In this document: positions 1-64,000 of the stretch, piece by piece | How the letters are laid out: every line of letters begins with the position of its first letter | How positions within the stretch are numbered: the first letter of the stretch is position 1 | DNA from: Squalus acanthias | Taxonomy: Eukaryota | Assembly (NCBI GenBank): GCA_030390025.1 | Contig: CM059432.1 | Coordinates: forward strand, 20,276,001-20,340,000 | Reading direction: 5' to 3' | Length of the DNA stretch: 64,000 nucleotides | Translations under genes and position numbers: made by a program | The notes under the pieces: model-generated | Databases searched by the model: none | What the model saw: the letters and a program-made list of their open reading frames with translations, nothing else | Told to the model about the DNA's origin: nothing

Positions 1-247
1 TGGATGGTAAACAGTTTAGTAGGAATGAGCATACAATAGCAGAAGGTGGACTTTGTGGATAAGGTGAGCTTGGAGAGGGCGTGACAGGAGATGGGAGAGA
101 AAATAGAGGAAGAAGCAGGATCAAGGATAGGGTGGGTGGACCCAGGTTTGGTTTGGCTTGGTAGGCAAGGGGAAGGGGGGAAGCAAAGAGAGTGCTCAGC
201 AGATGGTCTTAATCTTAATAACAAAGAAGTCCATGAGTTGCTCATGT
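1..247 (-). mobile_element. L2 LINE ORF2 internal fragment (degenerate)
   Basis: Minus strand reads HEQLMDFFVIKIKTI...FSPISCHALSKL...IPTKL, resembling the region upstream of the RT domain in L2 ORF2; contains stops. Confidence 0.6.
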
Positions 248-1100
248 GGAAGTGCAGTTTACTTTTAAGACACAAACAAAATGGCTTCTCTGAGAAAAGA
301 ATTTAAAAAGGGAATTCAAAATGGCCGACAGTAGGAGTCACCATAATAAGTAAATCATTCTAATTAGCTACAAGGAGGTGACAACTCAGAATTCCTTATC
401 TAAGAAAAGCTTAGCAAAATAAGGCATCAATTAGTTCTAACCAGCTCAGGATGAGATAAGGTAAGCCATCAACCCACAGATTAGAGAATGAACATTGAAC
501 AAACGGATCCCACAAGGAAGGTCTGGTTATCTGATCTTTAAGGAATTTCTGCTCATTATTATAACGAAAACCTATGCAATAACTCACAAGTTTGTGCCTC
601 ATTAATAGGATGTTTAATGCTATGTCATATGGCCTGTTCTGTGTTCTTTTTGTATAAAGTATGTTCAAATCTTGTAAGATTTGAAGCATTCTGACATAGC
701 AACTTGACTGTGTCAGAACCTTCCCTTGTAACAAGTAAACTTTATTAAAAAGCCTTCTTTGACACGATTCTATGTTTAAGAAAGAGCTCTACTCGGCATG
801 TAAAACTTCCACACTCACTTTAGTTGTTGGAGGTGAGGGTGGAAGGGGTAGGGGAAAGGAATTTAAGAAGCTAGCTAGTAGTGCAGTTTAAAAAAAGGTC
901 AAAACATTTGGTTATTAACAATACAATTAAATGCCATGATGAAAGAGTTAACATACTAAAGGGATGAATTTTGATGGGCTTTTTCTTATCCCTGACTTTA
1001 AAGAAATATTTGCATTTATATTACATCTTATCACTATCAAAATGCTTCATATGACGAATAACTTTTGGAGTGCAGTGACTGGTATTAAATGGGGAAACAA

Positions 1101-1452
1101 TGGCCCTGATCTTTACTGGGGCGGGATTTCCAAGTCTGAGGGGGGCGGGCGGGGGAATTTTGGTCGGAGTATTTTTTTCCCAACAGGATCCCTGCCCGGA
1201 AGCCAGCCTGATTTGACAGGCTTGGCTCCGTGACGGGCAGGGAAGACTGCAGAAGAGGCCACAACCCAGGAGCAGGTAGCTTTGCTGCTGCTCAGGGTAG
1301 AGATCGCCCGGGGGTGGGTACAGCACGGCTTGGAGGGTCGGGGGGTGATCGCAGGAAGCCGGAAAGAGATCGGGGCAGAGGTTGGGGGTGATCGCGGGGG
1401 TTTGGAGAGAGATCGGGGAGCAGAGATGGGAGTGATCGCAGGGGGTTCGTCC
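1101..1452. mobile_element. Partial non-autonomous DNA-transposon-like element (Harbinger-type terminus) with gatcg repeats
   Basis: Starts ggccctgatctttac, similar to ggccccgatatttac at 4076; GC-rich with repeated gatcg(c/g)/ggggg units; no matching right end seen. Confidence 0.4.
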
Positions 1453-2109
1453 AAATAAATCCATATATAGAAGAAAATATTTAGTAGTTTGATGAACCAC
1501 TTAACACCTACTCATAAAAAAGAACAGACATATGGTTAGCTTGACAAATGCTGAGAGCTCTGCGTTTAGGATTAAAAGCAAGAGATTCTAATTGTTTTTC
1601 TGAAACGCGTTAGTTTAACAGAGATCAAGCACCATCAGAAGGCTTCTGGGATGTGCATTCTGTATACTATGTATGATAAAAACATACAGTGAAATGAAAA
1701 TGAGCACCTTTTGTATATATTCCAGCAGACCACAAGTTATTACATTATGCCATGATTCACACTGGCAGACTCTCTCTTATTAGTAATTCTGCAGATGTGT
1801 AGTGCAAGTTTCTGCAGTTCTAAAGAACATAATCTGCAAATCACAGCAGGCAGCTGTACCTAATGTAACTGGCTATATGGACCATCATCTGCTGTATAAT
1901 TGAGAACATCGCCCATAGACACATAGACAATTACGCTGCATGGCTCCAGAATTACTGGGGAAAATCACAGACAAATCCCTTGTACAAGGATGAAACTGAA
2001 GATTAAACTAATGGGGAAAATTGTGGTGTCAGTGATAAAGGTGTCGACACATCAAGCCTTGCTGTGAGGTGATTTTAAGCAACAGGCCTACATAGCACAG
2101 GTAAGATTG

Positions 2110-2210
2110 TAAAACAAAAGCACAGACTGTTGGCAATGTGCAGCAGCTCAATCAGCATCTGAAAGTGGATGCTAAGTTAACAGTTTGGCTGTGGCCCTTC
2201 ATCAGAACTA
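2110..2210 (-). mobile_element. Degenerate Penelope-like terminal repeat with eroded hammerhead motif
   Basis: Reverse complement of 2175-2209 reads agttCTGATGAagggccacagccaaactgttaact, a decayed version of the motif at 43000 and 57083 with the GAAA core damaged. Confidence 0.55.
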
Positions 2211-3550
2211 GAGGGCCATCTTAGTAGGACTGAGAAAGTCACGCCCAAAAGGACGGAGAAGCGCGGAGAACTCCACAGTGTTACTGCTCTGCTTCCTGAG
2301 AATGTAACTGGAAGTTGTGTCTCATGAACTATAAAGCAATCAGACTCACATCCCAGCAACAAAGAATGTAATCGGTCTAAATCAAATCAGGGTGTGCACA
2401 GTAGGCCTACACAATTAGGCCATGATTCGTGCAATAATTTTGCAATTGTAATCTTTTGTCTCGCTGCAATCAGCTTTCTATATATTTTGTATTTTCAATT
2501 TTTTCCTCTAATATTTTGCACAGTGAAGCAAAAGGGTAGGCGGCATTTGTAAAATATAAAATTTATAAGTCAAATTATATGTAATTAACCATCAATTATG
2601 AAATGGGAATTGATATGAACATAACTGTTTGATAATTATGAATTGGAACCTTTTCTGACCCATTTTTGTACAAGCCACTTTATATTTAGTTATCTGCAGC
2701 AGATAAAGATCTTGGCCTTTCTTTGGACAGGTGCAAAATGGGTCATCAAGGTCTCATTAACTTAATGGACTGGACTGTAATTTGACTGAAGTACTGATTG
2801 CCTCCTCTTGTACATTTATATAAAGACTTCTTAGCATAGCTAGTGCACATCCTTACTTAATGTTAGGATAAACTGGTCAGGGAGGTACACCGGAAAAATC
2901 AGTTAATGATGGAAATATAGCATTAGAAATGAAGATACCACAGGATCATCCTTGAGAAGTGAAAGAATACACCCTCACACTTGCAGTAGGCTGCTATGGT
3001 CTTTATTACAATGACATTATACATACTGCACACACACACACATATTTAACAAAGAAAACTCCCCTTTACAGACAAGAGGTCCTAGCAATAAATATGTAAA
3101 CCCCAAACCACTGGAATTAATATTGAGCTGGCCTATAAATGACAAATAGGAAACTATAATGTTCCTCTGTATCAATCACTTTGGAATGTGTTCCCAGCAG
3201 CAGTGTATTTCTCATCCGGTTTGCAACATCACATCAATCTCTCAGTATATTACTGGCTAATGCTACGTGCAATGTCCTATATATAGTTGAAAATGCTACT
3301 TTTTGGGTCTTTTTTGCCCTTCTTACTGTAGTTATTTCAGCTTTCATATTTCAGACTATTCGCATGGGTGAGTCTTAGCTCCCGATGGCCTTAAGATTAT
3401 CTTCATGCCGCTGATATCGAATTAAGTTTTTAAAATTTCCCCCAGACAATAAAACAGAAACCCTCCCTTAAATTTCTTTTGCTACTCGACCGATCCTGAA
3501 CCTCCAAGGATCTCCTCACATCTTCAAAACAAGGGAAAAAATAAATAGAA

Positions 3551-3690
3551 ACCTGAGTAAGCTATTCAGCCTCTCAAGCTAGTTCCGCCGTTCTATTAGA
3601 TCATGGCTGATCTGCACCTCAACTCCATTTCCCCGTCTTTGCTCCACATCCCTTGATACACTTACCCAACAAAAATCTGTGGATTTCATT
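3551..3690 (-). mobile_element. CR1 LINE 3' end fragment
   Basis: Matches the reverse complement of the CR1 3' UTR at 50400-50520 (gatcatggctgat, cagcctctcaagc). Confidence 0.7.
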
Positions 3691-4074
3691 CCGACTTTTC
3701 TCCTTGTTGTTCCAAACCAACTCTCTGATTTGAACACCCGAAGCTAATTAAATACCCTTGATACAACTACCGGCACTTTGTTGGTTTGAATAACTGTCAG
3801 CTGAACTAAAAAGAAGCTGCCAATCACACATATGAAGTAACAAACCACATATTTGTTTGCATTTGAATTGCATAACCAGGCTTCTACCTCAAGTTATCTG
3901 CTTGGAGACTAGATTGATCTGTTCTTGCCAACATTTGTATTGATCGAGGGTGAGGCTGGGATTTTGAATGCAATAGGCGGTTTACTCTTTAATTATTATG
4001 AGTGAATTAAAGGAGGCACTATATAAAGCTAAAACAAAATAAAAAACGGTTTTATTATGTCACAGAAAACATAC

Positions 4075-4990
4075 AGGCCCCGATATTTACGGGGAGGTGG
4101 GGCGGGTACAGGGAGGCTGAAAATGGCTGAAGAAACTGGCAAGGCCAAGCTTAACGGCAGGACCTCATTGACTTTTTTTTGTTCCGTTTCCTGCCCGACA
4201 GCCGTCCAAATGGAGGCTGCAGCCGGGGAACCCTTGAGGACGGTCCCCAGCAATTTGCAGGAGGGAGGGAGAGAGGCCGCGATCTGGAGGAGAGATAGAG
4301 GCCGCAATCGGAAGGAGAGAGAGAGGCAGCCATCGGGAGGAGGGGCTGGAGGGGAGGGGGAGAGGGCTGGGGGGGAGGGGGAGAGGGCTGGGGGGGGGGG
4401 AGGGGGAGAGGGCTGGGGGGGGGGGAGGGGGAGAGGGCTGGGGGGGGGGGAGGGAGGGGGAGAGGGCTGGGGGGGAGAGGGCTGGGGGGGAGGGGGCTGG
4501 GGGGGAGGGGGAGAGGGCTGGGGGGGAGGGGGAGAGGGCTGGGGGGGAGGGAGGGGGAGAGGGCTGGGGGGGAGGGAGGGGGAGAGGGCTGGGGGGAGGG
4601 GGGAGAGGGGGAGAGGGCTGGGGGGGAGGGGGCTGGGGGGGGGGGGGAGGGGGAGAGGGCTGGGGGGGAGGGGAGAGGGCTGGGGGGGAGGGCTGTGGGG
4701 GGAGGGGGAGGGCTGTGGGGGGAGGGGGAGGGCTGTGGGGGGAGGGGGAGGGCTGTGGGGGGAGGGCTGGGGGTGAGGGGAGGGCTGGGGTGAGGGGAGG
4801 GCTGGGGTGAGGGGGGGAGGTGAGGGGGGAGGGGGGAGAGGTCGGCAATCGGGAGGGTTTGGGGAGGGCGGTGGAGGGGAGGGGAAGTTGACCGTTGGGG
4901 CGGGGTGCTGAAAAAGACACTTAGCTTGTGCAGTTGGCAGCTCCCGCCTTCCTTTCACTGCCGGGTTTCCCGACCCCCTGGTCTTCTTGG
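4075..4990. mobile_element. Non-autonomous DNA-transposon-like element hosting a G-rich minisatellite
   Basis: GC-rich block starting ggccccgatatttac, related to the 1101 element; boundaries approximate. Confidence 0.4.
4335..4838 (+). repeat. G-rich minisatellite, unit about ggggagagggctgggggga, drifting to gggctgtgggggga
   Basis: Roughly 20 directly visible tandem gggctg-containing units; this explains the Pro/Gly-rich ORFs at 4029-4958. Confidence 0.95.
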
Positions 4991-5772
4991 TAAAATAGTG
5001 GAGGCAAAATCTGTGGAGTCCTTCACGACGTAGTTCGATGCTCTGATAGAGACTGTAGATTTCTACAGAAGGCTGCGTTGAATGGGCAGTTGGTCTCCCT
5101 CATTTGCACTTATCTTTGTGAAAACTTTTATTTGTTGCAAATACTGAATGATAGAAATTGTTTCAAAACAACTGATGTTCACAAGATTAACACTACAGGA
5201 CGCTAAAAACTTTCCCACACACAAAAATAAATGAAAATCAGGAATAGCACATAAGCACAGTACTGTAAAAAAATTACCACCATTCCCCTCAAATCGGCAG
5301 TATTATTTTCATGATGTGATTTCTACAACACACACTTGTCATTACAAATCTTGTACATTTCTACGCAATCAGCACCATGCAATTACCTCGATAAAAAGAA
5401 TAATTTGGTGCAGATATCTGCTTTGGAAGTGCCAGAGCCCAAGAACTGGTGGGGAACTGGGCTGCAGCAATTAGTTCTGATTAGATTATCCAAGAGTAAC
5501 AGAATCATGTAATGTGAAACGGCCCTTTCGGCCTTTAGAGGGAGGCTCGACCTTCTTCTTTTTGGTGCCTGTTGTGCATTAGCCTGCAAGATCCTAAAAA
5601 TTATGAGTGTGGTACAGTTGCCATGTTAAAAATCTGAAAACACTCACCTGATAGGTGAGTTGCTAAGTGCATGGCCTAGTCTGAAACTGAGCCAGACAGA
5701 CCAGGAAGGTCGTAGGCTAGAAGCCTCATCTGCACTGGATTAGCTAAATCTCACCCCGTGGGTGGGGTTGCT

Positions 5773-6020
5773 TCATAGAATCACAGAATGATACAGCACA
5801 GAAAGAGGCCATTTGAACCATCACGCAAGTCGAGCCACAACCCTGCTCTTTCCCCATAGCCCCTGCAAATTTTTTCCCTTCAAGTATTTATCCAATTCTC
5901 TTTCGAAGGTTGCTATTAAATTTGCTTCCACCACCCTTTCATGCAGTGAGTTCGAGATCATAAAACTCGCTGCGTAAAACATATTTTCCTCATGTCGGCT
6001 CTGGTTCTTTTGACTGACTA
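5773..6020 (-). mobile_element. CR1 LINE 3' end fragment (second subfamily)
   Basis: catagaatcacagaatgatacagcacagaa tail; minus-strand ORF VVEANLIATFERELDKYLKGKNLQG is CR1 ORF2 C-terminus. Confidence 0.8.
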
Positions 6021-8596
6021 AAATTGAGTGGGATGGTAGGGGAGTGGGGGTGGAAAGTGAAATCAGTAAAGTCCTGCTCCTGGTCACCATCAAGTGATTC
6101 TTGCTGGAAAGTATATGTCGGGATTTCAGGTGGGAACATGATTGGGTTCAGACACAGTGCCTACCGTGGTTGATTAACCTACAATCTAATACAGCTTGGA
6201 TTCCAGAGTCCGGTTAATGACGTAAACCCCGTGTTTTCCACACTCACAATGGCGTAGTGCTCATGCCTGACTGACAACAAAGCGCTCAGTGATGAAGTGG
6301 TGTCTGCAGCTTCTGATATCACTTCAGTGGCCTCTTACAGCATTAAAGACATACACGCTGCAGAACCCATAATCTGTAATTAGAGCCAACCCGCTGTGAG
6401 GCACAAGCATTAAGAAAGCAGTTCCGATCCTACTCTGAAGTGGTATTCAGAACAATTACTAGTGGACACTCTGAGAATCAAAAGTCAACAACATTCTTCA
6501 ACATATTTGGAGCACTAGGCCTCTGCTTCACTTTACTGAGATTCACTCCACTCCAGTACCAAGCCTCTCAAGCTCCTTTTTTGTCTTCAACCCAAATTGT
6601 TCTCGGTCGCTTTGAACATCTTCCTGCACACTATCAAAGTTTAATTTTTAGCTCACCTCTGTTCTTTAGGCCTGCTTGGACCAATTCAACAGATTATAGT
6701 TTCTTGGTGTTTTACTGTGATAGCTACAGACCTACTCCTCCGACAGCTACAGGCCGCACTACAGTCACTTTGGCAAGAGACTGCATTCACTGTTAGTTCA
6801 AGATTCCCATTAGCACGAAAGGGAGGGGTAAGTTTTTGTACTGCTGTGTCATTAGCATTTATATGTTTGCGCCACATTACATTTTTGGGTCAGATGTCCA
6901 CCCATTGACTATGAATGGCCGCAAAAATCTAGTCGGAACTTACTCTTTGCAGCTCACCAACAAACAAAGCCTGTGTTTTTGCAAGCAGATACAGGTTTAT
7001 ATGTGCCATTAAAAAAAAGTGGCTTTTTTGCAGAAAGACAATAAAGGTCGACACCAAGGATTGACGAGCAAGCAATTGAACTCGCCTCGGCAGAAACACA
7101 TCCATTGTTTAGTCAAATCAGCCAGCCCAACTGGGACCCTGCTGCTCCAGAATGACACTTTCACTGCCTCTTATTACGAGCCTGTTACCTGCTACCACAC
7201 AAATGGCTGCTTGTCAAAGAGGTAATGCCAAGGGATGGCATCGATAATCAGACATCTGTCATGTTAACAACTTGGCCGTAAATAGGTAGGAAGAGACTGA
7301 AGCCTACTCTCCTCAGAAAAGATAGCAGTACCCCAATCAGTGCTCGGTGCATGTTCAGAGATAAGAGCTACTAAAGTAATTGAGTGCGGAGGAACTAAAT
7401 TAATCCCCCGAGTCTCCAAGCATTACGGGCGACTGTGGAAGGGACAAAGCTGGCAAATGCTGGTTGATGCAGTCAGCAAAATGCCACGGCTCTTGCAATA
7501 CTTCAATTTGCACCTACAAAGGAATTAGCGAGAGCTTTAATGATTAACTTCCGCAAGGCATTTTACATTCAGAAACGACTGATGTGCTTATCCTTTCACA
7601 TCTTCCTTCACTGTACCATTCGAAAGACCGGGATTTATTAATCCACTTGCAGGATTCTGATTAAAGTTAATCATAGAAAAGGTTTTAAGTAAATCTCTGA
7701 GTTCATTAAAGCCAAACCATTCCTTTGGAAGCCAGGCTGAGCGACGAGATTAAAAGTGAATTCCAACTTATCACAAAGCTGAGGCAGTGGATGGAAACAT
7801 GAAATGTAAATTTGCAATTTTCTTTTAATATTGCATTAAAAGTTTTATTTTTCAAAGATACACGTATTTCTTATTAACTACTGGCTGCATTTGCAGCAGC
7901 CCATAGCCAGCTCCAACGCTGTGGGTTCTATTTATTCCCCAATCTTTTTCTTTCTTGCTGCATTTACTTTGATGCCCAATATCTGATGGCAGCCCTGACT
8001 TTGGCACAATAAAGCTAAAGTTTCTGCTTCCTGAGGATCTGAGACTGAGTTAAGACAGTGTGTTTTGAGCAGAAACTCCTCTGGGCAACATCACAATGAG
8101 TGGTGGGGCAGTCGTGGTTTCTGGCTACGGGCAAACTATCGCGGCCAATAAATCAGTCTCTGCCCACCAGCTCATACTAATCTTCCCTGCCCATTCGGGA
8201 AAGTATGGCGACGAGAACTAAGTTGCAAACTGGGACGTAAAAACATTGCACAAGTTGCTTTTCTGTTGCTCCCACTGCTGTCAAACCTCCCAGTAATATA
8301 ATCTGGGTGTCTTCCATGGCAGCTGGACTCTGGGGCATGGAACTGTTTCTGTAAACGCACTTTATCTGGGGTTTTGAGGGTGGGATGCCAAACCAACTTG
8401 TGCGTACAGTTGCCTCGTGTTTACATATTATCTTTTAATTCTGCTGTCCGGCAGGACCTTTGAAATTGGATCGCCATTTTGCAAGTGCAATGGACACACG
8501 AGAATGGAAACAAAGAACAATCAATGAAACTACATTTCTCTTCCCCCTCCCCAATGCAATGAGCCTCGAAGTTGCTGCCGCATTCATTTAAGCAGA

Positions 8597-8941
8597 TAGT
8601 ACTGAAGAAGTGCTGCACCACTGGAGGTGCAGTCTTTCATATGACAAGGCCTCGTCTGCCCTCTCAGATGCATGTAAAAGATCTGATGGCACTATTCGAA
8701 GAAGAGCAGGTGAGTTCTCCCCATTGTCCTGGTCAATATTTCTCTCTCAACCAACAGCACTAAAACAGATGATCTGGTCATTATCATATTGCTGTTTGTG
8801 GGACCTTGCTGTGTGCAAATTGGCTGCTGCGTTTCCTACATTACAACAGTGACTACACTTCAAAAGTACATCATTGGTTGTAAAGTGCTTTGGGGAGGTC
8901 CTGAGGTCATGAAGGCGTTATATAAATGCAAGTCTTTCTTT
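8597..8941 (+). mobile_element. Deu-domain tRNA-SINE (SacSINE1-like), 5'-truncated
   Basis: Matches body and tail of the full copy at 33634-34095 (aaagatctgatggcactattcgaagaagagcagg ... aaggcgttatataaatgcaagtctttc). Confidence 0.85.
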
Positions 8942-10329
8942 ATGCCAGAAGTTTTGTTCCTCTCTGGCATACTGCTCACCATCAGATTTATTTTCTTTCC
9001 GAGAGACATAAAAATGAAAGTCTTTCCCTTTTCCTCCTGTTCATGATAATGGGCCGCAATTTATTGGAACCTAATGGCATCTATGGCCTGCACCATTATT
9101 ATGATGCAGAAATTCCAGGAAATTATGTCATGAGTAACTTATGCCATTATGTACGCCATAATTTCCTGGGACTTTTGCGCTGATCCACAGAGACCCTCGC
9201 CGAAAAAGTGGGACATCTAATTATCACAGCTCCGCACCCCCCTTAAACTCAATGGCGAGATCGAGTTTGCTGAACTAATGGCACTGTGATTGGCACAACC
9301 ACTTAGACCATTACAAAATAGCGCTGGTGGGCTCAGTATGTTTGGTGCAATCACAGGAATTGTAGTTTGCAGTTTAAATGAAGAAATAATCGTGCTGCCC
9401 TCATTAAGTGCTTTTCAATTATGCAGTTCTGACAGTGTCAAGGGTCACTGGTGCAAAGTGAAATGCAACAGAAGTTATGTATCTGACGGCAGCGCGTTAC
9501 CTAGCCACACTACCGTCTGAATGTGACTTTATTAAGTAATTTGGATCATTAATCCTATGCGTTCTGAAGTGATCACAACGTGTCCATTTACACCTTATTA
9601 AAATCACAGTAGTAAATGTGAAATAGCACAAGGGTCACAGACTGCTTGAGCAACTGAAGACTAAAACCCTCTGGTTTCCGTATTGTTCGTACGACAGCAA
9701 TGCATAGGGTGGGGAGGAGGGGGTCACTGTTCCATCTAATGCACTAACCATGCAGATATAAAAGCAGTCGTTTAGGCGAATCAGCTCTCTATAATTTGAA
9801 TCTGTGCTTGGTTCTGCCCATCAGTTCAACCTACAACCATCTATATTAAAGACTTGGGCTGCTCACTACTGCCTATTCTCATTATTCTTCAAGCAAATTT
9901 GCCACTGGTGGATCCGGAGTACAACAGTCTAAGCTTATGGTGAATTGCAAGCCACTTTTTCTATAGTCATGAACATTCTTCCCTCAAACAATCCCAATCA
10001 GCTCATCATTCACCTCATTGCCGTTTGTAAGTACTGCTGTGCACAAAGTTGCTGCTGCATTTGTCTGCATAACAATGGTCACTGCACTGAAATCTTAATG
10101 CGGGCAAAATACTTGAAGTCATTTCTGAGAGAGGTGGTAAGTCATATCAATTCCAAATTTCATGGATCGCACTTGGACACAGTTTTGGTGTTGAACTTCC
10201 ACAAAATTTCTTGCTGAGCTCATTTGCCGAAGCCGGAATGTAAAAACCAGTGTAAAACTGGCACAAATGTAGTGCCAACAATTTTTGCCCATTTGTGTTA
10301 CATCTGTAGACACTTTATGAGCTACTTTT

Positions 10330-10533
10330 CAGCCGCCTAGGCTATCAGCTCAGGAATTCCCTCCTTAATCATCTCCACCTCTCAGACGTTCCTTAAAAGT
10401 TTTCGACCAAGCTTTTGGTCACCTGTCCTAATGTCTCCTTCATTGGCTTGCTGTCAATTTTGTTGTCTGATTACGCTCCTGTGAAGAGCCTTGGGTCATT
10501 TTGCCATGCTCTATAAAATAAAGTTGTTGTTGT
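10330..10533 (+). mobile_element. L2 LINE 3' end
   Basis: ggaattccctcc ... gaccaagcttttggtcacctgtcc ... (gtt)n tail. Confidence 0.8.
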
Positions 10534-10584
10534 TTAAAGTAGTGTATTAACCTCATCAAATAAAGACTTACTGTGCGTGTCTGT

Positions 10585-11560
10585 ATTGCTGAACCATGCT
10601 GTTCGCAACCTTGGTGTCATAGTTGACCCTGAAATGAGCTTCCGACCACATATCCGCGGCATAACAAAGACCGCCTATTTCCACCAACGTAACATCGCCC
10701 ATTTCCGCCCTTGCCTCAGCTCATCCGCTGCTGAAAACCTCATCCATGCCTTTGTTACCTCTAGACTTGACTATTCCAATGCACTCCTGGCTGGCCTCCC
10801 ATGTTCTACGCTACGTAAATTTGAGGTCATCCAAAACTCAGCTGCCCGTGTCCTAACTCGCACCAAGTCCCGTTCACCCATCACCCCTGTGCTCACTGAC
10901 CTACATTGTCTCCCGGTTAAGCAACGCCTTGATTTGAAAATTCTCATCCTTGTTTTCAAATCCCTCCATGGCCTCGCCTCTCCCTATCTCTGTAATCTCT
11001 TCCAGCCCCACAACGCCCCCCCACAACCACCACCACACCGAGATATCTGTCGTCCTCTAATTCTGCCTTCCTGAGCATCCCTGATTATAATCGCTCAACC
11101 ATTGGTGGTCGTGCCTTCTGTTGCCTCGGCCCTAAGCTCTGGAATTCCCTGCCTAAACCTCTCCGCCTCGCTACCTCTCTTTCCTCCTTTAAGACAGAGG
11201 AAAGAGGCACTGATAGTGATAATGCCATGGTAGAAGGTACTGACGGAGCGAAACTATCAGCAGAACACAATAGGCTGAGAAATTCCTCAGAACGATCACG
11301 GTCCACAAGAGTTACTTTGCAGGATGTATGGCAGAAACCCTGTTCACACGTGTTTTCTCCACCACACTTCCAGCGAAGTAACGCTGGCAGACCGTTACTT
11401 CGCCTTAAAACCTGCCTCTTTGACCAAGCTTTTGGTCATCTGCCCTAATTTCTCCTTATATGGCTCGGTGTCAAATTTTTTGTCTTATAATACTGCTGTG
11501 AAGCGCCTTGGGACGTTTTACTACGTTAAAGGCGCTATATAAATACAAGTTGTTGTTGCT
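10585..11560 (+). mobile_element. L2 LINE, 5'-truncated, interrupted at 11196-11403
   Basis: ORF 10577-11074 VRNLGVIVD...HAFVTSRLDYSNALLAGLP...ITPVLTDLHCLPV is L2 ORF2 C-terminus; ends aaggcgctatataaatacaagttgttgtt. Confidence 0.92.
11196..11403 (+). other. TSD-less insertion in L2: inverted copy of 12440-12593 followed by fold-back hairpins
   Basis: The L2 consensus ctttaagac-gctc-cttaaaacc (intact near 35205) is split here; 11195-11346 matches the reverse complement of 12440-12593. Confidence 0.85.
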
Positions 11561-11877
11561 GTTTGCTGAACTACTTTAATAAAATCATTAAACTTGCATG
11601 TGTGAAGTGTGAACTAGAGCACGCTGATGCTTCACAGCAGCAGCATTGCATCACTTAATGGCCTGGTAAGCACACCAAAACTTGCATAATGAGGGAAAGG
11701 AAGTACAAATCGCAGTTCAATCTGGGTTTGAACTCAGTTGTCCATTTGAGATCCTTGACATTTTACAACCAGGCCTACTGGAGAGGAGATTATTTAAGGT
11801 TTAGCTTCTCGTTGCTACATGTAACTAAAAAAAGTAGTTGTTCCATTGCTTGGCCAGTAACAGACTAATTTTCACAC

Positions 11878-12305
11878 ATAGAAACATAGAATCTAGGAGC
11901 AGGAGTAGGCCATTCGGCCCGTCGAGCATGCTCCACCATTCAATACGATCATGGCTGATCATCCAAATCCAGTACCCTGTCCCTGCTTTAATCCCCACAG
12001 TACACATATCCCACCCTACCCCTGTAACCCCACATATTTAATTCCCCCTAACATATCCCATCCTATCCCCATAACCCCACATATTTAATCCCCCCCTAAC
12101 ACTAAGGGTCAATTTATCATAGCCAAATCAACCTAACCCGCACATTTTTGGACTGTGGGAGGAAACCGGAGCACCCGGAGGAAACCCACGCAGACACGGG
12201 GAGAATGTGCAAACTCCACACAGACAGTCATCCGAGGTCAGATTTGAACCAGGGTCCCTGGCACTGTGAGGCACCAGTGCTAACCACTATGCCACCGTGT
12301 TGCCC
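11878..12305 (-). mobile_element. V-domain tRNA-SINE (HE1-like) with internal tandem repeat and CR1-type tail
   Basis: Minus strand: tRNA-like head ggtggcatagtggttagcac...ggttcaaatc, V-domain gtgtggagtttgcacattctccccgtgtctgcgtgggtttcctccggg, two about 47-bp tandem units at 12005-12099, and a tail matching the CR1 3' UTR at 50410-50525. Confidence 0.85.
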
Positions 12306-12306
12306 T

Positions 12307-12597
12307 TGAGTAGCATCCAACATTAGTGTCAAAATGCCATTGTTAACATGATAAATGTTTGAGAAGGCCCTTCTGAGGTTAACATCTCTACTAGATGTAG
12401 TATCACTTTGGAGCGATATTGCCCAGGAAATTCTTCGGATGAACAGGGTTTCCGCCACACTTCATGCAAAGTAACTCTTGTGGAACGTGATCGTTCTGAG
12501 GAATTTCTCAGCCTATTGTGTTGTTCTGCTAATAGTTTCGCTCCGTCAGTACCTTCTACCATGGCATATCACTCTCAGTGCCTCTTACCTCTGCTGC
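12307..12597 (-). pseudogene. Probable hAT transposase C-terminal (dimerisation domain) fragment
   Basis: Minus-strand frames give FPGQY..VILHLVEMLT.SE / RRAFSNI, resembling the hAT motif YPN...L.LP.S....ER.FS; frameshifted. Confidence 0.5.
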
Positions 12598-12615
12598 TCC
12601 TCTTCCAGTACTATG

Positions 12616-13008
12616 TCTTCTTCTTAGGCAGTCCCTCAGAACCGAGGATGACTTGCTTCCACACTAAAAATGAGTTCTCAGGTGACTGATGAGTCCAATG
12701 CGGGACCTGCACAGTCTCTGTCACAGGTGGGGCAGACGGTGGTTGAAGGGGCGAGTGGGTGGGGTGCTTGGGTTGACGTGCACTGCTTGCACTTGGCTTC
12801 CGCTTGCTCCCGGCGAAGAGACTCGAGGCGTTCAGCGCCTTCCCGGATGCTTCTCCTCCACTTTGTACGGTCTTGGGCCAGGGATTCCCAGGTGTCGGTG
12901 GGGATGTTGCACTTTTTCAAGGAGGCTTTGAGGGTGTCCTTGAAGCGTTTCCTCTGCCCACCTGGGGCTCTCTTGCCACGTCGGAGCTCCAAGTAGAGTG
13001 CTTGTTTT
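12616..13008 (-). mobile_element. RTE (BovB-like) LINE 3' fragment
   Basis: KQALYLEL..GKRAPGGQRKRFKDTLKASLKKCNI...CPTCDRDC; (gaa)n tail. Confidence 0.9.
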
Positions 13009-13102
13009 ATGCACATTGGGAAGGCCATTTCAGCTCTTTTTGAATGTATAGGGGTGCGGCAAAGGTCTGAAATTTTCAGGTGCACTAAGACTGACAGCAG
13101 TT

Positions 13103-13247
13103 TCTTTTTATGCGTTACTGGGATGTAGGTGTCGCTGGCAAGGCCAGCATTTATTGCCCATCCCTAAATGCCCTTGAGAAGGTGGCGGTGAGCCGCCTTC
13201 TTGAACCGCTGCAGTCTGTGTGGTGAAGGTACTCCCACAGTGCTTTG
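13103..13247 (-). mobile_element. 3' end of an A-tailed LINE family (or its partner SINE)
   Basis: STVGVPSPHRLQRFKKAAHRHLLKG, the same terminus as 58566-58970. Confidence 0.75.
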
Positions 13248-13249
13248 GT

Positions 13250-13641
13250 TAAGTATCTCAGTAAGATCATTCAAAATAAAATTACGAAGAATATCGTTAT
13301 CAAACTCCAGGAATCTCAGTTGCGCCGATATCAGGTGACTTTGAGTGGCGCTGCACCTTGTGGGTTTAAATCTATGCCGGAGCATTATTCGCGTGAATCC
13401 AGGGAATTGGCACGTGGTAGTCTTTTGGAATGGCAGGGTGGAGTTCCGTAAATTAATAGCAGAAGAGGATTTTGGTGGACGTGTCTTGGAAGTGACGCAA
13501 GTGATTGAGGAAATTACTGCCTGCCAATGTTGCGGCATAAAACCGGCATAAGTTGGGCAAGAATTACCTTGGGAAGAAAAAACAGCGCAACACCGCTCAT
13601 GCGCCATAGTTACCACAAAACTATCCAAGAAACTCCAGGCC
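13250..13641. mobile_element. Probable terminal part of a Harbinger-type DNA transposon
   Basis: CpG-containing block ending aaactccaggcc, similar to the right termini at 23710, 29465 and 46782. Confidence 0.35.
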
Positions 13642-14213
13642 ATAATGTCAGTCACCTTCTTCTATTGCTCTGCCTTGTAATGGGGGGGGGTAGGGGGTCC
13701 TCCTGCCTGATAACACTAACATTAATGACAAGTAGCCAAAGGATGTGTTCATCTGCCTTCTCTCTCTTTTTAAGATGCTGACAGGCCTGTTGCAGGTTTC
13801 CAGCATTTTCCGATTTTATTCCATGCCTTCACTAACATTTACTCTTCATTCTGTGGATTTCAAATGTGCGCGAGGATGTAAAATTTATTGGCACAGAGCA
13901 ATTCTTTGTGCCGAGCTGGAGTAAAGCAAAAGGTGGCCGCAGACTGCATTATTTATCAAGTAATTTTCTTTCTCTCCCGCTTTGCAAGTGAAAAACAAAA
14001 CGGCTCTGTCTTCTCAGCATAATAGAAAGAAAGCTCTTTATAGCAGCTTGAAGAGAAATTTGACTGCTATGCTTATTTAAAGATTAGCAGCATAAAATTG
14101 CAGTTCCAATGTAAACAAGGTTCTGTTGAATTTCTGGATCCAGCAGCAGGGTTGAAGCTATAGTTTAACATTAAACGTGTTTACCACATCGTATTGAGCT
14201 GTCAGAGACAGGG

Positions 14214-14982
14214 AACAACAACAACTTGTATTTATATAGCGCCTCTAAAGTAGTTAAACGTCCCAAGGCACTTCACAGGAGCGTTATCAAACAAAATTTG
14301 ACAACCAGCCACATAAGGAGATATTAGGACAGATGATCAAAAGCAAAGTCAAAGAAGTAGGTTTTAAGGAGCATCTTAAAGGAGAGAGGTGTAGAGGCGA
14401 AGAGGTTTAGCGAAGGAATTCCAGAGCTTAGGGCCTTGGCAGCAGAAGGCACAGCCACCAATGGTGCAGCGATGAAAATCAGGGATGTGCAAGAGGCCAG
14501 AATTGGAGGAGCACAGAGATCTCGGAGGGTTGTAGGACTGGAGGAGATTACAGAGATAGGGAGGGGCGAGGCCCTGGAGGGATTTGAAAACAAGGATGAA
14601 AATTTTAAAATTCAAGCGTTGCCGGACCAGGAGCCAATGTAGGTCAGCGAGCACAGGGGTGATGGGTGAACGGGACTTGGTGCAAGTTAGGATAGGGCCA
14701 GCAGAGTTTTGGATCAACTCAAGGTGGAAGATGGGAGGCCGGCCATGAGAGCATTGGAATGGTCAAGTCTAGAGGTAACAAAGGCGTGGATGAGGGTTTC
14801 AGCAGCAGATGAGTTGAAGCAGAGACGGAGTTGGGCGATGTTACAGAGGTGGAAGTAGGTGGCCTTGGTAATGGGGCGGATATATGGTCGGAAGGTCATC
14901 TCGGGATCAAATACGACACTAAGGTTGCGAACAGTCTGGTTCAGCCTCAAACAGTTGCCAGGTAAAGGGATGGAGTCGGTGG
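14214..14982 (-). mobile_element. L2 LINE, 5'-truncated
   Basis: Minus ORFs VRNLSVVFDPEMTFRP...HAFVTSRLDHSNAL and ITPVLADLHWLLVRQR; (caa)n tail at 14214. Confidence 0.92.
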
Positions 14983-15169
14983 CCGCAATTGCTACATTAC
15001 AACAATGACTACACTTCAAAAGTATTTCATTGGCTTTCTTTGGGATGTCCTGAGGCAGATGGGGAAAAAAATTAAAGAAGGAATTAAAACACAAAGGGTC
15101 AAAAAATAAGAATGAATGAACTAAAGGATATACCAAACCCCTCCTCCAGAATCCCCTGGCTCATGGAAT

Positions 15170-15625
15170 GTGCCAGCCAGTGGTTCAGTTGGTAGCACTC
15201 TCACCTCTGGCTCAAAGTTTGTGGGTTCAAGTCCCACTCCAGAGACTTGAGTGCAAAATCTAGGCTAACACTCCAGTGCAGTACTGAGCGAGTGCTGCAC
15301 TGCTGGAGGTGCCATATTTCAGCTGAGGCATTAAACCAAGGCTCCGACTTACCTCTCTGGTGGACGTAAAAGATCCCATGGCACTATTTTGAAGAGGAGC
15401 AGGGAAGTTCTCCCTGGTGTTCTGGTCAATATTTATCCCTCAAGCAACATCACTACAACAGATTATCTGGTCATTATCACACTGTTGTTTGTGCACCAAT
15501 TAACTGTCGCATTTCCTACATGACACCAGCGACTACACTTCAAAACTACTTCATTGGCTGTAAAGCTCTTTGGAACATCCTGAGGTCGTGAAAGACACTA
15601 CATAAATACAAGTCTTTCTTTCTTT
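15170..15625 (+). mobile_element. Deu-domain tRNA-SINE (SacSINE1-like), full length
   Basis: A box tggttcagttgg, B box gggttcaagtcc, Deu core gtaaaagatcccatggcactattt, tail taaatacaagtctttc. Confidence 0.9.
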
Positions 15626-16140
15626 TACTTTGTCCAAGTGGCAATTCTTGTGCGCCTATGTAGAATGCTGAAGGGTCAGGTCTGAATCTGTTCCTATCTT
15701 TCCTGATGCCCACACATACACACATTACCACAGCACTGACGAGACATCGACCTAGAGTAGGATTTTCTCCTCCCCATCACCGGAGTGCCAAGATGCAATG
15801 TAGTGCCCCTACTGCTGGCCAGGTGAGATCGGCAGCGGTCAATCATGGGATCTTCTTGGCCTTCGGTCTTCACAGCTTGGTGATACACCAGATGTAGCAA
15901 CTGAGCCAACAGGACTTTAGATACTTCGGGAAAAAGGAACTGCATTTGTTTTGGATTTGCCCACTCACAGATGTTCTTCCCTGGAACATTTTAACCTAAC
16001 TGTAAACCCAAGCATTAGACAAGAAAATTGCAGTCAATGTTGGAAATCCTGCCCAAGCAAATGTGACAAAAAAAGACAATCAAAATCTGCTACAACAGGT
16101 AGTCAAAGCCAGGGCTCTCAATCCCTCTCTCCCATAAGCA

Positions 16141-16506
16141 ATTTCAGATCAAAACCACTGCCCCCATTTTGTCAGGCAGCAGCTGTTGGTAATGATTCTG
16201 CTATTCCTATTTACACCTCCTCAGACCCATCTTTTGTTTCTTTACTTGTCCCATTACCATCCCCTTTTGCCTTGCGCCATCATCCCTTCTGTCATTTAAT
16301 CTCTCCTGCCTGCCACCTTATCACAGACCTTCCCTTAAGTTCTTTCCTCCCCGCCCCCTTTCCCAGCCTCTGTAATTGCTTAAAACCTGTTACATCTCTA
16401 ACTTTTTCCAGTTCTGATGAAAGGTCATCAACCTGAAACGTTAACTCTGTTTCTCTCCACAGATGCTGCCTGACCTGCTGAGTATTTCCAGCATTTTCTG
16501 TTTTTA
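16141..16506 (+). mobile_element. Penelope-like element 3' fragment with 13-bp TSD
   Basis: Homologous to 56770-57181; TSD tctcccataagca at 16128-16140 and 16507-16519. Confidence 0.88.
16410..16446 (+). ncRNA. Minimal type I hammerhead ribozyme motif
   Basis: agtt-CTGATGA-a-aggt catca acct-GAAAC-GTT-aact: intact core, helix I agtt/aact, helix II aggt/acct. Confidence 0.75.
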
Positions 16507-16889
16507 TCTCCCATAAGCATATCGCTCAAGGATAGGTTGGATCGTGGAATGTAGCATTCATATATGTATCTGGTATTGAACTAATGTTGCACATTTGGGG
16601 GTTGGGGAAAGATTCTTCCAAAGATACAACTCCATTTTAGAAAAGTCTAGGATGCATGATCGCAACACGACGTTGCGGGGGAAAAGTCCTGAAACAGCTG
16701 CTCAGTGATCTTCTCCTCTTTCACGGTCTTTTTCTTTCTCTCCCTCTCTTGCTCTCTTTCTCTCTCAGTCTGTCCTTGTTACCATCTTTTGTTTCGTCCT
16801 TGTTTATCTCTCTCTCTCCTGTTTCCTTTGTGTTACTCCTCTTGTCTCTGCCAACTGCTGCTCTTTTCTCCAGTGATCTCTCACAACAG

Positions 16890-17015
16890 TACATAAGAAA
16901 TAGGAGCAGGAGTAGGCCATTCGGCCCGTCGAGCCTGCTCTGCCATTCAATAGGATCATGGCTGAAATTCTACCTCAACTCTACTTTCCTGCCCTGCTCC
17001 CAGATCCCTTGATTC
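16890..17015 (-). mobile_element. CR1 3' UTR fragment
   Basis: acataagaaataggagcaggagtaggccattcggccc. Confidence 0.85.
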
Positions 17016-17517
17016 GTTTAGTACGAGCATCAGGAATCAACACCAAAGTCACAGAATGAAATGGGAGGGATCTAGCAAGAGATAGAAAGGTTCATTTTCA
17101 ACTATACACACAATTTATTGTGCACTGAAACATCAAACCAAGGTTTAACAAAGAACGCGTGCATTTTGCTGCCACCTTCCAATGTTACAATGGCTTTTTA
17201 ACAGCAGCCTTCAGAACTCTTTCTCACCTCAAAATTGGCAGCATCAAGACAAAACGTTGGTTGTTACTTGACTAACGAGTACGTGAGTGGAGGTGTTAAA
17301 GTACAATAGGGGCCACCAGAGAAATATTTCAAAGTCTCTACATGCAGTGAGTCATATAAAGAAATCATGTCAACTGTATGAGATTCAAATATCAGTTCGT
17401 TTTCTTACATGTTCGTGCACGAACACAATTATTCTCTCCCCCTGAACTGTTGTTAACCCAACCTCAAAGCCTCAATGTGTACAATCCAGTCTGCAGTCAG
17501 AGTCTCTGTAAAATCAG

Positions 17518-17735
17518 GAGGAACATGGAGACAGTAGTAGGCCATTCAGCCCCTCGAGCCTGTTCCGCCATTCAATTAGATCATGGCTGATGTGTATCTT
17601 AGCTCCATTCACCCACCTTGGTTCCATATCCCTTAATATCCTTACCTACCAAAAATGTATCAATCTCAGATTTGAAATTTTCAATTGACCTAGCCTCAAC
17701 AGCTATTTGAGAGAGAGTTCCAGATTTCCACTACC
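17518..17735 (-). mobile_element. CR1 3' end fragment
   Basis: gtaggccattcagcccctcgagcctgttccgccattcaat...gagagttccaga. Confidence 0.8.
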
Positions 17736-19239
17736 TGACATCACCCCTGAATTAAGACTTATTTCCTGTTATAACGGTGATACTGGTATCTTCAGCTATG
17801 CAACTGCTACAGTATATGATTTGTGATGTATTTCTATCTTTGAAATGACAACTTTTTAAAATTATATTTAAAAAGTTAAAAACAAAGACTACAAGTCCAT
17901 TATTTATACATTGAGGAAAGTCCACAAACAGAAACAAATTCATATTTTGCATACTTCAATATTGCTGCTGAAGCTCCCATTCTTCCCCAGAATGTAAATG
18001 GAGTAAATGTATAATACCAACAGCTCTGCCATATTTCAGAACTACAATTTCGCAACATAAATAAAGTATGTAAAACAAATTGGGGAGGGGCATGAAAAGA
18101 GGAGTAGGAATCACTCACTTTGGGCTTAAGTCAAACAAAGTACGCCTGCACAATCCTTTCAGACATCAGTTCACAAATCTCTTTAACTCACGTAATACCA
18201 TCACAAGACACACAAACACATACTACACGAGATTACAGAGTCCAATCCATGAGGAGCAAATTGGAAAGCACTGCTCGATTTAATGGCAGGTCTAGATAAT
18301 ATGAATCTCCAATAATAAGGGCTATTAAGGGTAGTCCCAGCAGGTTCTTGCAAATGAGGTTCATTTGTATTGAGTTAAGAGAAGAACAGGCTTCAACAAG
18401 GCAAAGTGCAAAGAATATTAAAAGACATCTAAAACACAATCCTTAACATCTGCAAGTGATTCACTAACGTTATCTCATTAACCAATTTTCAGGGAAGTGA
18501 CAAACTGCTCATTCTCTTCCTTTGATCTCCCCATGCTTGGGAGAGACCGAAAATAAAATCAAAGGCTTAAAGCCCTCCTTAGGGCACTGGTAAAAGTTAA
18601 CACAGCAGAGATGATTAATCAATTAGAATAGATGAATCGGATATTAAAGCTTATGAACAGATTTAAAAAGCACACTGCCACAAGGACTGCCTGTGTGGCA
18701 ATGGTACGACTATATCTTATTTCGCACCCGAATCCCACTCTGAATGGGAACAATAAGCAGAATCTGAATGAGCCACTTATGTTTGTGGGTGCAGGTGAAG
18801 CTGATTCCGTTTAAGATTTAATGCCAGTTTAATGATCAAGTTGCAGTATTTGTGAAATCATTTCATATATGCCTGTGCCTGATGTCCATAAATACCTGTG
18901 TCTCAGTCAGACGCTTTCACAGCACTGTATGACCTGCACACAAGAAAAATCATATCGTGGGGAATTTATAGCTCTTTCTCAATTCCATGCGTGGTATTCC
19001 ATGGCTATTCTTAACTTTTCCAGAAGCAAATCCAATCCATCAACAGTAAATCTGACAGCACTGCTGAATTTACTGTAAAGATTAGATGTAATGAATCCCC
19101 AAATAAGGGTAGTCCCCGTAACTATCCTTTTTTGATAGATCTCAATCCTACATACCCACTCTCTCTTGATACCGCTGAATCCCTTTTCTCTTTTATTTGT
19201 TCTCACGATGCCGATGATGCTGGCAAGGCTGCATTTCTC

Positions 19240-19425
19240 CTTTTTAATTCGTTCACAGGATGCGGGCGTCGCTGGCAAGGCCAGCATTTATTGCCCATCA
19301 TCTTGCTAATCTCTAGTTGCTCTGAGAAGGTGGTGGTGGTGAGCCTTCTCCTTGAACCGCTACAGCGGATGTGCTGATGTTCCTCTTACAATGGTGTTTG
19401 GGAGGGATATCCGGGATTTCGACCC
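19240..19425 (-). mobile_element. 3' end of the A-tailed LINE family
   Basis: tttttaattcgttcacaggatgcgggcgtcgctggcaaggccagc matches 58566 onward. Confidence 0.75.
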
Positions 19426-20519
19426 AGAAGGAATCGAGTAAATTACTCCAATCAATCGTGAAAAGTTAGTCTGGTTAAATCCAACAAAATCGTTCTGTGC
19501 TAAATCTGAAGAAAGATTTACGCAACAGTACATTTTGAGTTTTTGCGAGGCAGACGCCATAAACATTTTAGGTACAACGCAAACACTAGATTTTAAAGTT
19601 CTAACAGCTAGTGGTTCAGTGACCAAAATAATTACTCAACATAGCCCTAAAGGCAGTGCTCTGGATCCCAGCCACACTGTACAAGTTCAAAAGACACAGT
19701 ATATATCAAAGAGAACTGAAAATTGGTCTATTAACAGAAATACTTAAGATTTATAATTTCAGTATTAGTCACTGTTAACGCCTTCATTCGTTTGCATAGC
19801 TCTGTTTTTGTTTCTGCTTATCTCTTCTCCCTGTTGTCCTAAAGTTGCTGACTCCTTCAAGGGCACAGCTGCTTGGGGGTATGATGCTCTCTTGCACCTA
19901 GTCTAAGTGGCCATTATTCACGGGTAAGCCTCGACGGTAAGCGTCAGTAGAGGGTCATCAGAATCAAGACCAATCCTCCCCACACCCAAGGTGCGTGGTC
20001 ACCAGTTATTGACCAGGAGCAGGAATCCTAGCTAATTTTCCTCTCTCTATCTAAGGGGCAGTGAGCTGAATGGGGTAGCGGCCCCACTGTCGCATCGACT
20101 ACAATTTGCTAACTCTGTGCAGACTAGAGAAGGAACCTGGGAGCCTCCTCGGTTGTACGGCTCGGTTACTCACTGACAGAAATGTCTGATTCCCATTGCG
20201 AGAGTTGTATCTGTAAACAACCCAGAAGCAGGCAACCCCCGCATTAATGAGGGTCACCCATTTCAGGAATTCCTGTATTTTACATGAAAATTTCCTTGCA
20301 TGCACATTCAGGAAGGACATTAATTGATCTACTACTGAATGGTAGCTAAAATAAAGTATTGGAAATGTACAGCAGGTTGATCAAACCTCAAAATTCTGAT
20401 GAAAATCAGATAAAAATTTAACAACTTTGACTTTTTGATCAGCCTTCTGTTTCCAATATTTTCTCTCTTTTATTTCAAATTTGCATATTTTCTTTTTAAC
20501 TGAGGGGTTATTAGTTTGA

Positions 20520-20825
20520 GATGCATTGCTTCAGCCCAATCTTCGTAGGCATCGGACCGTGTATGATATGAGCGGTTCATCTCAAACCTACCCTGCAGGC
20601 AGTGCTTCCAGCAGCTGCCATCCAAAGCCTCAAGAGTTTCCTCATCAGCCATATGACAACATTAGCCCTTCAGCACAGAACTTGTAAGACGTCAGCCAAT
20701 GCCATATATCAAGCTCATCAATCACCAACAGCTTAATTTAGGTCTCGATATGAGGAAAGGTTTTAAAAGATGTGCACCTGCTAAAAGGCTGATTTCCCCA
20801 TCCAGGATATGGACTGACAGATCGG
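20520..20825 (-). mobile_element. Old RTE-like LINE C-terminal fragment
   Basis: Minus-strand pieces ILDGEI...RPKL...ETLEALDGSCWKHCL resemble the RTE C-terminal pattern; heavily decayed. Confidence 0.4.
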
Positions 20826-20896
20826 TGTAACTTCCTTCTCTACAGCCATTTTCCTTTTATACCACAAATTTACTTTGTAGATTGATGCTTGACGCA

Positions 20897-21640
20897 TAGA
20901 ACCATAAATGTTTACAGCACAGCAGGAAGCCATTCGACCCATTGTCTCTGTGCCAGCTCTTTTCTAGAGCAATTGAAAACTATTCCCACTGCCCCGCTAT
21001 CTCCTCATATTCCTGTGCTTCAAATATTTATCGAATTGTCCTAAAAAATGCACCGGTCCCTGCCTCAACTCTTCCTATGTCAAAGCATTTCACATTCCAG
21101 CAATCTCTGCGTATAAAGATTTCTCTCAACCTCAATGCTTACATTTTAAATTGATGACCCCCCACATCATTGACTCCCAACCAAAGGAAATAGGCTTTTT
21201 CTATTCACTCTATCAAAACCTCTCAGAATTTTAGAAACCTCTATTAAAGCTCTTTTTAGCCTTTTAGTCCCGGTATCTCAAGTCTCTCCTCACATCTGTA
21301 GTTCTTCACTCTTGGCATCATCCCGGTGAATCTATACTGTATGTGGTTTATTACTTTAATGCTCTTTCTATAATGCACACAATACTCTGACTGTGGCCTA
21401 CTTTACTCTTGTACTCAATGCCCCTTTATGTAAAGCCCAAAATGCTGCTGGCCGTTTTTTTATGGCTTTATACCTACCTGCATTTGCACTTTAAGGGACT
21501 TGTATACCTTAACCCCAAGGCCCCTATGTTCCCCTGCACCCTCCAGCATCTTTTCATTGCGTATATACTCCCATTCTTTGTTTTTCCTCCCAAAATGCAT
21601 TACCTCACACTTCTCTGCCCTTCCATTGAAGGCCCAGGAG
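20897..21640 (-). mobile_element. CR1 LINE 3' portion, degenerate
   Basis: EKCEVMHFGRKNKEWEY...RGLGVKVYKSLKV; catagaaccataaa tail. Confidence 0.85.
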
Positions 21641-23066
21641 TTCTGAAGCACAAATTAAACCTGTATTGAGACAATGTGGTCATTGAAACAAAGCACCTTT
21701 CGCCCTTTCTGAACATGGTCCCAAAGAACTGAAGTTGGCAACCAATGCAAACCCAGACAGGGATAGATACTCCTTGTAGCTTCCCAACAATATCTTCAGG
21801 ATACCTTCCTGAGCTGTGCAAAGCCATAATACTGTATTTGGGGACCCACTGGGATGTGGTGGCTACACTTTTCAAATTGGGTAGGACAAGAGCTGGCAAT
21901 ATAGTTGATGTTCAGTAGCTATTACATACTTGAAAAGGAGAAATTTGCAGGGCTATGGGGAAAGAGCAGGGGAGTGGGACAAATTGGATAGCTCTTTCAA
22001 GAGCCGACACAGACACAATGGACTGAATGGCCTCCTTCTGTGCTGTATGATTCTATTTATGAAGGAAAGAGAAGAATGTGCGAGGTAAGGAATTCCAGAC
22101 TTCTGAAGTCCTGGCAACGAATAAGTTAGATACGAAGACAACGTGCTCATTCTTGATTTCAACACAGTGAGGATATAGGTAGGTGGAAGAGCGTGCATGG
22201 CAGGTTATTCAAAGCTAAGAGGAGCAAAAGGAGAAAGTTCAGAGCATCAATAATTGTAGCAGTATTGATGAAAGAGAAACTCACGAGAGAATTACCCACC
22301 ATTTTAACATGAATTTTTAAACTTACTATATAATTCCCGGTTTTACCATCAATTAGTTAAATATTTTAGTTAAATCTGAAGTGATGTTAAATTGTTCCAA
22401 CAGTAACCTGCGTGCGAAAATGAAGGCTTCACCATAAAGGAAATCCGACTTTTTAAATGAAAGGCATTGAAGAATGGAAGGAACACACAATGTAACAAAC
22501 CGAGAGCGACAAGACGAGAACAATCCTTATTGCCATTTTTCACATTCCAGAACACTGCAGATGGCAAAATTACAAAATGTATAAGCCCCATCTGCTAGAA
22601 TGCAGCGCATATGTAAATAGAGGATGCATAGGCATAATGTAGTTCTGTAATGCCTTGGTGAATAATAGTCTCTTTCGACAAAAGTGACTTTTAATACAGT
22701 TCTTCTGGTTTTGTTTAATCACATCATTAGCAACCTTGTTGGTTTAAGCTTACGTTCCTCTTCCTTGCATATAAAATTTGTTTCAAAGAAATCTTTTTTT
22801 TTAAAAAGCTGTCATCTCCTTTGTCTGCCTTGTAATTATGCTCTACAGTCATTTCTTTTCTACCACACTCGAGGAAGGAACTAAATATATTAACAAGCTG
22901 GTTCAATGCGTTAAAATCACCCACCATCCACCTTTTGTTCAGTTCCCAATCTTAGTCACGTCGCACACGGAACAGCTGAGCAATACAGTCGAGGACAATC
23001 CAAGAATTACCCTGGATTTCTTTTCAGTTCGCTGATCAGGAGACAGGAGAATACTAAAAGCACTAT

Positions 23067-23710
23067 GGGCTGGATTTTCATTGACCCGTGGAGGCGGGTT
23101 TGGAGGCGTGTGGGGGGTTAAAATTGCGAAAACTGGCGGGCGGGCTCAAGTCCGCCTCCATCCCACCTCCATGCAATTTTCATGAAATCGTGTCTGCTGG
23201 TCCCGACTCCGTCCCACCTTTAAGAGACGGGATAGGCTGTTAAGGCCCTTAACACGCACTAAATTGGCTCTATAATGCCATTTTGAAAGGCCTTTGTGAT
23301 TTTAACCCTTGTTCTACGTGAAGCACGCCTGTTCTGAACCATGATTGTGAAACCTGGCGGGAGCACATTGGCTGGCTGGATCTCTCTCTCTCTCTCTGTC
23401 TGTCTGAGTGGTGGTGCAAAAATATGTGGGAGCAGACTTAGGGCTGCTGCTGCTCATTTTGCCTCCAGGTCCTCTCACAACAAAGGCCAGGCAGTCTTTG
23501 CAGACCTTTAATGCAGCAGCAATGATGACATCATCAGAGGCGACTTTCAGACTGAAAACATTAATTGGTTCATGGGTTCCCACATGCTGAAACTCAATTG
23601 CCCAATTAGGTGAAAATTGCATCAATCTCCCACATCCAATTGCAGTCGGGTGGATAACACGTAAAGTGGATGACACGACCCCAACCCGCCCCAGTATCAA
23701 AATCCAGCCC
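23067..23710. mobile_element. PIF/Harbinger-type MITE, 644 bp
   Basis: TIRs gggctggatttt / aaaatccagccc; 3-bp TSD tat at 23064-23066 and 23711-23713. Confidence 0.85.
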
Positions 23711-24965
23711 TATGACTTTAGCCACAGGGTCCCTGAGGTAAGGAGGGGAAAATCATCCCACGTTTCCACTATCCTGTCAGCCCTGTTTGAAACGCACGTG
23801 TGGAGGCTGGCTCCACTGTGACAAGCCCTGCGGACAAATAGGCCCCCCCAACTTCATTATCAAGACATGCATTTGAATAACAGCATTTAGTTCAAAGTAT
23901 AGGGGTGCCCATGGAACAGACCCACGCACGAAGTTGATAGCTCCAGAAAGGCACAAAGAAAATGTATTTGTTCCCTTGAAAGGTCCACTGCTTTTCATCT
24001 TTCAGACACTGGCTGACCTGCTGAGCATTTTTCGGTTTTTATTTCAGATTTCCAGCACTTGTATATTCCCTGTTAACTCACGTTATTATTGTTAAGAGTG
24101 CTCAGTAGCATTCAAAATATTTCAGACACTCATCTCAAGAGACATTTTTGCAATCTAGCTGAAATTGGCTACAGTGGATTTAACTGCTGTATTTAAAATC
24201 AGTACATGTCCCATTGCACAACGTACTTGGTCTTAATTACTCAACATACTTCAAAATGCCTAAAAGCATCCTTGTGGGCACTAATGATAAAGTCAAATCC
24301 TTACAAATTGCAAATCAAAGGCTTGCATGAAGAGGATTAGACTCAAGAAAACCTTGATGTATTTTCCAGTAATAGACAGGGCACAAGAGCAGTGTTTAAT
24401 GAACATATGGCAGCTAATAAGTAAAATTTATAATCTGACTCGTTCTATGATCACTGGGAGACAAGTTTGTAAGCCCCATACTCTGCTACAGCAAGGAAAA
24501 ACTTTACAGATTATGTTAATACTTAAAGCTGAACGCCAAAGTCTCCAACACCAACGCTGACCCAGTTAATTGCTCACCAACTCAAACCCAATACTTCTCC
24601 CCCTCAACACTCGTTCTTCTTTTCCTGAATGTGTTGTCTCATACTGCAGTATGGTTCGCTAATGCCAAAAGCCTCACACAGGCACCTCACTCAAGTTACC
24701 CTTCTACAGTGAGTACTGGCAGGCTATTTCACCATGGAATCGTCACTTTCAAGCCTGGGCATCAGTTAGTTGCACCTCAGCCAAGGTATTGATGACAATG
24801 AGGAGCAGGAATCATGGGTGACACTCACGTCATGGGTAATGAGGCCAATTGGAGTGCCACCGAGCTGAAGCAGCACAAATTTGGGGCCAGCTTGGGCTGA
24901 ATGGGTCAGTACCACATATCCCCCCCAAGAGGAGGTACAGGAGGAAGAGAATCTTCAGAGAGTTT

Positions 24966-25667
24966 TCGGTGTCCTCGTATGGGAAACACAGAAAGTTAGC
25001 ATGCATGTACAGCTAGCAATTAGGAAGGCAAATGGCATGTTGGCCTTTATTGCAAGAGGATTGGAGTACAAGAGAAAGAAAATCTTACTACAATTTTACA
25101 GGGCTTTGGTGAGACCACACCTGGAGTACTGTGCACAGTTTTGGTCTCCTTATCTGAGGGAGGATATACTTGCCTTAGAGGCGGTGCAATGAAGCATTAC
25201 TAGATTGATCCCTGGGATGAGAGGGTTGTCCAATGGGGAAAGATTGAGTAGAATGGGCCTTTACTCTTTGGAGTTTAGAAGAATGAGAGGTGATCTTATT
25301 GAAACACACAAGATTCTGAGGGGGACTGTTTCTGAGAGGTTGTTTCCCCTGGCTGGAGAATCCAGGACTAGGGGGCATAGTCTCAGGATAAGGGGTCGGC
25401 AATTTAAGACTTAGATGAGGAGGAATTTCTTCACTCAGAGGGTTGTGAATATTAGGAATTCTCTACCCCAAATTGCTGTGGATGCTGAATCATTGAGTAT
25501 AGTCAAGGCCGAGATAGATAGATTTTTGGACTCTCGGGGAATCAAGGGATATGGAGATAGGGCGGGAAGGTGGAGTTGAGGTCAAAAATCAGCCATGATC
25601 TTATTGAATGGCGGATCAGGTTCAAGGGGCTGTATGGGCTACTCCTGCTCCTAATTCTTATGTTCTT
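24966..25667 (+). mobile_element. CR1 LINE 3' portion
   Basis: KANGMLAFIARGLEYK...RPHLEYCAQFWSPYL; 3' UTR and ttcttatgttctta tail. Confidence 0.92.
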
Positions 25668-26720
25668 AAGAGCCAGAGACAGGAGGCCCAGAGAGTGAAG
25701 CGCCACCAGCGAGTATGCAAGTTCCCGGTCCAGAAAAAGTATAGGCCTCAACTGACATTCCAGGTGATGTCCAAGCAGCTGATTGTGCGATGGCTGAGCT
25801 TTACAAAGGAGGCCTTCAGCCAACTCTGCAACTTGCTCCGTGGTAACTTAAAACCCTGGTCCACATGCAGCAGAGCCCTGACTGCTGAAATGAAGGTGAC
25901 CACAGCTCTCAACTTTTACAGGGTCTGGATCCTTCCAGAAATCCACGGGGAGGGGACCTGTGTAGGATTAGTCAAGGGGCAATGAGGGCCTGCATTCAGC
26001 AGGTAATCGGCGTCCTGTTCGATGGGTTGGGGAGTTCATCAGATGTGGCATTTCTGCAGTGGAGCAAAGGCAGCGGGGCATTAAGTTTCTACGGGATTGC
26101 TGGCTTCTCTCAGAGTGCAGGGGCAATCAATGGAACACCTGTCACACTAAAGGCTCCCCTTCACAACCCACGTAGCTGGATTAACAGAAAGGGCTACCGC
26201 CCCCTCAATATGCTAATGAATGGTCTGTGACGCTTGGCTGCACATATTGCATGCGAGTGCGTAGCACACGGGGGCCTGTCATGGTACATTCATTGTGCTC
26301 AGCTCAGTCATCGCACACATTGGGGATGGGGGCCCAGCGGAAGGACCCATAATCGGCGAAGAGGCTTATCCCTTGCTGCTGTGGCTGATGACGCCTTTTC
26401 GCTTCCCACAGACCTAGGCAGAGGAGAGGTACAATCAGGTGCATGCCTCCACCAGGTAGGTGGTTGAGAGGACAACTGAGATGCTGAAGAGCCATGTCTC
26501 TTGCTTGGACAGGTCCTGGTGGTGTGTGTCCTCCAATACTCCTCAGAGAGGGTAGTAAGGATAGACGGCGTGTGCTGTGCCCTGCGCAAATATGCCATGC
26601 CAAAGTCTGAATCTTGACATGCTCTTGGAGGAGCCAATTGAAGATGATCCTGGACTGCGGGAGCCGGAGCCAAGGGACGCGACGCATGTCCGCAGAAGGC
26701 ACTGCGTCAAGAGGGAAGGG
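25668..26720 (+). pseudogene. PIF/Harbinger DDE transposase (HARBI1-family), disrupted
   Basis: Across frameshifts: KVTTALNFY-GSGSFQ, FYGIAGF..GAINGTPV.LKAP, NRKGY..LN, GEEAYPL..WLMTP, RYNQVHASTR.VVERT...LK...CLDR, CCAL. Confidence 0.88.
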
Positions 26721-27199
26721 TTTGCGGCATAGGCTTTTACCCAACGAGCACCCTCTGCAGAGGTCACAACCAGAAGAAGAAAGAGGCAGACACGGTTCTC
26801 TTTAACTTTAAAGACTGTTTTATTACAAAATAAGTTTCATATGATTAGTAAACTTTAAGTGCAAATTGCTACAAATCAATTCAAATGGCGCCTGAAAAAT
26901 TTAAACTATACTTAGACATTTCAACAAATCACAGGAACTCCAAAAGACCTTAACTAGACCTTGAGAAACATAATAATTACAGACAGTGTTTTATGGCAAT
27001 ATTAAACTCTTTAGAAATGTGAACATCTTTTATAAAAAATAAACTTGCAATGAACATTAATCGACATTAGGAACTGTTAGAAACCTGAGTTAAACTAACG
27101 TAAAATTTAGCAATTGCTACAACTTTTTGAAGATTTAACCTCGGAATCAAAAATGTTTTACTTCGTAGCAATAACAGTTCAAAAATAAGGTAGTCGTTG

Positions 27200-29260
27200 A
27201 ATAAGCCCAGTGACGGTCACAATCTTCCAGCTAGGCAGCTTCCTTATCTTGCTGACAAAAGAAGGAGAAAGAGGAGGGAGGAGAAACAGGAGCAAAACTC
27301 CCCCTACTCCCTCAAGGCACCCTGCCTGGCCCCGGCACCTCGACGAGCCCTTCAACCAGCTGTTCCCCTCTGCCGTGTCCCAGTAAACTCAGGACCAGAA
27401 AGGTGGGGCGTGGTGGAAAGATGCTGGGCTGATGAGTCATGTGCCCGTGGTCGGTCCACGCTGATGGCCGTGTGCTCCTGGACCAGGGCTTCTGCTGCTT
27501 CCATCCCAGGAGGGACATCCAGAGCTGCCTTGTGCAGCCTTGCGTGTACAGATGGCACTGTGCCTGCAGTTGGAAGGCCGGAGCCCGGGCCGGTACTGCC
27601 GACTGGAGAAGTCGCAGCAACGGCCGCACGGACCGCACCAGACGCCCGTCCACTGTGGTCTTGGTCTGCAGCCCTAGTCAGCAGCCTGACGACTGGCACG
27701 GTGACAGCCATCAGATCCTGCAAGGCCTCAGTAAGAGACTGGAAGCCACGATTCAGTGCACCCTCAGTCTTTCACACAAAGCCTCAAGAACAGAAGTCCG
27801 AGATTCCATCAGGGTGGACTGCTCCTTCACCGTCCTGTGTTAGGGGACCTGCTCCGTGTTCTTGCAGCTCTAGCATCACCTGCGTGATGTTGGTGCTCAG
27901 CATGACAGCAGACTCAGAGCTCATACCCGCAAGAAGCGCCGCGTTGCTGCTAATGGAGCCCAGAGTCCTCATGTCCCCTCTGGTGCTCCACCAGCCTCTT
28001 CAGGTCTGTAGCCGCCAAATCAGACTCCACTGACTCAGCAGTCCATGGCCTCCTTCTAGCCAACCTCTCTGCACAGGTGGCGGCTTCATCCACCTCCTCA
28101 GATTCTCCCCATTCCCCGAAACTGGATTGCAACACTGGAGAGCTGGCGTTGAGGCACTCGCTCGTCCTGGTGCAATTTGTCCACACTGATACCTGCTTGA
28201 GAAGAGGCTGATAACTCTGATTCTGCTTGGGAGCCTGAACCGGGGGTGGGTGGATGTGCACTCCCAGCAAAGAGCAGAGTTGTACGGCTCTGGCTTTCCA
28301 CTGACCTGTTATCTGGCAGTTCAATGGGGAAATGTTACACGACAAAGCCAGAGTCTGTGTTCTTCAGTTCCTCTAGAAGCTGCTCCCCCCTCCATCTCCC
28401 CCACTGTCGCCCCCTCCTCCACCACCGCGACTGCCGACCAGCAACTTGAATGACGTGTGGGAAGAAAATCCAGAGGGTTTCCTTTGCCAGTGCTGAGATG
28501 CCCCATAAGAGGGATGGGTAGGGAAGCCTGGGTCCTTGTTTTGGAGCATTGAGAGATAGCAAGTGGACAGGTACTCACATGGCCACCTCGGTCATCACCG
28601 TGGCCACAATGGTGCGGAAGTCCAGTAGATTCCCACCTTCTCCTTGTGGACAGTCAGCGACCAGAGGTGTGGCACCAACACCCCACCAACCTAGCCCTCT
28701 CATAGCTGTTTTGCTACATTTTGCCCTGCAAAGCCAAATATGGAGAAAAATGTACACTTGCAGTCATTCGAATGTGTGGAACAATTGAAAGTGCGAATGG
28801 GCTGTATCTTTCCGGGGATTTTGCTGCAAGGTCACTGATCAACTAGCTCTGCCTCAGAGCCAGTGGCCAAGCAAGAAAGGGAGAGCATGGTGAGTGTCTT
28901 ACCTTCCTTGCTCTGATCAGGTCATTGAATTTGCTCCGCCATCCTGGGCACTATTGATATAACAACTCAGCGCCTCCGCCACCTCTGTCCACACCCACCC
29001 CGGGACCACGCTGGGATGCGGGGGAACTGAGGGGCCGGTCCGGCTTTCCCTCGGTCTCAACACGGATGGCCTGTGGGTCATCTTCTGCACAGCTGAAGGC
29101 TCTCTTCCTGGCAGCCTTCCCCTGCGACTCAGTCATCTGTGAGAAGGAAGCGATTTGAGATAATGGAGACTCTCGACGGAGCAATTTAAATGAATTAATT
29201 AAAAGTGTTTCTGACAGAGAGCTGTATGCTACTTACCTTGTACTTCTCAGCCTCACTGAA
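27200..29260 (-). pseudogene. Harbinger second gene: Myb/SANT-like DNA-binding protein, intron-containing, disrupted
   Basis: Minus strand RKRAFS...VWTEVAEALS... followed by donor GAAG/GTAAG near 28900; next exon after ttgcag near 28727; convergent with the transposase; element end gggagttcagggcc near 29465. Confidence 0.6.
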
Positions 29261-30319
29261 GGATTTTTTCTCTCCCACTTTTACAGTCCTTGAGGCCCCA
29301 TTGGTTCAGTTCCATTTTCGTACAAACCACACTGGCCAAGTTCGCCGGTTTATGCCCATTTTATGTTCGGATATACGCTAATCAGATGAGCAGTGAATTT
29401 GAGCACAATTTGACATCGGCAGAATGGGAATTTCGGGTCCAAATTCCAAGCAGGGAGTTCAGGGCCATTATATGGGAGTGTGGGGAAAAGGAGCGAGATA
29501 GAGGATGTGTTTAAAATGAGTTCGCTGCATACTTCTTAAATTGCAACAGCTAACCAGCTCCTTTATTAAAAACTAGAATTCAAAAGTCCAGAATCCACAG
29601 CATAAAACTTAGCATGCTAGTCCCTTCTTTTTCTCCGAACTATTGCACTTAATGATGTTGTGAGAGGTGCCAGAAAATGAAAAGAGCATAACTAAGATTT
29701 AGCTCATGACATTATTAAGTAACAGTTCATTAAGGATGGGGAACGACATTAGCATCATTGTAAAAATGAAGGCATTCAGGATTTTAACAAGATATCTCTC
29801 AGGGCAGAATTTCAAATGATTCCATTAGTAATTCAAACTGGAGATTTACATTAATAGCTGCAGAAGATTATTTTGCTCTTACCAATTTACTCCCCTCTTC
29901 CAGAAATGCCAACTCATTGTGGTGTATGTTTTCACGACTGTCAGTCCTGTACCTTGCCCAAATAGCCATTCGTCACGTGTGGGTGGACAGTGTTCAGCAA
30001 GTTGTCAGGCAGCACAGCCTGATCCCAATATTACTCAAGCCTCACATACATTAACATTTCCAGCAATCAGCAGTGTGAATCCTAGCTAATTTACTTCCGC
30101 CCCACCCCCCACCCATCCACCCCCCCACCCATCCACCCCCCCACCCCTCCACCCCCCCACCCCACTTCCTCAGCTGGAGACCGACCACAGTTTCCTCCAC
30201 TGCTGCTCAGGTTACTTTTCCGGTTGATTTTATCGTTACATTTTTGGATCTTTACTCTAGATTTTTTGAAGCCCTCATATCTTAGATCTCCAAGGCAAAT
30301 TCTGTACAGTTCCGGTCCC

Positions 30320-30822
30320 CATATTATAAAAAGCATATTGAGGCATTGGAGAAGGTGAAAAAAAGATTCACAAGGATGACACCAGAACGGAGCGGATATA
30401 CTTATCAGGAAAGGCTGAACAGGCTGGGGCTCTTTTCTCTAGAAAAAAGGCTGAGGGGTGACCCGATAGAGATTATGAAAGGATTTGATAGGGTAGACGT
30501 AGAGAAACTGTTTCCACTTGTGGAGGAGTCCAAAACCAGAGGTCATAAATATGAGATAGTCACTAATAAATCCAATAGGGAATTTAGGAGAAACCTCTTT
30601 ACTCAAAGAGTGGTGAGAATGTGAAACCCGCTGTCACAAGGAGTAGTTGAGGCAAATAGCACAGATGCGTTTAGGGGGAAGCTAAATAAACATATGAGGG
30701 AGAATGGAATAGAAGGATATGCTGAGAGGTTTAGATGAAGTAGGGTAGGAGGGGGCCCGTGGGGAGCATAAACGCAGTTTTAGGCCAGTTGGGCTAACAG
30801 CCTGTTTCTGTGCTGCACACTC
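30320..30822 (+). mobile_element. CR1 LINE 3' portion
   Basis: ERLNRLGLFSLEKRLRGD...KTRGHKY...FTQRVVRM. Confidence 0.88.
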
Positions 30823-31599
30823 GCTGCAACTCCCTTCACCAGACTTACTACCTAGGTAAATGTTCAGTAATGTGCCCAGGACAATGAACAATCAACTCTG
30901 GTCTGTCAATTATTTTTACACTACTGGAATTATTCTTGTGCCTGCACAGGGCCTATCTCCAATCCTCAAATAAGTGTTGCAGCCTCACATCAGATTGCAT
31001 TCAAGTTTTAAACTATTAGGCAAATGTACTAAAGAATGAAGAAGCAAATATGTAATAATATCATTACAGCAGGAATGCCTCAACATGGAAAAGAAAAGGC
31101 TGCAAATCTAATCCATAGATCCACCAATAGTGTTTACTACATAGCCTCCATCTTTCTTGTCTCCTTGCGGGCTGAAAGAACCAGCTAAAATCTACTTGCC
31201 TTTCAAAGAAAATGTCAGTTTGTTCTGTTCAACACACTCTGAGGACAGTTGTGTGTTCGGTCCATTGTTATAACGTGCCTGGCCTGCTGCTGAAGGCTCC
31301 TTAGAAAATCATGACTGCCAGCCTCATTCAAATGGCAACAATCTGTCATATTTATAACGGAACTAATCATAAAGGCTGTAAGTATTTGAAAATGGTGCGC
31401 TTGACTCTCTCTCAAGCTTGTTGCCAAGGAAACTATAACAATAAACTTTGTGACAAAAGTAATGAAATCGGTTTGCGCCTACAGGAGGCTTTTTTAAGAT
31501 CTCGTGCACTGCGTCTGATTTAGATAGCTACCAGGGCAAAAGAAGACAAAAAATAAAAACAGAAAATGCTGGAAATGCACAGCAAGTCAGTGAGCAGCT

Positions 31600-31790
31600 C
31601 TGAAACTGTGCCCCTCTACCTCTCCGCCTCTCTCTACTCCTTTTGACACTCCTTAAAACCTACCTCTTTGGCCAAGCTTTCGGTCACCTGTCCTAATGTC
31701 TCCTTATTTGGCCCTGGGTCAAGTATTTTGCCGAATTGTTCTCCTGCAAAGCACCTTAGGACATTTTACGACGTTAAAAGGTGCTATCTC
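31600..31790 (+). mobile_element. L2 3' end
   Basis: ccttaaaacctacctctttggccaagctttcggtcacctgtcc. Confidence 0.75.
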
Positions 31791-32529
31791 ATAGAATGAT
31801 ACTGCACAGGAGGAGGTCATTTGGCCCATCGTGCCTGTGACAGCTCTTTGGTAGAACCATCCAACTCGTCCCACTCCCCCGCTCTTTCCCCAGACCCCTG
31901 CAATTTTTTTCCCTCCATGTATTTATCCAACTGCCTTTTGAAAGTTACGACTGAACCTGCTTCCACCGCCCAGCGCATTCCAGATCACAACAACTCGCTT
32001 TTACGTCCACCTGACAGGGCAGACGGGGCCTCGGCTTAACGCCTCATCTGAAAGACGGCATCTCCAACAGTGCGGTTGCACTGGAGTGTCAGCCTAGATT
32101 TGGGGCTCAGGTTTCTGGAGTGGGACTTGAACCCACGAGTGAGCCATGACTAGCACGATGTCTAAAGAAAAAAAATGTTTTATAGTTTTTTGCTGCTGTT
32201 TATGAGAACATACCTGAAACATTGCAACCTCTTCTTTCCTTTTTACAAATACTGACTGCTCGCCTGTGTACTGCCAGCATTTTTGATTTTGATTTTCGAT
32301 TTCCAGCATCTGCAGATTTTTCTTTTGCATTAAACAAGACAGAACTTCGCAAAATGGCCGGGGGCGGGGGGGGGCGGAATTTACCAAATAAAGAACTGAG
32401 CTTGTTGGTCTTTTCCTGTTCCCAAAATGTTCCACATTCCAATCAGATAATTCAGCACAAATCAGGATCAAATCTGCCACATTCCTGGTTTTAAAACTCA
32501 GTACTACACCATACAAAAGAAAAAAAAAA

Positions 32530-33062
32530 GACAGACTTGCAATGCAACGCCCTTCACGGCCTCAAAGCAATTTACAGCCAATGAAGTACTTTCAAAGTGT
32601 TGTCACGGCTGTGATATAGGAAAAACGGCAATCAATTTACGCACAGCCATTTACCCACAAACATCAATGTGATAATGACCAGATAATCTACTTTTTTTTT
32701 TACTGACAATGGTTGAAGGATAAATATTTCTTCAAAATAGTGCCAAGCAATGTTCCCTTTAAGCTGCGTGGCCGCAGGGAGCCCGGTGAGCCGGCTTTTA
32801 AATTGGGAAAAAAAAGCGCGTGCGCGGACCTTTGAATGGACCACGCAGCCCAGTTAAAGGAGCCGCGCAGTGCCAAAAATAAAAATTACAAGGAGCATTG
32901 ATGCCAAAGGATCTTTTACAGACCTGACAGAGCAGACGGGGCCTCAGTTTAACGCCTCATCTGAAAGACGGCATCTCCAACAGTGCAGCACTCCTTCAGT
33001 ACTGTACTGCAGTGTCAGCCTAGATTTTGGGCTCAGGTCTCAGGAGTGAGCCATGGCTAGCA
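32530..33062 (-). mobile_element. Deu-domain SINE interrupted by a MITE
   Basis: Reverse complement of the SINE tail and body; split at aatagtgcc.../ggatctttt. Confidence 0.8.
32748..32900. mobile_element. hAT-type MITE, 153 bp
   Basis: TIRs caatgttccct / aggagcattg; degenerate 8-bp TSD gtgccaag / atgccaaa where the host SINE consensus has a single gtgccatg. Confidence 0.75.
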
Positions 33063-33097
33063 CTGCAACGCTAACACTGTACAATGCATTTATCCAC

Positions 33098-33113
33098 GGC
33101 GCCACCGAGGGGA
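33098..33113 (-). promoter_or_regulatory. Candidate CTCF site
   Basis: Minus strand CCCCTCGGTGGCGC matches 12 of 14 positions of CCACYAGRKGGCRS, in non-repetitive sequence. Confidence 0.35.
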
Positions 33114-33633
33114 GATTGTAATTTGTTTATTTTAAACAAATACCATTTGCCGTGTAGAAAATGTAATTTTTATATCTTACCTTTTCAGTGAAACGTTTTA
33201 CAATTTTAAAATATTTTTGAGTCTTTCTCCCTTAAATCCTCTCAACTCCCATTCTAAATGAGGCACTGCTGCTGTTTGGACAGCCAGAGACACTTGCACG
33301 GGTGAATTGGGATCACCTGCTCCCCCCCTATTTATGGAGATGCCTAATCTCTGCTTGCCACCACATGATGGATTAGGAAAGTTGCCGGTTTCCATTACCG
33401 ATAAATATACGGGCGCGCACAGATGGATGGAAGTAGAGCAGCAGCAAATCCTTTCAATTATACGACAATGAAAATAGAAGAAAAGTAGCTGCTGAGAACA
33501 GACCAGTGTTGCACTGCACACTCTCTCACTCTCTCTGGCTTGGTAAAAAAAAAGAAAGCTGTGTGTATGCGTGCTTACACATGCACAGATCTCCACACAC
33601 TGACATCCAAACACTGGTTACATTTTAATGTTA

Positions 33634-34095
33634 AAGACTTGCATTTATATAGCGCCTTTCATGACCACCGGACGTCCCAAAGCGCTTTACAGCCAATTAA
33701 GTACTTTTAAAGTGTAGTCACTGTTGTAATGTGGGAAACGCAGCAGCCAATTTGCACACAGCAAGTTCCCACAAACAGCAATGTGATAATGACCAGATAA
33801 TCTGTTTTTAGTGATGTTGATTGAGGGATAAATATTGGCCGGGACACCGGGGAGAACTCCCCTGCTCTTCTTCGAAATAGTGCCATGGGATCTTTTACGT
33901 CCACCTGAGAGAGCAGACGGGGCCTCGGTTTAACGTCTCATCCGAAAGACAGCACCTCCGACAGTGCAGCACTCCCTCAGCACTGCACTGGAGTGTCAGC
34001 CTAATTTTTTGTGCTCAAGTCTCTGGAGTGGGACTTGAACCCACAACCTCCTGACTCAGAGACGAGTGTGCTACCCACTGAGCCACAGCTGACAC
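33634..34095 (-). mobile_element. Deu-domain tRNA-SINE (SacSINE1-like), full length with 14-bp TSD
   Basis: A and B boxes (tggctcagtggg, gggttcaagtcc), Deu core ggatgagacgttaaaccgagg...aaagatcccatggcact; TSD acattttaatgtta at 33620-33633 and 34096-34109. Confidence 0.93.
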
Positions 34096-34961
34096 ACATT
34101 TTAATGTTAGAGAACAGACAGGACAGACATCTCTCTATGAACATTAAAAAGATTTTAAGATTCATCAACTTGTTAAGTTCCCAAGTCTTCCAAAAAATAT
34201 ACTTTGAACTTTCCGTTGCAGCCAGAAGCAGATGCAACAACTGCCCCCATTCACCTCTTAAACTTCATTTTGCTTCACTGCAGATACACTGCAATGGAAG
34301 TACAGTTGTTTTAGGAAAGCAATGTCCATGCGCGCTCTCCTATTTTTGCCCGACTGGACTGGCAAGCCGATCATCTCGTAAGCACGTTTGGCTCCATTTT
34401 CACGTGGACAGCCAAACAGTGAAGACACGTGGGACCAGCTCTCCACATTGACAAAACTAACACCAGCCTCTGTATCCCCACATGTACAGTAGTGTAATTG
34501 GATTCGGCAGAAGTTTTAATAAGAGAGCTACATGTCTGCATTTGGCAGCACTCATATCGTGCCAAAGCCTTACCTCGAGCAGGTTAGTCAAAGTGCGCTT
34601 CAGGTGATTTCACACCAAAGTAAGGTTGCCAATATTTTTATAACTAATGAACAAAAGTGTTAAAAAAAAAAGAAACAAACATTTTTTTTAATGCCACAAT
34701 GATTTTTCTCCCGGGATGAATCTATAATTGCTAGAGATTCCAGGACAACCCTTGAGGGTTGGTACTGCGACACAACACAGGATGTATTGATGCAAGGCCA
34801 ACTATGTAGTATGTTATAAGAAAAACAGCTTTTTTTTTTTAAAAAAGGCCTAATCTCAGCTAAAACATAGGAAAAAAAACACTGCATAGCGATTTCAAGA
34901 AGACACACATTTGAAGAACAAAAAGATATTTCCCGGCAACAAAAGCCACAGCAATAAACTG

Positions 34962-35372
34962 TCCTCGATTTCAAAATTCTCATCCTTGTTTTCAAATCCC
35001 TCCACGGCCTCGCCCCTCCCAGCTCTGTAATCTCCTTCAGCCCCACAACCCCCCCCCCCCCACCCCCACCGCCGAGATACCTGCGTTCCTCTAATTCTGC
35101 CCTCTTGAACATCCCTGATTATAATCGCTCAACGATTGGTGGCCGTGCCTTCTGTTGCCTAGGCCCTAAACTCTGGAATTCCCTGCCTAAACCACTCCGC
35201 CTCCTTTAAGACGCTCCTTAAAACCTACCTCTTTGACCAAGCTTTTGGTCATCTGCCCCAATTTCTCCTAATGTGGCTCAGTGTCATATTTTTTGTCTTT
35301 TAATACTCCTGTGAAGCACCTTGGGATGTTTTACTACGTTAAAGGCACTATATAAATACAAGTTGTTGTTGT
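34962..35372 (+). mobile_element. L2 3' end
   Basis: gatttcaaaattctcatcc ... ataaatacaagttgttgttgtt. Confidence 0.9.
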
Positions 35373-35377
35373 TCCCT

Positions 35378-36032
35378 ATTCCATAACATCGCCCGTCTCC
35401 GCCCTTGCCTCAGCGCATCCGCTGCTGAAACCCTCATCCAGGCCTTTGTTACCTCTAGACTTGACTATTCCAATGCTCTCCTGGCTGGCCTCCCACGTTC
35501 CACCCTATGTAAACTTGAGGTCATCCAAAACTCGGCTGCCCATGTCCTAACTCGCACCAAGTCCCGTTCGCCCATCACCCCTGTGCTCGCTGACCTACAT
35601 TGACTCCCGGTTAAGCAACGCTTCGATTTCAAAATTCTCATCCTTGCTTTCAAATCCTTCCATGGCCTCGCCCCTCCCTATCTCTGTAATCTCCTCCAGC
35701 CCCACAACCCCCCCAGAGATATCTGCGCTCCTCTAATTCTGCCCTCTTGAGCATCCCTGATTATAATCGCTCCACCATTGGTGGCCGTGCCTTCTGTTGC
35801 CTAGGCCCTAAGTTCTGGAATTCCCTGCCTGAACCTGTCCGCCTCGCTACCTCTCTTTCATCCTTTAAGATGCTCCTTCAAACCTACCTCTTTGACCAAG
35901 CTTTTGGTCACCTGCCCTAATTTATCCTTATGTGGATCGGTGTCAAATTTTTTGTCTTATAACACTCCTGTGCAGCGCCTTAGGACGTCTTACTACGTTA
36001 AAGGCGCTATATAAATACAAGTTGTTGTTGTT
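35378..36032 (+). mobile_element. L2 3' end, directly following the previous copy
   Basis: aacatcgcccgtctccgccc ... aaggcgctatataaatacaagttgttgttgtt. Confidence 0.92.
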
Positions 36033-37349
36033 CCTTATTTTGTCATATTCATTGCCCTGTTTGCATTGATGATGCAGCTAATTTCTTTTGTACTACAGTT
36101 AAAAGATATTGGCCCTTTAAATCTTCCTTATTTTGAGGGGGGTGTGGGTCAAATTATAGTAATTATTGAAGTGTTTGGTGCCATTTTGCCAGTGTTCAAA
36201 GCTGTGCACGGGAAAGAATAATTACAAAAAGATTACACACACCTGGCAAGGCTGTGCAAGTGAAAACCAGTAATTAGGAAGAAAAGGAACCACAATCTTT
36301 CAAAGCCCATTTCCCCCTGTACACCTTATTTACATTCAACACATCGGCAAAGATTACTACTCCACACAAGAGATGGTATTCAAAAAAATAATTTCCGAGA
36401 CACCTGCGGATAATCTAATTGTTTGTTGCAAATCCCAAGTGTGCAGCATGTCTTTGGATATTACAATTCTCCTAATGTATTGCAAGATGACTTCGCAAAT
36501 TATCTTTTGTAAAATTACCAGAAAAGGGGAAGATTAATGAGCATGTACAGCAGTGTAATCGGATTAGGCAGAAGTTTTAATACATTTTAAATGTAAATTA
36601 GCTATAGGGAAAGATCATTACTGATGAACACAACGCCATCTGGATACTTCAACTCGTCTTTATTTGACTTGATAACATTTTATTGTTATAGGCCCAAAAG
36701 CCGATGCAACACTTCCCCATTGACCGCTTCCCTCACCATTATCCAGGCACCCAAACACAACATCTGTGTGAGAAAACAATGTATGTGTCCTTCCTTTAAT
36801 CCAGCATACTTATTGCTCATGGGGCAGGCTCCTTGACATAGGAGAGACCAAACAGCGATTAGGCATTCATTTTGCAACACCTCGGTTCTATCAATAAGTG
36901 CGAGCTTGGCCTCACCATAGCAACACTTTAACTCCTCCTTGCGGCCTCTCTGGTGTTTGGTCCAACCAAGCACGATGCGAACTTCTGAAATAGCAGGACC
37001 AATTTCCCTGGGGTCCCTGGGAATGAGTGCTATGCGCAGAAAAATACAATGTCCTGTTGGGATTAATTTGCATGTTGCGAGCATCATGTGAGTGGGTGCA
37101 AAGGCCCGCTATTTGGTGAGTCAGGTGGGCCTAGAATATTGAAGGTGTTAAAAGAACTGTGGCTGCTTAAAGAGGCCGGAACATCTTGGAGTGTTGGGAG
37201 AGGCTATGGAGGGAACAGGGAAATCTGAGCCTGGGAGAGCAGTGTGGAAATGTTCAACTTGCAGATACATATCCTGAAGTAATTTTTGCCAGAAGGTAAT
37301 TTTTTTTTTTTTTTGAAGTGGCAAAGTAAAGGAACAAGATTTTGTGGCA

Positions 37350-37581
37350 TAAAAACAGAAAATGCTGGAAATACTCAGCAGGTCAGGCAGCATCTGTGGA
37401 GAGAGAAACAGAGTTAACGTTTCAGGTCGATGACCCTTCGTCACTTCTGACGAAGGGTCATCGACCTGAAACGTTAACTCTGTGTCTCTCTCCAGAGATG
37501 CTGCCTGACCTGCTGAGTATTTCCAGCATTTTCTGTTTTTATTTCAGATTTCCAGCATCCGCAGTATTTTGCTTTTGTATT
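37350..37581. mobile_element. Palindromic Penelope-like insertion (94-bp arms) with 14-bp TSD
   Basis: Arms 37350-37443 and 37448-37541 (2 mismatches seen), loop cttc, 40-bp unpaired 3' extension; TSD aagattttgtggca at 37336-37349 and 37582-37595. Confidence 0.92.
37443..37479 (+). ncRNA. Hammerhead motif with helix I truncated at the palindrome axis
   Basis: actt-CTGACGA-a-gggtc atc gacct-GAAAC-GTT-aact; core intact but only 2 contiguous bp of helix I remain. Confidence 0.55.
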
Positions 37582-38055
37582 AAGATTTTGTGGCAGTTGG
37601 ATTGTCCCAATGGGAGGAAAGGTTCAGTTTGAGAGCCAGGCCTCGTTACCATAGGGCCGACAACTGCAGGCAGAAAATGAGTACGCCCCAGGGCAGCCTG
37701 TTGGTTCCAGACTGCTGCCATATAGGGCAGCCCAGCCGGTCTCTGGGCCGGAAGGTGGGTAGGTAGGTGGGGAGCCACTCTCTCAAGCCGGAGGGGGGGG
37801 GGGGGGGGGGGGGGGGCGGGGGCAAGAACCCACGGCAGCAGCGACACTCCTGCTCTTCCTGGGCCCACGAAAATAAACTAAAACTTACCCACTCTGCTCC
37901 TCTTGAGCTGGAAAGCCAGCTGATACTGCACATACTGCGGCGCATGCTCCGCCGAGTACTGTACTAAATGGCAATCAGAGTCCGATGCACATCGTAGGAC
38001 CCCGATTTGTGTGCCAAAGAGGCCTACCGCCTGGTTTAGCTGGCCGTCCAGAGTC

Positions 38056-38620
38056 GTCTTCTTCTTAGGCAGTCCCTCGGAACCGAGGATGACTTGCTTC
38101 CATATTAAAAATGAGTTCTCAGGTGACTGATGAGTCCAATGCGGGACCTACAGTCTCTGTCACAGGTGGGGCAGACGGTGGTTGAAGGGGCGGGTGGGTG
38201 GGGTGCTTGGGTTGACGTGCGCTCCTTCCGCTGTTTGCGCTTGGCTTCCGCTTGCTCCCGGCGAAGAGACTCGAGGTGTTCGGCACCTTCTCCTTCTCCT
38301 CCACTTTGTACGGTCTTGGGCCAAGGATTGCCAGGTGTCGGTGGGGATGTTGCACTTTTTCAAGGAGGCTTTGAGGGTGTCCTTGAAGCGTTTCCTCTGC
38401 CCACCTGGGGCTCTCTTGCCGTGTCGGAGCTCCGAGTAGAGCGCTTGTTTTGGGAGTCTCGTGTCGGGCACGCGGACGATGTGACCCGTCCATCGGAGCT
38501 GATCGAGCGTGGTCAAAGCTTCGATGCTGGCCTGAGCGAGAAGACTGGCGTTGGTGCGCCTATCCTGCCAATGGATTTGCAGGATCTTGCGGAGGCAGCG
38601 TTGGTGGTACGTCTCGAGTA
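38056..38620 (-). mobile_element. RTE (BovB-like) LINE 3' fragment
   Basis: LETYHQRCLRKILQIHWQDRRTN...QLRWTGHIVRVPDTRLPKQALYSEL; (gaa)n tail. Confidence 0.92.
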
Positions 38621-38639
38621 GGCCCTTATGAAGTAGGCT

Positions 38640-40450
38640 TTTCGCCACCAGATTAGGGGTGCTACTGCCCAGCTGCTCCAGAGGAAAACTGACCGCTGTG
38701 GAGATGACCAGGCCATTTTACAGCTGCTGAAGGAAGTAAAGCACAGGAGGCCGTGGCACGCAGGACATGGCACGAGGTGGCGGAGGCCAAAGAGGACCAG
38801 CGTCATGCCAAGGACATGTGTGCCATGCCGAAAGAAGTGTACTGACCTCACCCGGAGGGGGAAGAGTGTAAACCTTTACACAAATAGCTTGTGAGCTACG
38901 TGGCAACTACCTCGTGCTTCCAAACACTTGAGATAATGAGCGAGCTAAAACAGCATTATGTAATGATGGTACAGTCTCGTGCACAATAAGGATTGACTCA
39001 TTAGTCACAAGTATCGCTCATTCCACACAAGTACGCTCAAGGATCTGATGCATGAAAGATCAGCGAAGCAGCACTCCCTTCACAGTAACTGCAATGATTT
39101 CCGAATGCAAAGGGAAAAGATGTTGTCGAAGGTCATGATACAGGGTCGTGAAAGTCAATTGCATCACTGCAGGAGGAGGAAGTATTTAACAGATGACAGG
39201 CCACGCAGCTATTGGACGGAGACCTGCCACATTTTTGGAAGTCATCCCATTTGAGGAAAGGGCAATAGAGCTCCAAAATATGAAACTTGAGAGAGGTGGC
39301 AAAAGGTTAGCATGTCCCCACTGAAGGTTTGTTGTTCTCTTCTATTCATTCCCTCCCTCCCAGTCCTGGTCAAAGTGTCTGAAAATCTCATCAATCTGGG
39401 CCTCCCCCCGCAGATGAAGCCCATTAGTACGCATTCACTGAAGTATTAATTTGCCCTTATGTTGGTCCCTCTTTACATCTTCACAGGATTGGCAAAACAT
39501 TCAGAGGCTGGAACTTCCAGGGAATCTAAAAAAGAAACTCATCCAGCACTCTTCATAATTCCAAGATTTGGCATGCAGCAGCCCTGTTACATCCACTTGG
39601 AGAGATATAAAGAGAGTACGAGGAGAAAACTGAGGTGGAACCACTGAGCACTAAAGAGCAGGAACAGGAGGGAGAGACAGTCCCTCATTGGAGGATGAGG
39701 GCACCTTCTCCAGTAGCTGCACTGGCATGGAGTCCAAATCACCACAGCCCTGTATGCAAAACAAGAGTGCTTTCACGTAGACTGTTGCGGCCATTGGAGG
39801 ATATGTCTAGCAGCTTGCACACCATAGCAACAAGTGAGGAAGAGTCCACAAGCTGCATGTGTGAGGCGCCGATGCACAGTGCTGAAAGCATGCAGGCATC
39901 CTTGGAGTGAGTGGCAGCTCTGGCACCATCTGTTGTGCAGCTCCTTGTAAACTGAGGTCTTGCTACCCGTCTTGGGATCTATCCTGATTGTTCATGCTGT
40001 AATAAAGGCTCTCAGCTGCAGTCCGGCAGCCTCCCTGGAAAGGCTGCCGGAAGACATAGCGCATACATGGAGGGGAATCGTGTTCACCCTGCCAATTCTG
40101 TCATAGGCCCTGACAATCCACAGACCTACGGCCAGAGTGGGCAGGAGGAAGGGAAGGCTGGAACAGGTCTTCGATGTTGGTGCTCTCCAGTTTGGTTCCA
40201 CTTTCACAGCTATCAGTCTGCCCCTCCTCCATGACTGCAGACAGGGCCAAGCTACCCCTGCCACTGCAGCAGAAGCACTGCAGCATGAAGCTGCCCCATC
40301 TGGTGTGCGAGCTCACAGAGCTCGAGAGCCACCTCAGGTCCCAGATCCTGACCGTGACACACAGCTGCCATCCTCCTACCCGAGAGGAAGAACTTGGATG
40401 AAGCACAGAGCAAGTTAGCTGAGCACATAAACACCCGCTGTTAAAAAGGG
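38640..40450 (+). pseudogene. Second decayed Harbinger Myb/SANT-like gene remnant
   Basis: 38715-38865 gives AILQLLKEVKHRR...RTWHEVAEA...PRTCVPCRKKCTDLTRRGK (W..VA / R...CRKK..DL pattern); downstream GC-rich decayed coding-like blocks; right boundary uncertain. Confidence 0.55.
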
Positions 40451-41559
40451 AAAGCATTGCGATGAGCCCCCTCTTCTTTTCCTAATCTCACCCACCTTAC
40501 AAAGGGGCATGATTCTCTTCCAGTTTTTAGTTCTGAAGAAGGGTCTTGTACCCTTCCAGCATTTTCAGTTTTTTTATTGCAGAGGCAGGATGGCTTTGCT
40601 TAGAATCTTAGTTTTACCATTTCATTTTTTGCGTGTGTTTCGAGGTGAAGAGAGCATTACAGAGGTTAATTCCTACATAACATGTACAGCAGAGTGTAAT
40701 TGGAGATGTCAAGCATACAATAGCCTCAATATCAGCCTCAACAAAATATACAGTAAGCATATAGCATGTTATGCACTGTTAGGGCCAGTTGCAAATGTCT
40801 GGAGGTAGCAGGTGCATTTATTCATTTTCTTATATATAATAATTTGAGAATGGCACCTTGGAGAGTTTACAACTACTCAGATTGCCTCTCACATTACACT
40901 GAATAGGCACGCACCATGCTGTGACTGAGAATAAAGATAACCATTTACTAAAAATACTATCTCTTTGGGGAAAGCATGAAATGGGCAATGTGTCTTCGAA
41001 AAGCATCAGCACAATTTCGTCAGGTATAGTAAACCCAATGATTGCTGAAATCACATCAGACAAGCTCTGCAAAAAAAGGATCTAGTTGGGGTCAGCAGAA
41101 AAATACCTACAAAAGCATGCCTTCATTTCGCTTGCACCACCGACATTCATCAGATGTTGACTGCTGTATAATTTTCTGCCTCGCCACGATCCAGTGTCCC
41201 GATTTTGTTTTCGTAAACTCAAGTTTGCACAACCAGAGAAACCAACTGGTACCCTCCCTCCAGGAACAAATCTAATGTTGTGAGCGGAATATGGTAATGA
41301 CACTGAGTAGTATAAACGCACCAACACTCAGTGCATTCCTATCAAATTCTTTTGCCCTGTATTTTAACAGGAGGTGGTAAAGTGAACAGGTTAATGCTGT
41401 GGTTAAATTGGTTGGCAAAAGGAGGCGATATTACTGTGCTAACTGAACGACAATAACGCAATGGTAATATTCAGGCCAACATTCCTCGGCTCCTTTTACC
41501 AGGTTGATTATGAATATCTGCCAAAATATTACCCAAATAGGGATATATTCTGGAGGCCA

Positions 41560-42015
41560 GGCCTCAATGACAAGAGAGATTGAGTAGATGGGGCCTATAC
41601 TCTCTAGAGTTTAGAAGAATGAGAGGCGATCTCACTGAAACATAAGATTCTGAGGGGGACTGACAGGGGAGATGCGGAGAGGTTGTTTCCCTTGGCTGGA
41701 GAGTCTAGAACTAGGGGGCATAGTTTCAGGATAAGGGGCCAGCCTTTTAAGACTGAGATGAGGAGGAATTTCTTCACTCAGAGGGTTGTCAATCTTTGGA
41801 ATTCTCTGCCCCAAAGTGCTGTGGATGTTCAGTCGTTAATTATATTCAAGGCTGAGACAGATAGATTTTTGGACTCCAGAGGAATTAAGGGCTATGGGAA
41901 TAGGGCAGGAAAGTGGAGTTGAGGTCGAAGATCATCCATGATCTTATTGAATGGCGGAGCAGGCTCGAGGGGCCGTATGGCCTACTCCTGCTCCTAATTC
42001 TTATGTTCTTATGTT
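41560..42015 (+). mobile_element. CR1 3' portion
   Basis: FPLAGESRTRGHSFRIRGQPFKTEMRRNFFTQRVVNLWNSLP; ttcttatgttcttatg tail. Confidence 0.92.
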
Positions 42016-42674
42016 TACTTCCAAGAAAAGCACAATTCTTACAATATTTGTAAATCATCATCGGAATCATCCTGGATCTAAAATTCCTGTTCGAGCTAAG
42101 AGCACCTAAATTGGATGGGCCAAAGATTATGGTAATACTCTGCACTTTCCATTCTTTGAAAATGACTGTCTGATTATTAATTTGGAATGAGGAATTGTGG
42201 TTTGGTGATTCTCAAGCTGAAATGAAGCAATCAAAATTGCAAATCCTTTTGATTTGCCTAGAGTCTTCTTTCACAGCAGAGAAAATGATTTGATCCAAAC
42301 CGTTTAAAAAATGAATATTTCAGGCATGAGGTGCTGGGCAAGATAGTCTCCCCCCTCCAACAGCAGTCACAAAGGAAAGGAGGCCGTCCATTTTGTGGAG
42401 CCATTGTACCGCTGCCAGCTCCTGTAGCTTTGTGAAAATAATGTAGATTAGGCAAACCCTGGCCTCCACACTCCAAATGGAATCAGTTCACTATGTTCAT
42501 GTGGGTAGCTAAATAGGTTAAAGATATTAAACTATATCAGGAGATACAACAGTTGTATCATACAAATGAAGTAGTTCATATTTGGGGAGGCCGGGGTAAT
42601 ATTTATTCATAATAACAACAGAAAACACTGGAAAAACTCAGCAGGCCAGGCAGCATCCGTGGAGAGAGAAACAG

Positions 42675-42711
42675 AGTTAACGTTTCAGGTCGAAGACCTT
42701 TCGTCAGAACT
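42675..42711 (-). ncRNA. Minimal type I hammerhead ribozyme motif (left arm)
   Basis: Exact reverse complement of 43000-43036. Confidence 0.75.
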
Positions 42712-42999
42712 GGCAGGAAATTCTGGTAAAAGGGAGAGGGGATGAAAGAACAAAAGGCAAGGTCAGTGGTGGGATAGAAAGCAGGAGAGATTAAGATAAT
42801 CAAGGCAAGAGGAGGTGGTAATGTGACAGGTAGAGGCTAGATGAAGTGTGAAGCGCAGTTCACACTTCATCTAGCCTCTACCTGTCACATTACCACCTCC
42901 TCTTGCCTTGATTATCTTAATCTCTCCTGCTTTCTATCCCACCACTGACCTTGCCTTTTGTTCTTTCATCCCCTCTCCCTTTTACCAGAATTTCCTGCC

Positions 43000-43036
43000 A
43001 GTTCTGACGAAAGGTCTTCGACCTGAAACGTTAACT
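43000..43036 (+). ncRNA. Minimal type I hammerhead ribozyme motif (right arm)
   Basis: agtt-CTGACGA-a-aggtc ttc gacct-GAAAC-GTT-aact. Confidence 0.78.
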
Positions 43037-43211
43037 CTGTTTCTCTCTCCACGGATGCTGCCTGGCCTGCTGAGTTTTTCCAGCGTTTTCTGTTGTTATT
43101 TCGGATTTCCAGCATCCACAGTATTTTGCTATAATATTTATTCATGTTACCCTTCTCTGCATAGTTGATACATGCAAGATGCATAGATTATAATAATTAA
43201 TGGCAAAAATG

Positions 43212-43395
43212 CATAGAATCATACAGCACACAAGGAGGCCATTCGGCCCATTGTGCCTCTTTGAAAGAGCTATCCAATTCGTCCCACTCCCCTGCTCTTT
43301 TCCCATAGCTCTGCAATTTTTTTTCCTTTTCAAGTATATATCCAATTCCCGTTTGAAAGTTACTATTCAATTTGCTTCCATCAGCCTTTTAGGCA
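43212..43395 (-). mobile_element. CR1 3' end (second subfamily)
   Basis: catagaatcatacagcacacaaggaggccattcggccc, same family as 5773. Confidence 0.8.
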
Positions 43396-44123
43396 GTTGC
43401 GATGCCCTATGTGGTTTAATAGCCTGCTGAAGGTCACGTATGAAGAATTTCCAATTGGAAAAGCTTATGGAGAATGTCCAGAATCCATCAAACTGTATCC
43501 CAGCAATAATCAGCACCTTGCAGGGAGGTGGGGGAGAAATAGAGGCAGAAGTTTTCAACCACCTCCGCATCAACTAATCCACTGAATCAGCTGTTAAAAT
43601 ACAACCAATGTTGGTCAGTAAATTTGTCTTGAAACTTCACATATAAATAGTCAATGTGTAGCATGTTAGATTTGCTGTTGGCCTTAACTGCCAAGTAATC
43701 CATGGGGAGTGCCAAAACTAAATTTTAGCTTGAAATAACATCAGATAGTGAACCCTTTTTAAAGACTGCAATTTTACCAGCAAAACATACTCATTTTACA
43801 CTGTCATATTATATGTGGATCGCTATCATTTAAAATCAAAAAGTTTCACAAATCCAGCAGCCCCAATTCCCAAGCAATGCTTATAGCTAAACTGATGCTT
43901 GCATCAATAGCCAATGTGTTCTTTCTGTTACAGCTCCCACATCAATGGCTTGAAGATCCTGGCCAGGAAACGGAACGATCGGTACTGTACGGGCAGCTGA
44001 TGTTGCAGGCCTCTGCCCTCCATTACCTGAGAATTTGAGATCTCATTTTCTTTGGTGATTTTTAAAATGTAGACATTTGCTTCCCTCAATACAAGCGCCT
44101 TTATCGTAGCAAAACATTAAATA

Positions 44124-44415
44124 GCAGCTGTCCTTCATTCTGCCAGTGCATTTCACACTTCTTTTAGCCTCAACCTGTCACATTAACACCTCCGCTTGCC
44201 TTGATCATCTCTTAATGTCTCGCAATGTCTCTAATCTCTCCTTTTGTTCTTTCACCCCCTCCCCCTTTTCCCAGCTTTATCCTTGCTTTAAATCTATTTC
44301 ATTTCCTGCTTTTTTCCAGTTCTGACAAAAGGTCTTCGACCTGAAACGTTAACTCTGTTTCTCTCTCCACGGATGCTGCCTGGCCTGCTGAGTTTTTCCA
44401 GCGTTTTCTGTTGTT
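44124..44415 (+). mobile_element. Penelope-like 3' fragment, hammerhead core mutated
   Basis: Homologous to 42859-43100; motif at 44318-44354 reads CTGACAA (G8 to A); probable TSD acattaaata at 44114-44123 and 44416-44425. Confidence 0.85.
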
Positions 44416-45727
44416 ACATTAAATAAATACAAATTGGAGGCAGAACGTGACAATGCATGTTGTGCTTGGCACATTGGAAGAAGCAGACTCAGTTGGGTCA
44501 ATGGCCTTTTTGATTCCACGCCCAGCCCACATTTGGTTCTAACAGTGTAATTCGCCCTTTCCGCAATCCATCCCGAAGAATTTTCCCAGTGAATGAAGAT
44601 TATATGGAGAGGCAATGGAAGTAGTAGTTTTTTTTTTAAGTGGGAAGAGGGTCAGAGGCTATCTGCAGCAAACCATCAGTTTGTATTGCAGAACTGCTTT
44701 CCGGTGGAAGGGGTTATGTAACATAGTAGGCATCCTGACATTCTGAATTTAACCGATTTACACCCCTGGGCAGACTGGCAGCGTCAGCAGTACAATTGGA
44801 ACAAAGTTTAAGCCTCCACATTTCCAGCCGTGGACGTTCCCTGAAAACAAAATGGCAGCTCTGGTATCCACGCTGCCTGCAAGAAGCATTTAGGTTTGCC
44901 ACCCTAAGTGCTTTACCTCCAAAGACAGAATGTGGAACTAACTCACAAGCTGATGTTCTGTGCCTCCAGGAGCGTGTTCTTTTACATTACAGTCCTGCCT
45001 CCAAAGACAGAGCTACAATGTTAATGAGGTATGACAGACTTATCAACCGAATGACAGGCTATAAAACAAAGGATAATCAACTACGACTACTGTACAATTA
45101 CACTTTAAAGTGTATTTATTTACAAAAAATGCACCATAAATTTTGGATTGTAATACATCATGGTGTAAAGTATGCACCTCATTTTGAATTCCGAATCTTC
45201 GCAAAATGTAGTACTACTGTATAATATGCCCCTACCTCTTGTTATTTTTGAAATGCTCTCGCCAGAATGACATTGTGGCAGAGATCTTAAGGTAGCTGAA
45301 GTTAGGTCGGTGGCTGGCAGCAGGGTCACTGAACACGAGTTCCAGCTGAACGAAGCTAATGAACAAGTTTTCCACTTCAAGCAGCTTAAATAAGTTTGCT
45401 TTCATCATTCTCAAATTCCCAAACAAATGGTTTTCACTTTAACACCTGTGTATCACATTTCTCTCCTCCTTTTGGGTAACTTTTCTGGGGAGATGGGAGG
45501 TGCATTTTAAATTTGAAGACATAGGCTTAGAAATTTGGCCGCACAGCGCTCGTTTTTCGGGCTGTAAATGACCTACGAAACTCACAATATGGCGTGCATT
45601 TCTGGCCAGAAGAACGCCGCCAGGCTTATTGGATAAGGTACATGTGCTGGTGGCAGGAGCACATGTCAGGAACATTTAAAGACCAGAATGATTTATTCAA
45701 ATTAGGATCCTGCCTCTCTTGCACAGG

Positions 45728-48370
45728 ATTACATAGGATATATGGCACAGAAACAGGCCATTCGCCCCAACCAGTCAATGCTGGCATTTATGCTCCACAC
45801 GAGCCTCCTCCCGTCTTTCCTCATCTAACTATCAGCATAACCCTCTATTCCCTTCTCCCTCATATACTTGTCCAGCCTCCCATTAAATGCATCTAAACTA
45901 TTCACCTCAACCACTCCCTGTAGTAGCGAGTTCTACATTCTCACCACTCTCTGGGTAAAGAAGTTTCTTCTGAAATCCCTATTTGATTTCTTGGTGACTA
46001 TCTTATATTGATGGCCTCAAGTTATGCTCTTCCACACAAATGGAAGCATTAGGCCAGAAATTCGGCTCCCTGGCTTCCCGCGGGTGCTTACATACCGCGC
46101 CTGCCGTTGTGCTTCGGGCCCGCGTGGAATTCGGCTCCTGGGCCTCCTCCAGCTGCCGGCGCGCAGTGCTTGCGTATCCCAGGGGCGCAGTTAGTTCGAA
46201 GCATCCCCTGGGATCATGTGGGCCATGGAAAGCCAATCGAAGCAGGGAATCTTCATTCATAGATTTGACAGGAAGACCTGTCAAATCTATGAATAGAGAT
46301 CGGCCCCAAATCCTCACTAAAACTTCAAATAAATTTAAAAAAAAACATCACATTTTTAAAATAACTATAAATTACATAAATTAACTAATTTAAACAAAAA
46401 TTTAAATTTTTGAAAAAAATTATTTTTTAACAGTGCTAAAAATAAACTTACCTTTCTTTAAAGTATGTAAAAAAGATAAACCTGTTGAAAAAATGTTTAA
46501 ATTGTACTTAATTCACCACTTACCTTGTTAAAAGCAGGCCTTGCGCTTCCTTTTTCCCCGCGTAGCTTCTCCGTACTTACCCTCACGGAGAAACCTGAAA
46601 AAAAAAACCGAAGTTCGAGGTTTACGTGCTGCCTCTCCGGCGCACACGTCGACCTCTGAACCCCTTCCTTCAGGGGAACGGAAGTTCCGGTTTCCAGCGC
46701 ATGCGCGAAACCGGCACTTTCATTGGGTCTACAGGTGAGTACCCAGCGCGTACTCACCCGTGGAGACCCGAATTTCTGGCCCATTCTCTCTGTATCCACT
46801 CTATCAAAACCTATCATAATTTTAAAGACCCCTATTAGGTCACCCCTCAGCCTTCTTTGTTCAAGCGAAAAGAAACCCAACCTGTTCATCCTTTCCTGAT
46901 AGGTATGCCCTCGCATTTCTGGTATCATCCTTGTAAATCTTCTCTGCACCCTCTCCAGTGCTTCTATATCCTTTTTATAATATGGCGACGCAGGATTCTA
47001 CGCAGTACTCCAAGTGTAGTCTAACCAAGGTTCGATATATGTTTTGCATTATCTTCAGTACGTTTCAATTCTATCCCTCTTGAAATAAATCCTAGTGCCT
47101 GGCTTGCTTTTTTTATGGCCTTGTTAACCTTTGTCGCTACTTTTAGTGATTTGTGTATTTGTACTCCACGATCCCTTTGCTCCCCTACCCCACCCAGACT
47201 CGCACCCTCCAAGTAATAAGTGACCTCCCTATTCTTCCTACCTAAATTTAATACCTCACATTTATCGGTGTTGAATTTAATTTGCCCATTATATGCCCAT
47301 TTGGCAAGTTTATTAATGTCTTCCTGTAATTTGTTGCAGTCCTCCTCAGTATTAACTATACCCCCAATTTGGCGTCATCCACAAATTTAGAAATTGTGTT
47401 TTTGATTTCAAAGTCTAAATCGTTAATATACAGTGGTCCCAGCCCTGATCTTGTGGAACACCACTACCCACCTTCTACCACTGTGAATAGCTACCCTTTA
47501 CCCCTACTCTCAGCTTTCTGACTTGAAACCATCCAGCAATCCATTCTGTTACTTGTCCCGACTCCGCATTCTCTGACATTATTCATTGGTCTATTATGTG
47601 GTACCTCATCGAAGACCTTTTGAAAATCTAGATAAATTACATCTACTGCATTACCCTTGTCTATTCTCTCTGTTACCTCTTCAAAAAATTCAATAAGGTT
47701 GGTCAAGCAAGACTTTCCCTTTTGAAATCCATGCTGACTATTCATTACTATATTTTTGGCTTCTAGATGTTCTTCTATTTTCACCTTTAGTCGGGATTCC
47801 ATTAATTTTCCTACCACCGATGTTAAGCTGACTGGTCTATAGTTCCCTGAACATGTTCTATCTCCCTTCTTAAATATCGGCATTACGTTAGCTATCCACC
47901 AGTCTTCTGGCACGACACCTTTTTCTAATGAATTATTAAATATGTGCAGTAATGCCTCTGCTATCTCTTTTAAAATGCGTGGTTTTTTTTTCCTCTTTGA
48001 GTTTGATTTGTTTATTTAATATATCTCCTCTTTTTATTTTAAATGCACTTAGCTCATTACTAATCTCATGATCCAATGTCATGTCCACCTGTTCCAACAC
48101 CGTGGTAAATACTGGGGCAAAGTAATTATTTAATATTTCTGCCATCTCTATCACTGCCTGTGGTATTATCCTATCCATCCCTTAGTAGTATCCTGTCCAT
48201 CCCTTGGTAGCCCTATTCCAATCCCGGCATTCCTTTTTTTAATTGATGTGCCTGTAAAATATTTTACTATTTTGTTTTATGTTCCTTGATAATTGAATTT
48301 CATAGTTCCTCTTTGCCTTCCTAATTGTTTTTTGTTGACTTCTCTAGTAATCTTTTCATATTTTCCCTTT
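45728..48370 (-). mobile_element. CR1 LINE ORF2, degenerate, interrupted by a MITE
   Basis: PEDWWIANVMPIFKKG..NYRPVSLTSVVGK...QHGFQKGKSCLTNLIEFFE...YLDFQK; C-terminus QRRFTRMIPEMRG. Confidence 0.92.
46051..46782. mobile_element. PIF/Harbinger-type MITE, 732 bp, nested in CR1
   Basis: TIRs ggccagaaattcgg / ccgaatttctggcc; 3-bp TSD att at 46048-46050 and 46783-46785; CR1 is contiguous once it is removed. Confidence 0.88.
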
Positions 48371-48724
48371 AGAGCTTCTTAATGCATTATTTGCATTATC
48401 AATAAATTCTAAAACTCTGATTGTTTCTCCTGTCAAGGAAGTTACATTGGTATAGATGTATGATTTTCTAGATACTCCACAATTACAAAATCTATGGAGT
48501 GTGAGCTCGTTGGGAGAGCCAATTCCTTTTTGAATTTCTTATGACAGTGTTTCACTCGCCACATGCTCAACTTCCACAGCAGAACATGAAGCTAACTTGT
48601 AGGAAGGTTCCCACACTGAGCTAAACATGGGAGCAGGGGTGCTCCTCCCGACAACACACTAAAAGAACGTGGACCATACCCTCCCTCTCCTACCACCTCC
48701 CCCTCAAGCCCGTTCATCCACCCT

Positions 48725-50528
48725 TCCCTTGCAGTCAGAAGCGGGGGAAGATATAATGGGGAACAAAGAAATGGCAGACCAATTAAATGCATATTTTGGT
48801 TCTGTCTTCACAAAGGAGGACACAAATAACCTCCCACAGATGTTGGAGAACATACGGTCTGATGAAAGGGAGGAACTGAAAGAAATCAGTATTTGCAGGG
48901 AAATGGTGTTAGGGAAATTGACGGGATTGAAGACCGATAAATCCCCAGGGCCTGATAATCTACATCCTAGGGTACTTAAGGAAGTGGCCCTAGAAATAGT
49001 AGATGCATTGCTGATCATCTTCCAACATTCGATGGAATCTGGAACTGTACCCATGGATTGGAGGGTAGCTAATGCTACCCCACTATTCAAAAAGGGTGTT
49101 AGAGAGAAAGTGGGGAATTACAGCCTGACATCGGTATTGGGGAAAATGCTAGAGTCCATTATAAAGGATGTAATAGCTGAGCACTTGAAAAACAGTGATA
49201 GGATCGAACAAAGTCAACATGGATTTACAAAAGGTAAATCGTGCTTGACTAATCTACTGGAATTTTTTGAGGATGTAACTGGGAAAATAGATAAGGGAGA
49301 ACCAGTAGATGTAGTGTATTTGGACTTTCAAAAGGCTTTCGATAAGGTCCCGCATAAGAGATTAGCGTGTAAAGTTAAGGCACATGGGATTGGGGGCAAG
49401 GTATTGACTTGGATAGAGAACTGGTTGGCGGACAGAAAGCAGAGAGTAGGAATTAATGGGTCTTTTTCCGAGTGGCAGGCAGTGACTAGTGGGGTACCGC
49501 AGGGTTCGGTCCTTGGACCCCAGCTATTTACAATATACATTAATGATCTAGATAAGGGAACTAAATGTAATATCTCCAAGTTTGCAGATGACACAAAGCT
49601 GGGTGGGCGTGTGTGCTGCGAGGAGGGTACCGAGAAACTCCAGGATGATTTGGAATGGTTGGGTGAGTGGGCAGAAGCGTGGCAGATGCAATATAACATG
49701 GATAAATGCGAGGTTATCCACTTTGGTGTCAAAAACAGAAAGGCAGACTATTATCTGAATGGCAATAGATTGGGAGAAGGGGAAGTGCAACGAGACCTGG
49801 GTGTCCTTGTGCACCAGTCGCTGAAGGTAAGCATGCAGGTGCAGCAGGCGGTGAAGAAGGCAAATGGTATGTTGGCCTTCATAGCGAAAGGGTTTGAGTA
49901 TAGGAACAGGGATGTCCTGCTGCAGTTGTACAGGGCCTTGGTGAGACCACACCTTGAGTACTGTGTGCAGTTTTGGTCGCCTTATCTGAGGAAGGATGTT
50001 CTTGCCATGGAATGAGTTCAGCGAAGATTCACAAGGCTGATACCTGGGATGGCAGGAATGACATATGAGGAGAGATTGGGTCGATTGGGCTTATACTCGC
50101 TGGAGTATAGAAGAATGAGAGGGGATCTCATCGAAACATATAAAATTCTGACAGGTCTGGACAAACTAGATGCAGGAAGAATGTTCCCGATGGTCGGAGA
50201 GTCCAGAACCAGGGGTCATAATCTAAGGATAAGGGGTAAGCCATTTAGGACAGAAATGAGGAAGAATTTCTTCACCCAGAGAGTGGTGAACCTGTGGAAT
50301 TCTCTACCACAGAAGGTAGTTGAGGCCAAGTCATTAAATATATTCAAGAATGCGTTAGATATATTTCTTAAAGCTAAAGGTATCAAGGGATATGGGGAGA
50401 AGTCAGGTACAGGGTACTGAGATTGGATGATCAGCCATGATCTCATCAAATGGCGGAGCAGGCTCGAGGGGCCGAATGGCCTACTCCTGCTCCTATCTTC
50501 TATGTTTCTATGTTTATGTTTCTATGTT
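48725..50528 (+). mobile_element. CR1 LINE, 5'-truncated, reverse transcriptase domain nearly intact
   Basis: ORF 48669-50015 with [39 protein letters not shown]; one premature stop at 50013, continuation 50049-50420; 3' UTR and (tttctatg)n tail. Confidence 0.97.
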
Positions 50529-51822
50529 TCCCGACTCGAGACCTGATCACCCGTCCTGAGGCCCGATCGCGCACCCTTGCTCGCTTATCTGAGGGCCGCT
50601 GTGACCCCAGCAGCAGCCCTATCTTCAATTATGCTTCACCGGTAACACTGTGCCGCTCGCTGGCTCCGTGGAAATGAGGCCCAACATGAAGGCACTTTGG
50701 GCCTCACCATTCAGGCACAGGGATTGTACTCTGCTCCCTCTACAATGGTGCCCAAGTGTCTAGGCCATGGTTGCTTGATCTTATGATGTACACATTTAAT
50801 ACTGCTTTGCATTTTATCCTACCGGGTAAAGTTAGGAGTGAATGTAAACTAATTAGATGTTGGAAACTTTGTGTTCTGCAAAGAACATTCAGTACTTACA
50901 GCTCCAATATAATAATGCCCAAGAGTCCATTTCACCTCTCCACAGACATTTTAATGTTGCTATTGATTTGGAGAGAATTTCTTATTCTCATTGCGTCACT
51001 TAACTTACTAATTTACAAATAAATCACTGATTTTAGATGATATTTATGAATTGCCTTCCAATTTTCACCCCTCTCTTCCTAAAGTGTCGGCTGCTTGCAT
51101 TGGCTTTCACGTGCGGCTATTTAAATGAAGTGTCAACATGCTCCTCGACTGCAGGAGGCCGATAGTGTCCTCACCTGAATAGTTAGCTGTCACTTTGGGA
51201 GCATTGGCCAACTTGCCCCGAACCCAGAGGCAATCAGGACAAATGTAGTGCTCTCCTAACCCTGGCTCAGATCAGCTAACTCTCCAATAAAGCAGAAAAG
51301 CACTTTCATTTATCTGGCATCTTTCACATGGTCAGAAAGTCCGAAAGCACTTCACAGCCAATAAATTCTTTTGAAGTGCAGCCACTGTTGTTCTTGCGGA
51401 CAAACATGGCAGCCAAATTGTGCTGATAAATGACTAAATAATCCGTTTAAGTGTTGTTGGAGACCAGGAATTGAACCTTGGACCTTACTGGTCAGCATGG
51501 TTCGGTTCTCGTTACACAATTTCACATTAATGTAACACAAAGTGCAACAATGACCACACATTCTGTCAGTAATTGCAAGGGCCGGTGCAGTGATTTTGGA
51601 GATCAAGAAAATGATGAAGTGGCAATGTAGTTCAGGATTCTTTATCATTACCGCATTCTTCTTCTGCTCTCTGCCCCTTTTATCTTTTTACATTTTTCTC
51701 CTTCAGTTTTGCTTTTATTCTGCCGCTATACATTCCCTACCAGGAAGAGGCGGCGGTTGATGTGCATTCAGGCCTCGCCAGTTCCCGATTCCATTGCTTG
51801 AAATTACATTGCAGTGGATTTG

Positions 51823-52297
51823 TTTTTTTTTTTAATTCGTTTACGGGATGTGGGTGTTGCTGGCAAGGCCAGCATTGATTGTCCATCCCTAATTGCCCTC
51901 GAGATGGTGGTCTTGAATCGCCTTCTTCAACCGCTGCTGTCCTTGCGGTGAAGGTACTCCCACAGTGCCGACTTTGTCGTAGCGGTTTGGTACAACTGGG
52001 TGGCTTGCTGGGCCATTTCAGAGGGCAGTTAAGAGTCAACCACATTGCTGTGGGTGGAGAGTCACATATAGGCCAGATTGGGTAAGGACATTAGTGAACC
52101 AGATGGGTTTTAACGACAATCCGGTAGTTTCATGGTCACCATTACTGATGCTAGCTATTTTTAAATGCAGATTATTTAATTAACTGAATTTAAATTCCCC
52201 AGCTGCCATGGTGGGATTTGAACTCATGTCTCTCGCTCATTAGTCCAGCCCTCTGGATTACTAGTCCAGTCACATAACCACTATGCTACTGTACCCC
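51823..52297 (-). mobile_element. Third tRNA-SINE family, tail shared with the A-tailed LINE
   Basis: Minus-strand head tagcatagtggttatgtgactggactagtaatccag...gagttcaaatccc (A and B boxes); the 3' part matches 58566-58705; A tail. Confidence 0.75.
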
Positions 52298-52794
52298 ATG
52301 GATTGGGAGTGGCTTCAATTTTTTTCCCCCTCCCTTTCTTATGAGGAAATACCTAAGCTGTTTCCTGCACCTTCCTTTGAGAGGCAAGACCAACGTTGGA
52401 GACTTGTATTTTTACATAGCTTCATGAATTGTTCTAGTTTGGATATGGTGTAGGTTGTAAAAAAAAAATGAAACCTTTCATAATAGATATTGAGGGTGGA
52501 GCACAAGTGTTGGGCCGATGGCACCACTTAAACCACCTCCGCCAAGGTGCACTGAAGATACGGCACAATTGCTTTCCAATTTCTGCAGTCAGATACTGAG
52601 CTGCTTAACCTAAAGATCCCGTTCCGAACATCTGCACCATTTGGCCAAAGTACAAATGAATGGAAAAAAAATACAATGAATGGAGAATGGCAGCTGCTGG
52701 TGTCAAAAACAGTGTGAAAGCATCAGCCAAGCACCTTTTCACTTCCACAAGCATAACTGCTGCACTTGATTCAGGTTTGATGGCAAGTGTATGA

Positions 52795-53328
52795 ATACAA
52801 GGATAGGCGCACCAACGTCAGTGTTCTCGCTCAGGCCAACATCCCCAGCATCGAAGCTTTGACGACGCTCGATCAGCTCCGATGGACGGGTCACATCGTC
52901 CGCATGCCCGATACGAAACTCCCAAAACAAGCGCTCTACTCGGAGCTCCGACACGGCAAGAGAGCCCCAGGTGGGCAGAGGAAACGCTTCAAGGACACCC
53001 TCAAAGCCTCCTTGAAAAAGTGCAACATCCCACCGACACCTGGGAATCCCTGGCCCAAGACCGCACAAAGTGGAGGAGAAGCATCTGGGAAGGCGCCAAA
53101 CACCTTGAGTCTCTTCGCTGGGAGCAAGAGGAAGCCAAGCGCAAGCAACGCAAGGAGCGCACGTCAACCCAAACACCCCACCCCACCCGCCCCTTCAACC
53201 ACTGTCTGCCCCACCTGTGACAGAGACCGTAGGTCCCGCATTGGACTCATCAGTCACCTGAGAACTCATTTTTAATGTAGAAGCAAGTCATCCTCGGTTC
53301 CGAGGGACTGCCGAAGAAGAAGACGACG
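52795..53328 (+). mobile_element. RTE (BovB-like) LINE 3' fragment
   Basis: DRRTNVSVLAQANIPSIEAL...QLRWTGHIVRM...CPTCDRD.RSRIGLISHLRTH; gaagaagaagac tail. Confidence 0.93.
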
Positions 53329-54737
53329 AGGACAAGGTAAAAACTTTAGCAGTGAAATCCAAAGTCTGAAGCCTAAATATAAATATTAGCAGTTTCCATT
53401 CACGGAGGGCACAAGTGTAACACTGAGAATTTATCTCCTTTTCACTTAAGTATAAAATAATTGTCTCACACCGCCACCAGCCTGATGTAACAGTTGCTGC
53501 AATCTACATGTTAATATGTATTTGATTTAGTTATCATGCTACTGTCGCACTACCAAGTGCTGTTCTTGCTCCATCAAACTGACAGTGTGAAATGAATGCT
53601 GAAAGCCTGTGCTCGATAACCCCCCCCCTGATTTTGAGTGGTTTGCATTTTAAAAATTGATGGACGGCTCAGACCAATTTCTCTTAAAATTAAAATCAAG
53701 TTAATTTTGACGACTAAACAATGTTCTCGGATGCAGTAAATGACAGATTTTCTTCACTTTATGCCCCACATGAATAAAAGCACACCAAGAGGAGGAGACA
53801 ATTAAATGGTAATTTGCTAAATGCTAAACAAATACAATCCCTACACCTGGTTGGGACCGGCAGGACGCATTAACACACAAGAATAATTTCCATAATGAGT
53901 TTCTATATATATTATATATTTCTTCCTTATTTTCTTAGCTAGCTCTGTTTGCAGGATAGTTTCCCTAAAATGTAAGCTCATTAAAGAGCATTAAAAATAT
54001 TAAAAGTATGTTGGCATTGAGCTTTTAGTCTGTACAGTAAAATCAGCAGCTGCGATTACAAGACAGAGGTTGTTGTCTTTTGGGGTCAGGGAAGGAGTAA
54101 TGCTTACGGTCTGGGATGGGTTAATGCCTATACGGCTGGCAGCAGATCAGGGTTGAACAGCAGAGATATGAGGATTGGAAAATATTTCAGAATCTGTGCG
54201 AGGATCAGGGGATATTTAAGCAAAACTTTTTCCTCAGGAGATTAATGGTGGGGGTGGGGGCAGGTGAGATCCTTTACGTCCACCTGAGGGGGCAGACGGG
54301 GCCTCGGAAATCCTAAGAAAATTGTTGGCATAGATCATTATTGGGAGTTCAAAATACAGCAATCCTCCCAAATTAATAATGAAGTTTAAGCCCACAATAG
54401 AGGTTCATTTCAGAGCATTTCTTTAAGGAAAATTTGATACTTTTCCAGTGGAAAATTCCAGTTTTCCCCAATTAGGATTTGATCACATCCAGAAGATCCG
54501 GAAATGACAGATAAAAGGAATTCTTCATGTTACTCTTGACAAATGAAGACAGGTCAAATTCCAAATCCAGAGAATTTCAGCTCAGGAATCTACCCATAGA
54601 AATCATAAAGCAGGTACTGTATTATGAAGTACCTCAAGAAATTACACAGTAACTGGAGAAGGAATTCACCTCAGGTTCCTCTAATAGTAAGCAAAAAAAC
54701 AATTGAGGTCTTGGTAAATTTTTTTTAGAGCTTCTAT

Positions 54738-55165
54738 TAGGAACATAGGAACAGGAGTAGGCCATTCAGCCCCTCGAGCCTGCCTGCTCCACCATTCAAT
54801 GAGATCATGGCTGATCTGTGACCTAACTCCATATACCCGCCTTTGGCCCACATCCCTTAATACCTTTGTTTAACGAAAAGTTATCAATCTCTGATTTAAA
54901 ATTAACAATTGATCTAGCATCAATTGCCATTTGCAGAAGAGTTTTCCAAACTTTTACCACCCTTTGTGTGTAGAAGTGTTTCCTAATTTCACTCCTGAAA
55001 GGTCTGGCTCTAATTTTTAGACTATGGCCCCTAGTCCTAGAATCCCCAACCAGCGGAAATAGTTTCTCTCGATCTACCCTATCTGTTCCCCTTAATATCC
55101 TGAAAACTTCGATCAGATCACCCCTTAACCTTCTAAATTCTAGGGAATACAACCCTAATTTGTGT
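54738..55165 (-). mobile_element. CR1 3' portion
   Basis: YSLEFRRLRGDLIEVF...TRGHSLKIRARPFRSEIRKHFYTQRVV. Confidence 0.9.
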
Positions 55166-55464
55166 AAGTGAATACAGAGGACTAGAAAAAAAAGAAAATG
55201 TTATCCTGATATTCCGCAAAGGATTGGTACATGAATCATGGAACCACAGACCAGTTCAACATTCATCGGTAGTGGGTAAAGTGCTCAAGAACATCAATGT
55301 TCACCTGAAGAGTGCAAAGCCTTAAGGAGTAGCATGGAGTTCGAAGCATTTCTCATTAACACTAGGCCAGATTTTGCTGAAAAAACTAATGGTGTTATTA
55401 ATGTGCAAATTGGCCAGCAACATGTAGCAAGGAAGAGATACCCCATGAATTGCAAATCACTAGG

Positions 55465-55917
55465 AAGAAAGACTTGTATTTATAAAGCGCCTTTCACGAC
55501 CACCGGACATCTCAAAGCGCTTTACAGCCAATGAAGTACTTTTGGAGTGTAGTCACTGTCATAATGTGGGAAACGCGGCAGCCAATCTGCGCACAGCAAG
55601 CTCCCACAAACAGCAATGTGACAATGACCAGATAATCTGTTTTTGTTATGTTGGTTGAGGGATAAATAGAGCCAGGACACCAGGGATAACTCCCCTGCTC
55701 TTCTTCGAAATAGTACCATGGGATCTTTTACGTCTACTTGAGAGAGCAGTTTAACATCTCATCCGAAAGACGGCACCTCCAACAGTGCAGCGCTCTCTCA
55801 GCACTGCACTAGAGTGTCAGCCTAGATTTTTGTGCTCAAGTCTCTGGAGTGGGGCTTGAACCCACAACCTTCTGACTCAGAGGCGAGTGCGCTATCCCAC
55901 TGAGCCACAGCTGACAC
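55465..55917 (-). mobile_element. Deu-domain tRNA-SINE, near full length
   Basis: Collinear with 33634-34095. Confidence 0.9.
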
Positions 55918-56508
55918 TCAACTACAAGTTGCTGGACGATTTGTGCCGTTTCACCCATTAGCTTTGTGAAAACGGCATCTCGCCCTTAAACTCCCCGTGA
56001 TTTTCATGAAGTTGCTGCATTTCCACATTAATTGTTCATTAAACTCGCCACAAAAAATTACACCTAGTCATTAGCAGCGTAAGTAGCCTTTTAAAAATGT
56101 GATAATTGTTAATGACTGCCAATCAATCTCTCTTGCCCAGAAGGTAAATAATTAGAAGTGCGGAGTCTCGTTCAATAGAAACCAGAATGTGACAAAAGAA
56201 AAAAGCTGTAACTGGGGACCAGTGACCAGTGGCTCAGTTGGTAGCACTCTCACCTCTGAGTCAGAAGGTTGTGGGTTTAAGTCCCACTCCAGAGACTTGG
56301 GCACAAGTTGCTGCACAAGACACTCCAGTGCAGTATTAAAGGAGTGCTGCACTTTTGGAGGTGGCTTCCTTCGGATGAGACATTAAACTGAGGCCCTGTC
56401 TGCCCTCTCAGGTAAAAGATCTCATGGCACTATTTGAAGAAGAGCAAGGGAGTTAGCCTCAGTGTCCTGGACAATATTTACCCCTCAAACAACATCATTA
56501 GAACAGAT

Positions 56509-57219
56509 CTCATTGGTTTCCTCTACATTGGGGAGACCAAACGCAGATTGGGTGACCGCTTTGTGGAACACCTCTGTTCAGTCCGTAAGGGTGACCCCCG
56601 AGCTTCTGTTCGCCTGTCACTTTAATTCTCCGCTACACTCCCACTCAGACCTCACCATCCTCGGCCTCTTGCATTGTTCCACGGAAGCTCAGCGGAAGCT
56701 CGAGGAACAGCACCTCATCTTTCGATTAGGCACTTGACAGCCTTCTGGACTCAACATAGAGTTCAACAATTTCAGATCATAACCTCGGCCCCTCTCATAT
56801 ATATATTTTTCATCCACACTTTTTGTCTGTGCCTTTTTTTCTTTTCTCCCACATGGCAGCCGTCTTTCATTCTGCCAGCACAATTTACACTTCATCTAGA
56901 GCCATCCTTTGTTTCTTAACCTGTCCCATTACCATCTCCTTTTGCCTTGAATATCTCAATGTCTCTTGATCTCTCCTGCCTTCTATCCTATCACAGACCT
57001 TCCCTTTTGTTCTTTCATCCCCTCCCCCCTTTCCCAGCCTCTACACTTGCTTAAAAATCTGTTCCATTTCCTGCTTTTTTCCAGTTCTGACGAAAGGTCA
57101 TCGACCTGAAACGTTAACTCGGTTTCTCTCTTCACAGATGCTGCCTGGCCTGCTGAGTATCTCCAGCATTTTCTGTTTTTATTTCAGATTTCCTGCATCT
57201 GCAGTATTTTCTTTTTGTG
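56509..57219 (+). mobile_element. Penelope-like element, 5'-truncated: GIY-YIG endonuclease C-terminus plus 3' repeat, 14-bp TSD
   Basis: LYIGETKRRLGDRFVEH...HFN..HSHSDL...QRKLEEQHLIFRLGT.QPSGLN (one frameshift, one stop); TSD tcattagaacagat at 56495-56508 and 57220-57233. Confidence 0.93.
57083..57119 (+). ncRNA. Minimal type I hammerhead ribozyme motif
   Basis: agtt-CTGACGA-a-aggtc atc gacct-GAAAC-GTT-aact, downstream of the GIY-YIG ORF. Confidence 0.78.
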
Positions 57220-58387
57220 TCATTAGAACAGATTATCTGGTCATTATCGCATTGCTGTTTATGGGACTTTGCTGTGCACAAATTGGCTGCCGCGTTTCCT
57301 ACAATAGTGACGGCACTTCATTGGCTCAAAAGCGCTTTGGGGCGTCCTGAGGTCGTGAAAGGCAAAAAAAAAAAGTGCTTCAGCCCCAGCAGAACACCTC
57401 CAACTGCACCAATATATTTTTCCATTTCACATGGAGTTCGGTCGCAGATCAGCCATGATCTCATTGAAGGGTGGAACAGGCTCAAGGGGCTAAATGGCAG
57501 ACTCCTTTTCCTATGTTCATACAGCTGTCCACCTGTGAGTTCCGTGTGGGAATTGCAGTTAGTGCCAATTTTGTGACTGAAACATTAAAGAATTTGCATA
57601 CTCTGGAGAGACTAGAGAAACTGGGATTGTTCTCTTTAGAGCAGAGAAGGTTAAGGGGAGATTTAATTGAGGTACGATGGGCAGAATAGCCTCTTTCTGT
57701 GCCGCATGATTCTTATGATAATCAAAAAAATTAGCAAAAAGTGCTGTTTCTTTCACGAAGTAGGGCGTCAGGTGAAACCATCACAGTTTCACGTCGTACA
57801 GCAAGGCTGCTCAATCTGGAGGAGCCAGTGCGCAGGAATGTCAGCAGCCTCGACAGTTATTCTTTGCCCGAATCTTTTCTTGCGTAGTCGTTAGCAATTT
57901 ACGCAAATGCCGACTCGATTCCACTCTCAATACTCATCGTACTACACACCCTTTTTCTTTCTATCCCAACCTCATTAAGGATCTCACTATTATAGCTTCC
58001 ACAAATGCACTTCACACACCATTTCCCCCAAATGCACTTCACAGTTCAACCCCACATTTCTGGACACACTAAGCCACCAAGCTCAGCATATTTCGCCACT
58101 CAATTTCATGCAACTCGTCTGACTGTCTTCTGCTCCAACGTGTGAATACTTTATCCACTCCTGCCCACAGTACCACATCTGGAGCCAGATTGATGCCAGT
58201 TGTGTGTACTGGAAAAAAGTGTTGGCGGAACAATTTGTCTTGGACAGTTGCGCAAAGTGGGCGATAGATAGCGAAACGGCAGCCAGTTTTACACTCGGCC
58301 CAATTTTCTTTTCCACTGAAGTCAATTTGCTAACGTTTTGGGCTACCGTCATTTTCACCCTCTCCACCTGTGTGTCCAATGTCTCCA

Positions 58388-59767
58388 ATGGGGTAATATG
58401 CTAGCATGGATTGAGGATTGGTTAACAGACAGAAAACAGAGAGCAGGAATAAATGGGTCATTTTCAGGTTGGCAGGCTGTAACTTGTGGAGTACCGCAAG
58501 GATCAGTGCTTGGGCCTCAGCTATTCACAATCTATATCAATGATTTGTATGAGGGGACCAAATGTTTTTTTTAATTCTTTTATGGGATGTGGGCGTCGCT
58601 GGCAAGGCCAGAATTTATTGCCCATTGCTAATTGCCCTTGAGAAGGGGGGTGGTGGTGAGCCACCTTCTTGAACCGCTGCAGTCCGTGTGGTGAAGGTAC
58701 TCCCATAGTGCTGTTAGGGAGGGAGCTCCAGGATTTTGACCCAGCGACGATGAAGGATCGGCGATATATTTCCAAGTCAGGATGGTGCGTGACTTGGAGG
58801 GGAACTTGCGCTTGCTGCCCTTGTCCTTCTAAGTGGAAGACATCGCGGGTTTGGGAGGTGCTGCCGAAGAAGCCTTGGTGAGTTGCTGCAGTGCATCTTG
58901 TAGATGGTACACTGGCAGCCACGGTACGCCGGTGGTGGAGGAGTGAATGTTTAAGGTGGCGGATGGGGTGCCAAATGTAATATATCCAAGTTTGCTGATG
59001 ATACAAAGCTGGGTGGGAATGTAAGTTGTGAGGAGGATGCAAAGAAGCTTCAAGGGGATACAGACATGCTAAGTGAGTGGGCAAGAACATGGCAAATGGA
59101 ATATAATGTGCAGAAATGTGAAGTTATCCACTTTGGTAGGAAAAATAGAAAAGCAGAGTATTTTTTAAATGGTGAGAAATTGGGAAATGTTGGTGTTCAG
59201 AGGGACCTGGGTGTCCTTGTACACGAATCACAGAAAGTTAACATGCAGGAACAACAAGCAATTAGGAAAGCAAATGGTATGTTGGCCTTTATTACAAGAG
59301 GATTTGAGTACAAGAGTAAAGACTTCTTACTGCAATTATATAGGGCCCTGGTGAGACCACACCTGGAGTATTGTGTACAGTTTTGGTCTCCTGACCGAAG
59401 GAAGGATAGACTTGCCTTAGAGGGAGTGCAACGAAGGTTCACCAGACTGGTTCCTGGGATGGGGGGATTGTCCTATGAGGACAGATTGAGTAGACTAGGC
59501 CTATATTCTCTCGAGTTTAGAAGAATGAGAGGTGATCTCATTGAAACATACAAAATTCTTACAGGGCTTGACAGGGTAGATGCAGGGAGGATGTTTCCCC
59601 TGGCTGGGGAATCTAGAACCAGGGGTCACAGTCTCAGAATAAGGGGTCGGCCATTTAGGACTGAGATGAGGAGAAATGTCTTCACTCAAAGGGTGGTTAA
59701 TCTTTGGAATTCTCTACCCCAGAGGGCTGTGGAGGCTCAGTCGTTGAGTATATTCAAGACAGAGATC
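58388..59767 (+). mobile_element. CR1 LINE RT/C-terminal portion, interrupted
   Basis: [12 protein letters not shown]...[13 protein letters not shown]; resumes SKFADDTKL at about 58985; ORF 59066-59800. Confidence 0.93.
58566..58970 (-). mobile_element. 3' fragment of an A-tailed non-LTR retrotransposon nested in CR1
   Basis: HSL.HRRTVAA...SFIVAGSKSWSSLPNS...LQRFKK; TSD ccaaatgt at 58558-58565 and 58971-58978. Clade not assigned. Confidence 0.85.
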
Positions 59768-59851
59768 CTATGTTCAATGTCTGCTGTCCCCTTACTGTGA
59801 GATTATACATTCGCATAACATAAAGAAATACAAATGCATGGTTATAGAAAA

Positions 59852-60253
59852 AAATAGGAGCAAGAGTAGGCCATTCAGCCCTTCGAGCCTGCTCCGCCAT
59901 TCAATATGATCATGGCTGATCCTCTATCTCAATACCGTATTCCCGCTCTCTCCCGATACCCCTTGATGCCTTTTGTGTCTAGAAATCTATCTATCTCCTT
60001 CTTAAATATATTCAGTGACTTGGCCTCCACAGCCTTCTGTGGTAGAGAATTCCATAGGTTCACCACCCTCCGAGTGAAGAAATTTCTTCTCATCTCAGTC
60101 CTAAATGTCCTACCCTGTATCCTGAGCCTGTGACCCCTCGTTCTAGAGCCCCCAGCCAGGGGAAACATCCTCCCTGCATCCAGTCTGTCTAGTCCTGTCA
60201 GAATTTTATACGTTTCAATGAGGCCCCCTCTCATTCTTCTGAACTCTAGTGAA
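59852..60253 (-). mobile_element. CR1 3' portion
   Basis: YSLEFRRMRGGLIETYKILTGLDRLDAGRMFPL...WNSLPQKAVEA. Confidence 0.92.
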
Positions 60254-60834
60254 TAGAATTCCACATTCTTTCTAATGTCAAACGAGCCCACTCACATATA
60301 TTTTCTTAATGACCTTAGCAATATGACATCAATGTTTCAGAAGAGCAAGATTTTGAAACATTTTCTTCCTAATTCTCCCAATCTTTGTGTGAAGGAATAG
60401 TCTCTTGTCTCAAAAATAATTGTTGCTCAAGTGCTCTGATGGATCAAATAGTTGACTTTTCCTGACAACAGGGAGTGGTGATGATCTTTCACTCTTTAAT
60501 ATTGCAGAACTCACCAGTATTAAGTGCTTTCTGTTAGAAAAGTCAGTCTGACCCTGCCACCATACATTGTGCTTAATGGCATTTAGACAATAAGTTTCTC
60601 ATTTCTCTCTAGTGAATTCTGACAAAGATTACTTTCCACAGAATTGTTAACGAACCAAAAGCAGTAACCTATGGCAACCATTTGGAGAAAAGGTACTGCA
60701 GGAAAGGCACAGAATACAATCACCACCACCTGTTAGGAGTCATTTGAGGTCGATCGTGAGTTAAAAAATCCCAGAAAGGGACTGAATTAAATTCAAGAAC
60801 TTTCATTTTTCATTGAAGGTGCTAAGACGAGGGT

Positions 60835-61130
60835 ACAGTTCCATGGTCAGTAGCGGCTCTCCAGTATCCCTGCTCTCTGGGATGATCCTGGAGTAGTGGA
60901 CTGTTTTGGCGGAGGAGACTGAGGCCCGATAGCATTTGATGCAGTTCAGCCAGATCTGGTGACGGACGGCTAAATCACTTGCGCTCCGAATACACTCAAG
61001 TCTGCACCCCTTGGACTTGATGGAGTGAAGCTGGGCCCTGCCGGGGGAACAACTGATAGACGAGAGAGTAAACGTTTTGCTGGGGACAAGGGCTCCAAAG
61101 GTGGTGGTGAGGGAGTGGTTGAGAAAATCA
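60835..61130 (-). mobile_element. L2 ORF2 internal fragment
   Basis: LNHSLTTTFGALVPSK...KSKGCRLE...HQIWL...SSAKTVHYSRII. Confidence 0.65.
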
Positions 61131-61535
61131 ACAAAGTTTATCTCTCCAGTACTAGCCAAATCAAGCGAGAGGTTAGAAGGATGTTTTCCCGACAAAAGAG
61201 CAAAGAAAAATAACGTGTGTGTACATAGCTACATATCATGTCCTCAGTGTGTCCTAAATCACTTTACAATGAATGAATTACTTTTTGTAATGTAGTCACT
61301 GTTGTTATGTAGGCCAAAAAACACAGGAAATTAATGAATGCCCAGATAACCTGTTTAGGTATTGGCTGAGGAGGAAATGATGGCTAGGACATCGGGAAGA
61401 GTCACTGCTCTTCTTCAAATAATATCAAAAATTCTTTTATGCCCACCCGGATGCAGATAGGACCGCCATGTAGTGTCTCAATTGAAGAATGTCATTTCCG
61501 ACTGTACAGCACTTCTTCAGTGCTGCAATGAAGCA

Positions 61536-62330
61536 TCAACAAGAACAACAATTTGAATTTATAAAGTGCCTTTAACATACTAAAATGTCGCAAGGTGCTG
61601 AATTCACAAGAGTGTTATCAAACAAAATTTGACACCGAGCCACATAAGGAGATATTGGTACAGGTAACCAAAGGCTTGGTCAGAGCGGTACGTTTTAAGG
61701 AGCGTCTTAAAGGAGGAGAGAGAGGGATAAAGAGGCAGAGGGGTTTAGGGAGGGAATTCCAGAGTTTAGGGCCTCGGCAGCTGAAGGCACGGCCGCCAAT
61801 GGTGGGGCGAAGGAAATCGGGGATGCACAGGGGCCAGAATTGGAGGAACGCAGAAATAGGGCGGGGCAAGGCTATGGAGGAATTTGAACACAGGATGAGA
61901 ATTTTAAATCAAAGCATTGCTGGACCGGGACCAAGGCAGGTCAGCAAGCACAGGGGCGATGGGTGAACGGGATGGTAAGTGTCAGGATATGAGCAGCAGA
62001 GCTTTGGATGAGCTCAAGTTTACGGAGGGTGGCAGAAGGTAAGCCGGCCAGGACAGCAATGAAATAGTCAGGCCTGGAGGTAACGAAAGCATGGATGAGG
62101 GGCTGAGCAGCAGCCGGGCTCAGTCGGGGGCGGAGGAGAGCGATATTTCGGAGGTGGAAGTATCGGTCTTGGTGATGGAGGGGATATGGGGTCGAAAGCT
62201 CAGCTCAGGGTCAAACAGGACGCCAAAGCTGCAAACGGTCTGGTTCAGCCTCAGACATTGGCCAGGGAGGGGAATGGAATCGATGTCTAGGGAACGGAGT
62301 TTGTGGCGGGGGCTGAAGACAATGGCTTTG
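61536..62330 (-). mobile_element. L2 LINE 3' portion
   Basis: IGGRAFSCRGPKLWNSLPKPL; collinear with 14214-14982. Confidence 0.88.
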
Positions 62331-63324
62331 TAGATTATGCACTTCAGTCTGTAGTGGGACTTGAGCCCACAACCTTCTGACTCAAAAGATTGCTGCCAGC
62401 TGAGCTAAAGTGACATAAATATTAGAATAGATAGGTCTAATAGGATTCTGGGACAGGCACAAACACACTGGGACAAATGGTCTCATTCTCTAGCCTAATA
62501 TTCCCATTATCTCATCCAATTGTATTTCGATAGAGCCCTGACATTTTTTGCCTCATTGGATTAATGCACTAACCAAGACAAACATATCTTTTTTGCCATG
62601 TTTTGACCAAAACTGAAAAAATCCTGCTATCTGAGCCGTGCTTTGTTAAGTCTGAGTGATAAATTCTGTTAACTTTATCCCACTGTTCTGTCTATATATG
62701 CAAGCATTCTATTATTGTTCTAAATCAATCTGCCATACTGTATGAGTATTGTCCTTTTTTAAGTATCTTTGTGCTAATTCAGTGCCATTCATTATATATT
62801 TATGTCCCACAGTTTTTCAATTTCTGTAGAATAGCTTAAAATTTATTAATGCTATAATTCATTTGCCTCATGTCTGCCAATTGCTCAACTGTTCTTAATC
62901 CTTTTTGCAAATTTTTTGCTGCATCTTCATTCTCCACTGCTGTCCTTACTTTTGTGTCATCAGCAAATTTAACCATTTTACAGCCAGGTTTCAGTATCCA
63001 GCTCATTAACACAGATTAGGAACAATCAGGTTCCAAGCACTGAATCTTGTGGGATTCCGTTTAATACTCCAGCCCTTTATGACATTCAACCTCACAAGTA
63101 CTCGAGGGAAAGGTGCCCGCCATGTGCTACGGGTAGCAAAAACATGAAGCCATTTATAAAGAACAAGTTCACAATTTCACAGCACTAAAGAGGAAAATTT
63201 CCATCTCTGCTTCCAATTTATGATTCAGTTTTCATATTCAGTCTCACGTTCTATCCTGTATTCCTTCAGCTTTAGTTTAAATTAGAAGTCTTTCATCTGG
63301 AACCTACTCAAAAGCTTAGGATCA

Positions 63325-63910
63325 TCGAATTTTATGACACAAAAGGAGGCCATTCTGCCCATCACATCTGTGCTGGCTCTCTGAATGAGCTCTCCACTTA
63401 ATCCCATTCCCCTGATCATTCCCCATGCTGGAGTTTTTTTCTTTGACCAAATATTTATCCACTTCCCCTTTAAAATCTATGATGGATTCTGCTTCCAACA
63501 ATCTTTCTGGTGGCCTTTCCTTCTCCTTACAATCCTTTGCAAAAAAAAAATTCTAACATCTTCCTGCGTTTCCCCACCACCTGGGCAAAGAGACCAGCAG
63601 CAGTTAACAGCACCGATCAAGGACAAGACCTCTTTCCATGGTTTTGCGCTCCCTGCACCATTAGCACACAGGAGCAGAATTTTTATCTTAAAGTAACTAT
63701 TTTCTTAAATTGAGCATCATCACTACTTTAATCAACCGCCCTTTTAGAGCTTGCTCTCCCATTTTTAAACATTTTGGTATCTGAACACCCGAGTCTCTCT
63801 GCCCTTCTACTCCTTTTGAAGCTATACTGTTCATCAGTCTATATTTCCTCTCATTCTTTCTCCCAAAATGTATTGCCCCACACTTCTCCACATTAACTTG
63901 CATCTGACAT
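63325..63910 (-). mobile_element. Degenerate CR1 fragments
   Basis: QVNVEKCGAIHFGRKNERKY...QRDSGVQI and a 3' UTR-like acaaaaggaggccattctgccc. Confidence 0.7.
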
Positions 63911-64000
63911 CTACCCAATGTACTAATCTGTCTTCACCAGTGCTTAACCAGTGCTTACGACATGTCTTCCTTTTTCCTCAACCGAGGATTCCCCTCTACC

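What the first reader, a model, noticed from the sequence alone, without database searches (positions are those of the whole stretch)
16141..57219. Family of Penelope-like insertions each carrying a minimal hammerhead ribozyme with a GUU site
Seen: five TSD-bounded insertions (16141, 37350, 42611, 44124, 56509) share agtt-CTGAYGA-a-(a/g)ggtc-N3-(g/a)acct-GAAAC-GTT-aact. The 56509 copy links this motif to a GIY-YIG endonuclease remnant. Helix II stays paired while its loop varies (atc/ttc, and a G-U pair in the 37443 copy). Known: Penelope-like elements carry minimal type I hammerheads whose helix III is reduced to a short palindrome and which are thought to work as dimers. Inference: helix III here is the self-complementary AACGTT and the cleavage triplet is GUU rather than the usual GUC. 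This would be an abundant, possibly cleavage-competent ribozyme family, with about 4 intact motifs in this 64 kb.
Basis: partly seen in the sequence, partly recalled or inferred. Interest (0 to 1): 0.7.

Follow-up and report, generated by a model that had tools for sequence, protein, structure and literature searches.

The report
Penelope retroelement hammerheads, shark-like genome
These are end-pieces of a very abundant Penelope-type jumping gene carrying a tiny self-cutting RNA motif of an already described kind, and although the motif likely forms the very start of the element's RNA, its GUU cut site is an ordinary allowed one and only one copy in this window looks fully fit to cut.

Summary
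In detail: five insertions with 10-14 bp target duplications carry seven motif copies (0.01 expected by chance). They belong to a Neptune-type Penelope-like element with 43,340 exact motif matches genome-wide and an intact 1,004-residue RT plus GIY-YIG copy bearing a hammerhead in each terminal repeat. This pairing, the extra base after A9 and the palindromic helix III are published (Cervera and de la Pena 2014). GUU obeys the NUH rule, and a GUC subfamily exists. The core never varies between subfamilies, while helix pairs change conservatively; the usual G10.1-C11.1 pair is mostly A-U or G-U. 'About 4 competent motifs' is too many: three whole-core copies sit inside long fold-back hairpins, one is G8A, one has a broken helix II pair, and none has an intact same-strand partner in its insertion. 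Short copies start mostly at the motif's first bases, about 30 nt after a TATA-like box, so the ribozyme likely begins the RNA and is mostly copied uncut. Evidence for cutting in vivo is inconclusive. The scan noted this system before, in this genome and others. New member of a known kind; interest 0.3.

The parts
16141..16506 (+). Insertion 1: whole pseudo-LTR (pLTR) of the element, ends at the short 3' end; 13-bp TSD at 16128 and 16507
16410..16446 (+). Hammerhead motif, core whole, innermost helix II pair is C-A; helix II probability about 0.3
37350..37581 (.). Insertion 2: fold-back mini-insertion, 95-nt arms, both arms start in the first bases of the motif; tail on one side; 14-bp TSD at 37336 and 37582
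37445..37479 (+). Hammerhead motif with G-U at 10.1-11.1, helix I cut to 2 pairs, trapped in the fold-back hairpin
42611..43131 (.). Insertion 3: fold-back, 242-nt arms, tail on one side; 14-bp TSD at 42597 and 43132
42675..42711 (-). Hammerhead motif, whole, in the inverted arm (trapped)
43000..43036 (+). Hammerhead motif, whole, in the forward arm (trapped)
44124..44415 (+). Insertion 4: 5'-truncated pLTR, short 3' end; 10-bp TSD at 44114 and 44416
44318..44354 (+). Hammerhead motif with G8A at 44327 (CpG-type change)
56509..57219 (+). Insertion 5: endonuclease remnant, whole pLTR and tail; 14-bp TSD at 56495 and 57220
56512..56782 (+). C-terminal GIY-YIG endonuclease remnant, broken by one frameshift and one stop
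57051..57057 (+). TATA-like box, 32 nt before the first base of helix I (inferred promoter)
   Evidence: present at -32 to -29 in 40 of 40 copies that keep this region
57083..57119 (+). Fully intact minimal type I hammerhead: helix I 57083-57086 with 57116-57119, core from 57087, extra A 57094, helix II 57095-57107 (A-U closing pair), ACGU palindrome 57111-57114, predicted cut after 57115; 57083 is the inferred transcript start
57180..57219 (+). About 40-nt optional tail beyond the short 3' end
   Evidence: tail in 51 of 98 copies

Best explanation
The five insertions are truncated or folded-back end-pieces of a high-copy Neptune-type Penelope-like retrotransposon whose terminal repeat carries the known minimal hammerhead, which likely forms the first 37 bases of the element's RNA and would cut only slowly, as a dimer or with help from the element's protein. 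Shown: family, architecture, copy number, structure-keeping variation between subfamilies, 5' ends piled at the motif's start, a TATA-like box about 30 nt upstream. Inferred steps: (1) a promoter in the pLTR starts RNA at the first base of helix I; (2) reverse transcription starts about 100 or 140 nt downstream (short end and tail) and mostly copies uncut RNA, running off its 5' end to give minis and fold-backs, or reading through the downstream hammerhead to give longer copies; (3) the monomer is predicted to rest in an inactive hairpin, and cleavage after GUU (or GUC) would need two motifs pairing through ACGU or protein-assisted folding as in the anole element; (4) selection acts on source elements, and the scattered copies are neutral passengers. 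Identity as a PLE minimal hammerhead about 0.95; this working model about 0.6.
For: 43,340 exact motif matches and 79,242 of the downstream flank in 3.71 Gb, 0 in reversed controls. L051: 1,004-aa open frame with RT, CX4CxxC linker and C-terminal GIY-YIG, a hammerhead in each flanking repeat; the linker matches Neptune rows and is absent from Penelope/Poseidon rows of PMC8557442 supplement. In 67 of 98 flank-picked copies that span the motif, 0 of 10 non-CpG core positions vary above 10%, against 10 of 21 upstream and 3 of 17 downstream positions; N7, loop II and N17 vary; 10.1-11.1 is A-U 46, G-U 29, G-C 2, non-pair 6 of 83; 2.1-1.1 is U-A 72, U-G 5 of 77. G-C subfamilies with G-U or A-U at 10.2-11.2 and a shorter loop exist. 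In contigs of four other organisms only two variants of 10% or more fall inside 57083-57119, both giving G-U pairs, against 8 places in 57121-57136, 2 of them private to the window copy. 29 of 97 copies start within -7..+10 of C3 (1.6 per nt) against 18 in -250..-21 (0.08 per nt); 4,649 genome matches have the motif but foreign sequence 7-10 nt upstream, and 60 of the 100 listed start at -5..-3 (counted by eye). Published: minimal hammerheads in Neptune and other fish PLEs, monomer inactive, dimer weakly active (PMC4209133); anole hammerhead cuts only with protein, and uncut RNA is the main insertion template (PMC11167929).
Against: No cleavage or transcript-start data were obtained. The G10.1-C11.1 pair called highly conserved in PMC4209133 is nearly absent, and A-U copies look youngest (median distance to third-nearest copy 0.0, n=74, vs 0.031 for G-U, n=41, and G-C, n=25; confounded by sample size), which fits weakening. 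The dimer in its active shape scores -9.7 kcal/mol against -22.9 for the best cofold (nearest-neighbour energies ignore core contacts). The core could be conserved as promoter DNA. RT and GIY-YIG Pfam scores are below the curated cut-offs (23.7 vs 29.6; 20.9 vs 22.6). The upstream flank figure includes alignment noise. Starts at 0..+10 (16 of 97) blur the inferred start site.
Confidence: 0.62

Rival explanations
1. The motif is a catalytically spent relic in the dominant subfamilies and is kept as promoter DNA (initiator and downstream element) or as a protein-binding site.
For: It overlaps the inferred start site; G10.1-C11.1 is kept in 2 of 83 copies; the monomer's best fold pairs the core with the cut site; hammerhead mutants do not affect insertion of the anole element in vitro (PMC11167929); Naiad PLEs spread without canonical hammerheads (PMC8557442 passages).
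Against: Variation between subfamilies and organisms keeps RNA pairs through G-U wobble and falls on N7, loop II and N17 (U or C, almost never G), as the ribozyme rules predict and a DNA element would not.
Confidence: 0.2
2. The two hammerheads of a tandem or full-length transcript dimerise efficiently, release a unit-length RNA and circularise it, and the circle is the main template (model of Cervera and de la Pena).
For: Full-length and tandem copies have two same-strand motifs about 3.2-3.6 kb apart (L051, L054, L057). 172 genome matches begin at the predicted cut site against 58 and 47 one base either side. 2 of 97 copies start exactly there.
Against: Of the first 30 cut-site loci, 8 are fold-backs equally explained by run-off at the RNA start plus snap-back through helix I, and 5 are small internal indels; at most 17 remain, leaving at most about a twofold excess over unsorted neighbours. 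The +2 site gives 173, dominated by transposon ends and CT slips. Starts at the motif's first bases are far commoner. Published dimer activity is low.
Confidence: 0.15

Closest known systems
Minimal type I hammerheads (min-HHR) in pLTRs of metazoan Penelope-like elements (Cervera and de la Pena 2014, PMC4209133)
   Same: Core boxes, extra base between 9 and 10.1, 4-bp helix I, no loop III with palindromic 15.2-16.2, location in both pLTRs, mostly single dispersed copies, opposite-strand pairs 100-700 bp apart, reported in Neptune elements of fishes.
   Different: 10.1-11.1 is A-U or G-U instead of G-C in 75 of 83 copies; helix II has 5 pairs (7-8 in the Schistosoma families); 43,340 exact copies against about 4,000 and 9,000 reported for coelacanth and Xenopus; no cartilaginous fish named in the text read (one supplement file could not be searched, figures not seen).
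Neptune-clade endonuclease-positive PLEs (PMC8557442)
   Same: One ORF with RT, CX2-5CxxC linker and C-terminal GIY-YIG; pLTRs; inverted 5'-truncated arms; 30-40 nt tail on one end.
   Different: No tree was built; placement rests on the linker and domain order.
Poseidon element PAc of Anolis carolinensis (Frangieh et al. 2024, PMC11167929)
   Same: Hammerhead at the pLTR-ORF junction, two 3' ends a tail apart, uncut RNA as main template.
   Different: Other clade (no linker zinc finger); its ORF starts at helix II, whereas here a 2-nt-shorter subfamily and ACG at the core ATG point to a start codon downstream of the ribozyme (inferred).
Animal non-LTR retrozymes (PMC7229834; bioRxiv 10.64898/2026.07.22.740005)
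   Same: Type I hammerhead, link to PLE pLTRs.
   Different: Those are short head-to-tail arrays, mostly with canonical hammerheads; the five insertions here are single or inverted pieces with their own TSDs.

Membership tests
EN+ Penelope-like element, Neptune type | Single ORF with RT and C-terminal GIY-YIG endonuclease | tested here: met
   L051 1,004-aa frame; Pfam RVT_1 E=4.6e-5 and GIY-YIG E=4.4e-4, both under curated cut-off
EN+ Penelope-like element, Neptune type | Direct pLTRs flanking the ORF | tested here: met
   L051, L054, L057
EN+ Penelope-like element, Neptune type | CX2-5CxxC linker between RT and endonuclease | tested here: met
   CX4CxxC in L051, compared by eye with supplement rows
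EN+ Penelope-like element, Neptune type | Optional 30-40 nt tail and inverted 5'-truncated arms | tested here: met
   tail in 51 of 98 copies; fold-backs
EN+ Penelope-like element, Neptune type | RT groups with Neptune in a tree | not tested
   no reference RT sequences were fetched
PLE minimal type I hammerhead | CUGANGA, GAAA and UH core | tested here: met
PLE minimal type I hammerhead | Extra base between 9 and 10.1 | tested here: met
   A in 62 of 64 aligned copies
PLE minimal type I hammerhead | Palindromic 15.2-16.2, no loop III | tested here: met
   ACGU; C-G with CpG decay
PLE minimal type I hammerhead | Short helix I (4-5 bp) | tested here: met
   4 pairs, A-U to G-U variant at 1.1
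PLE minimal type I hammerhead | G10.1-C11.1 (typical trait; listed in the paper among features outside its search descriptor) | tested here: not met
   G-C 2, G-U 29, A-U 46 of 83; G-C subfamilies exist among 1,434 matches
PLE minimal type I hammerhead | Cleaves as dimer or with protein | not testable with these tools
   junction evidence inconclusive; no raw RNA reads laid
Non-LTR retrozyme | Short head-to-tail array, one hammerhead per unit | tested here: not met
   no same-strand pair within any of the 5 insertions

The most novel reading that the evidence does not exclude
The hammerhead is the capped first 33 bases of the element's mRNA and acts as a protein-triggered decapping switch: once the element's own protein binds, cleavage after GUU removes the cap about 20 bases before the first conserved AUG, ending translation and changing which templates are copied; the youngest subfamilies detuned it by trading G10.1-C11.1 for A-U.
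Probability: 0.2. Interest if true: 0.65.

Novelty: new member of a known kind. Interest (0 to 1): 0.3.

Why it matters
What PLE hammerheads do in vivo is still open (PMC8557442 passages). This family offers tens of thousands of copies, an intact source frame and natural variants (GUU/GUC; G-C, G-U, A-U at the helix II base), so it is good material to test that question.

Tried and rejected
Rfam scan of the window at E up to 1: 20 matches, no hammerhead family; the best are microRNA models on the fold-back hairpins, all below gathering score. RNA evidence: no RNA holder on record among 23 runs; the one raw-read RNA run laid 0 reads; contig runs cannot show ends, so no verdict on expression, splicing or cutting. 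Intron idea (acceptor just before the AUG, branch point at the cut site): rejected because the AG is not kept across subfamilies (CAG, CGG, TCG) and no GT..AG joint on the element's strand was listed among 15 joints shown, 43 not shown. Core-versus-flank conservation across genomic copies: no difference after diagnostic sites are set aside. A supposed subfamily without the GAAA box proved to be DNA-transposon insertions. Four other CUGANGA..GAAA strings in the window (1996, 48859, 61520, 41153; plus 17795) lack the family context and were treated as chance; 48859 lies in a LINE RT frame. The TATA tally was circular (panel picked on it) and was redone without that selection. Lunse et al. (PMC5785218) was not held. 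One search failed and was rerun. Two of the first 100 flank-picked places were not fetched (98 used).
Full report
Observation. The motif pattern gives 7 matches in the window at up to 3 mismatches, against 0.01 by chance: 16414+, 37444-, 37447+, 42707-, 43004+, 44322+, 57087+ (position of C3). They fall in five insertions with exact target duplications of 13, 14, 14, 10 and 14 bp. The 56509 insertion begins with the end of a GIY-YIG frame, broken by a frameshift and a stop. Insertions 2 and 3 are fold-backs with 95- and 242-nt arms, in which the motifs are predicted to be trapped (helix I probability 0.0). The 16414 copy has a C-A mismatch in helix II. Only 57083-57119 is whole and free, and it has no same-strand partner in its insertion.

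The element. The genome (3.71 Gb) holds 43,340 exact motif matches and 79,242 matches of a 21-nt downstream flank, with 0 in reversed controls. A search with the endonuclease remnant listed 150 scored matches; I fetched 14 of those with long open frames and 6 motif clusters. [quoted passage not shown] The linker and its spacing match the Neptune rows and not the Penelope/Poseidon rows of the alignment in the PMC8557442 supplement (by eye). No tree was built. Copies end at two points about 40 nt apart; 51 of 98 have the tail, the PLE hallmark tied to two internal RT starts in PMC11167929. The host is called shark-like only from recalled repeat resemblances and earlier scan notes.

Is the motif under selection? 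I took the first 100 places of the downstream-flank search, which does not look at the core, and obtained 98. 32 of 98 have a whole core and all helix pairs; 26 are cut inside the motif. In the 67 that span it, non-CpG core positions mismatch at 20/651 and non-diagnostic downstream positions at 23/926 (p=0.53): copies decay neutrally. Between subfamilies the picture differs: 0 of 10 such core positions vary above 10%, against 10 of 21 upstream (noisy alignment) and 3 of 17 downstream. Variation falls on N7, loop II, N17 (U 82, C 6, G 1, unaligned 1) and on pairs that stay paired: 10.1-11.1 A-U 46, G-U 29, G-C 2, non-pair 6; 2.1-1.1 U-A 72, U-G 5. A descriptor that demands G-C finds 1,434 matches (59 in its control), with further subfamilies that have G-U or A-U at the second pair or a shorter loop; 2 of the 100 listed end in GUC. 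Contigs of four other organisms show only two variants of 10% or more inside the motif, both making G-U pairs (changes near contig ends are not listed). So GUU is the family norm, allowed by the NUH rule (PMC9217987 passages), and interchangeable with GUC. The real oddity is loss of G10.1-C11.1, which PMC4209133 calls highly conserved; A-U copies look youngest, though sample sizes confound this.

Where copies begin. Of 97 copies placed, 13 start at -7..-1 and 16 at 0..+10 from C3, 5 at +11..+25, 5 at +26..+32, 6 at -20..-8, 18 at -250..-21, and 34 run further. Genome-wide, 4,649 matches have the motif with foreign bases 7-10 nt upstream; by eye 60 of the 100 listed start at -5..-3; among 30 of these loci 9 are fold-backs, 7 have a TSD and 14 were not resolved. 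A TATA-like box lies 29-32 nt before the first base of helix I in 40 of 40 copies that keep the region, and that base sits in an initiator-like context (consensus recalled). I infer that the RNA starts there and that RT runs off its uncut 5' end. This lead came from earlier scan notes and was tested here.

Is there a trace of cutting? 172 matches begin at the predicted cut site, 58 at +1, 47 at -1 and 173 at +2 (the last dominated by transposon ends and CT slips). Of the first 30 cut-site loci, 8 are hairpins whose turn is the helix I complement and can be read either way, 5 are internal indels, and 17 remain (6 other fold-backs, 2 transposon ends, 2 ORF joints at one place, 7 plain junctions, 2 with a TSD). 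No RNA reads could be laid. Folding: the 37-nt monomer's best structure pairs the core with the cut site (-9.1 kcal/mol against -5.9 for helices I plus II), and the active-shaped dimer scores -9.7 against -22.9 for the best cofold; such energies ignore core contacts but fit low activity.

Mechanism. Most likely a pLTR promoter starts the RNA at helix I; RT primes at nicked target DNA and starts at the short end or the tail; it mostly copies uncut RNA, giving minis, fold-backs and longer 5'-truncated copies. The hammerhead is kept in source elements as a weak ribozyme needing a partner motif or the element's protein, as shown for other PLEs. Rivals: spent relic kept as promoter DNA (0.2), efficient dimer cleavage with circular templates (0.15).

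What is known. PMC4209133 (parts 1-2 of 4 read; 2 supplement files searched, file 1 not searchable, figures not seen) reports these motifs in Xena, Poseidon and Neptune elements of fishes and in thousands of copies in coelacanth and Xenopus. PMC11167929: parts 1-2 of 4 read, 3 supplement files searched without hits. PMC8557442: passages, a supplement search and supplement part 54 of 59. PMC6765202, PMC6155905, PMC7229834, PMC9217987 and bioRxiv 10.64898/2026.07.22.740005: passages only; the preprint sampled one cartilaginous fish and its supplements are closed. Lunse et al.: title in a reference list only. Searches for a description in sharks returned nothing specific, but unseen supplements may hold one. 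The scan itself has 529 notes holding these words in at least 33 genomes and 813 fitting notes in this genome; they are unchecked and add no support.

Verdict. Real feature, new member of a known kind. Interest 0.3; the boldest open reading (a protein-triggered decapping switch) has probability about 0.2 and would merit 0.65.

Noticed in passing
L175, L179, L180, L184, L185, L187, L200 (G000 C1): 470-850 nt GC-rich elements with short terminal inverted repeats sit exactly at the cleavage triplet and duplicate its 3 bases; 20 of 30 loci end in such a terminus just before the triplet, and 7 of the 8 with the left half found have this layout. Harbinger-type MITE by recalled features and earlier scan notes; transposase not tested.
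   Followed up: partly
L232, L234, L238, L245, L247, L248, L250, L254: Hairpin insertions whose turn uses the 4-nt helix I complementarity: likely cDNA that ran off the RNA start and primed on itself.
   Followed up: partly
L251/L252 (G000 C1:238943203-238943540): Tandem piece in which the early ORF is joined back to the exact predicted cut site.
   Followed up: no
L103, L109, L119, L133, L141, L166: A subfamily with GUC instead of GUU on one shared haplotype.
   Followed up: partly
window 13763-13823, 24003-24057, 31551-31604, 32212-32326: Four older, 72-83% identical pieces of the same 3' end without a whole core.
   Followed up: no
L063-L065 (G000 C1:6.99-7.13 Mb): Arrays of about 1.7 kb units each holding an endonuclease remnant and pLTR with the same host flank; likely later duplication of host DNA.
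   Followed up: no
L097, L091: Other, more distant hammerhead-bearing families with different helix II (one with G-C and GUC).
   Followed up: no
window 56220-56500; 47491-50420; 58955-59800; 10538-11074: A tRNA-type SINE hosting insertion 5, and CR1- and L2-like LINE RT remnants; names are recalled resemblances and are my only own basis for calling the genome shark-like.
   Followed up: no
window 4029-5099: About 1 kb G-rich low-complexity tandem tract.
   Followed up: no
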